Counted from the stretch's first letter, positions 1 through 64,000 are shown. The stretch is DNA of 64,000 nt from Planctomycetota bacterium (GCA_965223265.1 OZ244999.1:6112001-6176000), one strand, 5' to 3'. Numbers and translations are program-made. Notes: generated by a model from the sequence alone, not told the origin.

Positions 1-3000
1 TCCCCACCACCACACGCTCGTCGGTCGCATAGCGAGCCACCGTTTTGCCCGCCATAACGCGATCTGCGAATCTTCAAGATAGGCGCTCTTTGCCGCTTTG
101 GACGCAGCTCCCGCATACTGTGCCTGTCGCAGGTAGACCTCGGCTCTCCTCAGTTCGATAACGGCCCACGGAACGCTCTCGACGGCTTTGGAAGATTGTC
201 GAAGATATCCAGACGCCTCGTTCAATCTTCGGTGGGCTTCCCAAAAGCGCCTCATGTTTGCCAGGAGGATTCCCGTGTGCGTACGGATAAAGGCATTCTC
301 CACTTGGAGAAAATCGTGATTCTCAATGTGGCGCATCACCGTTGTAGAGAATGTGTAAAGGCCCTCGCAGTACCACAAGAGCTTCTTCTCTTCGCGGTTG
401 ATCTCTAAATGCATCTCTTTGTCGGCAGCCGCCTTCCCTGTTCGTCTAGTAAGTTGCGCCTTCAGCAACAAGAGGAATTGGTACTCACGCATCGCTTTGA
501 TGGTCAACTCTCTCTCCTCCTGCGACGGCCGAACGTCGCGACACCATGCACGCGCGATCATTCTCATATTGACAATAAGTGAGTCCGAATCCTTGGTTCC
601 CATGTCGGGGAATCCTTTGACTCGCAGACTTTGTATCAGGTTTCTGAACTCGTTCGAAGAATCCTCATATAATCTCTTTCCCTTGAGACGAACTGCGTGT
701 TCGTATTTCTTCCGCAAACTAGATAGTTGAGTATCAGCGGTGCGCGGTGAACCTTCGAGTTTTTTGCTCCAATCCCGCGCGCCGTCGAAGTCGCCGATCT
801 CTTTGCAGAAATCGCGAAGTACCGCGCAACACTCTCGTCGAAGTGCGACAACAGCAACGCTTCCTTTCTCTTCATCACAGAACTTCACGAGCGAACACAT
901 GAGGTCAACGCAAGTCCCAAAGTGCGCGCAGGAAAGAATGCTTTCGCGCGCGAGCTTCAATGTCTGAACGGCCTCACGGAGCGCTGTTTCCCGAAGGTCC
1001 ACTTCACCAGGCCCCACCTCTTCGGCACATTTCAGGCGATGATAGATCGACTCCAGCGCCGCACCGGGATCGTCAGAAGAACGAAAGAGTTTTTCGTACC
1101 AGTCGGCAATTCCCTGGTGGCACGTGGCGGTTTCTTTCACAAGATCTTGTCGTTCACGAAGGAGTGTCTCTCGCAAATAAGTGCGCACGGTTTCGTGCAT
1201 CCAAAACGAACCGCCAGGTTGATAGCGTCCAACACCACATCTCGTGAGCGCATCAACCTTCTTTCGTGCAGTTTTCGCTCTTTCTTTGTCATTGTCCTGA
1301 TTGTCAATTCGCCCTCGAACGGGTGCGCGAAGAAGGGGCCATGAGAGCAGCGCAGCCGGTAATCTAGATCGCCGAAAAAGTGTTAGAGAATACAGAAAAC
1401 GCCCATCGTCTTTTTCTGTAGAGAGCACGTCTACCTCTTGCGACTTCCGAACTCTTTCAAAAACACTGGACGGAGTTACTTTGACCGCATCTGCAGAATT
1501 TTCTACGATTGTATACGATTCTTCGTGCGAAGGTGGTTGGAGAAACTTGCTCTCACCTGCTCGACACAATACGACGATTTCGAATTTGGAAAGCGTTTGT
1601 AGCCCTTTGACAGCGTCCCAAAATTTCTCCTTGTCCTTGTTAATCCAACTATCACAATTTGACTCTATTCCAATATTTTGTCCCACTCCGTCTCGGCCGT
1701 TCAGGAAGACCACGAACCGATTTGGTGAGCGTCGAAGCAAGTCTTGCAGGAAGCTTATGCACGTTTCTAACTTTAACTCAGGCAAAACGGGCAGTTCCGA
1801 CACGGCGCCGAGCTTGAATGCGATCGATTCAATAAGGACAGCGAAGAGATTGCTCATACTTGAGCAGGTGTCCAACTCCAGCCACACGCATTCTTGTTTT
1901 GCGGATAGAGACTGCCATACTTGTGCCGCCACAGAGGAGATTCCCCGGTTCCCGTGGACTACGATCGGGAAGTTCGTCTCGCCGTCTTTCAGAGGAGTCG
2001 ATGATTTGGTTCGGCTCTCCAGGTGACCGTGCAGCTGTTCCAGAGTTGTCTGAAATGGTTGCGTTCTGTCATCAGATTGATACGGATACGGAGGCACCTT
2101 GGATAAGGCTGGAAAACCGGCTCCCGGTGGAGGAAGAGAGAGAAATATTCTTTGGTAAAGTTGCAAAAGGAACAAACCCGTTTCGCGCTGAATTGTGATC
2201 TTGAGGCGCGCTCTATCGAAATATGGTGTAACGGACCTAAAGGCCTTCTCTACCTGTTCACTCTCGGTGTCCAAGAAACACGCCCAGAACACCTGCATTC
2301 TCTCATTGTCTTGGAGTGCACGATGAATGAGCTGGATAGTACGAAGATCCTGTCCGGACACACCCAAAACGAAAATGTGCTTGGCCGCGTCGGTTGTGTG
2401 CAGACTCGAAAAATAGTCGCTAAACGCTTGCTGGTCCTTCTCGGTGGGTCGTTCATCGAGCGAATAGTCTGCGCGCAAGCCAAAGCGTCCGCCGTGGAGC
2501 TTCACGACCGCTCGTTGTGCCTCTACGAGTGACGCCGGAGGAAGCCCGGCAGTACGATGTACGATGAAGGTCGAAACCGGCATCTCATGAGATTCAAAGG
2601 CGTCCTCGATGAGGGCGTCGAAGTTGGTTGTGAGAATCGTTCGAATTCTCAGGCCATCGGCAAGATGAACCAACATCTGGTGAGGTAACCCCGGTTTCGT
2701 CTCCGAAACCAGACGTGAGAAAGCGGCATCCGCGACGAGGTCAGAGGGAGGTCCCAAGCGAAAGCCATGGCTGGGGTTTCTCCGAAGGCGAGAGAGGAAG
2801 CGCAACGTTTCTCGCCAATCTGAGAGTGCCCCGATCGCCGCGCACTGCAGGTCCAGGTCGCTTGCAAGCACCTGGGTTATTCTCTCTTGCGTTTGCTGGT
2901 GTTCGCAGGTGCTCTTGAAAGCTCGCTCCAGAGGCGGCCAGGATTGTGTTTGTGGATCCCACTTTCCACTGATCGCTTGAAGCAAGCAGTAGTAAAGGTA

Positions 3001-3135
3001 TTTCCTCAAATTCGAAATCGTTGGAATCCCTGCCGAAACAGACATACCTGCTCCAAGCAGTGGCAGAAAACCATCCCCCGACTCGATGGCGTTGGCGATC
3101 TCATCGCAGAAGTCGTTCGCACTTAAGGTATTCAT
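1..3135 (-). CDS. SIR2-like NADase domain + degenerate STAND/NB-ARC-like ATPase + helical (TPR-like) repeats; Avs/DSR-like antiphage protein (3' end runs off the window)
   Basis: Manual translation from ATG at 3135 is open to position 1 (>1045 aa) and is absent from the ORF track. SIR2 motifs: LLGAGMSVSAGIP, ILTTNFD, VVKLHG, IFVLGVSGQD. STAND-like order: IVVHGNRGISSVAAQ, CVWLELD, RFVVFLNG, IVVLCR, FWMHETVRTYL, ALESIYH, then helical repeats. Confidence 0.85.
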   Translation of the reverse strand, partial: MNTLSANDFCDEIANAIESGDGFLPLLGAGMSVSAGIPTISNLRKYLYYCLLQAISGKWDPQTQSWPPLERAFKSTCEHQQTQERITQVLASDLDLQCAAIGALSDWRETLRFLSRLRRNPSHGFRLGPPSDLVADAAFSRLVSETKPGLPHQMLVHLADGLRIRTILTTNFDALIEDAFESHEMPVSTFIVHRTAGLPPASLVEAQRAVVKLHGGRFGLRADYSLDERPTEKDQQAFSDYFSSLHTTDAAKHIFVLGVSGQDLRTIQLIHRALQDNERMQVFWACFLDTESEQVEKAFRSVTPYFDRARLKITIQRETGLFLLQLYQRIFLSLPPPGAGFPALSKVPPYPYQSDDRTQPFQTTLEQLHGHLESRTKSSTPLKDGETNFPIVVHGNRGISSVAAQVWQSLSAKQECVWLELDTCSSMSNLFAVLIESIAFKLGAVSELPVLPELKLETCISFLQDLLRRSPNRFVVFLNGRDGVGQNIGIESNCDSWINKDKEKFWDAVKGLQTLSKFEIVVLCRAGESKFLQPPSHEESYTIVENSADAVKVTPSSVFERVRKSQEVDVLSTEKDDGRFLYSLTLFRRSRLPAALLSWPLLRAPVRGRIDNQDNDKERAKTARKKVDALTRCGVGRYQPGGSFWMHETVRTYLRETLLRERQDLVKETATCHQGIADWYEKLFRSSDDPGAALESIYHRLKCAEEVGPGEVDLRETALREAVQTLKLARESILSCAHFGTCVDLMCSLVKFCDEEKGSVAVVALRRECCAVLRDFCKEIGDFDGARDWSKKLEGSPRTADTQLSSLRKKYEHAVRLKGKRLYEDSSNEFRNLIQSLRVKGFPDMGTKDSDSLIVNMRMIARAWCRDVRPSQEERELTIKAMREYQFLLLLKAQLTRRTGKAAADKEMHLEINREEKKLLWYCEGLYTFSTTVMRHIENHDFLQVENAFIRTHTGILLANMRRFWEAHRRLNEASGYLRQSSKAVESVPWAVIELRRAEVYLRQAQYAGAASKAAKSAYLEDSQIALWRAKRWLAMRPTSVWWWG

Positions 3136-3188
3136 ACGTAGCGACCTCAAATGTCCTGACAGCCCGATCTTTGGACAGACAACTAAAA

Positions 3189-4879
3189 AGTTCCTGTTGA
3201 AACTCGCACGCATCAGCCACCTTCGACCGGTCTGCTCGATCCTCGTGCACTGCCGCCAGGACCTCGAGTGACGCGATCGTCAAGCCGATCGCGTGAAGTA
3301 TAGTCGAGTCGAGGAAATCTGGAGCGACCATCCCTTTCCTTCGTTGTTTTCTTGGCAGTCGAATCTATCTCGGTGAGCTCACTTTCCAGGCGGACCTGTT
3401 AGAAGTACAAGGTTGTGGCAAAAGACGCCGAGCGCCACGTGGCTTTCGAAATTCCTAAATCCTCGATACTGCGACCGAAGGAGCCCAAACGCGCGTTTTA
3501 AGACCGAGATCGAGCCTTCGATGCCAGCTCGAAAATGCTGCAGCGCGACGAACGCCTCGTCGGCGAAATCTTTGAGGCGCTGGGGAATTGCGAGCACCTT
3601 CACCTTTTCGCGCAGCTTGTTCATCGCCTCACGATCGCCACAAAATCCCTTGTCGGCCACAAGCGTCTTGGGGGGCTCACCGAAAACCTTCTCATGGCGC
3701 TTGAGAATGTCCTCAGGAAGCTTCGAGTCCGGAATCTTCTTTCGCATCACGTCGTACTGCGTGATGAACTTCTCGTTCGTCTGGCCGAGAAGGACCATGT
3801 GGCCGAACTCCACTGGCTTGTGACGTCGGCCCCGCTTGATCAGCTCTGTGTGATGCTCGAAGATGCTGAATATTCTCTCCTTCGCCGGTACGACCTCCCT
3901 GTCGATCCACGCTCGCTTCGCAACTCGTAGTGCCTTTTCGATCTTTGGGAGATACGACTCGATCTCGAGCCCGATCGCGCAGATCCATACGTCGGCGAGC
4001 TCTCTCGCCTCTTGACTGAAAACCCGAGAAAACCGCAGGATTCGTTCTAGGTGCGAAAGGAGTTTCTTCTGCGATCGCCTCACCTGTCTCTGACGCTTCT
4101 TGCTCGAACTCGTCGAATAGCGCGTCACGAAGAGATGGAGCTTCTTCACCTTGCGCTGGTGGAAACGGCTGTCGACCAGCCCCGGCTCGTGCGTTGAGAC
4201 TTTCCTGAGCAGGCGATAGAGCGTTCTCCAGCCGTCCCAAAGAAGCGACGAGTCCGTCGGCCAATGGATGTTCGATTCGACGACGGTTGTGTCAACCCGG
4301 AGCGTCTCGGGAGAAATCCGCTCCTCGCCGAGCGCATATTCACGAAGGGCGTCGTTGATCTTTCCCCACGTCGCCGGGCCGATAGCGCCAAAAGCCCGAC
4401 AGAGAAGCGAATGATCCATCACCGGCCGCGTGCCGAGTCGCAAAAAGTCTTGCAAGAAAGAGTTGTGAGCGAGTCGGATCACCGTTCCCCGAAACGCGGT
4501 GCCTTCGATCTGATGGACGATGAGCGCCCGCAGGAGATTCTCCGCGGTAAACGTCGCCTTCCGCCCCTTCCGCCTCCCCGTCGAGAGCTTTCCGAGATCT
4601 CGAGCGGCGAGGGTGAGGATCTCCGGGTTCCGATCGAGAATCTCGCTGATCTTGTTGTACTTCTCTTCGTACTCCCGTACGATCTTCGACGTCGATGCTG
4701 TCGACCAGTGGAAATATTGCTGCGGATCAGATTTCAAGCGCATTCTCTTCCTCCTTTCGGGTTGCAACCTTGGAGAATATGAATGCGCTTCTTTTTTGCA
4801 AGCATTACTCGATAGCGTTCAGACGGCACCCGAATCCTCAGCAGGAGTCAGGCGCCGATCGCTTTCCGCAACAGGAACT
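3189..4879 (-). mobile_element. IS5/ISNCY-like insertion sequence
   Basis: Inverted-repeat core AGTTCCTGTTG (3189-3199) / CAACAGGAACT (4869-4879) brackets a single DDE transposase. No clear target duplication seen. Confidence 0.7.
3379..4743 (-). CDS. DDE transposase (IS5/ISNCY-like)
   Basis: Motifs RVDTTVVESNIHWPTDSSLL, KPVEFGH, LVADKGF, RAGIEGSISVLKR. AGGAGG RBS before ATG 4743. Confidence 0.9.
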   Translation of the reverse strand: MRLKSDPQQYFHWSTASTSKIVREYEEKYNKISEILDRNPEILTLAARDLGKLSTGRRKGRKATFTAENLLRALIVHQIEGTAFRGTVIRLAHNSFLQDFLRLGTRPVMDHSLLCRAFGAIGPATWGKINDALREYALGEERISPETLRVDTTVVESNIHWPTDSSLLWDGWRTLYRLLRKVSTHEPGLVDSRFHQRKVKKLHLFVTRYSTSSSKKRQRQVRRSQKKLLSHLERILRFSRVFSQEARELADVWICAIGLEIESYLPKIEKALRVAKRAWIDREVVPAKERIFSIFEHHTELIKRGRRHKPVEFGHMVLLGQTNEKFITQYDVMRKKIPDSKLPEDILKRHEKVFGEPPKTLVADKGFCGDREAMNKLREKVKVLAIPQRLKDFADEAFVALQHFRAGIEGSISVLKRAFGLLRSQYRGFRNFESHVALGVFCHNLVLLTGPPGK

Positions 4880-4944
4880 CATTAACGTCAGAACATCTCT
4901 TTATGTAGCCATCAGGGAGAGACTTCTAAACCAGAGGGGGAGTT

Positions 4945-6783
4945 ATGTACAGACGAGTTCCAACTTCGAGTCATAAGCCGATTCGTTCAATTCTACAGGT
5001 TTCTTCGGCCCTACTTGTCGGAACGGCTCTTGCCGTAGGCTGCGGGACACCACCCACTGCGAGTGTCTCGGACCCAGTCGTTTTTACCATGTGTGATGTG
5101 GAGCGTGCCAGTGCAGACTATACCAATTCCGTAGGTGGTGACGCCATGAGCGTCCGCGGGGATCTCTCTCGGTTCTTTCGAACCAAACCCGGCGAATGGG
5201 AAGACAAAAAGGTTCGCCTCGACGAGATGCTTGAAGCGGCACAACGTCGATCTGCATATTTTCAGTCTATTCAGACTCTTCTCAGCCTCGACGTTGTCGT
5301 GAATCTGCTCACGAAAGCCCCGTCTCTCAGTACCGAGGAAAGCGAGGTGCAGCCTGCGGGAGACGCAGAGAATCCTGCAAGCGACGGGACCGGACCTGAC
5401 CCTGTACTCAAGGACGTGCGACAGAAGATGGCCGAGGCGATCGGCCAGTTCCTCGACAAGGCACTGAGCAAGCCCGTTCACGACAGCCCGTTTGATTTGC
5501 TCGATCGCGCTTCTGATTTTTTCGCTGCGTACGTCGTGAAGGTTCTACGCCTCCGCGGTGATTCACGTGCCTGGCCAGGTTCTTGCGCTGTTGATCCAAG
5601 CCGAGAAACTCCGTTTCTAGCAGGGCGCGTCGACCATTCCGCGACCGGTGACCTTCCGTTTCTGGATGGTGGTGATGGTGGTGATGGTGGTGATGGTGGT
5701 GATGATCGTGACGACTCGGCGACTGACAAGCCTGCGAAGCAACCTCCTGCACGCCTTATACTACTCTTGTTGCAGGCCCACGTTCATCCTGGTAATCGCC
5801 CGAATCACATGGCAGGTGTGCGGATTCGGGTCGTGGAAGCCCAACTCAAAGACTCGACACCCGAAGAGTCTGAAAGGAGCCCGCCCGGATGGAGCGGCGC
5901 GTCTGGTCCGGATCTTGTCAAGGTCGTCCGGTTGCATCCCACGCGTACCTATGACGTCGAACAGCTTTCGTTCGGTGAAAGTCTGGTCCAATCGATCGCT
6001 CTAACAGGTTCAGCGGAGATCCCGACGAAATCCGCGGACGTCAACCTCTCAGGCGCACGACGTGCAATGCGCGAGGCTGAAGCTCGCCGTCAGTTTCTCT
6101 CACGAGTCAGCAAAAACGTCAGCTTTGCTAACGCCGCCGAGCACGTCTTCGGTTGGAACTTCTATCCGTCAAACCTCGAGATTGGAAGTCCCGGCGCGAT
6201 GAAAACTCTCTGGGGCTGGCTCTTCGGGACCCCGAGAGCGTATGAGGTGACAGCACACCTCGAAGGCGGTGCACGAGATTGTGCCGCGTATCTCTTGGTG
6301 CCGCCCTCCCTCGAAAGTTTCACATGTAGTGTAACGTACGTTCACGCTTCGATCGATGGAGGCAAAGAACACCGTTCAGAGCCCAGCGAACCGTTCACGG
6401 TTCATCTGCCACCGTGGCACAGCCACGAGTCTGAAGGCAGGCTTCTCGACCTTCCAGCACTCACCAGCATGATCAAGATCAGCAAAGACAACGACTCATA
6501 CGAAATCCTCCACCGCGATGGTTTCGTTGAAGCGGACAAAGAGAAGCTGGAATTCTTTGTTGGCCACACTCGTGTCGACTCGGAAGACGAGTCTGCAATT
6601 CTCGCGAGTACCACCCTCGGGGGTGGCCGATTCCATATTCCGGCGAATCTCTTGGAAGAAAAAGAAGTGTCCGCTGTTGGCTATGGTGACGACAAAGCGC
6701 TCTTGGACACAGCTGAAGGGGTGCAGTCGCAGCATAACGCGGATCAGGCCGCGATCTTCATCTCGCCGAGTATTTGCTCGTGA
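4945..6783 (+). CDS. Putative lipoprotein of unknown function, C-terminus truncated by ISKra4
   Basis: Hydrophobic leader ending LAVGC (lipobox-like). The last ~21 codons run into the ISKra4 terminal repeat at 6718. Confidence 0.6.
   Translation: MYRRVPTSSHKPIRSILQVSSALLVGTALAVGCGTPPTASVSDPVVFTMCDVERASADYTNSVGGDAMSVRGDLSRFFRTKPGEWEDKKVRLDEMLEAAQRRSAYFQSIQTLLSLDVVVNLLTKAPSLSTEESEVQPAGDAENPASDGTGPDPVLKDVRQKMAEAIGQFLDKALSKPVHDSPFDLLDRASDFFAAYVVKVLRLRGDSRAWPGSCAVDPSRETPFLAGRVDHSATGDLPFLDGGDGGDGGDGGDDRDDSATDKPAKQPPARLILLLLQAHVHPGNRPNHMAGVRIRVVEAQLKDSTPEESERSPPGWSGASGPDLVKVVRLHPTRTYDVEQLSFGESLVQSIALTGSAEIPTKSADVNLSGARRAMREAEARRQFLSRVSKNVSFANAAEHVFGWNFYPSNLEIGSPGAMKTLWGWLFGTPRAYEVTAHLEGGARDCAAYLLVPPSLESFTCSVTYVHASIDGGKEHRSEPSEPFTVHLPPWHSHESEGRLLDLPALTSMIKISKDNDSYEILHRDGFVEADKEKLEFFVGHTRVDSEDESAILASTTLGGGRFHIPANLLEEKEVSAVGYGDDKALLDTAEGVQSQHNADQAAIFISPSICS
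5665..5705 (+). repeat. 9-bp tandem repeat (GATGGTGGT)n encoding a GGD linker
   Basis: Directly visible; translates as DGGDGGDGGDGGDD in the lipoprotein. Confidence 0.9.
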
Positions 6784-8208
6784 GCGCCCCAGAACGAATC
6801 CCACCGTCGACCCAAGACGGCGCAACGTAGATTCAAAATCTGCTGGCCGCCGCGAGAGGACCACCGCATGCCCGATCGTTTGAGACGGTGTCCGACGACG
6901 GTCTTGCACGCAGCTTCGACGACACCGCTGCCAATCGGCAGTCCCTTGGTGAGATAGGTCGAGTAGCGCATGTGTTCACGGTTGCGGTCGTAGTATCGTT
7001 CGGTTTCGTGAAGAGTCTTCGCTCGCTTCCCTGACGTGATACCTCGCCGCGTGCGACGGTTGCGTAGGGACCGAAGTACGTGTTTGACCCCGTCCTTCTG
7101 CTCGAGAAGCTTCGCACGTTGCTCTCGGAACCACGTTGTCGCTTCCGAGCTCCCGGGACCAAACAGAGCTTCGGAAGCTTCGCGCAGCTTCTCGGCAGCG
7201 TGAAAGAAATCGAGGATGCCTGTGGCGCGCTTGAGGATCGGATGCCCAGACTGATACGTCCAGTTCGAGAGCGCTCCGTCGGCGAGAAAGACCAACTTCG
7301 CGCCCCGAGGAAGGCTGCCCTTGACAGCTCGGACCTCTCGGTCGAGCTTCTCGTTCAAACCTTCCACGCTTCCATCGGGCATTTCAGCGACGTACTTTGT
7401 TGAGAGTCGTTCACCAGCTTTGTCGTAGAGCGCAATCGTGCCGACCTCCGCCTGACGCCAGCCCTCGCCGCGAACGTTCACCATGGTGCCGTCTCGACTC
7501 ACAGCGGCGACCTTAGCCGACTCGGCTTCGTCTTCGGTGGACACAGCGTGCTCGAAATAGATCTCAGAGAGATCTTCTCCTAGCTCGCCGACTTCGCTTG
7601 CTACGTGCTTGATCACCGTCGCGCATGGACGAAGAAAGTGCCAGCGCCGACAGAACTCTTCGACTTCCGCGGGGACTGACAATGCCGTCGAGTAGCTCAC
7701 GAATTCGGCGGCCAGCGGTGTCATGCCGTGGTGCAAAATGCCTGCATTGCGCTCCAACGGACACATGGTGCGAGCCCTCGCCCCGTTGGCCTGATAGACC
7801 GTCCGCTTCACTTCGATTTTCCCAAGAAAGCACTGATACTCCCTTGGGGCCGCGGTACTTGCGGTAGTGCCGTTCGCCATCGATGTCGAGGTGCGGTTCG
7901 TCAACGTCGCTCTCTTCAAGAACCGTCCGTTCGATCGTTCGCCCAAGCTCCCCGAGCTGTTCGAACAGCGACCGCTCGAAAGCCGACAATGACCGCGGGC
8001 TCAAGCCCGCCGACTCGAAATCCCCGAGCGTTTCACAGAGCTGACGCTTGAACTCTCCAAGCAAATCGTCGATCTTCTCCAGCATTGTCATGTCCTTTCT
8101 CTTCACTGACTTTCCAATTCGAAGAGAAAGGACTTTTTTCGTGCCGTGTCAAGCTGCTACGCCTTCGTAAATCCCTACGAAACCGACGTTATGCGACATC
8201 TGCACCCC
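6718..8208 (-). mobile_element. ISKra4-family insertion sequence
   Basis: 22-bp imperfect TIRs: GGGGTGCAGTCGCAGCATAACG (6718) vs rc GGGGTGCAGATGTCGCATAACG (ends 8208). Flanks show no direct repeat. Confidence 0.85.
6744..8091 (-). pseudogene. ISKra4 transposase with a frameshift near 7842
   Basis: N-terminus (..RKYRGPK) and the rest (EYQCFLG..DGA..LDFFHAAE..PIGSGVVEAACK..RLKRSGMRW) are in different frames; one extra G at AAG-G-GAG. Confidence 0.85.
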
Positions 8209-8229
8209 TCTCGGAGTGCAATACGCCAG

Positions 8230-8405
8230 CAATTCACGGTGTCGTCGCGTACGTCAGTACATCCCTCACCAACCGCCTCGTCGAGGGACTCAACAACAAG
8301 GCTGCGCATGATCGCTCGGCGCGCCTTCGGCTTTCACAATGCTTCCGCTTGATCGCGATGCTCATTCTCATCAGCGGCGGTATCCAGCTTGACTCTCCAC
8401 TACAC
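8230..8405 (+). pseudogene. ISL3-family transposase C-terminal remnant
   Basis: Frameshifted pieces read GVVAYVSTSLTNRLVEGLNNK / RMIARRAFGFHNA / LIAMLILISGGIQLDSPL, typical of ISL3 C-termini. Confidence 0.75.
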
Positions 8406-8460
8406 GGAGTCGACCCGCTCGAACTTTAGGAGATCTTCAAACATCCCCCAAAGAGGTAAA

Positions 8461-9114
8461 TCAGTTCAGCTGCAACAAGTTTACGAGCCGGAGGATGAAG
8501 AGCACGAAAAACGGCTTTCTCGTTGCGACCCATCCCGGAGTGATCGTTTCTCCCGTCTCCGTGACATAGACCGTCTCGTCGTCTTCCCACCGCAGATAGT
8601 CTCGCGTCTCTGCGTCAGCGTACGATACCGGGACGGAATAAATGTGACGCCGCACGAATGGAAGGCCGTCATAATTGAGAAACACTTCCACGTGTCCGTT
8701 GCCGCGCGCGTAAGCTCCTACCGGATAGAATTGAGCGATGACTGTTTTTCCTCCTCCTGGAGATCGCACTTCCTGCAGCGAAAAAGAGGCGCCCACCTCG
8801 GACAACCAAAACATCGCCGGTAAGGCAAGAAGCACGAAGATGAGTACGGCCAGGACGTGACAGGCGCTGCCAATCGCGGAGGGCAAAAGACACAGGAGAT
8901 GTGAAGGCCAGAACGAATAGGGTCGATACCGCACGAGGGTGACGAACGCCAAGAGACCTACCATAAAGGGGTATGCCACGTTTAGGAACGTATTCGCCCA
9001 AGCGTAGTCGGTAAGGAAACCAAACCATAAGATCCCCCCGAGCAGTAGGTTCACTGAAAGAAGGAACTTTGAAATCCGAGGTGGATCAGCCGATAGGCTC
9101 GACACATCGTTCAT
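8461..9114 (-). CDS. Hypothetical multi-pass membrane protein
   Basis: Several hydrophobic segments followed by a soluble domain (SPGGGKTVIAQFYPVGAY). Likely start ATG 9114; ORF is open to 9255. Confidence 0.6.
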   Translation of the reverse strand: MNDVSSLSADPPRISKFLLSVNLLLGGILWFGFLTDYAWANTFLNVAYPFMVGLLAFVTLVRYRPYSFWPSHLLCLLPSAIGSACHVLAVLIFVLLALPAMFWLSEVGASFSLQEVRSPGGGKTVIAQFYPVGAYARGNGHVEVFLNYDGLPFVRRHIYSVPVSYADAETRDYLRWEDDETVYVTETGETITPGWVATRKPFFVLFILRLVNLLQLN

Positions 9115-9645
9115 AGAAAGAATCTTCGCTCTTCTGACGATTTGGTCGTCGGTGTGATGCCGATATTCTAACCGAGCGCCGCATGTTTTCCTCCTTTCGC
9201 TCCGGCCGAGCGGGCACATTAACGACGGCAATTTGTCCATGTCCACACTTTTCAACCAAAACTGGTAGCTCTTGCGTCACCAGCACCCCAGGTCAGGTAC
9301 CCAACTACCCGCCGACAACTTCCGGCGTCGCGACCTAGGTGGGCACTCGGTGGCGCGAAGCGATGGCCGACGCCAACTATCTTTCTCTCGCGACCACTAA
9401 GAATTACGTCACGACGCACTGGTCGCGACCACGTAACGCACCTAAGAAAAGGCCTTGCAAGCAGGCTCGCTCGAGCCTGCCCCGCCGACGCCGTGCGCCT
9501 TTCCCATCCAGACGCGCTTGAAGCACGCCCGTTACACAGTTCCGCCGCCGCACTCTGCTCACCGACCCCGGTCGATCCACGGAGCGAGAACGCCCACTAC
9601 CACCATTGTCTGCGAACGCAAGCTGAGAGGTGCAGCCCCAGGCCG

Positions 9646-10209
9646 CTACTTCCCCCCGCACTGCATCGGCTGATCGGCCGACGGGTCCAGAACCGCGCTC
9701 ACCATTGTCACCGCTCCGACCGTCGGTGTGATCTCCCCTGTCCAGAGATCGATGTCGCAGAAGTCTTCGACGGCCTTGAAATAGCCGCCGGGTCCGAAGA
9801 GGCCTCGCTGCATCCTCGTGGCGCGCCCTTCCTCGTTGAACCATACGCTGTAGTCTTCATGGACGAAACCTTCTATCTCCGGCTTGATGTGATGCTCGAA
9901 CATGTACGAGTGGATGAAGCCCTCGAACGGCACTCCCTTCTCCTTCATGTCGCGAAGGATCAGGAAGTTGTCTGTTCGCTTGCCGATGGCCTCCATGCGC
10001 GCATCGACTTCTTCTGCCGTCTGACCGAAGTTGACGCCGAGTGTTACCCACTCATAGCTGCCCTCCTCCCAGCCGAAGGCCTCTCGGCTCTGATCGTAAC
10101 CAGCGCGAAGCTCCTTATCGTGCTCGACCGAGTAGATATAACCACCGACGTAGATGCCGAGGATCGTGGCGAAAAACCCAAACTCCAGGAGAAACGTGCG
10201 ACCTTTCAT
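9646..10209 (-). CDS. Hypothetical protein with N-terminal TM anchor
   Basis: AGGAG RBS; N-terminal hydrophobic helix; small alpha/beta domain with GVNFGQTAEEV. Confidence 0.65.
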   Translation of the reverse strand: MKGRTFLLEFGFFATILGIYVGGYIYSVEHDKELRAGYDQSREAFGWEEGSYEWVTLGVNFGQTAEEVDARMEAIGKRTDNFLILRDMKEKGVPFEGFIHSYMFEHHIKPEIEGFVHEDYSVWFNEEGRATRMQRGLFGPGGYFKAVEDFCDIDLWTGEITPTVGAVTMVSAVLDPSADQPMQCGGK

Positions 10210-10317
10210 GTGACTCTCCTTTCTCTGTCCGACACTAGGATTCGGTCTCTACTTCTCTTGCTTCGCGCTCCCAGCGCAGAAGCAACTCATCTGCCCAGCG
10301 CTTCACGACACCGTCCA

Positions 10318-12984
10318 TCACTCCCCCACGTCCACCTCGACGTGCGTCGTCTCACCGGCAGCGACCTCGGCGCTGCCGCGCCAGACGACATGGCCTCGGC
10401 TTCTCACGACGACTCGGTACTTGCCGCTTTCGATCGTCGCGGCGAAGACGCTCCAGCGCTCGCCGCTTGCGTGCGGCGGCAAGTAAAGGCGCGCTCCATC
10501 TCTTCCGCGGCTCTGGCACTCGACCTCCGCTTCCGGGAGCGGCCGGCCTTCAGCGTCCGCAACGGAAAGACGCAAGACGCCGCGGCGTTCGAGGTCGATC
10601 GAGATCGACTGCGTAGCTCTCGCCAATTCGCTAGCGACGCGAGCCTTGTCATCGACAACTTCATCGTCAACTCCCCCCTCGCCCAAGGCATCCTCCTCGC
10701 CGCCATCGATCTCAAGCTCGATCGGCGGCGCGAGCGGATACTCAAGCTCCGGCAGCACAAGCTCATAGCGTCCCGGCACCAGACCTTCGAACGTGAACCT
10801 GCCATCTTCCGAAACTCTCGTCTCGCCGCTTCGATCTGCCCCCTCGAGACGCACTTTCGACACGTTATATATAGAGGCACCTGCAATCTCCCCGCTCAGG
10901 CTCTTAAGCCCCACCACGAACTGGACTTCGGGCATCGATGTCGCTGTGATGCTCAATCGCTCGAATAACTCCCAAACAGTAGGGCCCAGAATGCTGACGA
11001 CGTAGTCCCCCGGCGCGTGGCGGAACATCAAAACGCCGTCCTCTCGGGTCTTGCCGCGAAGGAACGCGGAGCCGGCAAATTGAACGAGCCTCACGACCGG
11101 CTTGCCGGCCGGATCAACGAAGCGTGTGGGGACGACGGCCGTCGGCGCTTTGCCGAGAACGACGTTCAGCGCTTCACCTTCCCCAAGCGTTGCGGTCACG
11201 TGATGGACAAACGGATTCCCGGCGCCCTTTGGCCTCTCGATCTCGAACCTGCACTCCGCCGCGGGAAGATGCGTGAAGACGCAGACGCCTTCGGCGTTCG
11301 TCGTCTCGGAGATGGCGTCGCCTGCAAACCTGCAGGTGACCTCGACGCCTTCTTGCAGTTTGCTCTCGGGATCGTAGACGCGCACAGTCACCTCGCCGCT
11401 TGGCGGTGCCGACGGCTGAAGCCATACCGTGTTGAGTCCTTCAAGGTCGACACTCCGAAGCGATGTGCTTTCGTATCCGTACGCTGCAACGTCGAGATCG
11501 TAGGCGCCTGCTCGAAGACCGCGAAACGTGCAAAAACCTTCTGCGTTCGAAACACTTCGGATGCGCTGGTAGGTGTTCTTCTCTTCGATGCGGGTCTTGG
11601 CCATGACTGCCGCTCGTGCGATCGATTCGCCCGTGACGGCGTCCTTCAGTGCAATCTGCGCCCTCAGCCGCGACCTCAAGACGATCTCAACCTTGCGGTT
11701 CTCCCCAAGTTCAGCGCGAAAGCGAGCGCGGCTCAGCCGCGGGTACTCATCGGCATACACCCGCGCAGTGAGATCGACGCCAATGAAACGCTCCGAAAGA
11801 AAACGCAAGCGCCGCGGGTTCCTCTCTGCGAGGTTGTACGTGTCGAGACGAAGCGCGATCTCATCGCCGCGCACAAGACCTTGGTCCGGACCTGGCACCA
11901 TGCCCGGACCGTAGAGTGTGACAGTTCCGTGACGGACCGGGACGTCCTCTTCGTCAACGACGTGAAGCTCGACCGACGCGAGCACGTTCGGTGGCTTGTT
12001 CTCTTCGACCGCTGCTGTCTCACCGCTTTCAGCTTCAGGCTCGGCGGCCGCAGCAGGCCTCGGCACCGGCGGCGCTTCAACGCTGTGCGCGACGGCTGGT
12101 GTTACCTGCGCCACTGGCTCACTCGCGGCCTGTGACTCAACCGCCGTGGGCTCCGGTGCGCCTGCAACGCCCGCGCGCTGCTTCAAGTCACGCTCGACCA
12201 TGCGCCACACCGCCGTGAAGATGAGAGAAGCAAGCAGCGCCGAAACCAAAAACAGCTTTGCCGCTTGAACCGAAGCGCCCGCGGGCAGCCGCTCGCGCGG
12301 GCGATTTCTGAGAGGTACCGAGTCAGGCGCGGGCGTAGCGTCGCTCCAGCTGCGGGCGATCTGATCGAGCCGTGCGGCGAGCGCCTTCGGGACTTCCGCT
12401 GCGCTCACCTTCATCTTCTCGTAGAGCGGATGCAGCACCGCCGCGATGAGAGCGAAGCGCGCCGGACTGAGTTTTTGACGTAGTGTCTTCGTGCCGGCTG
12501 CTATGCGATAGAGTACCGTGCGCCGATTTCGGTCGATCGCTTCAGCGATGGAATCGATCGATTGCCCCTCGAGGTAGCGCCTCTCAACGCACTCGCGGTG
12601 GGCGGGAGGGAGCGACTCGATCGCTTCGTAGATCACCGCCAGATCGAGAGGTGAGAGCCCGATGGGCGAGGAGGCATTCTCCACCACGTCTGGCGCCAGA
12701 ATCTCGTAGTGCCTTCTCGCCTCGCTCCGCTTTTTCGTGCGCGCGACCGACAGCGTCAGCGATGTCACGAAGCCGAGGCCGCTGCGGATCTTGTGGTCTT
12801 GCCAGCGGCTGGCGTCGCACAGCAGCAGGAACACATCTTGCGTGACGTCCTCGGCGAGCGCGTCATCCTTCAGCACCCGCGCCGCCAACACGTAGACGTG
12901 ATCGCGCAGCTCCTCAACAACGCTGCGAAAGCGCTGGCTCGTCGGTGCTTCAAGGTAAAGTGCGAGAACGTCTTTAGATTTCAT
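10318..12984 (-). CDS. ECF sigma factor fused to a TM helix and extracytoplasmic carboxypeptidase-regulatory-like beta-sandwich repeats
   Basis: Sigma2 (LAEDVTQDVFL) and sigma4 (LPPAHRECVERRYLEGQSIDSIAEAI). TM around aa 244-260. Repeats such as SNAEGFCTFRGLRAGAYDLDV and DGRFTFEGLVPGRYEL. Confidence 0.85.
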   Translation of the reverse strand: MKSKDVLALYLEAPTSQRFRSVVEELRDHVYVLAARVLKDDALAEDVTQDVFLLLCDASRWQDHKIRSGLGFVTSLTLSVARTKKRSEARRHYEILAPDVVENASSPIGLSPLDLAVIYEAIESLPPAHRECVERRYLEGQSIDSIAEAIDRNRRTVLYRIAAGTKTLRQKLSPARFALIAAVLHPLYEKMKVSAAEVPKALAARLDQIARSWSDATPAPDSVPLRNRPRERLPAGASVQAAKLFLVSALLASLIFTAVWRMVERDLKQRAGVAGAPEPTAVESQAASEPVAQVTPAVAHSVEAPPVPRPAAAAEPEAESGETAAVEENKPPNVLASVELHVVDEEDVPVRHGTVTLYGPGMVPGPDQGLVRGDEIALRLDTYNLAERNPRRLRFLSERFIGVDLTARVYADEYPRLSRARFRAELGENRKVEIVLRSRLRAQIALKDAVTGESIARAAVMAKTRIEEKNTYQRIRSVSNAEGFCTFRGLRAGAYDLDVAAYGYESTSLRSVDLEGLNTVWLQPSAPPSGEVTVRVYDPESKLQEGVEVTCRFAGDAISETTNAEGVCVFTHLPAAECRFEIERPKGAGNPFVHHVTATLGEGEALNVVLGKAPTAVVPTRFVDPAGKPVVRLVQFAGSAFLRGKTREDGVLMFRHAPGDYVVSILGPTVWELFERLSITATSMPEVQFVVGLKSLSGEIAGASIYNVSKVRLEGADRSGETRVSEDGRFTFEGLVPGRYELVLPELEYPLAPPIELEIDGGEEDALGEGGVDDEVVDDKARVASELARATQSISIDLERRGVLRLSVADAEGRPLPEAEVECQSRGRDGARLYLPPHASGERWSVFAATIESGKYRVVVRSRGHVVWRGSAEVAAGETTHVEVDVGE

Positions 12985-13098
12985 TTCGTTCGTTTCGTTT
13001 TCACCGCCTTACGATTCGGCTTCGCTCGCGCGCTTGCTGGAGGATCGGGGCGATCGCTCCACGCCCAGTCCAAGCCGTCGAGAAGAGGGCGCGATCGA

Positions 13099-13371
13099 TC
13101 AGTTCAAAAGCGTGTAGTACAAAATCAAAGCCTGAATGATGAGTCCGAGCACGCCGAGAATGACAACGAACGCCCAGCTCACCTGGCTGCTGACCAGCCG
13201 GATGTGCTCGCGGTTCGTCACCACTTGGCTCGGGATGCTTTGGCCATTTCCGTGGATGAGCTTTCGCATCGCCTCGAGCTGCGTCTCGATTTTCGCGGCG
13301 CGCGTCTTGAGCGCCGAGACCTCGAGCGCGAGGCCGCCTTCATCGCTTTGACCGTTCATGCTGCGCGTCAT
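13099..13371 (-). CDS. Small coiled-coil protein with C-terminal TM (phage holin/XhlA-like architecture)
   Basis: Coiled coil, then IHGNG, then a C-terminal hydrophobic helix. GGAGG upstream. Confidence 0.55.
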   Translation of the reverse strand: MTRSMNGQSDEGGLALEVSALKTRAAKIETQLEAMRKLIHGNGQSIPSQVVTNREHIRLVSSQVSWAFVVILGVLGLIIQALILYYTLLN

Positions 13372-13699
13372 ACCCTTGAGTTTTCACCTCCGTCTCTCCA
13401 ATGTACTTCAAAAGGAAGAGCCGGCACCGGGCGCTATTGTGTGGTCGTCTCCCAGTGCCAACTCTTTCATGCAGGTCTACTTGTCTTTAGTGGTCGCAGT
13501 TACGTTTTTTTAGTGTTTCTTCACCTCCTTTCTCCGGGCGACCGACCCCACCTGTAGCCGGTCGCCCGAGTGACTCTGGAGCATCACTTCAATCACACCC
13601 GTGATCTCCTCGCTCCCTGCGTGCGGCTGAAAAGGTCCCGCCCTCCTCCCCGTCCCGTGCCGACGCCAGCGGTCGCCGCCGGTGTGGGACTGCACCGTT

Positions 13700-14122
13700 T
13701 CATCCGCGCCTCGCGCGCGCACCTCCAAGCTCGAACGAGCCAACCTCGGCTTCATGGATCCACGCACTGGAGCGCTCACCGGTGAGCTGCCAGATGCGAA
13801 TCGGCCGCAGGCGCCGGCGCCACCCGGCGCGTTTCACTCGCCACGGCATCGCGCTCCACTCGCGGCCGCGAAAGACGTTGCCGAGCAGCGGCCCGAGCGC
13901 CGAGCCGTCAACGCCATGCTCTTCCATCGCCGCGATGACGTCGTCGACGGTGCAGAGCCTCAGCGAGTGGCTGAGCGCACGTTCGGCGGCGACGCTTCGC
14001 GCCAAGGTCAAAAGTTCATTGGGCGCGACGGGTCGACGCGCACGAGCGCGGCGAAGCACTCGCACCTCGGGGCGCACTCTCGAGCGGCTCTGCCGGCAGG
14101 CGGTGCGCGCTTTGGACTGCAT
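13700..14122 (-). CDS. Phage-type hypothetical protein (possible wHTH)
   Basis: AAGGAG RBS. Pattern ARSVA..TVDDV..LGNVFRGREW..RPIRIWQL resembles small phage DNA-binding proteins. Confidence 0.5.
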   Translation of the reverse strand: MQSKARTACRQSRSRVRPEVRVLRRARARRPVAPNELLTLARSVAAERALSHSLRLCTVDDVIAAMEEHGVDGSALGPLLGNVFRGREWSAMPWRVKRAGWRRRLRPIRIWQLTGERSSAWIHEAEVGSFELGGARARRG

Positions 14123-14165
14123 TCTCTCACTCCTTCTCAAAGGGCCAACTGATGAAAAACTGTTC

Positions 14166-14203
14166 TCCACCTCTTAGTTGCCGCTCGAGGGAGTTAGGTG
14201 ATG
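14166..14203 (-). promoter_or_regulatory. Bipartite promoter-like motif, copy A (CATCACCT-N12-CGGCAACTAAGAGGTGGA)
   Basis: Same motif at 18722-18749 (-), 18961-18999 (+) and partially at 37474-37491 (+), each upstream of a gene in the same orientation. Confidence 0.65.
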
Positions 14204-14290
14204 TGGAAAATCGAAAAAACGCGAAAAAACTTTCCGCACGCGGTCATCGAAGCAGTTTCATGGCGTGCGAAGTGGGCAGAGAGTGGCCGC

Positions 14291-14467
14291 GGGACCGCTA
14301 CGCGGGCTCAGGGGAACGCTACGGAAGTCGGTTTTGGCATAGCGGTCCCCGCGGGCGAGCTCGTAAGGTTCGCATGCAAAGGAGTTTGTGATGACGTAGG
14401 CCCGCTGGGACCGCTGGGACCGCTACGCGCGCATATACCCGCTGAAATCCGCGGCGATGTGACACAC
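14291..14467. repeat. Iteron block 1 (GGGACCGC/GCGGTCCC); imperfect direct repeat of 18099-18227
   Basis: Octamers at 14291, 14342, 14407 and 14416. ~128 bp aligns by eye with 18099-18227. Confidence 0.85.
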
Positions 14468-15356
14468 GGTCTTTGGGGCGTTGGTGGGCTCTGTGTGCAG
14501 GATTGCGTTTGGTGCGGATTTCTCGTGCGGTAGTGGTCGCCCGCGGTGATCTTGCCGCGCGGAGGCGAACAACTCGAGCTGCTACGGGTCGGCAGCGCGG
14601 TGGCGCACGTGTTCGTCGCTGTCGGGGAACAATCGAGTCACGCTGGCCATCATGCTGACGCGGGCAACCGCACCGTGCTCTCGGCAAATCAACGAAAGCG
14701 TGTGTCCGGATGACGTGCTGGGCAACAGTCGCATAATGGGGTGCTCAACCCCGGAGAGCCCCTCGCAACTTCTCCTTCAACTCGGACAAAAGTCGAGACT
14801 TCTCAGCTTCATACGAAGCTCGGCCGAATTCTTCGGGGAGTTTCGCTGTCCCCAGAACGAAGATTCCCGTGGGTGTGTGGACGACTCTGAGCCGGTTTCC
14901 TCGTCCGAGTCCAAGCCAACTCGAGGATGTGCGAGTCGTCGACAATCCTGAACTCCTTGTCGAGGCTTTCATGACGACGCTCTCAAGAGCCAGATATCTT
15001 CCACAGAACGACGGCGAGCTGCGTCACGCTTGGCGAGACGTGACGCTTCACGCCGCCCTCTGAAGAACCTGTTGCGCTGCCCCGCTCGAAGCCAGACGGG
15101 CGATTTCGAGGCGAGATCGCGACTCACCTCGAGAACAGACGGAGCCATGCCGCCAGGAATACCATCAGGCAACCCGCGAGGCAAATGGTCGTGCCTGATC
15201 CGAGCCAGCAGAGGGTTGTGTGAAGCGCCCACGCAACGCATAGATGGCGCCCGTCCCTACAACGTCCGGTCAGAAGTTTTCTATTCGTGCTCGAGGACCG
15301 AGACCGTGAGACGATCGCCGATCGACTGGAAGGTCGTGCAACGTGGGGTGAACACC

Positions 15357-16037
15357 TCAGCGCGAGCCATCGACGCCTCTCTTGACGATCGAGTCGATGA
15401 CCTGAGACACGCCGAAACTCAATTCCGGATGATTATCTCGATACTCAAGCAGTGCCGGAAGTGCATCCGTAGCTTTCTCGCCCAGATTCTCAAGTGCCAA
15501 CAAGGTATACAGTAACGTGCATAGATCTTGACGTTTACGTCTCAGCTGCCTCACAAAAGCATCTACGACTATCTTCTCCGAGGCTCCCATTCGGTATAAC
15601 GTGTGCAGAGCCTGCGCGCGCATCTGAAAGTTGGAGTCCTCCACCGCTTCCACCAAAGCACGTAAAGAGGCGTCTCCGATATTCTCGAGCGCTCGAGCTG
15701 CATAGTGTATTTCCATGTACCTTCCGCCATGCCCCTCAGGAATCAAGATAAAGTGCCACAGATCGTCTACTTCGCCTGGAAGCTCACTGAAGTCTCGGAG
15801 CGGATCTGGCTCTCTTCGTACGACGTTGAGCAATTCAGGAACAGACTTCACAGACTTCAGATCGCCCAGAACCTCTGCGGCCCACCGCCTGCTTTCTTCG
15901 TTTTCAGCCTGAAGACATCGAATACACCACCACTCCCAGAACATGCCCTTGCACGCGAAAACCAACAAAACACCAGCGACGACCCCCACACCAACGGCAC
16001 ACCTACGACGCAACACGTCGTCTCGCTTCCCGCTCAT
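15357..16037 (-). CDS. HEAT-repeat protein with N-terminal TM
   Basis: Repeats RRWAAEVLGDL, YAARALENIG, MRAQALHTLYRMG, ALENLGEKATDALPAL. Confidence 0.8.
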   Translation of the reverse strand: MSGKRDDVLRRRCAVGVGVVAGVLLVFACKGMFWEWWCIRCLQAENEESRRWAAEVLGDLKSVKSVPELLNVVRREPDPLRDFSELPGEVDDLWHFILIPEGHGGRYMEIHYAARALENIGDASLRALVEAVEDSNFQMRAQALHTLYRMGASEKIVVDAFVRQLRRKRQDLCTLLYTLLALENLGEKATDALPALLEYRDNHPELSFGVSQVIDSIVKRGVDGSR

Positions 16038-16786
16038 ACACAGAACCGTAGGACTCTTCAGGCCATCAGGCGACTCGCTATATCATATCCATCATTCGCC
16101 AGAACGTGCCACTTTCACCACTTGGATCACCGCTGCCGACCTCGTGCGGACCTAAAGAATTCAAGGTTTTCCACCTTTTAGTCCCGGCGAATCTACTTGT
16201 GGCTGAGCTGCGGACAGTCGTCGTCACGCTGGTTTCTGTCGACATCTATACATCTATGCACCGCCGATCAGCGCGTCGCTTAAGTTCTCCGTGACACAGA
16301 TAGCTCTGTACGCACCGCGCAGAGACACCGAACGCCATGCGATCAAGCGATGACAAATCCGACAGCGCACCAGGCCAAGCAGAACGAAGCCCTTCGAATG
16401 TTCGCTCCGCGATTCTGATCGTGATAGCGATCGTTTCTCTGTTTCTCTCGCCTCTCGATTCTTTTCCGACGTCGATTGGGTCGGGGTTTTCGTTTCATCT
16501 CCGTCGAGTATTGCATGTGCTTTTGGTCTGGTTTGGATCATGCTCAAGGTCGTTGCGGCTTCCTCGAACGGAATCATCAAACCCCGCCCGCGGGACATTT
16601 TTGACGGCGCCGTATGTTTGGTTGGATCGACCATGTGGTGGGGGTTGGTCTTTCCGACGTAGAGACGTTCCCTCGATGAACGAGGCACCGCCGTACTCCT
16701 CACCATGCGATCACAACCCCCTTTGCGGTTCGGGGAAACACGGCAACGCAACGGGCAAAGTCCTTGTCCGGGGGTAGAATGCACGC

Positions 16787-17683
16787 ATGAAGGCCAAAGG
16801 GCGAAACGCTGTAATCGTCGGAGGGCTCTTGGCCCTCGCCCTCACGGCGGTTCTCATGGGCTACTGGCGGGAGATTCGGGTGTGGTATCTGCTCGTGACC
16901 CGCTTCGAGAGACTTCCGCACAATGAGCAAGGGTACCCGGAGTACCAGCACAGCGATACAGGGGTAGTGTTCGTATGGCTGCCAGGTGGAACGTTTCTCA
17001 TGGGAACGTCACCGGAACAACGCCAGGCCTATCTCAGCACCATGGCGGAAATGTCCAGCGCCAACAACATAGCCGTGACCCGGCAAAACTCGCTGGATGA
17101 GACTCCTCAAAGAGCGGTGACTGTGAGTTCATTCCTTATCGCGAAGTACGAGGTTAGCCAGGCAGAGTGGGAACGCATAATGGGAAGCAATCCTGCGCGA
17201 TTCAAAGGAGAAACCCTCCCTGTGGAGCAAGTATCCTGGCAGGAGTGCGTGGATTTCTGTGAGAAAATAGATCTCTCGCTTCCGACTGAAGCGCAATGGG
17301 AATACGCCTGCCGGGCGGGGACGAACACACTTTTTGCTTTCGGCAACACGCGACCCAGCAAGGCGCAGGTCAACTACGACAATTATATGACGGTTGAGGT
17401 CGAGGCAGTGCCCAATGACTTTGGTCTCCACAACACACATGGCAACGTTGCCGAATGGTGCGCGGACTTTTACGACCCGAATCGGTACGAGAAACTTCAG
17501 GAGGGGGCAACGGACCCCATCAGCAGTTCTCGTCCCGCCGGCAGCAACGACCTCCGGGTCATCCGAGGCGGCACCTGGAACTACGGTTGGTTTTACTGCT
17601 ATTCGGCTCTCCGTAGATATGGCCCACCGGACGACTACGTAGGTGCTGAGATAGGGTTCCGCCCTGTCTACAATCTCAAGTAG
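16787..17683 (+). CDS. SUMF1/FGE-sulfatase-fold (C-type-lectin-like) protein with N-terminal TM
   Basis: Motifs LPGGTFLMG, KYEVSQAEW, PVEQVSW, LPTEAQWEYACRAG, PNDFGLHNTHGNVAEWC, RGGTW, IGFRPV. Confidence 0.9.
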   Translation: MKAKGRNAVIVGGLLALALTAVLMGYWREIRVWYLLVTRFERLPHNEQGYPEYQHSDTGVVFVWLPGGTFLMGTSPEQRQAYLSTMAEMSSANNIAVTRQNSLDETPQRAVTVSSFLIAKYEVSQAEWERIMGSNPARFKGETLPVEQVSWQECVDFCEKIDLSLPTEAQWEYACRAGTNTLFAFGNTRPSKAQVNYDNYMTVEVEAVPNDFGLHNTHGNVAEWCADFYDPNRYEKLQEGATDPISSSRPAGSNDLRVIRGGTWNYGWFYCYSALRRYGPPDDYVGAEIGFRPVYNLK

Positions 17684-17877
17684 ACCGGTGCCTGGGACCA
17701 TACATCTGTGCTCGTCGAGCGACCAAGTCGCACGACATGTCGGTCTGCCGGTCGACCGCCCAGAGTGAGCATCGTCGCTGCTTGCTCACCAACAGCCACC
17801 ACCGCTCACCGCCGAGCGGTCGCTCACGCTCAGACCGCCACCAGCCAAACAATCAAACAATCCCCACACGAAGATGT

Positions 17878-18227
17878 GTGTGTCACATCGTCACCCCGAA
17901 CCGGGGTGTCTATGCGCGCGTAGCGGTCCCAGCGGTCCCAGCGGTCCCGCGGCTCATCTAAGTTCTTTGCGCATCGCACCTTGAGATGACGGCCATTCAA
18001 CATCCGTAGCGGTCCCAGCGGTCCCCTGGCGATCTGTAGCGGTCCCGTGGGCTAACCTCAGGCCCCGCTACGGGGACCGCTACAGCGCGCGTCTGGCGTA
18101 GCGGTCCCCCATCGCGCGCTCATAAAATTCGTATGCAAAGTAGTTTACGATGGCGCAGGCCCGTTGGGACCGCTGGGACCGCTACGCGCGCATAGACACC
18201 TCTGAAATCCGTCGCGATGTGACACAC
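17878..18227. repeat. Iteron block 2: ~350-bp unit with terminal inverted repeats and 10 GCGGTCCC/GGGACCGC octamers (ori-like)
   Basis: Perfect 36-bp IR 17905-17940 / 18165-18200. Outer IR GTGTGTCACATCG 17878-17890 / 18215-18227. Confidence 0.85.
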
Positions 18228-18330
18228 TCTCTCTCGGAGACTCTGCCGAGCCGTGCGCTGCCGATTGCACCTCACGCAAACTTCTTGCGTGGTTGCATCT
18301 GTTGTCGAACATCACGGGACGCGGCCTCGA

Positions 18331-18579
18331 TCAACTGCGCGCCCGACATCGCCTCAGCGCGATGTATCGCCGCACCTCCTCCGGCTCGAAGAGGAGTCTG
18401 CGCTCGGAGCGGATCACCGCAAGCTCGCCTCGCCGAATGCGCCGCCAAAGCGTCGTCTTCGAGACGCGCAGAATCTCGCACACCTCTGTTGAGCGCAGGA
18501 GCGGCTCGATCTTCTCTCCGGCTACCGCGCCGCCGGCGAGCGACTTCAGCGTCCGCCTCTCCATGTCGTTCGTTCCCAT
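18331..18579 (-). CDS. Excisionase/AlpA-like HTH DNA-binding protein
   Basis: LLRSTEVCEILRVSKTTLWRRIRRGEL..RLLF; GGAGG RBS. Confidence 0.85.
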   Translation of the reverse strand: MGTNDMERRTLKSLAGGAVAGEKIEPLLRSTEVCEILRVSKTTLWRRIRRGELAVIRSERRLLFEPEEVRRYIALRRCRARS

Positions 18580-18721
18580 ACGTCCTCCAGTTGCGGGTCT
18601 CAGCGCCCTTCGGTTCTACGCGCGCTTGATCGCCTGCGATTCGCTGCTCGCGCACTCCCGATCGCCGCGCCGGCTTCAACGTCGAAGCTTTAAAAAGCAC
18701 GGCCAGCGCCTCCTACATGTC

Positions 18722-18749
18722 AGTTGCCGCAAACTGGCGTTAGGTGATG
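18722..18749 (-). promoter_or_regulatory. Bipartite promoter-like motif, copy B
   Basis: rc reads CATCACCT-AACGCCAGTTTG-CGGCAACT upstream of the HTH gene. Confidence 0.6.
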
Positions 18750-18960
18750 CGAAAAATCGAGAAAATGTGAACCTCTTTGAACCGCCCTGCGATTCCTCGT
18801 CCGCACCGCACGCTGCGCGGTCCGCCCTCGCACTCGCCGCGGCTCGCTGTGCTCGCCACTCACCTCGAGTCGCTCGGGAGAACTCAACGCGACTCGGGCG
18901 GCCTTGAGCGGACTCAAAAGTCGACTTCACCAGCGCATTCGAAAATTTTTCCAGAATTCA

Positions 18961-18999
18961 CATCACCTCAGGGGCTACTTCCGGCAACTAAGAGGTGGA
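18961..18999 (+). promoter_or_regulatory. Bipartite promoter-like motif, copy C
   Basis: CATCACCT-N13-CGGCAACTAAGAGGTGGA just upstream of the likely primase-helicase start. Confidence 0.65.
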
Positions 19000-19029
19000 G
19001 AATCTTTTTCTCTGCACGCTCGTGAACCC

Positions 19030-21645
19030 ATGACGTGCAGAAAGCTCGCCTCAGCAGATTGTGGAGGAGACCCTTTGGTTCAATCTTCCCCTGAAAAACT
19101 ACTGGCGCACCACGCCAGACGCATCCGCGAATCCGCCGTCGCCGACGAAGTCGCCGCAGCGCGTGGCTACCGCTCCGTCGAGGTCCGCGCCGAGCTCAGA
19201 CGACTCGGCTTCAGCGAGCGACAAGCGCGCACCCCAGCGCTTCTCGTACCCATCTACGACGTTCACGGCGAGGTCGCCACCTACCAAATCCGCCCCGACA
19301 CGCCGCGGGTCGACCGAAACGGTAAGAGCGTCAAGTACGAGACGATCGCCGGCGCCCGCATGGTCCTCGATGTGCCGCGGCCCGTGCGTCGCTGGCTCGG
19401 CGATCCAGCGCGGCCGCTCTTCGTGACCGAAGGAGCACGCAAGGCCGACTCGGCAGTCTCGCAGGGGCTCTGCTCGATCGCACTCCTGGGCGTGTGGAAC
19501 TTTCGCGGCACCAACGAGCAAGGTGGCAAATGCGCACTGGCGGATTGGGAGTCGATCGCGCTCAAAGGACGCAAGGTGTACGTCGCGTTCGACAGCGACG
19601 TCATGGAAAAGCAAGCAGTGCATGCGGCGCTGGCGCGACTGAAGGGATTTCTCGAGTCGCGCCAGGCGAACGTCCGGCTGATCTACCTGCCGCCAGGGGA
19701 CGCCGGCGAGAAGGTTGGACTCGATGACTACTTCGCAGCTGGCGGTACGACGAGCGAGCTCCTCACCTTCGCCGAGACGGAGCTGAGGGGCGGCGCATTC
19801 ACCGCCGAGACCTACAGCGCCACCGAGGATGGGCTTGTGTGGAATCGCGTGCTTCGCGATGAAATCTCGCCGGTGCCGCTGGCGAACTTTGTCGCCACGA
19901 TCGTTCGCGACATTGAGATCGATGATGGTGCCCAGCCGCGGCGCGAGTTCGAACTGAGCGCGCGCCTCGGGAGTGAAGAGCGCAGATTCACCGTGCCCGT
20001 GGCTCGCTTTCGCAGCCTCGACTGGGCGAGCGAGCACCTCGGCGCCAAGGCGATCATCTATCCCGGCGAAGGCAAGCGCGATCACACGCGCTGCGCCGTG
20101 CAGACCTTGAGTGAAGAGGTGGAAGCGGCGAAGGTCTTTGCGCACACCGGTTGGCGGGCGGTAGGCGGCGAGCAGCTCTATCTCCACGCCGGTGGCGCGA
20201 TCGGTGCAGCGGGCATGTGCGCAGACGTTCGCGTGGAGCTCGAAAGCGCACTTGAAAACTACTCGCTCCCCGAGCCGCCGTGCGGCGCGGAGTTGACCGC
20301 GTTCGTGCGCGCGAGCATCTCATTCCTCGACGTCGCACCGCGCCGCGTCACGCTGCCTCTTCTTGCGGCCACCTACCGCGCCGTTCTCGGCGACGTTCGC
20401 GTCAGTCTCCATCTCGCCGGGCAGAGCGGGGCCGGCAAGACGGAGCTTGCGGCAGTAGCGCAGCAGCACTTCGGCGCCGCCATGGATGCGTCGAGCCTGC
20501 CGGGGAGCTGGTCGAGTACGGCGAACTCGCTCGAACGCGTGGCGTTCACTGCCAAGGACGCGCTCCTCGTCGTCGATGACTTTTGTCCGATCGGCAGTCA
20601 TCAGGACATCACGCGCCTGCACGGCAGTGCGGATCGGCTCTTCAGAGCGCAGGGGAATCGCTCGGGCAGGCAGCGACTGCGCGCCGATGGTGAAGTCATT
20701 CGGGCGCGGCCGCCGCGCGGACTGATCGTCTCGACCGGTGAGGACATACCGCGCGGCGAGAGTCTCCGTGCGCGCATGGTCATCGTCGAGATCGGGCGAG
20801 GCGACGTTGACTGGAGGGCGCTCACAGAAGCCCAAGGCGCCGCGCGCAGCGGAGAGCTTGCTGGTTCGATGGCTGCGTTCATTTCCTGGCTCGCGCCGCA
20901 GCGAGACGAGATGCGAGACGTGCTCGAGCGAGAGGTCGTGCGGCTGCGCGCCGAACTGGCGGAGAGCCCGCGTGCGCACAAGCGATCGCTCGGCAACTTT
21001 GCGAGCCTCCTCGCCGGTTGGAACATCTTTCTTTGGTTCGCGGTGGGTGCCGATGCCATCGACGGCAGTGCCGCAACGAAGCTCGGGGACGAGGCGAAGA
21101 ACGTCTTCCTGGAGCTCGGCCGCGAGCAGACCGAGCACGAGCGTGCAGAAGATGCGACCGAGCGCTTCTTCGCACTCCTCGGCGCGGCGATCGCGGCGGG
21201 CCAAGCGCACGTCGCCTCGGTCGACGGCACCCCACCGGACGACCCGCTCGCCTGGGGCTGGCGAAGCGCGTCCGGCGACGACCAGCGCGCACCGCTCTGG
21301 CAACCGCAGGGCGATCGCATCGGTTGGCTGGGATCGGAGGGCGACCTGCTGCTCCAGCCAGAGGCGGCGTACTCCATGGTGCAAAAGCTCGCGGCAACCG
21401 TCGGTGGAACGGTCGGCGTTGGGATGCGGACGCTTCAGCGACGGCTGGAGGAGAGAGGGCTTCTGCGGCGAGTCGATGCAGGCCGCACCACGGTGCGGGT
21501 GACGCTGCAGGGGGTGAAGCGGCGGGTATTGTGCGTGGCGTGTGAGATGGTAGGCGGGAGCGGAGGGGATTCGGGCGGCACACGCTCTGCGAGAAGTCTC
21601 GCCGAGAAGGGCCGCCGGGAATCGGTGCAGCGTTTCTTGTGGTAG
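19030..21645 (+). CDS. TOPRIM primase (DUF3854-like) fused to a P-loop helicase (DUF927/Cch-like); replication protein of a mobile element
   Basis: TOPRIM motifs LFVTEGARKADS, YVAFDSD, KVGLDDY; Walker A GQSGAGKT; Walker B LLVVDDF. Start uncertain (ATG 19030 or TTG 19075; ORF open from 18904). Confidence 0.85.
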   Translation: MTCRKLASADCGGDPLVQSSPEKLLAHHARRIRESAVADEVAAARGYRSVEVRAELRRLGFSERQARTPALLVPIYDVHGEVATYQIRPDTPRVDRNGKSVKYETIAGARMVLDVPRPVRRWLGDPARPLFVTEGARKADSAVSQGLCSIALLGVWNFRGTNEQGGKCALADWESIALKGRKVYVAFDSDVMEKQAVHAALARLKGFLESRQANVRLIYLPPGDAGEKVGLDDYFAAGGTTSELLTFAETELRGGAFTAETYSATEDGLVWNRVLRDEISPVPLANFVATIVRDIEIDDGAQPRREFELSARLGSEERRFTVPVARFRSLDWASEHLGAKAIIYPGEGKRDHTRCAVQTLSEEVEAAKVFAHTGWRAVGGEQLYLHAGGAIGAAGMCADVRVELESALENYSLPEPPCGAELTAFVRASISFLDVAPRRVTLPLLAATYRAVLGDVRVSLHLAGQSGAGKTELAAVAQQHFGAAMDASSLPGSWSSTANSLERVAFTAKDALLVVDDFCPIGSHQDITRLHGSADRLFRAQGNRSGRQRLRADGEVIRARPPRGLIVSTGEDIPRGESLRARMVIVEIGRGDVDWRALTEAQGAARSGELAGSMAAFISWLAPQRDEMRDVLEREVVRLRAELAESPRAHKRSLGNFASLLAGWNIFLWFAVGADAIDGSAATKLGDEAKNVFLELGREQTEHERAEDATERFFALLGAAIAAGQAHVASVDGTPPDDPLAWGWRSASGDDQRAPLWQPQGDRIGWLGSEGDLLLQPEAAYSMVQKLAATVGGTVGVGMRTLQRRLEERGLLRRVDAGRTTVRVTLQGVKRRVLCVACEMVGGSGGDSGGTRSARSLAEKGRRESVQRFLW

Positions 21646-21955
21646 CGTGGAGAGGTGGCCTTGGGTGGAAAAACGATGCCTGACTTACTACGCCATGAAC
21701 TGCGGGCATCCAGCGGGAAACGGTGTCATAAGTAGTTCAAATTGATCAATTTAGGACTACGCTGACGACGCTCTGATAACTTCTTGGTTGAACCACGTTG
21801 GAAATCGCCTCGGACAATTAGCCCCGTTCGGACCAGTCTGAACGCCTGCCGGCCACCTTTGCGGCTCCGCGTCCGAGGATATAGAATGTGAGATTATCGG
21901 GCCGTTAAAGTGAAGAGCCCCTGCCTGCTTGCTGCCCTCGAAGGGGAGTGCTCCG

Positions 21956-22966
21956 TTGACAGAACGAGCAGAGGTCATACTGGTCGAGTCTCGACTGGAC
22001 GGCCTGACCACCAAATCCCGTAAGACCGCTGAGAACGAGATTCAACTGGTTTACTCGATTCTGAAGAAGGCGGTCGAGAGCCTCAGCGACCAACCGACGT
22101 TGGGTCGCTGCTCCCTTCGCTTCCTCGTGTCGCCTGAATACTCGCAAGTTGTTAACGAGGTTTCGCAGGAGTACGAGGAGGGCTTGCAGCCATACGCCGA
22201 TGTGCGAAGACACGTTGTGGCGATGGCGATCACCAAGTTTCGACGAAACCGAGACGACACGAAGGCGACCGTCATCGTCAATTCCCGGCTGTGGGACAAC
22301 CTCGAAGGCGAAGCTCTCTTCTTTCGGGTCCATACTCTCCTGCACGAGGTTTGTCATGTGTTGATGGGAATCCAAAAACTGGAGGAGAAGCCCAAGGCCC
22401 AGACTTTCGATTTCTATCGCAACTTCATCGCGGAACAGGCATACGAGGAGTACCGAGTAGACCACCTGACAGGTCAACTCATCGAGTCATTCGGGATCTT
22501 CAGTGACGGTGACGGCCGCCTGATCACAGCGCCCATGATGCTCGGCGATCGCTATTCTCACGTTGCCGTCGCTATGAGCGATGACATCGTTGACTGGGTT
22601 GACCGACGAGTCCGGAACTACCCGGCCACCCAAGAAGGTCTCAACGCCATTCACGATGAAGTCTTTTCGATGTTGCAGGAGTTATTCGTCGTTTTCGCCC
22701 ACTACCTTGCAACCAACGACGAGGAGAAGACAGACGATCTCAAAGAGAACCTAAAGCGCGCGAAGGGATTTAACGCTTTCGTCGAACCTGACTGGGATGC
22801 CCTTGTCAGTGGCTTCCAGGAACCGAGCTGGGACGTTGGCGTTCAGGGAATCGAACAGGTCTTTGAGAACACCCTTCATCGCATGGGAATCGTTCCGAAA
22901 GATGTTCCGGCGGGCCTCTACATAGGTGTTCATGAACCAGCCGTCGTTGGGGAATCCGCACCATGA
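21956..22966 (+). CDS. HExxH zinc-metallopeptidase-like protein
   Basis: HTLLHEVCH with downstream EEYRVD; AAGGGGAG RBS before TTG 21956. Confidence 0.6.
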   Translation: MTERAEVILVESRLDGLTTKSRKTAENEIQLVYSILKKAVESLSDQPTLGRCSLRFLVSPEYSQVVNEVSQEYEEGLQPYADVRRHVVAMAITKFRRNRDDTKATVIVNSRLWDNLEGEALFFRVHTLLHEVCHVLMGIQKLEEKPKAQTFDFYRNFIAEQAYEEYRVDHLTGQLIESFGIFSDGDGRLITAPMMLGDRYSHVAVAMSDDIVDWVDRRVRNYPATQEGLNAIHDEVFSMLQELFVVFAHYLATNDEEKTDDLKENLKRAKGFNAFVEPDWDALVSGFQEPSWDVGVQGIEQVFENTLHRMGIVPKDVPAGLYIGVHEPAVVGESAP

Positions 22967-23850
22967 CGCCTGAGGAAAAGCAGAAGCATGCCGAGGGGGC
23001 ATATCACGGAGCGGCCGGTGTTGCGGAGTACATGGAAGAAAAGGTCAAGACGAGGCTCGAATCGATTCTGGGCGACCGCAGCCAACGCGAGACCCATCTC
23101 TTCGGCTACTTTCTCCGTGCCCTCGGCTTAATGCAGAGCGTCCGTGCTCTCAACAGCACACAACATTTCCAATCCGTTGTCGCGTGCAACAGGGCCTTGC
23201 TGGAAATCCTCGTTGACACGATTCTCGTTCGATACGACAACGACGGCCGCTCAGACAAGCTTCTTCCGGCATGGGAAGAGTCGGCCAAGCTCAAGCACTG
23301 CACGGCAACCGTTGAGTACTACAAGAAAACCAGACGGTACATCCCGGACGCCCTGCGAGTCAGGACGGATTTCGTCACGAACGACACGGCACGAGTGAAG
23401 GCGACTCGGGCGAAACTATGGCCGAATCGGCGGAAGCCAACGACTCATCCTCAGCGCTGGACGGGTCGTGCGAACCTGCTCGAAGACATCCGGGCTGCTG
23501 ACAACCTCCACACCGTTCATTTCCGCTTCTCGCAGTCGTCAAGTCTCGAAGAGTATTACGAGACAGAGTTTCGGGAGCTCTGCTGGAACGTGCACGGTTC
23601 GGGCTTCACAGCCATTCGAAACACACCTGCGGAGACCATCGTCGGCATCTGTTCGTTCGGCTGGCTATCCTCCGCCGATCTCGCCTTGGAATGCTCGAAG
23701 CTCGTGCTCTTGAGCTTCGGATTCGACAAGGTGCTGGATCTTCCCGACGAATGGAAAAACATCGAGGACAACAGAGTCCGCATCCTGTTCGACCTTGTTA
23801 CGAAAGGCGACACGGAAGAGCCTGCCGTAGCCCAGCCTATAGACGGTTGA
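22963..23850 (+). CDS. DUF5677/HEPN-like protein
   Basis: N-terminal RALLE and C-terminal YY..F-RELCWNVH (R-x6-H). ATGA overlap with the upstream gene. Confidence 0.6.
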   Translation: MTPEEKQKHAEGAYHGAAGVAEYMEEKVKTRLESILGDRSQRETHLFGYFLRALGLMQSVRALNSTQHFQSVVACNRALLEILVDTILVRYDNDGRSDKLLPAWEESAKLKHCTATVEYYKKTRRYIPDALRVRTDFVTNDTARVKATRAKLWPNRRKPTTHPQRWTGRANLLEDIRAADNLHTVHFRFSQSSSLEEYYETEFRELCWNVHGSGFTAIRNTPAETIVGICSFGWLSSADLALECSKLVLLSFGFDKVLDLPDEWKNIEDNRVRILFDLVTKGDTEEPAVAQPIDG

Positions 23851-23874
23851 ATCAGTTTCCTCCGTCCACATCCC

Positions 23875-24008
23875 TGGTCAGCGACAATTACTCCTATCGC
23901 CCGACGACAATGAAGAAGATCTTTCGGAAGTCGAGCGAGTCTTCGAGCGAGCATTTCCGAAAGATCTTCTTCATTGTCGCCAGAGAAAGAAATAGTTGAC
24001 GTCGACCA
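23875..24008. mobile_element. 134-bp IS21-type MITE with 8-bp target-site duplication
   Basis: TG...CA ends; CACATCCC at 23867-23874 and 24009-24016; perfect 25-bp internal IR 23905-23929 / 23955-23979. Confidence 0.8.
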
Positions 24009-24159
24009 CACATCCCACGTCGCCATCACGGAAAAGCGGGAGAGGCCGGGAGGGAGCACGAGAGACGCAGTGCCCGTTGAAAACTCGAAGGTTCCAGCCA
24101 GTTCGGATGATTGTACCGTCTGCGCCGCACCGTCTTCGGAAAACACACGGAGTTGTATC

Positions 24160-24801
24160 CTTCTAAGTCCTGCTTCGCGATCAGGAGTTGCTGCACCAGC
24201 AATGAGCAGCTCGCGAATAGCACCCGTCGTCCCTGCTGGACCAATTCTTGGGCGATCGCGCAAAGCAGATGAGTTTTGCCGCTGCCGGGGTTACCGAATG
24301 CCAGGACGTTCTCTGTACGATCGAGGAAGTTCCCTTCCAGGATGAAGGGGCTGGGGATGACGTAGGGCGAGGCGACGCTATGAATCCTCGGCAACCGCCG
24401 ACGTCACTCGGTGCGCCATCTGCGAGGAGACGGTGACGGTAGTTTTCTTCTTCGCATCCTGCGTTGCGTTGCGAAGGGTGCCACCTGCCGCAGTGCCGGT
24501 CAGTATCGCGGGGAGTGTCGGAGGATTCCCCACCGCATCTCGAGGTTCCAGCAGACAGCAGAACCTTTTGGCGGTTCTTCAAGAACTCCGTTTCGACTTG
24601 GTATGTCGAAATCACCCGGTCTCTGACCTGCATTAGACGTTCCAGCGTTCCAGCAGAGTCAACGTAGCCTCGTTCCTCGCACGGTAGGAATCGAGGAAGA
24701 TATTGGCAACCTTCTCCCCCCGGGGGGGAGAAGGTCACGACCTACCGGTCGTGACGTAATTTCTAGTTGTCGTCAGAGAAAGAAATAGTTGACGCCGGCC
24801 A
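24160..24801 (-). pseudogene. Internally deleted IS21 element (IstB ATPase fragment + IS end)
   Basis: ENVLAFGNPGSGKTHLLCAIAQELVQQGRRVLFASCSLLVQQLLIAK is IstB-like. The end segment 24767-24794 matches MITE end 23974-24001 at 27/28 nt. Confidence 0.75.
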
Positions 24802-25029
24802 GGACGCGCACGCGTCCTACCTCTCGGGGAAAGTCAGAGGAAGAAGCCAGGCAAGGAGTTGGGTTCTGAAGGCGGAGAAGTCGAAGACTCTGTCGCTTGA
24901 CCATGCGAAGAGGCGCGCTTGTCAACCGGCGTCGACAGTGTGCGAAAGAAATCGCGAACCCTGGTACAATCTGCTGCGCAGACACTGGTACACGACAGTT
25001 CTTTCAGGCCTTTCGAAGAGAAGACCGCA

Positions 25030-27141
25030 ATGGAGCAACCGCCTTCCAAAGACCCTTGGAGTGCCTTGACCCCAGAACAGAGGGCTATCGTGCGGTCGCG
25101 CGTCGGAACGCGGCTTCGCCGGGCGATGAACGAAGGGGTTGGGTTCGCGCTTGCTGCGATTCTTCTTCTAACTGTTTGCGCCGTTTCGGCCCGCCTGACT
25201 TGGAACCACTTCTCGAGATATCACGACAGTGTTGACTTAGACTTCTCCCGTACGATGCGTGCAACCCATGAACCACGCGTCGATGAGCCGTACTCAGGAA
25301 TCCTGGCCGCGGTTCTCGCTCCTTTCAATTCGAGTTCTACAACGGTTCCGAGAGTTGACCACGAATCAGAAGTTCTTCGTTCAATTGCAGTAGTCCACAA
25401 GACGTTCCGGATGTTGGTAGCCGAAGTGCTGGGAAACGCTGAAGCAGCTACGGCGATCAAACATGCGGCTGACAACTTGCTCCCACTCGGGGGGAAGCTG
25501 AATGACGTCGCGCTTTCGGAAGAGATAACTGCGGTAAGAGACGGAGCCACGCCCGTCGTGAAAGAACGACCTTTGGGAACCGCGAGCATTGGTTATGCCC
25601 GAGGATACGGCGGGATGGGTAGTGTGACGCCCCCCGCGATAGCAGACGCAGCTCTGAATTTCCACGTCCTGGTGCCTTCACTCCTGGATTTGTGTCCGGA
25701 GGACGAGCAGGAGGAGTGTTACTCCGACCGCGTCAAAGAGGCGATACGAGTCTCCTTCTTGTTGGATGACGTCATCTCGCCTGCGGTTAGCCGTCACGAA
25801 ACAGAGAACGCCGACTCGACTCGATTTGTGCAGGCGTATTTCATTTCCGTTGACAGCGTCCTGTCAATTTGGAGCGAGAAAGACAAACTACCCGAGAATC
25901 TCTACCCAGCGCCACGTCTGTGGGCAGCTGCTCACTACTTTCAACAGTTTCTGACCGATGACTTGACTCGAGTACGCGGTTACTACACGACACCGAGCTA
26001 TCTAGATTACTCGGGATTCGGGATGGTACAAACGCATTGCACCTCAATCGTCAATCCGACGGATGGCAGGCTGTTGGGTATCCTGTGTACGGATTGGACA
26101 ATCCCTCAAGCGGACATCACAAGACGGCTCACGGAGAGTCGCCTGTTGTCATTCATCTATCTACGCGTGAACCTGAAAGACTACCCGTTTATTCCTCCCG
26201 ATTGGCCAGCGCTGCAAGCGTGGCGACCGCCTCGTTCCATGTCTCCGGATACCCCGGGCTTCCCTCCCTTGGACGGGAAGGCACAAGAGGGAGGATGGCG
26301 GAAGGCCGAAAGTGCTGTTCCGGGCATCGCAGCCGCGCTCACGTCCATCGCGGTTGAGAACCGGACTACTCTGGCCTCACATGCCGCTCAAAAACAACGA
26401 GCCGCCCGTGGCAAGGGACAGAAGAACGCCCCGCAGCAGCCACACGTTTACGCCGAACGGTACGAGCTGCAGCGTTTGGTCACGCAAATACCGTACGAAG
26501 GGAAGCAATCCTTTACCGTGCCCATAGGCTCAGCCGAAGACGTAGAAGGCAACTACGCCTTCAACGCTCTGTTGATTACCCCTCGAACTCCAGGACCGCC
26601 GACGGAGGCTTTCTGGCCCGCCGTGGTCGCTCTGACAAGTTTCGTTCTTGCGGGCGTGTTCGTGGTCATCGGTGGCACGCTTTCCAAAACAGCTCACCGA
26701 TACACAGAGCGCCTTGCCGTTTTGAGAACTCTTCAAGCGGGCGTCGTGATCGCAGATGGAGACGACATAATCCAGGAAGCTGACGACCGTGCCGAACGAG
26801 ACCTCGGCGTGCCGCTTCCCAAACTGGGCCAGCTGGAGTCGGCCGCTGGAACCCAAGAATTCGGAGCTCTGATAGACGGTCTCGTTGTGAAAGAAGATGC
26901 GGACGGGAACCTCCAAGCCCAAGCGTCTCCCTACGCGCAGGTCTCGCAGGAGCGTCAGCGAGGTAGTTGGACGTCGTATTACGCTAAGCTGATACACGGA
27001 ACGCGGAAGGGCTATTGGGTTCATGTTTGGGCGTCGCCAGTCTCTCGCGGTCGTGGCTCTGCACCTCGGGTCTTCGGAGTCGTTAGTCGGGTTAGCCCTG
27101 ACCGCGAAAAAGACCTCGGAAAGAAGGTCGTACAGAGATGA
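25030..27141 (+). CDS. Membrane receptor: TM - Cache-like sensor - TM - PAS, with no output domain
   Basis: Cache-like YYTTPSYLDYSGFGMV..DGRLLGILCTDWTI; second TM; PAS-like LQAGVVIADGDDII..WVHVWASPV..VFGVV at the C-terminus. Confidence 0.65.
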   Translation: MEQPPSKDPWSALTPEQRAIVRSRVGTRLRRAMNEGVGFALAAILLLTVCAVSARLTWNHFSRYHDSVDLDFSRTMRATHEPRVDEPYSGILAAVLAPFNSSSTTVPRVDHESEVLRSIAVVHKTFRMLVAEVLGNAEAATAIKHAADNLLPLGGKLNDVALSEEITAVRDGATPVVKERPLGTASIGYARGYGGMGSVTPPAIADAALNFHVLVPSLLDLCPEDEQEECYSDRVKEAIRVSFLLDDVISPAVSRHETENADSTRFVQAYFISVDSVLSIWSEKDKLPENLYPAPRLWAAAHYFQQFLTDDLTRVRGYYTTPSYLDYSGFGMVQTHCTSIVNPTDGRLLGILCTDWTIPQADITRRLTESRLLSFIYLRVNLKDYPFIPPDWPALQAWRPPRSMSPDTPGFPPLDGKAQEGGWRKAESAVPGIAAALTSIAVENRTTLASHAAQKQRAARGKGQKNAPQQPHVYAERYELQRLVTQIPYEGKQSFTVPIGSAEDVEGNYAFNALLITPRTPGPPTEAFWPAVVALTSFVLAGVFVVIGGTLSKTAHRYTERLAVLRTLQAGVVIADGDDIIQEADDRAERDLGVPLPKLGQLESAAGTQEFGALIDGLVVKEDADGNLQAQASPYAQVSQERQRGSWTSYYAKLIHGTRKGYWVHVWASPVSRGRGSAPRVFGVVSRVSPDREKDLGKKVVQR

Positions 27142-27611
27142 CCGGAATAGTGCTATGGCCGATTCTCGGCGTTGTGTTCTTGTGGTTCGTCGAACGAGTA
27201 TGCCGGCATAGCCTCACGATTCACGCTGTTCGGGAAGGCGAACGGTTCTGGGTCACGATTCGAAACGAAGAGGACGTTCCCTTGGACGTTCCGGTTCAGA
27301 TGTTGGTTTCGGTTGGCGCAGAGACAGGGCGGTTTGTCCGCGCAGAGTTGGTCTCGCGCATTCGCGTCCTCGGCACTGAAACCAAGTTTCAGTGTGACCA
27401 GAAATTCGAAGTGATTCTCCCAAGTCTAAGACCGTTCGAGTCTTTTGAGGTTTCGCTTGTCACTAATCGAGAAGAGGGGTCTCTGAAGGTGACGCTGGTT
27501 GGTTGGGACCTGGACAAGAGTCGGAAGAGGTGGTGGTTTCCCGTATTGACCAGAAAGCTGGATTGGAAGTATCGAACAGGCCAAGCACGAAGTCACATGG
27601 GGGCGGGATGA
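27138..27611 (+). CDS. Hypothetical membrane-anchored protein, coupled to the receptor gene
   Basis: ATGA overlap with the upstream stop; N-terminal TM, then a beta-rich domain. Confidence 0.55.
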   Translation: MTGIVLWPILGVVFLWFVERVCRHSLTIHAVREGERFWVTIRNEEDVPLDVPVQMLVSVGAETGRFVRAELVSRIRVLGTETKFQCDQKFEVILPSLRPFESFEVSLVTNREEGSLKVTLVGWDLDKSRKRWWFPVLTRKLDWKYRTGQARSHMGAG

Positions 27612-27880
27612 GAGATTGGTCGTTGTGGGTATTAATGACGCTTGGTGCGACGGCGGGCTTTTTCCTTGGTGCGACGACAGGTTTCTATCTACCGGCCGCT
27701 GTCGGATTCGATTCCGTGTCTCTTGATTCAGTCGACGCGATCTTCGCAGCATCACTGGTCGCACTTGTCTTGGTAGCGCTGGGGTTCTGCAGGAGACCCC
27801 CTACGGACTCGATTCCCGGGTACCGAAACGCCACGCACGTTTCACTAAGCCCTCCGAACGAACCCGAGGTCGGGAATTAG
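27608..27880 (+). CDS. Small 2-TM protein (or frameshifted C-terminus of the previous gene)
   Basis: ATGA overlap; two hydrophobic helices. Confidence 0.45.
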   Translation: MRDWSLWVLMTLGATAGFFLGATTGFYLPAAVGFDSVSLDSVDAIFAASLVALVLVALGFCRRPPTDSIPGYRNATHVSLSPPNEPEVGN

Positions 27881-27896
27881 ACGAAGGGAGTTGGGC

Positions 27897-27995
27897 TCAG
27901 CTCGCTTCGCTTTCGGCGAGGTGACGATAGAGGGTCGATCGCGACACGCCGAGTGTCCGGCACACCTCGGCGACTGACGTATCCCGGTCTCGACG
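27897..27995 (-). pseudogene. Serine resolvase C-terminal HTH remnant
   Basis: [25 protein letters not shown] is a resolvase-type HTH, truncated by the adjacent IS. Confidence 0.65.
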
Positions 27996-27999
27996 AAGG

Positions 28000-29142
28000 G
28001 CGACAGCCAGCCCGTTCGATTGACCGATGACGAGCGTCGACGACTCGCGCGGAGAGGCAAGGCCATCGGCAGGCGGGTCCTCGATGAAGTCGCAAGCATA
28101 GTTACGCCCGACACCATCCTGGGTTGGCATCGCAGGCTTATCGCCAGGAAGTGGGACTACAGCAAACGACGCCGGAAGGTCGGGAGACCTCGGGTGGACG
28201 TAGCGATCCCGCGGCTCGTTGTTCGTATGGCGCGCGAGAACACGACCTGGGGCTACACGCGGATACGTGGTGCGCTGAGTCATCTCGGCCATCAGGTCTC
28301 GCGTGGCACAATCGCCAAGATCCTCAAGGACAACGGGATAGAGCCTGCTTTCGAACGCCGCAAACGCACGCCGTGGCGAACGTTTCTCGAACGCTCATTG
28401 GGAGACGCTCGCCGCCGCGGACTTCTTCACTGTGGAGGTCGCTCGGCCCACTGGGTTGGTCACTTACTACATTCTTTTCGTCATCGAACTCTCGACGCGC
28501 CGCGTTCACGTCGGAGGCATCACGCCGGCACCGGACGCACAATTCATGAAGAAGGTCGGACGTAGTCTTACCGATGGCTTCGACGGCTTCCTGCTCGAGA
28601 AGCGCTACCTTATCCTCGACCGCGACAGCAAGTACACCGACGACTTCCGGCGGCTTCTCGAGGACTCCGGCACCAACACTGTTCGCCTGCCCGCGGGACG
28701 TCCGAACCTGAACGCCTTCGCTGAGCGGTTCGTCCTCTCGATCAAGAGCGAGTGCCTCGACCGCATGATCTTCTTCACCGAGGGCGCGCTGCGGCGTGCA
28801 GTTCGATCCTTCGTCGATCACTATCACGCGGAGCGGAGTCACCAGGGACTCGGCAATCAACTCATCGAGCCCGGTGACGTCGCCACCGATCCAATTGGTC
28901 GAGTCCGTTGTAACAAACGACTCGGTGGCTTGCTTCGTTACTACCATCGACGCACTGCGTAGGGGTGGGGCCGGCCCGCAAATGTCGAGTCCGATGCTGC
29001 GACCTGGGCAGTTGCACTACGGACAGCGTTCGACGACGTTGCAGATTCAGAGAACCTGGTCGACTTTCGTTCGAAATTTGCGATTGCCGAGTGTGGTCAA
29101 TTCGTTGGCTTTGCACGTCGTTCTAGTTTTTGGACAGCACGC
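28000..29142 (+). pseudogene. rve/integrase-core IS transposase, 5'-truncated and frameshifted near 28390
   Basis: [29 protein letters not shown] in one frame; [44 protein letters not shown] in another. End-like TTTTTGGACAGCACG near 29127-29141. Confidence 0.8.
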
Positions 29143-29245
29143 GTATGGCCGCCGGGCAGCGAGTCTTTCTTGTCGTGGCGCCAATGGCGACGATCCAGGA
29201 GCAGAATACTGTGCGTCGCGTGTGAGAAGGGATAGGCTCGCACGT

Positions 29246-30602
29246 CTACGAGGACCGAATGTCCTTGGCATAGGGGAGGGTTCGCCTCTCAGTGCTCATG
29301 AGAGTGGAGATATCAGACTCCGGGATCTTGATGCGGTCGTCCTCGTAGAGCAAGAATCCCCTAATGATCTCGCGGTATTGCTGATTGCGGCTGAATAGAG
29401 CCAAGAACCGAATCGTAGCCTTCCGTCCGAGCTGTTGTTCCAAGTACTCCTGTGCCTTGGAAATAGTCTGTCCAGACGCGACTATGTCGTCGACGAGCAA
29501 CACCTCCAAAGACCGAGGGTTCGAAGCTTCGATGGCCGAGAGAAGCGCGTTGTTAACCGGGCTTTGAAACATCTCCAGAGGCTTGCTCCGGTTCGCCCAC
29601 AAGGAGAGAATCGGGGTCTTTTGAAAGAGTTCGCGTCCCAAGAGATCGGCGACGACAAGCCCCCCGTTGCTTATCCCAAGGACGACGTCTGGAACGTAGT
29701 TCGCGTCTATTACGTAGTCTTTGAGCCGCTTGACCACCGACTGAAGTCGCGCCCAGAACTCCCTCCACGGCATAACGCCAATAGGTCCAGCAAGTTCTTC
29801 GTGCGTGGACTCGTAAACGCCCGGAATTCGGACTTCCATATCCGGAAAGACGTCATAGACAAGACTGTCGCGAGGCTGCGTTCGCCCCGTGAACTCGTTG
29901 TATATTACATCCGCAAGCTCTTTGGCAGCCACGTCGAATGCCAACTTGTCATATGAAATCGCCCGATAGGCTGTGATATCGAATGGGATGCGAAAGGTTC
30001 GCCTTTCGCAAAAGAACTGTCGTCGACCTCCTGATCCCGTATCTCATTCCCAACTCAAAAAAAACGTTGGGGTTCATTCCCGTGATGTCGGTTATTGCAA
30101 TATCCGCGCTCGCAGTTCGCCGAACAATGTCTGCTGTGATCGAGCCGGTCGTTCGATTGTCAACCTCGCGCGTGACCACGATCGATCGACCGAGGCGTTC
30201 CTGAACTTGCTCCATCCCGCTGCAGATTATGTGTGTGTAAACGAAGTCCGCCTCCCGTACGCCCTCGTCATACTCGTCGTTCGCACCCGACGGCATGATG
30301 ACAAATGCCTCAAGTGGCTTCGTGTTCGTCGAAACGTCTTGGGCTTCTGATCTCGCCGTCTGCGGTCGTTGCTCTTGATCGGTCGAGCTTGGCGAGGGTT
30401 CCTCTTGCTCTGTGCGCGGAGCCGCGCCGCGCCTTCTCCTTCTGTTCGTTACCTCAGTCGTCCGCTTCTTCTTGCTCGTACCGGCTTTGGTCGCACGCGA
30501 CCGCTTCCTTTGGCCGTTGGCTCCTTCGGTCTCGCGTGCGCGTTTCTTCGAGGCACTCGCGGCTTTTGTCACACGAGATCCCGCATTGGTACCCTTGACC
30601 AT
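29246..30602 (-). pseudogene. Nucleoside 2-deoxyribosyltransferase(NDT)/TIR-like domain fused to a type I phosphoribosyltransferase, split by a +1 frameshift near 30000
   Basis: NDT motifs AFVIMP, ADIAITDITGMNPNVFFELG. The canonical tail IPFDITAYRAISY lies in the PRTase frame. PRTase motifs VLGISNGG, VLLVDDIVASGQT. Confidence 0.75.
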
Positions 30603-30919
30603 GGTGTGCTCCTTTCGGTCGCGACAGTCGAGGACGTATCAGTGTACCCCGTTGCCGAAGCGCAAAACAAGCGGCGCATTTTCTCCTTCTCTTCTTGGTT
30701 TCTTGCCTACCTGTTTGCCCTGACATTCTCATTGATGTGGTGGGGGTGCGGGCCGGGCGGTGAACGTTCTATCCTCTGAACCCCAGTGGTTCACAAGCGC
30801 ACACGTATCCTGAACCTCCCGAGCTGGGCTCCGCTTTCTGCGTGACTGGTGATCACGATGGGGATAGAGGGGCTCTGGGCTCCCCGCGCGAATCTCGATC
30901 TCATGTCTTCAGTTCGTTA

Positions 30920-31728
30920 GTTCGATTAGCCAGGGTGCCAGCAAGAACACGATCGCCACGTACAAGCGGCGCCTTCCTCTGCTGACGCAGCATCTCAACA
31001 GGAGCCACGGTGAGGAGATCACGAGTGCCGATCTCCCCGACTTCCTGTACGCGGTTCGGCTGAAGGCTGATGGCACTCCGAAGAACCAGAGGACGATCAA
31101 CTCGATCAAGACTGCCCTGAAGTCGTTCTTCAAGTCGCTGGGCCTCCAGGACAACCGCTGAGGATCTTCGGATCAAGCGGGTCCGTATCGAGCGTGACTA
31201 CATCACCGAGGACGAAGTTCGAGTGCTCCTCGCTGGCGTCGACAACGTCCGTGATCGGACAATCCTTGCTGTCCTGTGCTTCCTCTGCCTTCGTCGTGAA
31301 GAGCTCGTCGAACTCAAGGTCGTCGATGTTCAGGGACCGTCGCTTCGGATTTTCGGCAAGGGCGGAGTCGAAAGAAATTCCCGATCAGCACTGCAGTCCG
31401 GGCGCACCTCGATCAGCTGTTTCGCTGGAAGGAGGAACGCGGGGGTCACTCGATCCCACCGCCCCTCTGTTCGTCAGGCCGAAAGAGGAATCCGCTGTCC
31501 GAGTCGCAACTCTACAACGTCGCCCGCAAGTGGACTTACGAGCTTCTCGACAAGGAACTCTACCCGCACGCCCTGAGGCACACGTTCGCCTCCATGCTCG
31601 TCGCCAAGGACGTCAACCTCGCGACGATCCGGCGCCTGATGCGACACGCTTCGGTCAGCATGACCGAGGTCTACCTCCACATTTCGAACGAGCTGAAGGT
31701 GGAGGCCGTCGAGAGTCTTGCGGTGTGA
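30920..31728 (+). pseudogene. Tyrosine recombinase (XerC/D-like) with several frameshifts
   Basis: Pieces TINSIKTALKSFF / RDRTILAVL..LRREELV..GKGG / YPHALRHTFASML..LMRHASVSMTEVYLH. Confidence 0.85.
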
Positions 31729-31977
31729 GGAACGGCGACTTGATCTGTAAGCTGTCAAGACCCTCCCCAGCTTCACTCACTTCCGCTTGAGATTCAGTCG
31801 GAACTGTCCGCATAGGCATCGCAGGTCGACTGGATCTTTCTTCGGAGTCAAAGCAAGTCACGAGTCGCACTGAGGCTTCTCGCATCGAAACAAACTCAGA
31901 AGCTGCCGAAAGGCCGTCACGACCGGCTCAAAATCCTCCCTCGTCAGATTGGCCCACTCGTTGTAGTGAACCGCCTT

Positions 31978-32001
31978 GTTCGAACCCCGCCTGTACCGCC
32001 A
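31978..32001 (+). other. tRNA 3'-end-like fragment (att-site relic; Asp-like geometry)
   Basis: G-TTCGAAC-CCCGC-CTGTACC-G-CCA matches T-loop, 5-nt T-stem strand, 7-nt acceptor strand, discriminator and CCA. Confidence 0.45.
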
Positions 32002-32332
32002 GGGTTTCTGGTAAACCACTGCTCATCGAGCATCGTCCCCTCATTCCGACAATTCGACTCCCCACCATCGCCGCTTGTGTATAATATGCGGGCTGTTTCG
32101 ACGCTGGCAGTTTCCAGGTTGGCACCTCACAGCATCGGATCTCAGGTGAACGGTTTCGGTACCGCGGGGTACAGGGAGATCGGAGAGTGGACTGACCGCA
32201 CCGCGCCGGGTCGCGCCTGGGTTCTGGCCCGGCTTGCGACGAACCCAGTAGAGAAACATGATAGGCTGGATCTGCCGATCCATGACTACGAGGACTCGAT
32301 ACCAGTTCAAGTTGGGTCTTGACGAGGTGGCT

Positions 32333-35146
32333 ATGCAGGCAGCAGTGTTCGACCTCGACGGTGTAATCGTAGACAGTGAACGCATTCACTCGCGAGCATT
32401 CGAAACAGTGTTGCGCGGTTATATTACCGAGCTGCCCTCTGGGAAAAGAGGACTGATTCACGAGATTGGTATAAGCGAAAAGGAAAACTGGCGTCAATTG
32501 GTGAGAGATTACCAGTTGGACGTGGACGTTGACGAGTTAGTCCAGGAACGGCGCAAAATTTACCCGGACCTGATGCGCGAAGCGGAATTGCTGCCTGGGG
32601 TGCGGGAACTGCTGATGGAGATTATAGGCCAGGATGTCGCACTCGCGATTGCTTCGTCCACGTCTCTCGAAAACATAGAGACCGTGTTGAAGACGCACGA
32701 GCTTCGCACGTTCTTTGACGCCATCGTATCAGCAGACCAAGTATCGAGCGGGAAGCCGGATCCAAAGATCTATCTCGAGGCCGCGCAAAGACTGAACGCT
32801 TCTCCGCAGCTATGTGTCGCGTTCGAAGATTCCGCTACTGGAGTACGTGCGGCTGTCGAGGCAGGTATGTTTGTCGTAGCCGTCCCAGTTTACGTATCTG
32901 AGAATGACGTCGAAGAGGCCGACGTTGTGCTCAAGTCGCTGAAAGGTGTCCGGTGGGGAGATCTGTGTGAAAAGGCTCGCTTCTCGGGAGTTCTGAACCG
33001 AAAGGAGACCCCCTTTCTCGTGGCTCCGTACGCTAAGAGAGTTGGGCAGGAGTTCGTCTTCGCAGTCCAGCGGAGGAAAAAGACACCACGAGTTTTCGTC
33101 GTCGGGGATACCCCTTGGGATCAGTTTTGGATTGGCCGCCCCGCGCAAACCTATCAGTCACACAGCAAGAGTGGTCTGGAGTATCCGCAATTGCGGATTT
33201 CCGAGAAGACCAAGCAGTACGGTCGGCCGGGTACCGTTTTCGCCGTAGCGAAAGTTCTTCGGGAGTTCGGTGCGGAGGTCGTCGTCCTTACATGGACAGG
33301 ACACGATGACCACGGAGAGAGTATTAGGCGTGAGTACATCGACCTCGGCGTCAAATTGGTCGATATTCGGCTCGACTGTCCGACCTGCGTGCACCATTTC
33401 ATTTTGAGAGCGGTCCCGGGTGAGACGAGGGACGGCGGAGGTCTCGAAGTGATCTTGCGGATGAACTATGAAGATGAGGCGGTCGGAGTTCGTTTTCAGG
33501 GCAATGGGTCCTCCGCCGACTGGAAGCCGCGTGTGTGCGCTGCCCTGCAGAGCAGTGACTACGTAGTGATCAACGACATTCATCGAGGAACACTGTCGTG
33601 GATCGCGGATAGTGGATCAGCCGATTCGTCCGAGGCGCTTCAACTGATTCGCGAGCAGTACGACCATCTGGGATACGATCGCCCTGTCACTATTTTGGAC
33701 GTGCGAAAGTCACTCACACCCTATGCGTCGTTGCCCATCGACGTTCTTGCCGCCTCGGGCTACGAAATCGCGGGTTTTTTGAATCCGAGATGGATTCAGC
33801 GGTCCGACATAGACGATGTCGCTGGATACGGACTCGATGAAGAGGAGTTTATCAAGCTGATCGAGCGTTTCCCACAGATCGGTATGGTATCTTTGACGCG
33901 CGGTTGGAAGGGGGTGCAGCTCGGAGTGAAAACTAACCGCGGTATGATTTGTGTGTCGGACATCGAGGCATTCACTTCAGAGTCCCAGAGCGTTACCCCG
34001 CACGCTGGCGACTTCTTCGACGCTGGTCTTGTTCTCGGCCATTGGACCTCACAGCGATTCCAAGACGCCGTACTTCTCGCTCAGACGCTGGCGAGTTGTC
34101 AGGTTGAGTTTGGAGGGGTCGAGATTGTCAATTTCGAGACGGCTCTTTCCCAACTCGAGAACAACGTGTTTCCGCGCAAAGACTCCCGAGTGATTAGCAA
34201 ATTCGAGATCGAGGAGTCACGGTCAAACCGAGTTCTCGCTGTGTTGGAGCATGTTCGAAGCGAGTCGGTGATCGACCTCGAGCGAAACCAACTAGGGAAC
34301 CTGTTTGCATGCTTTCATCTCGGTGAGATGTATAGACGACTGAAGACGCTTACCCAGTCTTATGGAGAAGGGGAGAAGACGTTGTTAGTGGTGTCTGGGG
34401 AAACCGGCGCGTGCAAGACTGACTTCGCGCAGGCTCTCGGAGTAGAGATCCTTGCGAGCCGAGAATTGACGCTGGAACAGGCGAAAATCGCTGTGGTTGA
34501 CAAGTGCACCAAGAAATGGTCCGACGTGTTCGGTGATCCCGATCCTCGCGAATCTCTCTCCCAGATGTTGAGCGAGACGGCCGAATACGGCGTGTTACTC
34601 ATCGATGAATTCCGAGAGAATCAAGAAGCTGGGCAGGCTCTTCTCGAACTGATCGATTCCCCAAAGTTTTTCGGCAAAGCAAAGTTGATCGTCGTCGGCT
34701 CAGCACTGGTGGGAATGTCCAAGGCGAGCGAGAACCCCTGGGCGGACCTCGTAAGCCGAGCGCACGATTTTGTTGAGATGCCGGCGTGGAAAGGCGACGC
34801 AATCGAAGACTTTCCGTATTGGTTTGCGAAAGCGTGCGAGTGGAGTCTTGCAGACGGCCAACCAGGACTGAAACCGGAGATTCAGTTAACGGTGGAACTG
34901 AGTGCATTGCACCATCTGATGATTCAATTCGAGGCAATCGAGAACGCGGTGAAGAAAAAGAACTATCGCGTGCTGGATACCCTGCTGTCGCCGGACGGAG
35001 TCCAGTGGCGAAACGGCTTGACTCTCAAAGCAGTACGACAATTCACAGAACGATTGGGGATTCCGAGTCCCTCGGCTTCGGTCGAACCGCCGTCCGGATT
35101 CTCCGTACGTGTACCCGTCCGACTTCCGCCGCCGAACTCAGCGTAG
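32333..35146 (+). CDS. HAD phosphatase - PfkB/RfaE-like kinase - sigma54-activator-like AAA+ fusion protein
   Basis: HAD: AVFDLDGVIVDSE, IASST, GKPDPKIY, FEDSATG. PfkB: VVGD, SLTRGWKG, HAGDFFDAG. AAA+: SGETGACKT, VLLIDEF, ADLVSR, NYRVL. GAGGTGG RBS before ATG 32333. Confidence 0.8.
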   Translation: MQAAVFDLDGVIVDSERIHSRAFETVLRGYITELPSGKRGLIHEIGISEKENWRQLVRDYQLDVDVDELVQERRKIYPDLMREAELLPGVRELLMEIIGQDVALAIASSTSLENIETVLKTHELRTFFDAIVSADQVSSGKPDPKIYLEAAQRLNASPQLCVAFEDSATGVRAAVEAGMFVVAVPVYVSENDVEEADVVLKSLKGVRWGDLCEKARFSGVLNRKETPFLVAPYAKRVGQEFVFAVQRRKKTPRVFVVGDTPWDQFWIGRPAQTYQSHSKSGLEYPQLRISEKTKQYGRPGTVFAVAKVLREFGAEVVVLTWTGHDDHGESIRREYIDLGVKLVDIRLDCPTCVHHFILRAVPGETRDGGGLEVILRMNYEDEAVGVRFQGNGSSADWKPRVCAALQSSDYVVINDIHRGTLSWIADSGSADSSEALQLIREQYDHLGYDRPVTILDVRKSLTPYASLPIDVLAASGYEIAGFLNPRWIQRSDIDDVAGYGLDEEEFIKLIERFPQIGMVSLTRGWKGVQLGVKTNRGMICVSDIEAFTSESQSVTPHAGDFFDAGLVLGHWTSQRFQDAVLLAQTLASCQVEFGGVEIVNFETALSQLENNVFPRKDSRVISKFEIEESRSNRVLAVLEHVRSESVIDLERNQLGNLFACFHLGEMYRRLKTLTQSYGEGEKTLLVVSGETGACKTDFAQALGVEILASRELTLEQAKIAVVDKCTKKWSDVFGDPDPRESLSQMLSETAEYGVLLIDEFRENQEAGQALLELIDSPKFFGKAKLIVVGSALVGMSKASENPWADLVSRAHDFVEMPAWKGDAIEDFPYWFAKACEWSLADGQPGLKPEIQLTVELSALHHLMIQFEAIENAVKKKNYRVLDTLLSPDGVQWRNGLTLKAVRQFTERLGIPSPSASVEPPSGFSVRVPVRLPPPNSA

Positions 35147-35563
35147 AAGAATGTCGGTGAGTTGATCACGGTTCTACCGCGCAGCATCTGACTTTTCGTA
35201 AGCCTCCGACCGTCCACGTGGCCTGATGTTGTGTTGCCAGCGCACACGACGATCGTATACCGGTATACGAAACGATACAAAATCACCGTGAATCGAGCAC
35301 GATTGTTGCAACCAGGGGTGCATCGAGGTACATTGCTACGCAACGAGTTGCGACTTCCAAGCAAGCCCTCTGAGAGTCTTACAAGGTGGAAGTTCCCAGT
35401 TCGAGTCTGGGCATGTCCACCACCGATAAACGGCCCCGCAACAGGTTGTTGCGGGGCTCTTCCTTTGATAGCGCGAGCGGCTGCATGAGTCCACGCACTG
35501 GGTTCACTCAACGAAGCAGCGCAAGAGCACGCTACTGATCGTCGACCCCACGCGCCCTACGAA

Positions 35564-35749
35564 CTATTCCCTCGTCGCCGCCGCCAGGATCAACCGCCGC
35601 ATCCACTCCGCCACGGTGAGTCCCTCGCGCTCGGCGACGCGCGTGATCAATCGGTGCTCCGCATCGGTGACGCGAAGGTTGACGATCTTGCCTTTGTACT
35701 TTGATCTCGCGATCTTGGGTCGTCCTCTTTTCTTCTTTTTCTTTGTCAT
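35564..35749 (-). CDS. Ribbon-helix-helix protein with AT-hook-like N-terminus (MobC/CopG-like)
   Basis: KRGRPK, then IVNLRVTDAEHRLITRVAEREGLTVAEWMR. AT-rich upstream region. Confidence 0.75.
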   Translation of the reverse strand: MTKKKKKRGRPKIARSKYKGKIVNLRVTDAEHRLITRVAEREGLTVAEWMRRLILAAATRE

Positions 35750-36122
35750 TATTAGATTCTATAGTAAAGTTTCTGATGTACAAAATATTTTGTTGAAATA
35801 TGTTCGTTAGAACTTAAAGTTATAGTAGTGCAGTTGATCGTGCGCTGAAGAGATGCTCGCGGTGATTGATCCGTGCTTTCTCTTCTTCGCACACTGACGT
35901 GTGAGCGTCGGCGGCACAGTGGGATGCTTCTTCGGAAGAGCGCAGATGTGGTTCGTTTGCCCTTCTCGACGAAGCCAGCATCACGCAGTGCTGCGCGTGC
36001 TCAACTGCGACCACAACGGCGTTCTCCTTGGACGGTCCGGGAGAACAAGAAAGCGGAGCTCCGCCAAACGTCTTGGCGGACAAGCAGAGCTCCAATCACC
36101 ACCACCTTTTCAGGAGGCAGCT

Positions 36123-37127
36123 ATGCCAAACTCTACCGTCGCTTCTACCCGTCCCGCAACTTTTGCATCGGAACGATTCGATGTGGGAGGCGCTTCAGGC
36201 GCTTCACCCCTACCGGATGCAGAAGCGACAGCTCGCACGGCGGCGACCGTCGGCGGCAATGAAGATCGCCTCGGTGCCAACGCCACCGGCGCCTACAGAC
36301 CGGCTTCCATCACCGACGCCGACCTTGCCGCTTTCGAAGCCGCCCTTCCCAACGTCGTTCGGCTCCGCCGCCTTGCCCTCAGCGCGACGGCGCGAAGCGA
36401 CTGGACAAGCGTTGGGGGCCAGCCCTATCTTGGCACAGCCGGCTGCATGAAGATTGCCGCGCTTTTCGGCGTCAGCCTCACCGGCACACGCGTTCAGGCT
36501 GCACGCGACGACGCTGGCGTAAGCGACGTCATCCGCTACGTCGCCCGCACAACCGCCCGCTTCCTTGGCCGCCGAGTTGAAGTTGAAGGCGTGGCCAGCT
36601 CGAGCGAGAGCTTCTTCTCACGCCGCCGCGGCAAGAGATTGCCGCTCTCGGAGATCGATCTGAGCGCGGTGCGCAAGAAGGCCGTCACGAACGCCCAAAT
36701 CCGCGCCGTCAAATGCATCCTCGGGCTTGGCGGCATCACCTGGGACGAAGTGCGCGCCGCCGGCGTCACGAAGGACGGGGTTGCCGCCGTCGACTTCGGT
36801 CGCCGCGGCGAGCGTGAATCCCGCGCGGCAGCACACCAACCGGCCGGCGCTGTCACGAAACGACAGCCACGTCGGCTCGACCCAGCCCGACGGCGCCTCT
36901 ATAACATCCTCCTTGAGCTCGGCACCCACCAGCAGGTGCGCTTCGATGAATCCTTACGCCACTACTCACGCCGCCGCGGCGCCCATGGCGAGAGCCAGTG
37001 CGCCGAGCGGATCAGCGATCTGGACGCGGCCTGGCTGCAGGAGACCCTCGAGCGCGCCGAGCACGACTGGCGCGAGATCCCCGTGGGGCAGCTTGCCAGC
37101 CGCATCAAACTGGAGCAAGGCGACTGA
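36123..37127 (+). CDS. Phage-type single-strand annealing (Rad52/Sak-like) protein
   Basis: AGGAGG RBS. Pattern PYLGTAGCMKIAALFG..EVEGVASS..AVRKKAVTNAQIRAV resembles phage SSAP folds. Confidence 0.5.
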   Translation: MPNSTVASTRPATFASERFDVGGASGASPLPDAEATARTAATVGGNEDRLGANATGAYRPASITDADLAAFEAALPNVVRLRRLALSATARSDWTSVGGQPYLGTAGCMKIAALFGVSLTGTRVQAARDDAGVSDVIRYVARTTARFLGRRVEVEGVASSSESFFSRRRGKRLPLSEIDLSAVRKKAVTNAQIRAVKCILGLGGITWDEVRAAGVTKDGVAAVDFGRRGERESRAAAHQPAGAVTKRQPRRLDPARRRLYNILLELGTHQQVRFDESLRHYSRRRGAHGESQCAERISDLDAAWLQETLERAEHDWREIPVGQLASRIKLEQGD

Positions 37128-37473
37128 CCACGCCCTTGGCGACGGCCACATGAACTGAGAGCTGCGCGTGGTGAGCCGGAGCACCACGCGCCCTCTCCCC
37201 CGGCGCTGCGCGCTGCTGGTGGCGAGGCCGCATCCGCGGGCGTAGCGCAGCGGCGTCTGAGCGAACGACGCCTCGCGGCGTTCGCGGCTCGCCGCGGAGC
37301 GAAGACCGAGGACGGCCCGAGCCGCCAGCGGCGCGCAGCGCCGGGGGAGAGGGCGCTCGTTCGTCGTTCAACCCATCTCGTTTGATCAACTGGGTTTCGC
37401 TCTGACCCACTCGGCTACCAATCGTCACGTCGAAAAAAACTTCCCAGATTCCGTTTCGCACATCCGCCGTTTG

Positions 37474-37491
37474 CGGCAACTAAGAGGTGGA
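37474..37491 (+). promoter_or_regulatory. Promoter-like motif, copy D (CGGCAACTAAGAGGTGGA)
   Basis: 18-nt exact match to copies A and C; upstream box diverged. Confidence 0.55.
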
Positions 37492-37588
37492 AGCGTGCAT
37501 CGCGCACGCTCGCGTCACTCTTTCGACACTCTCTCGCACTCTTCAGGAGGCTTCTTTGCTCAGCGTACCTTTTCCGACCCGCTCGCTC

Positions 37589-38032
37589 ATGACAATCTCC
37601 GTGACGCTCACGGCGCTGCTCTTCATCGCCATCTCCGCTTCATGCATCTCGCTCTTTCGACCCGCGGCCCGGAGCCCCCACCAGCTCCATCGACCCGACG
37701 GCACCACCGTCGTCTGCTATGAACCGCCGGCCGAGGTCGTGCCTAGCGCCGTGAGAGCGCGAATCGACGCCAAGATTCCCGACGTCATCGAGGTCCTCGA
37801 AGCGCAGCTTGAGATCGAGGAGACGTTCGTTCGCATCCGCTCGGAGGTTCACAATCTGCAGGCTGTCGAAGCGCTCGAGTTTCGTCTCTGCGCCGCCTGG
37901 GCACAGGGGGTTCTCAGTGAGGAGCTCTACCGCGAGTTCCTGTTTGAGGTGTTGCCGCTTCTGCGAGAAGCGTGTCGCGACGAAGACGCGACGGCAACGA
38001 CGGTGCTGTTCGTGGAGGGTTCAGAACGGTGA
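37589..38032 (+). CDS. Hypothetical exported/lipoprotein
   Basis: Hydrophobic leader ending ISASC. Start uncertain (GTG 37487 possible). Confidence 0.5.
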   Translation: MTISVTLTALLFIAISASCISLFRPAARSPHQLHRPDGTTVVCYEPPAEVVPSAVRARIDAKIPDVIEVLEAQLEIEETFVRIRSEVHNLQAVEALEFRLCAAWAQGVLSEELYREFLFEVLPLLREACRDEDATATTVLFVEGSER

Positions 38033-38301
38033 CTACCCAGCACAACGACGCGCAAATCGAACTTCCCGACGCTTTCCGGCTCTTCTCCGTGCAGCAAGTC
38101 GCTCACATTCTGCAGGTGCGCGAATCCGTCGTTCGCAAACTCATCTTCGAGGGCAAGCTCAGCGCCACCCGCGTTGGCGTGCTGATCCGTGTGTCGCAAG
38201 CTGCCCTCGAACGATTTCTCGTAGAAAACCCCTGCACTGCGCCGGACGCGCGCCGAGATCCCTGGCGGCATCGACGGGCACTCACCAAGCGCACGAAATA
38301 G
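38029..38301 (+). CDS. Excisionase-like HTH protein
   Basis: LFSVQQVAHILQVRESVVRKLIFEGKLSATRVGVLIRV; GTGA overlap with the upstream gene. Confidence 0.8.
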   Translation: MTTQHNDAQIELPDAFRLFSVQQVAHILQVRESVVRKLIFEGKLSATRVGVLIRVSQAALERFLVENPCTAPDARRDPWRHRRALTKRTK

Positions 38302-38524
38302 CACCAAAGCACGTGGCGTCGCTCCCACATCCGAGGCTGACAACAGACGCTCGACGCACCTACGCGTCACTAGCTCCTCGCTCGCGGTCCGAATTCGAGC
38401 GCGCTGACGCACAGCTCAGCCCCCACGCCGAGCCGCAGATCCACCGTCGCCACCCGAATCGGCCACGCCCCAACCCCAGCCGCCGAAGGCGAAATTCACA
38501 GACAACATACAGACAAACAAAGAA

Positions 38525-38558
38525 ACAAGGACCTACGGTCGATGCCGTAAGTCCTTGT
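38525..38558. other. Hairpin immediately 3' of the tRNA (terminator / att-arm-like)
   Basis: ACAAGGAC-CTACGG...CCGTAA-GTCCTTGT imperfect inverted repeat. Confidence 0.55.
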
Positions 38559-38564
38559 AGCGAT

Positions 38565-38642
38565 TGGTCGGGGTGACTGGATTCGAACCAACGACCTCCT
38601 GCTCCCAAAGCAGGCGCTCTAGCCAAGCTGAGCTACACCCCG
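38565..38642 (-). tRNA. tRNA-Pro (TGG)
   Basis: rc CGGGGTG TAGCTCAGCTTGGCTAGAGC G CCTGC TT TGG GA GCAGG ... GGTTCGAATCC ... CACCCCG A CCA. Confidence 0.97.
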
Positions 38643-39056
38643 AGAGTGCGGCAGACGAGAATCTTGGCGCGACGTGTCGGCGCCGTCAAGCCCCTTCCTT
38701 TGATGTTGTCATGCCGTCGGTGCGGCCGGAAGCACGACGGCCGACACGCGTCGCTGATCGAGCGCGGCCTGCCATGATGCTTGACGAGAACTTCTCCGGC
38801 TGGCCGAGCTCGTGGTTCTTCTACGACGAGACTGGCCTCGGGCTGACGGAGCGCATGACTCCTTCTGCGACGCGGCGGCCGCGTCGTATCTGGCGCAAGT
38901 CGGCGCAACCCGCGTGCTGCAGCCGGGCGTCGCACCCGCGGCGCGGGCAAGGCAGAAACACTTAGAGACGCGTGTCGCACACGGGCACTCCCCGCGATCG
39001 ACACAGCCGCGCCTCGCCCAAACTGCGCGCCGCAAGCGCGCAGCACGCCCGCCGAC

Positions 39057-41129
39057 TCACTCCACGCAGACGTCGAACTCGTCGGGCGACGGATCAAACC
39101 CAGGCGATGGATACGGCGGCAGCGGCGGTGGGCCGCCGACGAACAGGAAATTGAGCGACGCGATCGGGTCGCTGATGTCGACCTGGCCTCCGTCGTCGAA
39201 GTCCACCGAATCTCGGCACGGCGGATCTTCGGCATTCGCTACGAAGAGGAAGTTCAGCGTCGCGATCGGGTCCGCGATGTCGAGCTGCAAGTCGCCGTCG
39301 AAGTCGCCGCGCAGGAAGCGCTTCAGGAACGGCGGACCGTCACCCAAGATCATCACCTCGGCGCTCTTCAGCGCCGGTACTCGCTTTTGGCCATCGACGA
39401 TAAAGATGTTGTTGATGCGGCTGATCTTTGGATCGTTCACAAGCGCCAGAGTTGTACTCTGACCCGCTGGCGCATCCTCAGCGATGTCGAAGACTGCGTG
39501 CACCAGCGACACATCGCGTCCTGGAGGCAAACGCGTGCCGTCAAACGGCTCCCTCGTCTCAAAGACCACACCGATCTCAACATGCGTCCCCTGATCCACG
39601 GTCACCGACAAATCGGGCGTGATGCGCGCTGCTGCAACTGCCCCGAGACTAAAGTCCGAACGTACGAACTGCAGGAAGTCAGAGTCGTACGTCATCATGG
39701 TTTGGAATCCCTGGATCGGCTCGTTCGTCGTCGCGATGACGGGAAACCAGACCTCTGAGTCTCCGGGCTGCACGAGTTGATCGGTCAGGTGCATCGAGAA
39801 GAGAGGATCCTGGACGACGACGAATTCTTCGAACTCGATAAAACTCGTCACGCCACCCGGGCCACTCACGGTGAGGCTCACGGTGTAAGCTCCCGGGTCG
39901 TTGTACACATGCAGTGGATTCTGGACGTTCGACACCTGCCCATCGCCGAAGTCCCACAACCAACTGTCAACAGCCCCCGTCGACGTATCCGAGAATTGCA
40001 CCTCAAGCGGCACTCGACCAGACGTCACATCTGTCTCGAATGATGCGGCCGGCGTACACGCATCGCTGGCGTAAATCACCTCGTCGTCGTTGCGCACAAA
40101 CGTCACGTGGAGGCCGCCGAAAGAGTCACTGTCGACACTCGGAAGCGACTCTCCTGCGGCGGTTTCCGTCACCCGCAGTGGAGCATCGAACGCCGTGCCA
40201 TCGCCGCGCAGCACGTACACGTCGCCATCGTTCACATAAGCGAGAAGAACGGTGCCGTCAAGTTTCACCCGCATCTCCGAGTCGACGACGCCGCCGATGG
40301 CAATCAGCTCCGGCGTCAAGAATCCTGATCCGACCATCCTCGAGAGATAGAGCGCGCTGATCGTGTCGAAACTCACGAGCACGACGCCATCTGGTGTCAC
40401 TCCAACCGACACGGACGTCTCCCCGATCGACGGCGTGTTGGTCACCGGTGTTCCCGGAGGGAACGACAACGTGTGACTACTTGTATACTTCACGTCATTT
40501 CCGTCAACGTAAGCGACGTGAACTTCGCCATCGTCGTCGACGAAAATCGCCGGACAATCGCCGCTCGGCGAAACAACCACTGGCTCACTCATTGAACTTG
40601 AGCGATACATGACTCGCGGCACATCGCCAACGCGCTGCGCCCAAACGACGTGTGGTTCGCCGGCAAGATCGAGCGCCAACTGCGGCGCGTAATCGTCGAC
40701 GCGGTTGTTCGAAAGATTCTCCGGTGGCAAGAAAGAGCCACCAGTATTGTTACCCAGCAGAATCTCTCGGCCGAGCAGCGGGTCGGACCCAACCTGACTA
40801 AAGGCCAGGTGAGTCACACCACTGGAGTTGGTCGATAAGCTGGGGTCGCCAGTCGCACCAGCACCGACGTTCAGCGGCAAGTCCTGCGTTCCGATCGAGG
40901 TGATGATCGTGAGCGTCAATTCATCGTCGACGACGCTCGCCGCATAGGCGTTGTTAGCGGTGTCGAGCGCCAACTGTGTTTGAGTTGCCTGAACGACCGC
41001 CGAATCGAGAGGCCGTTCGTTCCAACCTTCGCAATCTTCTTGAGCGAACGAGGAACCCGCCGAGAAAAGAACGACGGCGCACCACATGGCCATCGCGCAA
41101 ATCCTACTTCGTTCGGATCTCTGAGGCAT
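39057..41129 (-). CDS. Secreted propeller-like repeats + PKD + cohesin-like + dockerin-like protein
   Basis: Signal peptide. PKD: SWLWDFGDG..HVYNDPGAYTVSL. Cohesin-like: FPVIAT..IQGFQTMMTYD. Dockerin-like: FLRGDFDGDLQLDIADPI..DFDDGGQVDISDPI. Confidence 0.8.
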   Translation of the reverse strand: MPQRSERSRICAMAMWCAVVLFSAGSSFAQEDCEGWNERPLDSAVVQATQTQLALDTANNAYAASVVDDELTLTIITSIGTQDLPLNVGAGATGDPSLSTNSSGVTHLAFSQVGSDPLLGREILLGNNTGGSFLPPENLSNNRVDDYAPQLALDLAGEPHVVWAQRVGDVPRVMYRSSSMSEPVVVSPSGDCPAIFVDDDGEVHVAYVDGNDVKYTSSHTLSFPPGTPVTNTPSIGETSVSVGVTPDGVVLVSFDTISALYLSRMVGSGFLTPELIAIGGVVDSEMRVKLDGTVLLAYVNDGDVYVLRGDGTAFDAPLRVTETAAGESLPSVDSDSFGGLHVTFVRNDDEVIYASDACTPAASFETDVTSGRVPLEVQFSDTSTGAVDSWLWDFGDGQVSNVQNPLHVYNDPGAYTVSLTVSGPGGVTSFIEFEEFVVVQDPLFSMHLTDQLVQPGDSEVWFPVIATTNEPIQGFQTMMTYDSDFLQFVRSDFSLGAVAAARITPDLSVTVDQGTHVEIGVVFETREPFDGTRLPPGRDVSLVHAVFDIAEDAPAGQSTTLALVNDPKISRINNIFIVDGQKRVPALKSAEVMILGDGPPFLKRFLRGDFDGDLQLDIADPIATLNFLFVANAEDPPCRDSVDFDDGGQVDISDPIASLNFLFVGGPPPLPPYPSPGFDPSPDEFDVCVE

Positions 41130-41222
41130 TGACTCATCCTCCTGCCGTCTCGTCGGCACAGATTATCATTCTTTGGTCTTCGGTGTTGAAGCTACACAGC
41201 ACTCTTCAACAGGCTGCTCGAG

Positions 41223-43289
41223 CTATTCACAGTCCAGAAGCTCATCATCCGTCGGATCCAATCCGGGACTCGGATACGGAACAGCCGGGGCGTTGCCGCC
41301 AATGAACAGAAAGTTGAGAAGTGAAATCGCCGAACTGATGTCGACCGTCCCGACATCGTTGACGTCTGCTGCGTCGAAGCAGACGGGCTCATCCGAGTTG
41401 GCGATAAACAGAAAATTCAAAATCGCGATTGGGTCTGACAAATCAATCGTTGAATTGTGATCGAAATCGCCACGGATAAAAAAGCTCAGTCTTTCCTGTT
41501 CAGCGGTTGCGATCCGAACTTCTGACGCCTCGAGAACCGGGCGCACAGAGATTCCGTCAATCGCAAACGTGCTGAGAATCCTGCTACCAGTATCGTCGAC
41601 GAGTAACTCCACAGATGTCGAGCTGCCGCGCGGCGCCGACGCGTCCACGTCGAAGACAAGATGCGTCAATCGACGATCAAGACCGGGCGCCAAGACTCGC
41701 CCGTCAATAGGTGTCAGAATATCGAAGACGCAGCCGATCTCGATCAAGTCTCCGTTATTTGACGATTCGTAGAACTCGGGATTGAGAAACTCCACCGACG
41801 TGCGAGCCAGATCCGAACGCTTGAACGACAAGATCGCAGGGTCAAAATGTGCAAGGATCTGAAATCCCTCGAGCGGCTCGGCGAAATCGCCCTGCACTGG
41901 AAACCAGACGCCGTCCTGCCCGGCGCGCACCAACTGATCCGGTATCCGCATTCTGAAAAGTGGCGGAGCCACAGTGACGAGCCCGGAGGAAGAGACACTG
42001 TGTGACCACCCGCCTGGGGCATAAACCGTGAGCTCGACAGTGAAAGTACCGCCAACATTGAACGTGTGGAGAGGACTCGCGAGGGACGATCCAGATCCGT
42101 CGCCAAAATCCCACTTCCAGCGTGCGATCGTTCCCGTCGACACACTCGTAAAACGAACGTCGAATGGCGCGGTGCCTTCTGTCGGCCCAGAGAAGAACGA
42201 AGCTTGGGGAGGACACACGTCAGAGGCGTAAATCACATCCGAGCCACGCACAAAAATCCCATGCGCATTACCGAAACTATCGAGCGCGAAACGCGGATGC
42301 TCCTCAACCTCAGGCGTGTTCGTCACCGGTTCCGGATCACCAAGGCTCGCCGCTGGGCCGCGCACCAGTTGAATGTCTCCGCCTGTGACGAACGCGATCA
42401 GCGTTTCACCGCCCGCTGCCACGTCGAGACTGGGTGCTGTCGCCTCACTCGCTACCGGCCGCGGCGCACCGAACTGACTATTTCCAGCCCCGCGTTCGAC
42501 GACATATATGGTTTCCCCACTCTCGAAGACGCCGACCAAATCGCCGGAGAACGTCCCCTCAAGACTCAGGGACCCTGGAGTCACACCGCTGACCCCATTG
42601 ATCGTCGTCGGCGTCGTGAAGGAGCCTCCGCTTCGCGAAGACTGCAAGAGTGAGCCGGATCGCAAACACAAGATGTGAGGAACGTCGTTCGCGTCGACCG
42701 CGAGCGCGGGCGACACCGCATTCGCGACCGCTTCCATCGGTCTGCTCAATCCCGGATTCCAGTACATCACATGAGGCTGGCCGGAGATCTGTTCGACCCA
42801 CGCGACGTGTGGCACGCCAAGAGAATCGATCACAAGCGGGGCGTGCCCACTCAGGGCAACAAAGGATAACGTGTCGGCCTGCGAAAACTGGCCGCCGCCG
42901 TTACTCGACAGAAGGACCCTTTGACCTCCCGTACCCGACTCCGTGTAGACCAGGTAGGTCGCTCCGAGTGCCGTACTCGCAAACGACGGGTGGCTCTGGT
43001 CGGACGACGGACTGATGGGAACGTCGACCTCGAACGTCGGTCCCAAGATTCTTGCGGCCAACTGGCCGTCACCGACCCAACCGACGTAGGCATTGTCGGC
43101 AACGTCGAATGAGAAAGCCGTGTCTCCGATCGTGTTCCCTTGCTGCAGGGCGAACGGCCGCTCGCGCCAAGCGCACTGCGCCGACAAAGGTCGCTCGGCG
43201 AAGACGCTCCCAATCAGCAACGTTAGGAACGTGGCACCGAAGACAAAGCGCCCACGAGCCAGCCCTTCGAAAGAGCGAGCACTCATCAT
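41223..43289 (-). CDS. Paralogous secreted PKD + cohesin-like + dockerin-like protein
   Basis: Same architecture: WKWDFGDG, WFPVQG..LEGFQILAHFD, FIRGDFDHNSTIDLSDPI..DVNDVGTVDISS. Confidence 0.8.
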   Translation of the reverse strand: MMSARSFEGLARGRFVFGATFLTLLIGSVFAERPLSAQCAWRERPFALQQGNTIGDTAFSFDVADNAYVGWVGDGQLAARILGPTFEVDVPISPSSDQSHPSFASTALGATYLVYTESGTGGQRVLLSSNGGGQFSQADTLSFVALSGHAPLVIDSLGVPHVAWVEQISGQPHVMYWNPGLSRPMEAVANAVSPALAVDANDVPHILCLRSGSLLQSSRSGGSFTTPTTINGVSGVTPGSLSLEGTFSGDLVGVFESGETIYVVERGAGNSQFGAPRPVASEATAPSLDVAAGGETLIAFVTGGDIQLVRGPAASLGDPEPVTNTPEVEEHPRFALDSFGNAHGIFVRGSDVIYASDVCPPQASFFSGPTEGTAPFDVRFTSVSTGTIARWKWDFGDGSGSSLASPLHTFNVGGTFTVELTVYAPGGWSHSVSSSGLVTVAPPLFRMRIPDQLVRAGQDGVWFPVQGDFAEPLEGFQILAHFDPAILSFKRSDLARTSVEFLNPEFYESSNNGDLIEIGCVFDILTPIDGRVLAPGLDRRLTHLVFDVDASAPRGSSTSVELLVDDTGSRILSTFAIDGISVRPVLEASEVRIATAEQERLSFFIRGDFDHNSTIDLSDPIAILNFLFIANSDEPVCFDAADVNDVGTVDISSAISLLNFLFIGGNAPAVPYPSPGLDPTDDELLDCE

Positions 43290-43678
43290 TCTCCTCGCGT
43301 GTTGGTACGGTCGCTGACGGGACGCTGATTCGTGGCTCGAACCCCAATGCCACATCGACAGCGCTGTTCACACCGAACACGAGTCGAATCGGGCAGCACC
43401 GGTCTCAAGAACAGAGACTCAACGGCGCGAATTTGGACCCTGCGCCGGCATCGCCACAAACGAGAACCACTCGCCGCGATCCGACCTTTACCCTACCTTC
43501 GCCTCATCTCGGTGACTTGGTAGAAGATAGATTCTACGGTGCGGCGACAGCTGGTGGAACGAAAAACTCGCCCCCGATCCGTGACTTGGACGAGCGCGCA
43601 GCTTGAGCTGACACTGTCTACAGCCGCAAGCACCCCCACCCTAACGGGTTGGGTAAGTCTTCGTTAACGCCTTGCCCC

Positions 43679-44377
43679 TCAATCGAAAATCTCTAGCGAC
43701 TCGATGAAATCGGTGCGAGGCGGCGGCTTACCGCCCGAGAGAACGGCCCGCGGTGTGTCGTAGATGTCGTAGAACCAAGAGCTGAATAAATAGGTGACAC
43801 CGATTCCTGCCGCGATCCCCCCGGCGCCATAGAGAGTGTAGGCGACCGGGTCAGTGAAATCTGCCCCAAGGACGTCACTGTCGTCTTTGTCGAGAAAATA
43901 GCCTCCAACGATGGCACCGCCGCCCACTGCAGTGAGGACGTAGCCGAACTGACCGAGACGGCTGAGGCGACGCGCGGTCGTCTTGTCGCCCGCATACCAG
44001 TGCCCGATCCCGTGCACGAAGATGCCGGGAAAGATGGCCAGGGCGACGCCGCCCGCGGCCGACCACTTCGATGGCTTCTTCGCCTCGAACTCTTCAGGAT
44101 CGTCGTCTTCGCCGTAACGATAGATGTCGCGCTCTGTCTGCTCAGACGCGCGAAGCGCCAGACTGAGACGTGCACTTTGGATCGCCGACATGTCAATCGA
44201 CCGCGGCTGCAGCGCACAGCCGATCGATGCAAGCGCGAAAACTACAGGAGCGCCCCATCGAAATGCAGCATGTGGCAGCCGACGACGCGCAACTCCCTGC
44301 GGACGGCAGCACGCGTTGAGGGAGCCGGAAAACTGCCTGCCGAATGAGTGTCGAAGGGAGTGCCGAAACGACCGCAT
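43679..44377 (-). CDS. Hypothetical membrane (lipo)protein
   Basis: LASIGC lipobox-like motif; PGIFVHGIGHWYAG and Gly-rich TM segments. Start uncertain. Confidence 0.6.
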   Translation of the reverse strand: MRSFRHSLRHSFGRQFSGSLNACCRPQGVARRRLPHAAFRWGAPVVFALASIGCALQPRSIDMSAIQSARLSLALRASEQTERDIYRYGEDDDPEEFEAKKPSKWSAAGGVALAIFPGIFVHGIGHWYAGDKTTARRLSRLGQFGYVLTAVGGGAIVGGYFLDKDDSDVLGADFTDPVAYTLYGAGGIAAGIGVTYLFSSWFYDIYDTPRAVLSGGKPPPRTDFIESLEIFD

Positions 44378-44589
44378 GGATCACCTTCTGTGCCGAGGGG
44401 GAAGTTCAACTCCAGAGAACTCTTGTGAGTTATATCGGCACTTTTCGCGAACTCCTCGACCCCGACGCACGATTTTCTCAAGATCCATGCTCCGACGATC
44501 GCCGTCAGTTCGCGGTGGCCTGAGCGCAAAGCTTCAACCCTCTCGGCTTCGCAGGAGCATCCTGCAGCAGGCGGACGCCGCGGAGACAC

Positions 44590-44648
44590 AAAAAAAAACG
44601 CCACCCCTCTGCCAGCGGGCTCGCGAGTGCGCCGGCGAAGGGGTGGCG
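44590..44648 (-). terminator. Rho-independent terminator
   Basis: Stem CGCCACCCCT / AGGGGTGGCG followed by a T9 tract on the minus strand. Confidence 0.7.
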
Positions 44649-44672
44649 AACGATCCGACATGATCTCGGCTT

Positions 44673-44805
44673 AGCCTGAAAAAGTCATTCGGCCGAAGAA
44701 ACTGGCCTCTTCACGCCCAGCTCGACCGCGTCAATACTCGTTTGCCGCAGCCGATCTGGACGCGAAGAGACCAGTTTTCGGCTCGAAGCACTTTTTCAAC
44801 AGGCT
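44673..44805. repeat. ~133-bp palindromic MITE-like element
   Basis: ~48-bp imperfect inverted arms with IS-like ends AGCCTG(TTG)AAAAAGT. Confidence 0.55.
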
Positions 44806-44807
44806 GG

Positions 44808-45770
44808 TTAGGGCAAGAACTCGAGCGTAGCGAAGGCCTCGTCAACCGCTGCCATGGTCGCGTCCAGATCGTCCTCCTCGCCTGGAGCGAAGACCGAAAA
44901 GAGCCAGACGCGGTCCTGGTCGACACAGATCGTCTGTTTGACCAAGACGGAGTCGCCGCCGCGCGTGCCGCGGCTGACGATTTCATAGCCGGTCCGGCCG
45001 GCAATCTCGGCCGATCCTTCGCTGAGCACCTCGAGACTCTCGAAACTATCCTTTTGCTCTTCGCGAAGCAGGTCGACGTACTGCTCCGGGCTGAGCGGCC
45101 CCTTCTCAAGCGACACAACGCTGAAGCTCGACGCGCCGCCTTCGTCGGCAGAACCGCGAAAAGCCAAGATCTGAGAATTGCTTTGGTCCACCCAATCGCT
45201 CGGCGGCCGAACGCGCACACCAAGATCGGAGCGCTCGATCGCCTCCTCAGCAAGTGCAGGACGGCTATCGACACGGACGACCGGCGTCTGCGTGACGTCG
45301 CCTGCGTCCCGACCCGTGTTCATCAATCCCCCGCCATCAACATCGCCGTCCGCGCCGTCTGCGAGACCCGCGGCTTGAGCGAGATAGTCCAAGCGACCGC
45401 CAGACTCTCGGGACATCTTCGAGATCAGCAGGTCAAGGCTGGCCGGCAACTCTTCTGCGTCTGCCGTCTCCGACAGCAACGAAATCTGCCCCGAGCCGTC
45501 GTCGTCGCTCGCGGCGGCTTGACGCGCCTCCTCAAGAAGAGTGAGTCGCTCTTCTTCGCCGACCTCGAAGTTGACCGAGTCAACGAAACGGTGGGCGATC
45601 GTCATCTTGCCGTGAGGCCAGCCGAGGATCAGCCCGTCGTCGTTGCGGTCGACGATCCGACCTTCGATGATGTATCCGTTCTTCATGAAGATACTACCGG
45701 CGTCGCCGGTATCGCTCACGAAGACAAGTGCGCTAGTCAAAAGCGCGACGGCGATAGTCTTGCCGTTCAT
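44808..45770 (-). CDS. Exported protein, N-terminal 'MKNG' beta-hairpin and C-terminal PsbP/DcrB-like domain
   Basis: Signal peptide; SIFMKNGYIIEGRI; GVRVRPPSDW..IAGRTGYEI..FATLEF. Confidence 0.6.
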   Translation of the reverse strand: MNGKTIAVALLTSALVFVSDTGDAGSIFMKNGYIIEGRIVDRNDDGLILGWPHGKMTIAHRFVDSVNFEVGEEERLTLLEEARQAAASDDDGSGQISLLSETADAEELPASLDLLISKMSRESGGRLDYLAQAAGLADGADGDVDGGGLMNTGRDAGDVTQTPVVRVDSRPALAEEAIERSDLGVRVRPPSDWVDQSNSQILAFRGSADEGGASSFSVVSLEKGPLSPEQYVDLLREEQKDSFESLEVLSEGSAEIAGRTGYEIVSRGTRGGDSVLVKQTICVDQDRVWLFSVFAPGEEDDLDATMAAVDEAFATLEFLP

Positions 45771-46645
45771 TTGTTCACCTCACCGGCAAAAGCTGTTTTG
45801 ATCGCGAGACTGAATTTGGCCCGAAAGGCCTCTTCGGAAGCCGCTGCGAGAGCGTCGGCGTCCACGGCAGGCGTCTTCTCGGATCCTGTTTGTTTGGGGG
45901 GAGTTTTCGCCGGAATCACGCGCGCGGGCTTCTCAGTGCGACTGCTGGCCACGGCGATGCGGTTGAACGGGTCAAGTCCCAGTTTGTCGGGAAAGAAGTA
46001 GAGCCCCGCGGCCGCAATCGCCGCCAACGCCGCCATGGAAACAAGCGCCTTCCAGGCACCGCCGCCGCCGCGACGAGCGGGTTTCTTTCGCGAGCTCTGC
46101 TCAGGCTCGTCAGCAAGCTCAGACTCCAGATCGTCGTGGAAGTAATCTTCGTCAAACGGCGCGTCTTCGTCGTCATCCAACATCAGGTCGTCAGCAACCT
46201 GTGTCGCGAGCCCGTCCAGGTCGCCGACAGGATCCGTCGGCTCCTCAGCGATCAGACACTCTTCGGTGGCATCAAGGAGGTCCGTTTCAGTTGGATTGGA
46301 CGCCCGCAGTCCGACCTGCGTCGCCGTCGGGCTCGGAGCCATCTGCTCGGTGACGTCGATCGCCTCGGTTTCCACCATCGGAATGGCCCCTTCTTCGTCC
46401 GGGAGGAGGACGAAGACGTCGTCAGAACCCACTTGGGTCGGGACCGTCTCAGTGACGTCGATCGCATCGTCCACCGTCTCGGTGGCGTCGAGCTGATCGG
46501 TGAGCGCCTCCGTCATGCCCTCGGTGAGGCCTTCGGTGGGGCCGTCAGCGGCAGCCATCTCCTCGGGGAGGAGAACGGTCAGATCGCCCTCGGCGTCGAA
46601 CGCCTCGGCTTCTTCATTGGGTTGATCGGGCTTCTTATCGGTCAT
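45767..46645 (-). CDS. Acidic low-complexity protein with single TM
   Basis: D/E-rich N-terminus, one TM; ATGA overlap with the next gene. Confidence 0.7.
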   Translation of the reverse strand: MTDKKPDQPNEEAEAFDAEGDLTVLLPEEMAAADGPTEGLTEGMTEALTDQLDATETVDDAIDVTETVPTQVGSDDVFVLLPDEEGAIPMVETEAIDVTEQMAPSPTATQVGLRASNPTETDLLDATEECLIAEEPTDPVGDLDGLATQVADDLMLDDDEDAPFDEDYFHDDLESELADEPEQSSRKKPARRGGGGAWKALVSMAALAAIAAAGLYFFPDKLGLDPFNRIAVASSRTEKPARVIPAKTPPKQTGSEKTPAVDADALAAASEEAFRAKFSLAIKTAFAGEVNK

Positions 46646-46862
46646 AGGAAACGCTCTCCGCGGCCAGACTCTCTACTGCAAACTATTTATTAGCAATGAT
46701 TTAAAGCATCTCGGCAGGCCATCGGCCTAAGAAGAATACTTTGGCCAGAGAATGTTGTCAAACCGGGCGAAGCCTCATAATGACCTCGGAACAACGCAAC
46801 AACTCTTTGCCGCGACACGTCTTACTGGTAGAGATTGGGTGAACCGCAAACTCCAAGAGCCG

Positions 46863-47486
46863 ATGGATTCGAAGGCGCAGGGCTCGACCCCCAGGCAGAG
46901 CTACGAGGACGACTCCCGGTCGATCGAAGTCATTCGCCGAGCCGGGCAAAGTCGCGAGGCGGAGGAGGCGTATCGTCACCTGGTCGAAAAATACTGGGAG
47001 ACGGTCATGCTTCTTGCAGCCAGTAAGATACGAGACGTCAGAGAAGCGGAAGATGTCGCGCAAGAGTCGTTTGCACGGGCCTTTCGGTCCCTCGACCGCT
47101 TGCAGGAACCGTCAGCGTTCCTCGGCTGGCTGCTTCGCATCACCCGAAACATCGCTACTGATCATTTGCGGACGCGAAGATCAGAGCTACCGCTCAGCGG
47201 TCTCAATCCAGCAACGATCGAGAGCGGTCGCAAACGCGCCACCGAAAGCGAAGATACCGACCACCGGGAGAGGAGCGAACGAGCCGAAGAAGTTGAAGCC
47301 GTTCTTCAAGCTCTTCAAGAGTTACCGGACGCTTATCGCGAAGTGATCACGCTGAAGTACCTGCACCAGATGGATGGAAGAACGATGGCTCGGAAACTAG
47401 GTGAACCTGAGGGCACAATTCGCAACCGACTCTTTCGAGCTTTGCGCAAACTGCGGCAAACCCTCGAACCGAGGACAATGTCATGA
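46863..47486 (+). CDS. ECF RNA polymerase sigma factor
   Basis: EAEDVAQESFARAF..FLGWLLRITRN; LPDAYREVITLKY..GTIRNRLFRA. Confidence 0.92.
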   Translation: MDSKAQGSTPRQSYEDDSRSIEVIRRAGQSREAEEAYRHLVEKYWETVMLLAASKIRDVREAEDVAQESFARAFRSLDRLQEPSAFLGWLLRITRNIATDHLRTRRSELPLSGLNPATIESGRKRATESEDTDHRERSERAEEVEAVLQALQELPDAYREVITLKYLHQMDGRTMARKLGEPEGTIRNRLFRALRKLRQTLEPRTMS

Positions 47487-47980
47487 CGGGGCCGAGCCCA
47501 CGAAATCCTGACGTTTGCATCCACACTCAAGAAGCCCTGAATCAGATGTGGCTCGACGGCAATCTACCGGCACCGCAAACGGTCTCAGCTGGCGGGGACC
47601 CGCTTGCGGCCTGGCTGCAGTCGCTGCCGACTCCGGCGCTTACCGATCGCGAAGCGGACGACCGGCACGGTAAAGAGACGCAGAACTCGCTGATCGAGCA
47701 CTGGAAGTCTTGCGCGGTTTGCCGGCAAGAAGTGACCGAAATGCTTCAACTCGACCAGACACTCCACGCGGGAGTGGTGGGGATTCGTGACACGCTAGAG
47801 CCTCGAAGTGCCGAGGGCATCGATGCGACTCTGCGCCGTATCCGCGGTACGCCGCAGGCAGAGTTTCTTCGCCACTCGAATCGAGCGCTACGACTGATCC
47901 TATGGGTTGCGCTGATCTCGCTCGGATTCATCGCTAGCGCCGGGCTTGCCGTGGCATTGTTCCATGCGCTCGCCGGCTAG
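47483..47980 (+). CDS. Putative zinc-binding anti-sigma factor
   Basis: EHWKSCAVC (HxxxCxxC); C-terminal TM; coupled to the ECF gene. Confidence 0.7.
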   Translation: MTGPSPRNPDVCIHTQEALNQMWLDGNLPAPQTVSAGGDPLAAWLQSLPTPALTDREADDRHGKETQNSLIEHWKSCAVCRQEVTEMLQLDQTLHAGVVGIRDTLEPRSAEGIDATLRRIRGTPQAEFLRHSNRALRLILWVALISLGFIASAGLAVALFHALAG

Positions 47981-48021
47981 ATGGTCTCGATCTCGATGGT
48001 CTCGCCGTCGCACCTGACAGC

Positions 48022-49122
48022 TCAGCGCTGCATGCGGCGCAGGAGTGCCATCTCGACGTCGATCTCCTCGCGCGTGAGGATTTTCTTCTTCACGAGCAGA
48101 CTGCAAGCGGCTTCCCACTGCAGCGCGAGCTGCGAGTCGACGGCTGCAGCCTGAGCGCTCGGGACAATTTCTTCGAGCAGGCGGCGATCCGTATCCTGCG
48201 TGGAGGAATCCTCGGCGACGCCAGAATCGGCCCGAGGAGGCACCGCCTCCGAAGGGGCAGGTGGCGGCGAGACGAGTGGAATCGCGACGGAGCCCTCGCG
48301 CTTGGCAACGACCGATGTGACAGCCGGTCCAACATCAACGGACTCGGCGTCGCTTACCGATGCTGGCGCCTCCGCGGTCTCGGCAGGCTTTTCGTCTACC
48401 GTCGGGGCCGCTTCGGGAACTGGAGTGGAGGCGGGAGCGGTGGCTTCGGCCTCGTCGTCGTCACCCAGATCCAGCGTCACCTCGTGCTCACTCGTCATCC
48501 GAGGTTTGGGTTCAGCCTGCGGTTCCGTTTCCTGAGCAGCGAGCTCCAGAAGGGAATCGGGAACATCCTTTCGAGCGCGACGAATGTACTCAACAAGCCA
48601 ACGCGCGGCGCGCGGTGCGTCCAAGCTGAGCGAGTAAATCTCGACCCCCAGAATCGACTGCACCTTCGTGATTACAGCTTCGGGAGTCTCGCGCCCGTGC
48701 CCAAGAATCAGCCGGCGTGAATCGTGTTCGCGGCAAGGAAAGAACACGACCATGAGGTATTTGTGTACGAACTCGGAAGGAACCTTGTCGAGGACGCGAT
48801 GGTGGATCTTCAGCGCACTCGCGTCAAGGCTGTCGAGCGTCAGAGCCGCAACGCCGCGGCGTTCGACATTCGGAATGACCTCGCTTCCTTCGGCCACCGT
48901 TTTCTGTATCTGCTCGACCTCGTACGCGCGCAGCATTCCCAGCTTCAGGAAGATGTCGGTGATCGATCCGCCGACAGACCTCTGGTAATCGTAGGCCGCT
49001 TTGATCTGCGCCTCTGTCAGCACACCGTTCTTAATGATGAGCTGTACAAGTTGAACGTCGTCTGCAGTTAGATCCTGTGTTCCTGCCATACCGCCGGGCT
49101 CCGAGACACACTCCTGATTCAA
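48022..49122 (-). CDS. MshEN/GspE N-terminal-like protein without ATPase domain
   Basis: QLIIKNGVLTEAQIKAA..Q, DIFLKLGML, VLDKVPSEFVHKY; Pro/Glu linker. Confidence 0.55.
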   Translation of the reverse strand: MNQECVSEPGGMAGTQDLTADDVQLVQLIIKNGVLTEAQIKAAYDYQRSVGGSITDIFLKLGMLRAYEVEQIQKTVAEGSEVIPNVERRGVAALTLDSLDASALKIHHRVLDKVPSEFVHKYLMVVFFPCREHDSRRLILGHGRETPEAVITKVQSILGVEIYSLSLDAPRAARWLVEYIRRARKDVPDSLLELAAQETEPQAEPKPRMTSEHEVTLDLGDDDEAEATAPASTPVPEAAPTVDEKPAETAEAPASVSDAESVDVGPAVTSVVAKREGSVAIPLVSPPPAPSEAVPPRADSGVAEDSSTQDTDRRLLEEIVPSAQAAAVDSQLALQWEAACSLLVKKKILTREEIDVEMALLRRMQR

Positions 49123-49685
49123 ATGATGGCGTCGACAGCGACTGTGTCGAGGTAGTTCGGTTCGCTAAGTTGAGATTCGCACTTCGTGCACTGGTACGTG
49201 CGTTCGGCCTCGAAATCTGCGACGTTGAAGTGGCAGTCGCAAACTGGGCAGACGAGGATTCGTTTACCCTGCTCAGAGAGCACTTCGAGAACCTGTTGCA
49301 CTGTCATCAGTTTCTTCGAAACCAGGATTTCGCCGAGCCGAAACCGAAGATTGACTCGCTGCAACCGTTCTTGCTCCAGCAAGGCGTCCTCCAGAGCATC
49401 GGGCGTGATGAAACCTGCAGCAATGGCCACTTGCCCAAATCCTTTGTCGCCCGCACGCGCTTCTTTGGCGCTGCGCAGGTACTTCCGAATCTTCTTGCGG
49501 CGGACGCTCAAAATCGTGTCAAGTTGCTCCTGGGTCAGATACCCACGCTGGAGCAAGAGATCGCCAAGCGGCAACCCAGATTCACCGGCTCGCTGCTCGT
49601 TCAGACACTCACCAAGTTGCTCCTTGGTCACGTAGTTGTTGAATAGAGCGATTCGCGAGAACAGGTTTTCGTCGAACTTTGACAT
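49119..49685 (-). CDS. MshEN-like repeat protein with C-terminal zinc ribbon
   Basis: LPLGDLLLQRGYLTQEQL, FGQVAIAAGFITPDALEDALLEQ, RLGEILVSKKLMT; CPVC..CTKC. Confidence 0.65.
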   Translation of the reverse strand: MSKFDENLFSRIALFNNYVTKEQLGECLNEQRAGESGLPLGDLLLQRGYLTQEQLDTILSVRRKKIRKYLRSAKEARAGDKGFGQVAIAAGFITPDALEDALLEQERLQRVNLRFRLGEILVSKKLMTVQQVLEVLSEQGKRILVCPVCDCHFNVADFEAERTYQCTKCESQLSEPNYLDTVAVDAII

Positions 49686-49834
49686 GATTCGGGCTCTGCG
49701 CTCGATTTCTGTTGTCGGCGCGACCAACCCAGAATGCCTGGGCGATTGTCGACGGTCTGAGTGCCGTGACCTCCCACACCGACAATTGAAAGTACGATGC
49801 ACGTCCGCGCGGCGGCAAATCGACGCGTCGTCGA

Positions 49835-50953
49835 TTATCGGCTCCCCAGCAGCTGGCCGATCACCGTGTCAGCGACGCACATCCCGCTCATCGTCAGGCG
49901 AACCCGTTCACCGTCGTCAGTCACAAATCCCATATCGACCAGCCGCTGAAGCGCACCACCGGAAAACGCCTCGAGGTCGACCTCCGCACGACCCACAAAT
50001 TCGGCGTGTGAGAGTCCGTTCACTGTCCGTAATCGGAGCATGATCATCTCGCGCACAAGCTTATCGGTCGTCAATTCCTCCTCGTCGCACGGGACGCCCG
50101 AGCCACCGCGGAGCGACTCGATGTAGGCGGCAAGGTCGGGGAGGTTACGGATTCGACGTCCTCGGTACGTCGAACATGCGGCGGGACCGACACCAATGTA
50201 GTCCTTCTGCAGCCAATACGACTCGTTGTGAATAGAGCGGCGCCCCTCGCGAGCGAAACTCGACACTTCATACTGCTCGAAGTCGTTGGCGCGAAGAAAC
50301 TCGACGCACGAAAGAAACATCGTACGCTCGACTTCCTCGTCGATCCGCGATAGCTGCCCCGTGTTGACGGCATTCGTCAAGGGAGTTCCAGACTCGTAGA
50401 TGAGCGAGTAGATCGACAGGTGATCTGGACGGAGGGTTGTTGCTCGCTCGAGATCGCGCTTCCAGGCGCTCAGAGTTTGTCCCGGATGCGCGAAAATAAG
50501 ATCGAAGCTCACGTTGCTAACACGTTCACGAATGAGCTGGAAGGCCGTGGGAATGTCGCGGGCCCGATGGCGACGCCCCATCAGTTCCAACGCACGATCA
50601 TCAAACGATTGAGCCCCAAAGCTGACGCGCTGGACGCCGGCGGCCGCCAGGGCGTCGATCTTTTCTGCGGTCGCTGACTTCGGGTTCACCTCGAAGGTGT
50701 ACTCGACGGCCCGAGAAGAGAATCGCGCGAGCAGTCCGAGAAGTCTCGACAGCTGTCCTGCTGACAAAGCCGAGGGTGTGCCCCCACCCACATAGACGGT
50801 GTCGGCAACAAAGTCTACCGGTAACTCAGAGAGCTCGATCTCGAGCGCGTCGAGAAACGCCCATGCAACTTCCGATCGATACGATCGCCGATAAAAATCG
50901 CAGTACGTGCACTCGGAGTGGCAAAAGGGGATATGGACGTAGAGTCCTGCCAT
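49835..50953 (-). CDS. hemW: Radical SAM heme chaperone HemW (coproporphyrinogen oxidase-like)
   Basis: LYVHIPFCHSECTYCDF, GGGTPS, YEVSSF, HNESYW. Confidence 0.9.
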   Translation of the reverse strand: MAGLYVHIPFCHSECTYCDFYRRSYRSEVAWAFLDALEIELSELPVDFVADTVYVGGGTPSALSAGQLSRLLGLLARFSSRAVEYTFEVNPKSATAEKIDALAAAGVQRVSFGAQSFDDRALELMGRRHRARDIPTAFQLIRERVSNVSFDLIFAHPGQTLSAWKRDLERATTLRPDHLSIYSLIYESGTPLTNAVNTGQLSRIDEEVERTMFLSCVEFLRANDFEQYEVSSFAREGRRSIHNESYWLQKDYIGVGPAACSTYRGRRIRNLPDLAAYIESLRGGSGVPCDEEELTTDKLVREMIMLRLRTVNGLSHAEFVGRAEVDLEAFSGGALQRLVDMGFVTDDGERVRLTMSGMCVADTVIGQLLGSR

Positions 50954-51103
50954 GAACCAAAACACCGAAGATCGCCCGAGTTCGCGTCGATACTCGAAGG
51001 AGTCGGAAGAAAAAGCGAGACGAGTGTAACCGCACGTGGCGCAGCGTTCCAATAGCGTCTTCACTCGACCGCAAGGAAGCACATCGCTGGCGCCAGCTCA
51101 TGA

Positions 51104-54100
51104 GTGAGTTTCCCCATGCTCAAAGGTGATCTCTCCAGTTTTAGCCTGGGAGAAATCTTTCAGTCTCTCGCGATCAACAACCATACGGGCACGTTGTCTA
51201 TCTCTGCACGGGCGCGCGGTGAGCGTCATGTCTACTTCGTCGATGGAGCGATTCGCTGCGTCTCTCGAGGCAAAGCGGTCGAGCTTGGCATTGGCGAGGT
51301 CTTCGTGAGGATGGGACGCATCACGGTCGAAGATCTCGACGAAGCTCGAGCGACGCAGTCCGTCGGCATGACCCTCCTACGGCGCGGCTTGGTCACGAAG
51401 GAGGATGTAGTCTCTGCCCTAAAACGAAAAATCTGTGAAGAGCTCTATGATCTCTTCCTTTGGGAGGCTGGTCACTTCGAGTTCGCGATGAACAGCTGCC
51501 CTGAGGGTCTGTTTGACGATCTCCAGACGAACGCTCCAATCAACGTCAACACCAACAGCGTCATCATGGAGGGGCTGCGCCGCGTCGACGAATGGGGCAT
51601 CCTACGCACCAAGATTGCGACACTCGACGAAATCTTCGAACGTACGGAAGCGCGTAACACCGGCGACCTGGAAGAACTCGACGCCAACTTTCTCCAGCGC
51701 ATCGATGGCACGACTCCGGTCCAAGAACTCGCAAAGAGTTACTTCGGAACTCGGTTCGAACTTTGCAAATTCCTCTACGACTTGCTCGAAGCAGGAACGA
51801 TCCGACCGATCTCATCGGACGCTTGTATAGAGCGTGCAGAGCGCTTCAAAAACGAGAAGCAACCAGCTGTTGCGATTCACCTCCTCCGGTTCGCTGCGCA
51901 GCAGAACCCGACTGACCCACGGCTGCACGAACGAATTGGCGAGCTGCAGAACGCGTCGTATCAAGAAGAAGGCGCGCGGGCGTCGTTTGTTGAGGCGATT
52001 CGCCTCTACGTAGAAGCCCAAGACTTCGAGTCAGCGGCCGCGACCTCCGACCACTTAATGGGTTCTCTTCACCATCTGAATGAGTCGGAGTTGCAACTCC
52101 TACTCGACGCGAAGATCGGCTCGCACGAGATTCGAAACGCCGTGCAGATCGCAGGTCAGTTGTCGGCGAATCTGAGTCGCTCTGGGGACATCGATGGTGC
52201 GGCGGCAGTCCTAGGCCGGGTCGTCGAACTCGCTCCTGACGACCTGAATCTGCAGATTGAGCTCGGCACGCTGTTTCAGAAAGCCAACGACAAAGATCGA
52301 GCGACAGCGTACTTCGAAAAAGTCGCCACGTCGCTCGCGCGAGAAGAGAGACACCGCGACCTCCTGAAGATCCTCAGGATCCTCGTGAATCTCGACCCGA
52401 AGAGCGTTGACCTCAAACAGAGGCTCGCGTCGACACAGTCGACGATCGAGAAACTGGAGCGACAGCGTCGCCGCCGCATCACGTTCGCGGGCATCGCTGC
52501 GTTTGGCGCGCTCGCGGTCCTGTTGACGCCTGTCATCTACGAAATCAAGGCGCGAGAGCTGTTCAATCGTGCGAATCGCATGGAGCAGGTGTCGATGGTT
52601 TCCATGGACTTCACGGAGGCAAAGTCGGCGTACGAAGAGCTGCTCAGAAGCTTCAGCTTCAGCACGAAGGTTGCTGAAGCTCAGGCAGCTCTGGATCGCA
52701 TCGCAGTTCAAGAGAAAGCTCACTTCTCAGAGATCAGTCGCGCGTCGTCAGAAAACCTGGCGAGTCAAAAACGAGCGATGACACGCCGACGGGACGAACT
52801 GAAAATAGCGCTACTGGAAGCTCACGAGAGCGAGAAGGGCGGAGAAATCGCCAAAGCGCACGATCTCTACAGCAAAATTCGCGTCGAGTTCAAAGACTTG
52901 CCCGAGACGCGAGAAATCCTTCTGCCGGTGGAAATCAAAGCGTTACCGGCAGACGCTGTGCTGGTCCTTCGTGTCAAAGCAAGCGACGAGGAGATCGCTC
53001 AAGGGAAAAAGTATGTCGCGAAACGAATTCACCTGCCTCATGTTTACCACTACGAGATCGGCGAGACTCTCACTTTCGAAATCGAACGACGCGGTTGCAA
53101 GACGCTTTCGCAGGAACTCACTCTGGAGGATCAGTCGGAGCTCTTCTTCGAACTAGATCGCACGCCGACGGCAACCTTCCAGCCTACGGTTGGTACCCAT
53201 CAACGAATTCTTCCAATCGGCAAGCGCATCCTCGTCCCCGCGCGGGACGGATTCCTCTACGCGATAGACGCCACCAAACACGACATCGAATGGAAGCGGC
53301 GCGTGGGTCGATTCGGCGACCGCGCGTCGGACATCGCGGCGTACTCCGTTGAGGTCTACGTCGGCACCCTTACCGGCGAGGTCACTGCGATCTCAACGTT
53401 GAACGGAAAATCTCGATGGCTCCGCAAAGTGGACGGGCCGGTCTACGCGGCACCTGCAGTAGCCCCTAATGGCTCTCTGGTTGCGGTCGTAACTCTGGAG
53501 GGGAGCGTACACGTCATCGATAACCGTGAAGGGGAAGAACTAGCGAAGTTCGAAACGGAGAATAGCAACGTAGCGCGACCCGTGTTCTCCGAGAAGGAGC
53601 TCGTGGTCGCCAGCACAGACAACAACGTCTATGTCTACTCGCTTGCCGACCGAAAGGTCGCGTTCGAGCTCGACCTACACGACGACATTCGGTCCGATCC
53701 TGCCCTGATCGACTCGAGACTTGTGGTAGCAACCAACAGCGGCCGCATCCACGGTATCGATCTCAGACGTCGGACGCTGGTCTGGTCGTTGAATTCAGGG
53801 GAAACCCCGTCCACAGGAATCGTTGCAAGCGGCTCTTCAGTCGCGCACGTTGGGACGGTGTCTGGCAAGCTCATCACCCTGAACATAAAAAATGGCGAAG
53901 TCGAACACGAGCGCATCCTCGGTAGCGAGCCGGTGAGCGGAATTCTTCCTCACAGCGGCACGGTCTACGCCACCACTGCGGCAGGCGCCTTGTTCGCCCT
54001 CCACGGCAAGACCAACGAGACGACCTGGTACTACAACACCGACGCGATGACACTGACAAACCCAACGATCATCGGAAACAACCTTCTGGTCATCAACGCA

Positions 54101-54139
54101 AACGGTCGCATCGTCCAGTTCGAGGTCATAGCCCCATGA
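51104..54139 (+). CDS. DUF4388-like + MshEN-like + TPR + TM + PQQ-type beta-propeller protein
   Basis: LKGDLSSFSLGEIFQSL..TGTL..VYFVDGAI; LFLWEAGHFEF; TPRs; TM; propeller repeats (GFLYAID..EWK). Confidence 0.75.
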   Translation: MSFPMLKGDLSSFSLGEIFQSLAINNHTGTLSISARARGERHVYFVDGAIRCVSRGKAVELGIGEVFVRMGRITVEDLDEARATQSVGMTLLRRGLVTKEDVVSALKRKICEELYDLFLWEAGHFEFAMNSCPEGLFDDLQTNAPINVNTNSVIMEGLRRVDEWGILRTKIATLDEIFERTEARNTGDLEELDANFLQRIDGTTPVQELAKSYFGTRFELCKFLYDLLEAGTIRPISSDACIERAERFKNEKQPAVAIHLLRFAAQQNPTDPRLHERIGELQNASYQEEGARASFVEAIRLYVEAQDFESAAATSDHLMGSLHHLNESELQLLLDAKIGSHEIRNAVQIAGQLSANLSRSGDIDGAAAVLGRVVELAPDDLNLQIELGTLFQKANDKDRATAYFEKVATSLAREERHRDLLKILRILVNLDPKSVDLKQRLASTQSTIEKLERQRRRRITFAGIAAFGALAVLLTPVIYEIKARELFNRANRMEQVSMVSMDFTEAKSAYEELLRSFSFSTKVAEAQAALDRIAVQEKAHFSEISRASSENLASQKRAMTRRRDELKIALLEAHESEKGGEIAKAHDLYSKIRVEFKDLPETREILLPVEIKALPADAVLVLRVKASDEEIAQGKKYVAKRIHLPHVYHYEIGETLTFEIERRGCKTLSQELTLEDQSELFFELDRTPTATFQPTVGTHQRILPIGKRILVPARDGFLYAIDATKHDIEWKRRVGRFGDRASDIAAYSVEVYVGTLTGEVTAISTLNGKSRWLRKVDGPVYAAPAVAPNGSLVAVVTLEGSVHVIDNREGEELAKFETENSNVARPVFSEKELVVASTDNNVYVYSLADRKVAFELDLHDDIRSDPALIDSRLVVATNSGRIHGIDLRRRTLVWSLNSGETPSTGIVASGSSVAHVGTVSGKLITLNIKNGEVEHERILGSEPVSGILPHSGTVYATTAAGALFALHGKTNETTWYYNTDAMTLTNPTIIGNNLLVINANGRIVQFEVIAP

Positions 54140-55230
54140 AGTCGCGATCAATCGACTCACGGCTCCCGCGCGAAGCCTTCACGCAGATGCGACGCTGGAC
54201 TCTGTGCGTCCTGTTAGCCGTCAGCACTTCTGACGGGTTACTCGTCGGAGCAGATCAGCCAGACTACTGGAGCCCGGAAAGGTTGTCGGCAAAACGGCGA
54301 TCACTCCGCGAAGGTCAAGAGATCGCCGTGCTGGGAAAATACAAGGAGCTCGTCGACACGCGGCTCCATCTCTACGACTGCGACGTGTCCTTCCTCGTCG
54401 AAGACGACATGATCTTTCGACAGCTTCTCGGACTTCGCGCCAAGCGGGACAATATCTTGCTTCGCGGTGTCGTCAAGAGCGTCGATGGGGAGACCGTCGT
54501 CGAAGTCCAAAAACTAGAGAAAGCCCCTACCGACCTTGAACTGTTGGCAGCTCAGCTCGATCAATTGGAGGCTGACAACGCCAGCGACAAAGGCGACGCA
54601 GTGTTTGAACTCGCGCTCAAGATGCAGCGTGCAGGGAGCGACCAAAACGAACCAGAACTGCTAACGCTCGCACGTCGAGCGTTCACGCAATCTCTGACCG
54701 CGGAAGTCTCTGCCGACGCGCTCGAGGCTCGACTCCGCCGCGTGCGAAAAATGCACGACCTCGTCCGCGACGATGCCTTCACGCGCGACATCTTGGTCGC
54801 ACTCATGAACGATCGCAGCACCGCGGCGGTGACTGCCGCCCTCCAAGCGATCGAGTGCCGAGAGTACTTGGGTGAATGGGTCACGTATTCGGAATTCAAA
54901 CGCAAGGAAGGGCTCTTCGAGCACGACGGGCGGTGGGTCTCGCGTCACGAGCGGCATCTCCTTGAGACGATTGCCTCGATCCCCAAAGACTCGCTGCTCA
55001 ACGTCCAGCTCGTGAGACGGCGGACGCAAAAGGAATACATCCTGATGGCAGAGAAGGGTAAGACCGAGGTCGGGATGGGGCGCGAGGAAGTCTGCTTAGC
55101 CCTGGGATTCCCGACCTACGTGCTGCGCCGAGCCCACCTCGGAAAAGAGTTTGACCAATGGCGTTACCCGTCGCTCTACTGCTATTTCTTTGACGGCACG
55201 CTGATCCATGTCGCCAGTTCCAAGAAGTAG
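54136..55230 (+). CDS. Hypothetical exported protein
   Basis: Coupled to the upstream gene; C-terminal VGMGREEVCLALGFP..QWRY (SmpA/BamE-like). Confidence 0.6.
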   Translation: MKSRSIDSRLPREAFTQMRRWTLCVLLAVSTSDGLLVGADQPDYWSPERLSAKRRSLREGQEIAVLGKYKELVDTRLHLYDCDVSFLVEDDMIFRQLLGLRAKRDNILLRGVVKSVDGETVVEVQKLEKAPTDLELLAAQLDQLEADNASDKGDAVFELALKMQRAGSDQNEPELLTLARRAFTQSLTAEVSADALEARLRRVRKMHDLVRDDAFTRDILVALMNDRSTAAVTAALQAIECREYLGEWVTYSEFKRKEGLFEHDGRWVSRHERHLLETIASIPKDSLLNVQLVRRRTQKEYILMAEKGKTEVGMGREEVCLALGFPTYVLRRAHLGKEFDQWRYPSLYCYFFDGTLIHVASSKK

Positions 55231-55309
55231 AAACAGTTCGGCGACAAGTCCGAAGAAGACTCTCCCCGGCGGACCGGTTCAACCCGTCCGCTGACTCGAG
55301 AACGCAGGC

Positions 55310-56437
55310 TCAACGCCCGACCGGGTGGTCCAGCCTCGGGTCGCCTCGCGGACGAGTTCGCGGCGGTGGGCCCGCCGCTGGAAGATCCTCCGCCGGGAGA
55401 TCGCGTGCCGAAGAATCCGGCACACGCCCGTCACCCCCGCGCAACTCGTGGTGAGGAGGCGGCGCCTCAGTCGCCGTCGGCGCGACCGCCTCAGCAGCGT
55501 TGGGCACATCCTCTTGGGCAGCGCCGCTCTCGCCGCCAGCCCCCTCTGAGCGCCTCGGCCGCACGTCCGCCGCGCTGACGGACCAACTACCGCTCTCTGG
55601 ACCAACGAACACTTCGTGGCCTCCAGCGCGCGCCTGCAACGTCACCCGACCCTGCTGCACCTTCAGCGCGGTCACCCCTTCAACCTGTGCATCAACGACA
55701 AACCGCGTGCCGACGACGCGCACAATCGCCTCAGGCGTCGACACGATAAACGGCGCTTCCGCGGCACGACCCGGCCGTACACTTGCCGTCAACATCCCCT
55801 CGACGAGCTCACACGAAAAAGCATGCCGGCTGCTCTCGAGACTCAGACGCAGCACTGCCGGCCCCTCGACCTCGATCCGATCGCTCCGCGGACCAAGCGG
55901 TGAGTGCAGGTCCAAATTCAGCGTCGCACCATCCGCCACATCAAATTCTGCCCCAGGCCAACAGTCGCCACGGTCGACAAGCACTCCCTCTCTTCCCGAT
56001 GACTCAGAGGCGTACATCACGACCTCACCCGCGGCGCGGAATTGCCCGAGGTAGTGGCGCGAACCCTGCGTGCTCCATAAGCCATAAAAGAGCGCGCCAG
56101 CAGCACACAAGAAGACTGCAGCCGCCGAAGCGTAACGCCGCCACGAAGGATGTCGAGCCGTCCACGTCCAGAAGCGCTGCCAAGTCGGCGGCCGCTCGAT
56201 CAGCGAAGCCGCCTCCATCTCGCGAACGACACTCTCCGCGAGCCCCTCGTCCGTCGCCACCTCGGACAGCGCAACCCGCAAGAGATTCGCGTCGCGTGCG
56301 TAATCGTAGTAGAGAGCACGGCAGGTCGCACAGCGCGCCAAATGATCGCTCACCTCAGCGACCTCGGCAGCGCCCAGTTCACGATCAACGTAGCGCCAAA
56401 GGCGCGTTTCCATATTGCTGCAGCTCGAATCGATCAC
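55310..56437 (-). CDS. Anti-sigma factor: zf-HC2 + TM + FecR-like domain
   Basis: DHLARCATC; TM; PFIVSTPEAIVRVVGTRFVV..VQQGRV. Confidence 0.85.
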   Translation of the reverse strand: MIDSSCSNMETRLWRYVDRELGAAEVAEVSDHLARCATCRALYYDYARDANLLRVALSEVATDEGLAESVVREMEAASLIERPPTWQRFWTWTARHPSWRRYASAAAVFLCAAGALFYGLWSTQGSRHYLGQFRAAGEVVMYASESSGREGVLVDRGDCWPGAEFDVADGATLNLDLHSPLGPRSDRIEVEGPAVLRLSLESSRHAFSCELVEGMLTASVRPGRAAEAPFIVSTPEAIVRVVGTRFVVDAQVEGVTALKVQQGRVTLQARAGGHEVFVGPESGSWSVSAADVRPRRSEGAGGESGAAQEDVPNAAEAVAPTATEAPPPHHELRGGDGRVPDSSARDLPAEDLPAAGPPPRTRPRGDPRLDHPVGR

Positions 56438-56541
56438 GTCTGCATCCTGCTCAAAGGCCTTCCACGAGTCTGTTCCACGGTGTTTCTGTTCTCTCTTTCG
56501 TGGCGCTTTCTCTCATCGGCATCCCGATCATGACCCAAGTT

Positions 56542-57099
56542 CTACGACTCCTCACGATCGAGTTTGGAGCGCAGTGCCTTGCGCGCACGAAACAGTCGCG
56601 ATTCGACTGCGCTCGTTGTGGTCTCTGTGATCTCCGCGATCTCTTTGTACGAAAGCCCTTCCATGTGCTTAAGAACAAGGACGAGTCGATCCTCCGCGGG
56701 GAGATCGTCCAAACATTCCGCCACCGCTTGGCAATCTTCCCGACGGACCAGCTCGAGCTCCTGCTGAGAGCTGCCGCCAATTGTCGGTGGAGAGCCAACC
56801 TCACGCGGAATGCTTTCGAGGCGTGCGACAACGCGCCGCTTGCGACGCATGTCGAGTGCCGCCGCACGAACGATACCGACGAACCATGACTTGAACTTGC
56901 TGTGATCTTTGAGTGTCGAGAGCGATTTGAACGCTTTGAAAAACGCCTCTTGTACCGCGTCGTCGCGCAGGCCGCGATCGCCCAAGATACCAAAAGCAAT
57001 GGCGCCGGCAAGTCGCGCATAACGGTGAACAAGCTCTTCGAAAACGCTCGTGTCGCCGGACAACACGCGCCCGACACACTCTGCATCATCATGTGCCAT
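56542..57099 (-). CDS. ECF RNA polymerase sigma factor
   Basis: DDAVQEAFFKAF..FKSWFVGIVR; EGLSYKEIAE..VESRLFRAR. Confidence 0.92.
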   Translation of the reverse strand: MAHDDAECVGRVLSGDTSVFEELVHRYARLAGAIAFGILGDRGLRDDAVQEAFFKAFKSLSTLKDHSKFKSWFVGIVRAAALDMRRKRRVVARLESIPREVGSPPTIGGSSQQELELVRREDCQAVAECLDDLPAEDRLVLVLKHMEGLSYKEIAEITETTTSAVESRLFRARKALRSKLDREES

Positions 57100-57344
57100 G
57101 GCGCTGCGTCCGGAAACGGATGAATTCGGCAGATCGTTGCTCCTTCGCAAACTGATTCCGGACAAAGAGAGCAGCGCGCTGCGAAATGCAGCGCCGGAAG
57201 CACGGGTGGCGACGAACTCCACGGAGGGAGGTGGGGCGAAGGCCCTTTTCGCGAGGCCCACCCACCGCGGCGCCCAACTCTCGCAACCATATAAAGAGAC
57301 GCGGCGGCCGCCGAAATCCTGCGCGCGTCGTTCCAGAATCCCTG

Positions 57345-58259
57345 CTACGCCTCTGCCACAATCTGTAAATAACCATCATAACGAGACTTAGAAATCTCTC
57401 CGCGATCAACAGCAGCTAGCACTTGGCACCCCGGCTCCGACACATGAAGGCAGTTTCGAAAGCGGCAAGCGCCGATGAACGGACGAAACTCCGGGAAGAA
57501 CCGGCCGACCTCCGCCGCCTCGACACCAGCGAGAGCGAATTCACGAAAGCCTGGAGTGTCAGCGACAAAGCCAGGAAACGGCATAGGAAAGAGGGTGACC
57601 GCGGTGGTGGTGTGGCGCCCTTTGCCTGTGCGCTGGCTGACGTCTCCTGTGACAAGCTCAAGGTCTGGGCTCAGAGCGTTGAGCAGGGTCGACTTGCCGA
57701 CGCCCGAATGGCCGGTGAGCACGGTGATGCTGTCTCGCAGCCAATCGCGCAGCGCATCCAGCCCCTCCCCGCTCAGAGCGCTGCCGGCGAACGCCGGGTA
57801 GCCCAACTGACGATAAACTTCCAAAAGGCGCTCGAGCTCACGCACCTCTTCGGGGCTCTCGACGAGCCGATCAAGCTTGTTCACAAACACGGCAGGATCC
57901 AGATTCTGGCGATGAGCCGCGACAAAGACTCTGTCGACGAGCGCCCAGCGCGGACTCGGCTCCCTGGCAGAAAGGACGAGAAGAACCTGGTCAATGTTTG
58001 CCGCGATGGCGACGGGTCTACCGCCAGCGGTGCTCCGCGTCAACTCCGTGGTGCGTGGCGACACGGCCTCGACGACCCCCTCTCCGTCTCCCAGCGCGGT
58101 GACCGTGACGAGATCGCCGACAAGGATGGAGGCGCCGCGGCGCCGTTGACGAAACTTCCCACGCAGCGAGCAGCGCAGCCGCCCGGCCGCCGTCTCAACT
58201 TCGAGATGGCGACTCGACTTGCGGACAACCTGCCCCTGCAGCTGCTTCTCAATGCTCAA
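57345..58259 (-). CDS. rsgA: Ribosome small subunit-dependent GTPase A
   Basis: VGDLV, AANID, NKLD, GHSGVGKSTLLN, KGRHTT, DTPGF, CRFRNCLHVSEPGC. Confidence 0.95.
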   Translation of the reverse strand: MSIEKQLQGQVVRKSSRHLEVETAAGRLRCSLRGKFRQRRRGASILVGDLVTVTALGDGEGVVEAVSPRTTELTRSTAGGRPVAIAANIDQVLLVLSAREPSPRWALVDRVFVAAHRQNLDPAVFVNKLDRLVESPEEVRELERLLEVYRQLGYPAFAGSALSGEGLDALRDWLRDSITVLTGHSGVGKSTLLNALSPDLELVTGDVSQRTGKGRHTTTAVTLFPMPFPGFVADTPGFREFALAGVEAAEVGRFFPEFRPFIGACRFRNCLHVSEPGCQVLAAVDRGEISKSRYDGYLQIVAEA

Positions 58260-58539
58260 CGAAGACTCTCGGATGCGGCGTCGGTCAAAAGTAGGGTTCA
58301 CGGCGCAAGCGATCCGCGCCCGCCAACGTCCGAGGTCGGCTCGGCACGCACGCAGCGCGCGGCCCCGCCGGCAAGGAGTTACCGGAAGATTCACACGCAT
58401 TCTGAGAAGAATCGTTCCACCAAGTCAAGCTCGGCGTTGGCGTCGGCGATAAAGATGGCGACGGATTCTCGGAAAGCAGCCCGCAGCTGGTTCCGGCGCG
58501 GACGCCAGTCGACGGCGCTCTGTTCCTACGAGGTGTCAC

Positions 58540-60345
58540 GTGTCGCAGAGAGAGACGACCGGAGAAACAGTGAAACAGGCATGCTCACGACCGCTCACGT
58601 TTGGTGCCCTCGTGCTCACCTTCGTCACCTGCGGCCTCCTCGCCGACGTCGTCCATCTCAAGAATGGCAACCAGATCCAAGGTGAGATTCTCCGGGATGA
58701 CGGCGCCAACATCGTCATTCGATTCCCCGGCGGTACACTGCGGCTACGCCGCCGGGACATTCTCAAGGTCGAACGCCAGCAGCGGTCCGACTATCTCGTC
58801 GAGGAAGGCGAAAAACAGCTCAGGCGCGGCAGCCACGACGCGGCCATCGACAGCTTCGAAGCCGCGCTACGCGAGGACCCTGGCGCACCACGCGTTGCGG
58901 CACTCCTCTATTCAGCGAAAAAGGCCAAGCTGAGCAGTTTGTTTCGCAGCGGGCAGTTCGCGGAGTCGAAGGCGCAGGCGGAACGGCTGCTGCAGGCCAA
59001 CCCAGAGGACGACGAAGTCAAAGACCATGTGCAACTCGTAGAACGCACGCTGAAGGAGGCGTCCGAGGAAGAAGCGCGCGCGCGCGTCGACCTCGGAGCA
59101 GGCGCCTTTGATCAAGCGATTCAGCGACTCCATCACCTCTACGACCGGTTCCCTGATCGACGCGATCGTGTCGGCGAGATGCTCGGAAGGGCTCTCATGG
59201 GAAAGGCTCATCAGCTGTTTCGAGACAAAGAGTGGGATGCCGCAGCGGAGCGCTATTACGCTGCTGTGCGAGCCTCTCCGTCGATGCTCGTTGACGCCCA
59301 AGCCCGGTACGTGATCAGCAGAACGATCACGCTCCGCCACGCCGCTGAAGCCAACGACCTCGAGCGGCTTGAAGATCTCGCGCTCCAGGGACTGGAAATC
59401 GCGCCGGGCGACGATGTCCTGCGTTACTACTACGGCCTCGCCCTTGAAGGAAAGGGCGAGCCAGGGGACGCTGCCGCTGAGTACGCCGCGATCTTGGCGC
59501 GCCCACCGCGACGTGGCGACGACCCCGCGAAGCTCAGAAAACAAGTCGAGGCAAAGCTGGCAGGAAGTCCGAATCGCCGCGACTCGAAACCGTCAACACG
59601 TTCAAGCGCTATCTCGGGGCTCGTCGCCTTCGATTCGCCACGCTTCACAGTGAGCGCGACGACTCCGGCGCTAGCAACGGAACTATCCGCGGCATCGGAA
59701 CAGCACTATCGCACCATCTTTCGGCGTCTTGGCTGCGTTGACCACCCTCGTTCGAGGATCCAAGTGATTGCGTATCGCGACCGACGTCGTTACGCGGCGG
59801 CGACGAGGTACGGTGCTTGGTCAGCCGGCACGCATCAGCTCAAGCGCCACGTTCTGCGAGCTCTCAGCGAGCATCGAATCCTTTGCCATCAGGACCAAGA
59901 CGACCTCCTAACCGGCGTCCTGCCACATGAGATCGCTCACGTCCTCCTCCCCCACCGTCTGAACTACCCGGACGCGATCCCGCTATGGGCAAACGAAGGC
60001 TTCGCGGTTGTCATGCAGCCGACGTTCTATCACTCCCGCTTTCGCCAACTCTTACGCCACCAAATCAAGGCGCAGGGCCTGATCCCCTTTGAGGACCTAT
60101 TGACGAAGTCGACCTATCCTGCACGGTCCCTCAGACTCTTCTATGCGCAGTCGTACTCGCTCGTGGAGTTCTTGATCCGGCTCAAAGGTCTCGATCGCTT
60201 TCTCGAGTTCACGCGCAGCGTCTCCAAGGAAGACGCGACGCTCGAAGAGGCACTCGAAAAGAGCTTTCGCATCGCAGGTATCGCGGCACTTCAGAATCGC
60301 TGGATCGCCTGGTTCGAACACCAGTACGGTCGCGAAGCGCTCTGA
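58540..60345 (+). CDS. TPR + peptidase MA-like metalloprotease
   Basis: DVVHLKNG N-terminus, TPRs, LPHEIAH..WANEGFA..FYAQSYSLVEFL. Confidence 0.8.
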   Translation: MSQRETTGETVKQACSRPLTFGALVLTFVTCGLLADVVHLKNGNQIQGEILRDDGANIVIRFPGGTLRLRRRDILKVERQQRSDYLVEEGEKQLRRGSHDAAIDSFEAALREDPGAPRVAALLYSAKKAKLSSLFRSGQFAESKAQAERLLQANPEDDEVKDHVQLVERTLKEASEEEARARVDLGAGAFDQAIQRLHHLYDRFPDRRDRVGEMLGRALMGKAHQLFRDKEWDAAAERYYAAVRASPSMLVDAQARYVISRTITLRHAAEANDLERLEDLALQGLEIAPGDDVLRYYYGLALEGKGEPGDAAAEYAAILARPPRRGDDPAKLRKQVEAKLAGSPNRRDSKPSTRSSAISGLVAFDSPRFTVSATTPALATELSAASEQHYRTIFRRLGCVDHPRSRIQVIAYRDRRRYAAATRYGAWSAGTHQLKRHVLRALSEHRILCHQDQDDLLTGVLPHEIAHVLLPHRLNYPDAIPLWANEGFAVVMQPTFYHSRFRQLLRHQIKAQGLIPFEDLLTKSTYPARSLRLFYAQSYSLVEFLIRLKGLDRFLEFTRSVSKEDATLEEALEKSFRIAGIAALQNRWIAWFEHQYGREAL

Positions 60346-60433
60346 GTCGTTAGCGCCTCGACCGCACCGAAAAGCGTCAGCGTCTGTATCGCCGTGCGTT
60401 CCGATTGCGACGGCGCGGCGGCTCAGGCGCACC

Positions 60434-60706
60434 CGTGTGCGTGTGCGTGTGCTGAAAGTAGCAGGCACACTCCCGTGTGCCGTCCGGTCTTGTGCGTGTG
60501 CGTGTGCGTGTGCGTGTGCGTGTGCTGAAAGTAGCAGGCACACTCCCGTGTGCCGTCCGGTCTTGTGTGTGAGCGTGAGCGTGTGCGTGTGCGTGTGCGT
60601 GAGCGTGTGCGTGTGCGTGTGCGTGTGCGTGTGCGTGTGCGTGTGGGTCTTCCAAAGTAGCAGGCACACGCCTGTGTGCCGTCCGGACCGTGTGCGTGTA
60701 CGTGCG
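60434..60706 (+). repeat. (GTGTGC)n hexamer tracts interleaved with GTAG-REP-like units
   Basis: AAAGTAGCAGGCACAC(TCCC/GCCT)GTGTGCCGTCCGG with GTAG at 60458, 60531 and 60657; partial copy at 61287. Confidence 0.9.
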
Positions 60707-60891
60707 AGCTATGACACGAGTAACCGTACGGCGGCGGTTAGGTCGATGGTGCGCGGTGCTCGGGACTGGCAAGAGTGCCCTCGCTGCGCTCGGCGCTTCG
60801 CGCTCTTGACAGTCCCTCCGCGCCGCGTTGGGGGGGGTACCGCCGCCCGGATGCGGCGGGCTCTTGATTCACCTTCCTTCGGAGGCCTTCT

Positions 60892-61215
60892 ATGCGTTTC
60901 ATCGCTCTCGACGTCAGTCTCGGTTTGATCGGCGACTTGCGAGTTCCTTTAGCGCGGCTTCGGCGTCTCGATCCGGACCTGCACCGGCAGATTCGGCGCG
61001 CTGCTTCTTCGGTGGCGCTCAATCTCTCAGAGGGAGCTGAACGCGCCGGCAAAGATCGCCAGCACCTCTTTCGCGTAGCGCGCGGCAGCGCGCGCGAGGT
61101 CGAGACGGCGCTGCGCGTCGCCCAGTCCTGGGGCGACCTGAAGCACGACGACGTCGCGAGCGCTCTCAAGACGCTCGATCGACTGCTGGCGCTTCTTGGC
61201 GGGCTGACTCGCTGA
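60892..61215 (+). CDS. Four-helix-bundle protein (23S rRNA IVP/Avd-like family)
   Basis: LHRQIRRAASSVALNLSEG..FRVARGSAREVETAL; GGAGG RBS. Confidence 0.9.
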   Translation: MRFIALDVSLGLIGDLRVPLARLRRLDPDLHRQIRRAASSVALNLSEGAERAGKDRQHLFRVARGSAREVETALRVAQSWGDLKHDDVASALKTLDRLLALLGGLTR

Positions 61216-61397
61216 GCGTTACGTCTTGTGCGCCCGCGGCGGGCGCAATCGCCTGCGTTCGAGGGGTGCGTGAGCGTCTCTCCAAAGTAGCAGGCACACT
61301 CCGTGAGCGTGGGCGTGGGCGTGTCGGTACTCTCCTTCTGGCTCTGACTCCGTACCCGTATCTGACTCTGTCTCTGTCTGTCTGTATCCGTATCGAC

Positions 61398-62981
61398 TCA
61401 CAAGTCGACCCACCGTGCCTTCGTCGCGCCGCGCACCGCCTCGACGCGCACAACCCGCTGCGTCTCTTGGGTGCAGCAAGCGGCCGCGCCAATGCGGTGC
61501 CCGACGACCCACACGATGGTGTCGCCCGCCATCACCAGTGGCACGGCATCGCGGGCGCCGGGAAGGACCCGACGCTGCCGGAAGAACTCCTTGAGCTTCT
61601 GACGCCCTGCCGCCCCGAGCGGCTGGAACCGATCGCCGCGCGAGCGCGAACGCACGGCGAGAGGCCCCAAAGCTTCGAGTCGATCCGCATCGAAAAGCTC
61701 GACGAGAGGATTCGCTTCGTGCTCCCGCCACGGTGGGCGCAGAGCAGTTCTCTGGGAATCTGAGGCCGCGCTCCTCTCGTCGCAGCGAAACCGCCAATCC
61801 CGCCAGACCACTCGGCTCGTTGCCGCCGTGCTCCTTGCCGCCGACGACGCAGACTCAAACAGTGACAGACGCGGCGCCGGGGACGCGCCGCGGCGACCGG
61901 TGGGCTCCTCAAGTGCCACGTGCAGGCGCCCGTAACGCAGGTCAAGGCCGACATCAGCCCCGAGTGCGAAGCGCCTGGGTGAACTCTCCGCAGCCCCGAC
62001 ACGCCCCTCGGCCCTGCAGCTCTGCAGCCAAACCATCACTTCATCGATGGTCGGCTGGGTCAAACGAAGTGAGCAGACAGACTCAGGCTGAGCGCCGCCG
62101 CGCTCCAGGATGCCCTGTGCCGCGAGCAGAATCGCTTCACGCACCAGGGTCGAAGGCCATCGCACCAGCTGCCGAGCACATAGGGTGACTCCCTGAGGAG
62201 AGCTTTCGATCGTGGCGGCTCGGAGCACTTCTCCCGCCACCGCGACGAGGTCGCTCTGCAGCTTCTGCATCCGCGCGCCGAGGCGACCGAGCGACACCGT
62301 CGCACCAGGCTGGGCGGACTCGAGCGCCGGCAAGACGTCGCGGCGCAAACGGTTTCTCGTCATCAGGACATCGTCGTTCGATGAATCATGGCGCGCCGTC
62401 AACCCGAAGTCATCCAGACAAGCCTTGATCTCGTCGCGGCGCCACGACAGGAGCGGACGCGCGATCGCAGTCACGCCCGCCGCATGGCTCAGTACCCGAT
62501 GAGTCGGAACACCCCCGAGACCGCGAGGGCCGCCGCCTCGAATCGCGCGCATGAGCACCGTCTCTGCCTGGTCGTCGAAGTGATGCGCGAGAACGACCGC
62601 GTCCAGACGGTGCTCCGCGGCCCAGGAACGAAACGCCGCATATCGAACCTGCCGTGCCGCCGCTTCTGGGGAAAGGCGCTGCTGTCGTGCCACTGCGGGC
62701 ACATCGACGCGCGACAACAGGAACTCGAATCCACGCTGCTGCGCGAGCACGCGAACAAACTCCGCGTCGACGTCGGCCTCAGCCCCCCTCAGTCCGTGGT
62801 GCACGTGCCCGACGAAGACCACAGGCGGATCGGCGCGCTCCCGTCGCCAGCGGGTAACCAACTCCAGCAAGCATACCGAATCCGGACCGCCCGACACCGC
62901 GACCAGAAGGCGCGCGCACGGCACCGGCAGCCGCGCTGTCGCGAGCCCCTCGCGAAACGTCTCCAGCCAGTCACGCTGCAT
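61398..62981 (-). CDS. tilS: tRNA(Ile)-lysidine synthetase
   Basis: VAVSGGPDS, HVHHGLRG, AHHFDDQAETVL, RPLL, DSSND..RNRLR; C-terminal GDRFQPLG..KLKEFF. Confidence 0.95.
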   Translation of the reverse strand: MQRDWLETFREGLATARLPVPCARLLVAVSGGPDSVCLLELVTRWRRERADPPVVFVGHVHHGLRGAEADVDAEFVRVLAQQRGFEFLLSRVDVPAVARQQRLSPEAAARQVRYAAFRSWAAEHRLDAVVLAHHFDDQAETVLMRAIRGGGPRGLGGVPTHRVLSHAAGVTAIARPLLSWRRDEIKACLDDFGLTARHDSSNDDVLMTRNRLRRDVLPALESAQPGATVSLGRLGARMQKLQSDLVAVAGEVLRAATIESSPQGVTLCARQLVRWPSTLVREAILLAAQGILERGGAQPESVCSLRLTQPTIDEVMVWLQSCRAEGRVGAAESSPRRFALGADVGLDLRYGRLHVALEEPTGRRGASPAPRLSLFESASSAARSTAATSRVVWRDWRFRCDERSAASDSQRTALRPPWREHEANPLVELFDADRLEALGPLAVRSRSRGDRFQPLGAAGRQKLKEFFRQRRVLPGARDAVPLVMAGDTIVWVVGHRIGAAACCTQETQRVVRVEAVRGATKARWVDL

Positions 62982-63028
62982 GGCTCGCCTCCCGCGCACT
63001 CCTCACGACGCAGGCGAGTTCGTTCGAT

Positions 63029-64000
63029 CTACTTTTCGGTGATCGCCTGAATCGTTCCGTCCCCTGCGACGAGGTAGATCTTTCCACGTTCCGAACGATC
63101 ACGACCATTCGTCGCGAGGTTGGTGGGAACCCAGCGAAAATCGTCACCGATCGGCAAGCGAACTCGCTCCTTACCGTCCTCGACGCCAAGGCCTGCGATG
63201 GTGTGGCCACCTGCCTGCTTGGGGTCGAGAAGCACGTAGAGGAGGTCACGTCCAAGCGAAATAACCTTGAGTACATCATCGGCGATCCACTGTGGCTCGC
63301 CATCGCGCATGCGGATACAGAAGAGTCGGTGTTGCTGCTCTCCGCCCCGGTTCTCGGAGGCTATCGCGAGCGCCAGTTCACGTCCAGCGCGATGGCTGTA
63401 GACGACCGGTGGCTGAGCAACCGGCGCTTCGACAAGGTGCTCCCAAACTTTGAGCCCGGTCGCAGCGTTTAGACAGTAGAGCTTGTAGTCGTGGGAACCG
63501 ACGAGCACCCACTGCGAGAAGAGCGCCGGCGTCGCGGTGATCTGACCGCCAGTCTCGAATAGCCACGAGAACCCGTTCTGATAACCGGCGCTGTTAGAGA
63601 AACGGTAAAGCAAGCCGTCGGTCGATCCCACATAGCAAGCGGTCGTCGTGTTGACCGGACTAGCGGCGATGAACTTGCCGGTGCGATACTCCCAGGCGAC
63701 GCCGCGAGTGTCCTTACGAATTCCGTAGACACGACTGCTGTCCGAGCCTATGAAGACGCGTTCGGCATCGGCTGCGACCGCGGTCGACACCGAGAATGGT
63801 GCTTGATGTCTCCAGAGGAGCTCGCCATGGTCGAGCCCAAGGCAGTAGATGGTGTCGTTGAGAGTTATGAAGACTTCGTCGAGCTGGTCGCGCTGCGATT
63901 CGGGATACTTAAACGTACCGGGCGCGTACTTCAGCGCAGACTCCAACCCGAAGTACCACTTTGGCATGCCGTCGCGCCGATTGAGCAACTTGAGGCGTCC
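63029..64000 (-). CDS. PQQ-type beta-propeller (BamB-like) protein, 5' part outside window
   Basis: Repeats VFIGSDSSRVY..WEY, YVGSTDGLLY, LVGSHDYKLY..WEH. Confidence 0.75.
   Translation of the reverse strand, partial: GRLKLLNRRDGMPKWYFGLESALKYAPGTFKYPESQRDQLDEVFITLNDTIYCLGLDHGELLWRHQAPFSVSTAVAADAERVFIGSDSSRVYGIRKDTRGVAWEYRTGKFIAASPVNTTTACYVGSTDGLLYRFSNSAGYQNGFSWLFETGGQITATPALFSQWVLVGSHDYKLYCLNAATGLKVWEHLVEAPVAQPPVVYSHRAGRELALAIASENRGGEQQHRLFCIRMRDGEPQWIADDVLKVISLGRDLLYVLLDPKQAGGHTIAGLGVEDGKERVRLPIGDDFRWVPTNLATNGRDRSERGKIYLVAGDGTIQAITEK

Follow-up and report, generated by a model that had tools for sequence, protein, structure and literature searches.

A promoter-like cassette before four gene units in the repeated core of a Planctomycetota mobile element that carries a membrane-spanning sigma hybrid

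Genes of the element and their copies

The window analysed here is a stretch of 64,000 nucleotides from a Planctomycetota bacterium, and between positions 10318 and 38301 it holds four gene units, each preceded by one of four related sites denoted A to D. Unit A, on the minus strand, consists of the genes for an arginine-rich 140-aa protein without a family match (P0274, 13700..14122), an 86-aa protein with a hydrophobic helix at its C-terminus (P0288, 13099..13359) and an 888-aa ECF-type sigma hybrid (P0121, 10318..12984). Unit B, likewise on the minus strand, is the gene of an 82-aa DNA-binding protein of the HTH_17 or excisionase family (P0276, 18331..18579), and unit C, on the plus strand, encodes an 856-aa primase-helicase with a Toprim-like DUF3854 and a DUF927 domain (P0124, 19075..21645), the TTG start of which is preceded by GGAGGAG. 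Unit D, also on the plus strand, begins with the gene for a 158-aa protein with a hydrophobic helix at its N-terminus (P0283, 37556..38032), the stop of which is overlapped by the start of a second HTH_17 or excisionase-family gene (P0286, 38029..38301, 90 aa). Beyond it a tRNA-Pro(TGG) gene (38565..38642, minus strand) faces the element with its 3' end. An earlier note, made from the sequence alone, had already named the sigma protein with regions r2 and r4 and CarboxypepD_reg repeats, the two HTH_17 proteins, the DUF3854 plus DUF927 primase-helicase and the tRNA-Pro, and these identities are all confirmed.

Exact protein look-ups on a single contig of 9,179,496 bp revealed that six of the seven tested genes in the motif-led units are multi-copy, whereas none of the seven tested elsewhere is (o9646, HEAT, DUF5677, o27138, TIR-like, P0287 and a 61-aa gene), and the sigma operon is therefore part of a repeated core, in which the gene behind site A is the only sigma gene. 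The 140-aa, 86-aa, sigma and 82-aa HTH_17 genes have two contig copies each and the primase and 158-aa genes three, one primase copy being truncated and the primase copies diverging past about residue 822-829, while clustering at the 90% level gives a single copy of P0286. The paralogs are 93.6% identical for the 140-aa P0274 and 97.6% for the HTH_17 protein P0276. The element has its own replication gene, the DUF3854/DUF927 primase-helicase, and exists in multiple copies, with three of the primase, as is expected of an integrative element.

The pairing of an HTH_17 (AlpA/excisionase-like) protein with a primase-helicase is shared with P4-like and PICI-like satellites and integrated plasmids, and the location at a tRNA gene, the variable defence-like cargo and the multiple copies per genome are likewise reminiscent of P4-like and PICI-like elements. 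Unlike these, however, the present copy has no intact integrase and no att repeats, and no capsid or packaging genes were found in it. Searches of 1-40 kb with Pfam, NCBIfam and PHROGs revealed no recombinase other than a frame-broken tyrosine-recombinase remnant (30868..31725, plus strand), in which the reading frame changes between the SAM-like N-domain (30868-31158) and the catalytic C-part (31300-31725). Flanking att repeats derived from the tRNA 3' end were likewise not found, no repeat of 38481-38700 of at least 13 nt occurring elsewhere in the window. Of nine related loci examined, seven have recombinase genes in the vicinity of the primase. The data do not support excision of the present copy, nor the control of excision proposed in the note, the only integrase found being a pseudogene and the designation excisionase coming from an HTH_17/TIGR01764 DNA-binding domain only. 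Nor does the span 10318-38301 form the one compact satellite that had been suggested, as it is a mosaic which includes HEAT/FGE genes, IS debris, defence-like cargo and single-copy genes. To our knowledge, the P4-like, PICI-like and integrated-plasmid families have neither a sigma operon nor a four-fold promoter cassette.

The bipartite motif at sites A to D

The pattern CATCACCT-N{10,15}-CGGCAACT has three exact matches in the window, at 14176-14203 (-), 18722-18749 (-) and 18961-18989 (+), where none is expected, all of them with a spacer of 12 or 13 nt, and the pattern is absent from all of 100 dinucleotide-preserving shuffles. These are sites A, B and C, for which the oriented motif had been claimed before, and together with site D they are all intergenic and point towards the next gene (4/4). 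Site A (14163..14232, minus strand) comprises an A/T-rich tract, CATCACCT (14196-14203), a 12-nt spacer, CGGCAACT (14176-14183) and AAGAGGTGGAGAA, and its CGGCAACT sits 53 nt 5' of the start codon of the 140-aa gene. In site B (18722..18778, minus strand) the A/T-rich tract, CATCACCT (18742-18749), a 12-nt spacer and CGGCAACT (18722-18729) are followed by a divergent downstream extension, and the distance to the HTH_17 gene is 142 nt. Site C (18932..19002, plus strand), which is divergent from site B with 211 nt between them, has the A/T-rich tract, CATCACCT (18961-18968), a 13-nt spacer, CGGCAACT (18982-18989) and AAGAGGTGGAGAA, 85 nt 5' of the primase start. Site D (37425..37494, plus strand) lies 74 nt 5' of the 158-aa gene and consists of the A/T-rich tract, a degenerate box TTTCGCAC (37454-37461), CGGCAACT (37474-37481) and AAGAGGTGGAAGC; it keeps CGGCAACTAAGAGGTGGA, and its upstream box agrees with CATCACCT at only 3/8 positions, in line with the partial motif reported there previously.

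Exact copies of the longer word CGGCAACTAAGAGGTGGAGAA stand at site A (14163-14183, -) and site C (18982-19002, +), which have 21 identical bases in common, and the word recurs with three mismatches at site D (37474-37494, +), the expectation being zero. The 29-nt A/T-rich tract 5' of each site has a GC content of 0.31-0.45 versus 0.591 for the window, and CAACT follows the last base of CACC after a gap of 16-17 nt, which is in the range of the sigma-70 family.

In a position-weight scan the four sites score 29-36 bits, and the next best score, 20.3 bits at 8683(-), falls within an ORF. A further match of 17.2 bits at 16166-16193(-), about 130 nt 5' of the HEAT-repeat gene, is possibly a degenerate fifth copy. 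When three mismatches are tolerated, for which chance alone would give about 0.5 matches per spacing, the host part yields three extra matches (45423+, 47320- and 63673-), and these are taken to be chance occurrences, since each has three mismatches and the ORF maps place all of them inside coding frames. The host half of the 64-kb window is accordingly free of full copies, as had been stated from the start. We can conclude that the data support a non-chance, oriented, bipartite and promoter-like cassette, which within the 64 kb scanned, the contig itself being at least 9.18 Mb long, is confined to the element.

The membrane-spanning sigma hybrid

P0121 is an intact hybrid of sigma domain, transmembrane segment and ectodomain, with sigma2 at residues 6-96, sigma4 at 112-171, helices at 174-216, a transmembrane helix at about 240-271 (Kyte-Doolittle maximum of 2.12 at residue 241), a disordered Pro/Ala-rich region at 272-335 and tandem beta-sandwich (CarboxypepD_reg) repeats at 336-888. 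The AF2 model (pLDDT 78.9) likewise has sigma2, sigma4, three extra helices, one transmembrane helix, a disordered linker and beta-sandwich repeats, and in it a disordered linker also joins the helical domains 6-96 and 112-171. The ectodomain resembles the tandem Ig-like stalks of adhesins and pilins. Sigma2 and sigma4 are the only sigma domains, as in the ECF (group 4) members of the sigma-70 family; in Pfam, Sigma70_r4_2 reaches 33 bits (cut-off 25.7) and Sigma70_r2 stays at 22.2 bits, below its cut-off of 24. The 5643 HMMER matches at E<=1e-3 are mostly sigma proteins, and the nearest Atlas clusters are all of the sigma r2/r4 type. All 35 NCBIfam matches are below their cut-offs, including TIGR02937 sigma70-ECF with 37.3 versus 42.9 bits, and P0121 is therefore too distant to be placed in a named ECF group. 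Residues A44, D46, Q49 and F52 of region 2.2 are invariant or nearly so in the family.

The second copy, P0122, has 890 residues and is 92.9% identical to P0121 over the whole gene including the extension. The sigma domain differs at two of 180 residues (98.9% identity) and the transmembrane segment is fully conserved (100%), whereas identity falls to 83% in the linker and 92% in the ectodomain, and this better conservation of the sigma domain than of the ectodomain fits selection on the part that binds DNA and RNA polymerase. Judged from these identities, the two paralogs would recognise one set of promoters. The note had seen in the one-component membrane sigma an unusual induction logic for a satellite or IME. 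The protein itself is as described, and its architecture is not unusual for Planctomycetota: 25 of the 30 nearest relatives are fusions of sigma and CarboxypepD_reg domains of 500-1400 aa, fused sigma/anti-sigma hybrids are known, and the five of 42 profile matches with an organism name all come from Planctomycetota, so that the sigma-TM-beta-sandwich arrangement is a known planctomycete type. Taken as a whole, the earlier interpretation is partly supported.

In its modelled form P0121 combines a sigma domain, a transmembrane helix and an extracytoplasmic domain in one polypeptide, as do the ECF52- and ECF243-type hybrids. Fused sigma/anti-sigma hybrids are described as being activated by proteolysis, with experimental evidence in the case of IutY (PMC8999054). 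According to the same account, IutY of Pseudomonas putida (ECF243) and SCO4117 of Streptomyces coelicolor (ECF52) share with P0121 the N-terminal sigma2-sigma4, the membrane-spanning segment and the extracytoplasmic C-terminal sensor, SCO4117 having a transmembrane helix, a Pro-rich region and a carbohydrate-binding domain. The HxxxCxxC zinc finger of ECF52 is however missing from the P0121 linker, no such ZAS-type finger being present in residues 1-300, and the hybrids described so far regulate iron uptake or development from the chromosome, whereas P0121 belongs to a mobile-element core and its proteolytic release is predicted by analogy. ECFs of Planctomycetota are reported to have long, variable C-terminal extensions and to duplicate within genomes (Pinto et al. 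2020, PMC7671368), and they agree with P0121 in architecture and taxon. As far as that account goes, however, their sigma core is duplicated with unrelated extensions and without conserved context, while for P0121 the extension is duplicated as well, along with genes for replication and regulation and a promoter-like cassette common to them. A comparable envelope-spanning ECF module over an accessory island is the DdvS/DdvA pair of Myxococcus xanthus, an ECF sigma and a transmembrane anti-sigma which control a CBASS-CRISPR defence island and for which proteolytic release has been proposed; in the description given it differs in being two proteins, in its CHAT-type periplasmic domain and in a regulon of defence genes rather than replication genes of a mobile element (PMC11506125).

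Possible readers of the cassette

Our preferred reading, which we hold tentatively and consider somewhat short of probable, is that sites A to D are copies of one promoter cassette heading the four units of the element core and read by the element's own sigma. The cassette of about 60 bp would be made up of an A/T-rich UP-like tract, the -35-like CATCACCT, a gap of 12-13 nt, the -10-like CGGCAACT and a start region AAGAGGTGGAGAA, and its four copies would head the transcription units that form the conserved core of an integrative, plasmid-like element present in several copies, namely the 140-aa protein, 86-aa membrane protein and sigma in A, HTH_17 in B, the primase-helicase in C and the 158-aa membrane protein and HTH_17 in D. 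The likeliest reader would be the ECF-type sigma, whose gene lies behind one motif copy in the layout that would be expected for autoregulation. The helices after sigma4 and the transmembrane segment may keep the sigma inactive at the membrane until a signal at the beta-sandwich ectodomain leads to its release, probably via regulated proteolysis as for IutY and SCO4117, and the freed sigma would then amplify itself via site A and turn on the HTH regulator, the replication gene and unit D. Sigma-70-type hexamers at the right distance were not found at sites A to D, and the host tRNA-Pro has an upstream region of the sigma-70-like type (TTGACG-N18-AAGATT) unlike the motif, which argues for an alternative sigma.

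Several observations count against the element's sigma as the reader. The cores AAC (-35) and CGT (-10), which are common in ECF promoters, are absent from the motif boxes; site D is without the -35 box and ECF sigmas usually require both; site B is without the downstream extension; the Sigma70_r2 and sigma70-ECF scores are below their cut-offs; and both the motif and sigma orthologs are absent from 77 related primase loci (0/77 each). Furthermore, the block common to all four sites, (T/G)(T/A)(G/C)CGGCAACT, could equally be the site of a regulator, given the two HTH_17 proteins in the same units. It is accordingly conceivable, though in our view rather unlikely, that the cassette is a promoter/operator used by host RNA polymerase with a host sigma, possibly a host ECF, and an HTH_17 activator or repressor of the element, with the sigma hybrid as regulated cargo. 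The only invariant block is indeed CGGCAACT with its left flank, running on into AAGAGGTGGA in A, C and D, and such a pattern resembles a protein-binding site overlapping a start region; A and C also have a short CACCT/AGGTG inverted repeat, which is however missing from B and D. An HTH_17 gene directly 5' of the primase recurs in the related loci L002 and L010 (by Pfam) and L040 (by reading), the two being co-directional there and divergent in the present element. The host part of the window has two more ECF-type sigma genes, but AAC and CGT cores are visible 5' of both, unlike in the motif boxes, and neither this nor the missing sigma-70-like hexamers favors a host sigma. Such an operator would moreover leave unexplained why the sigma gene is co-duplicated with the core behind the same cassette.

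It seems decidedly improbable that the repeat is no promoter at all. It could then be a 5' leader, such as a 5' stabiliser of the Shine-Dalgarno type paired with an anti-SD-like sequence, a site of recombination or replication, or a small repeat that duplication has spread through the element. AAGAGGTGGAG is Shine-Dalgarno-like and CATCACCT presumably similar to the 3' end of 16S rRNA, both sequences are paired with each other in the fold predicted for site C, and the 21 identical bases of A and C could reflect recent copying. The four sites have however no fold in common (z-scores -1.8 to +1.1) and no match in Rfam, no iterons were found between B and C, and the consistent orientation and gene distance (4/4) together with the upstream A/T tract suit a promoter better. 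Least likely is that the sigma operon is an ordinary host cluster beside a decayed island and the motif a local segmental duplication without regulatory meaning. In favor of this, planctomycetes have, by the account in PMC7671368, dozens of long-extension ECFs and within-genome duplications, HEAT and FGE-sulfatase genes lie between the operon and the HTH-primase pair, and IS debris and an integrase pseudogene lie in the island. Against it, all three operon genes are duplicated like the HTH gene and primase, which does not hold for o9646 and HEAT on the flanks, and the GC content of the operon (0.61-0.63) matches that of the primase module (0.63-0.66) and not that of the intervening DNA (0.56-0.58).

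Returning to the element's own sigma as the reader, a more far-reaching and quite unlikely version, for a satellite- or plasmid-like integrative element, has the adhesin-like ectodomain sense a surface event, upon which the freed sigma domain would directly fire all core promoters, its own and those of the sister copies in the same genome. Candidate surface signals are a helper phage, envelope damage or a surface glycan. What is new is the multi-copy state of the genes behind sites A to D, which places the sigma operon in the repeated core. If the proposed circuit is true, an extracellular event would set off replication of the element, with no repressor or SOS circuit involved.

Cassette copies and the units behind them

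The promoter-like cassette is found at four sites (A to D), always between genes and facing the next one, and the aligned sites have a block of about 60 bp in common, in which an A/T-rich tract (GC 0.31-0.45 against 0.59 for the window) is followed by the first box, a spacer of 12 or 13 nt, the second box and, at A, C and D, the extension AAGAGGTGGA, which site B lacks. The bipartite word CATCACCT-N{10,15}-CGGCAACT has exactly three matches in the window, at 14176-14203 (-), 18722-18749 (-) and 18961-18989 (+), corresponding to A, B and C, and none in 100 dinucleotide-preserving shuffles, and the shared word that the earlier note had seen before several genes of the element is accordingly real. 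The longer word CGGCAACTAAGAGGTGGAGAA is exact at A and C. Site D, described as a partial match, is indeed just that, since its first box agrees at only 3 of 8 positions and the longer word is present with three mismatches (37474-37494, +). Taken singly the boxes are less remarkable, the first (CATCACCT) being seen 7 times in the window against 1.35 expected and the second (CGGCAACT) 6 times against 2.6, a count reached by 6 of the 100 shuffles, and the signal therefore lies in the combination of both.

In a weight-matrix scan the four sites score 29-36 bits, and the next matches are one of 20.3 bits within an ORF and one of 17.2 bits at 16166-16193 (-), CCGGGACTAAAAGGTGGAAAAC, which is found about 130 nt before the single-copy gene of a HEAT-repeat protein and is possibly what remains of a fifth copy. 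Allowing three mismatches adds three matches in the host part, all of which fall inside coding frames by ORF maps and are regarded as chance.

Site A lies 53 nt before the gene of a 140-aa arginine-rich protein, which is followed by the gene of an 86-aa protein that has a hydrophobic helix at its C-terminus and then by that of the 888-aa sigma hybrid (10318-12984, -), an ECF-type sigma factor with a membrane helix and an ectodomain. Site B is found 142 nt before the gene of an 82-aa HTH_17 protein (HTH82), and site C, divergent from B and 211 nt apart from it, 85 nt before the gene of the DUF3854+DUF927 primase-helicase, the start of which is a TTG at 19075 behind GGAGGAG. Site D lies 74 nt before the gene of a 158-aa protein with an N-terminal hydrophobic helix, whose stop overlaps a second HTH_17 gene (HTH2) situated 264 nt from the 3' end of the tRNA-Pro gene.

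Exact look-ups in the protein collection, with single-copy status judged at the 90% cluster level, set these units apart from their surroundings. On the 9,179,496-bp contig the 140-aa, the 86-aa and the HTH82 proteins each have two copies, as does the sigma hybrid, with lengths of 888 and 890 aa; the 158-aa protein has three, and so has the primase, at 856, 847 and, in a truncated copy, 485 aa. HTH2 is the single-copy exception. Outside the motif-led units the gene downstream of the sigma gene, the HEAT gene, the DUF5677 gene, the 157-aa gene at 27138, the TIR-like gene, the 334-aa gene at 36123 and the 61-aa gene at 35564 are likewise all single-copy, and multi-copy genes thus amount to 6 of 7 tested in motif-led units as opposed to 0 of 7 tested elsewhere. 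The three primase copies furthermore diverge past residue 822-829 or so, so that one end of the repeated segment lies close to nt 21,550, and the GC content of the three core modules (0.60-0.66, against 0.55-0.59 in the intervening DNA) is in agreement with a repeated core. We can conclude that the cassette almost certainly marks coordinated transcription units of the repeated core of the element.

Related loci and the state of the element

The family of the primase is very large, with 1296 matches at about 50% identity and from many phyla among 8000 candidates scored, and only distant partial matches (at most 53% query cover and 39% identity) were obtained in plasmid and phage collections. 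Tyrosine or serine recombinases are found near the primase in 7 of 9 annotated related loci and DNA methylases in several of these, and an HTH_17 gene stands directly upstream of the primase in three loci (L002, L010 and L040); this combination characterises integrative elements that resemble plasmids or satellites. Co-occurrence of motif and ECF in related elements, which the earlier note had named as a check, was not found. Among 77 loci from a genome scan, all with a primase of at most 60% identity and with the genome of the window itself absent from the set, the primase is kept in 77, HTH2 in one, and the motif and an ortholog of the sigma hybrid in none; nor were other recurrent words found upstream in these loci. 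Fusions of sigma and CarboxypepD_reg domains do occur 6-8 kb from a DUF3854 primase in 2 of 5 planctomycete loci annotated, in genomes in which generic ECF genes are dense, namely an 898-aa protein beside a tyrosine integrase (L040, 1616-5580) and a 1250-aa protein near a serine recombinase (L011, 11930-18941), and these are only 27-29% identical to the sigma hybrid of the window. A likeness between the regions upstream of sigma gene and primase in L040 failed on alignment. Directly upstream of the L011 primase a large imperfect inverted repeat rich in CTCCAC/GTGGAG (7585-7805) may be an origin; the word is without enrichment across 34 loci.

In the window the element seems decayed or, at the least, a mosaic. 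The sole recombinase is a tyrosine-recombinase remnant with a broken frame (30868-31725, +), whose SAM-like N-domain (Pfam E 1.7e-7) and catalytic C-terminal part (3e-14) are in different frames, no att repeats of tRNA-Pro were found in the window, and for the excision function ascribed to the genes behind the cassette the HTH_17 domain is thus the only support. The interior of the element contains IS fragments, as well as defence-like cargo in the form of TIR-like and PRTase genes. In the window as a whole, IS material is found at 3379-4767 (-), 6744-7946 (-), 24026-24394 (-) and 27978-28962 (+), and consists of a DDE transposase, an ISKra4-family transposase that scores slightly below its cut-off, part of an IstB ATPase, and pieces of HTH_21 and rve_3. 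The TIR-like and PRTase genes are adjacent (29246-30602, -), and since the PRTase-domain protein has a weak ShosT match and the C-terminal half of its 217-aa partner matches a TIR effector model (7e-10), in addition to PHROG families of unknown function, the pair may by its domain matches be defence cargo.

A stretch at 35385-35422 (+), without a match in Rfam, resembles a tRNA in its T-arm and its acceptor 3' end, which closes with CCA, and is followed by a hairpin; it may, judged by sequence, be an old attachment-site remnant. Close by, at 35564-35830, a 61-aa lysine-rich protein without a Pfam match is encoded on the minus strand behind some 90 bp of strikingly A/T-rich DNA (35740-35830). 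The 334-aa protein P0287 (36123-37127, +) has no family match; its closest neighbours among the Atlas clusters are hypothetical proteins of viruses (0.96), there are weak leads to the Rad52 and Sak single-strand annealing proteins (0.87-0.88), and one of its helices presumably resembles the Rad52 signature. A 962-aa fusion (32258-35146, +) joins a HAD hydrolase and a PfkB-like kinase to an unassigned C-terminal third, and a large protein that runs off the edge of the window (1-3213, -; more than 1071 aa) has a SIR2-like region matching the PADLOC SIR2, pAgo-associated and ThsA models (best 1.4e-13).

The sigma hybrid

Pfam places region 4 above and region 2 just below cut-off in the sigma hybrid, together with three CarboxypepD_reg stretches, and the ECF models of NCBIfam match below threshold only. 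In the AlphaFold model (mean pLDDT 78.9) sigma2 (6-96), sigma4 (112-171) and three further helices up to residue 216 are followed by one long hydrophobic helix (240-271), a disordered Pro/Ala-rich stretch and about 550 residues of tandem beta-sandwiches similar to adhesin and pilin stalks; a zinc-finger motif is absent from the linker. The paralogs differ at 2 of 180 residues in the sigma domain and at none in the TM segment, the linker being 83% and the ectodomain 92% identical. A full HMMER search with residues 1-270 yields 5643 relatives (E<=1e-3), of which those closest to the hybrid are 34-43% identical and mostly long proteins, and 25 of 30 relatives scanned have the same layout of sigma plus CarboxypepD_reg. 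All five organism-named matches among the 42 of a profile search are from Planctomycetota.

According to Pinto et al. (PMC7671368), planctomycete ECFs can have long and variable extensions at the C-terminus and be duplicated within one genome, and PMC8999054 reviews sigma/membrane anti-sigma hybrids activated by proteolysis, as shown experimentally for IutY, and includes the SCO4117 hybrid, which likewise has a TM helix and a Pro-rich region, in that case with a carbohydrate-binding domain. The sigma hybrid thus falls into a known kind and is not new. For a group with CarboxypepD_reg extensions, the passages covered in the PMC7826278 supplement gave ECF54 neighbours only.

Control of the four units

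That the membrane-tethered sigma of the element itself drives the four units is the reading we favour, tentatively and at somewhat less than an even chance. It is the sole sigma in the repeated core, its gene stands behind one cassette copy in the classical autoregulatory layout, the gap from CACC to CAACT (16-17 nt) is in the sigma-70-family range, the cassette is unlike the host sigma-70-type promoter, and the sigma domain is the best-conserved part between the paralogs. Against this, the boxes lack the AAC/CGT cores present before the two ECF genes of the 36-kb host part (55310-57261, -, and 46731-47483, +, one of them paired with a zf-HC2/FecR anti-sigma), where GGAAC/GCAAC ... CGTC-type words unlike the cassette are found, site D is without the first box, and neither motif nor sigma ortholog recurs in the related loci. 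Ranked next, and rather unlikely, is control by the host polymerase together with the HTH_17 proteins, for which the invariant part of the cassette could be an operator.

The remaining readings were set aside. A consensus scan for sigma-70 promoters finds no hexamer pair at A-D, the adjoining tRNA-Pro gene having a textbook TTGACG-N18-AAGATT, and GGCAAC taken as -35 is followed by no -10 box 16-17 nt downstream that is kept in all four sites. GG-N10-GC, as read for sigma-54, is absent from the site sequences, no iterons were found between B and C, and a structured RNA is disfavoured by folds of A-D without common structure (z-scores -1.8 to +1.1) and by Rfam, which gives no family at the sites and the tRNA as sole match.

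Should the link to the element's own sigma be true, a sigma/anti-sigma hybrid would be united with an HTH_17-primase integrative element, each of them of a known kind, and the new system proposed in the earlier note would not be categorically new. Mobile elements are known to be induced via repressors, SOS signals, proteins of a helper phage or quorum signals, and among the papers listed in searches of a limited library there was no case of this kind with an ECF sigma on an integrative or mobile element. With four promoters and a single sigma domain (about 175 aa) the system is compact and hence open to direct tests with reporters; if the link fails, an ordinary co-regulated element core remains. 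If it holds, an envelope-spanning sigma in one polypeptide with a target promoter before the replication gene would constitute a different induction logic, in which the activity of the element is controlled directly from the outside. Planctomycete ECFs with long extracytoplasmic extensions form a large, uncharacterised class, one member of which would furthermore be given a function, and carriage on mobile elements would suggest itself as a way in which sigma genes of this type increase in number inside a genome.
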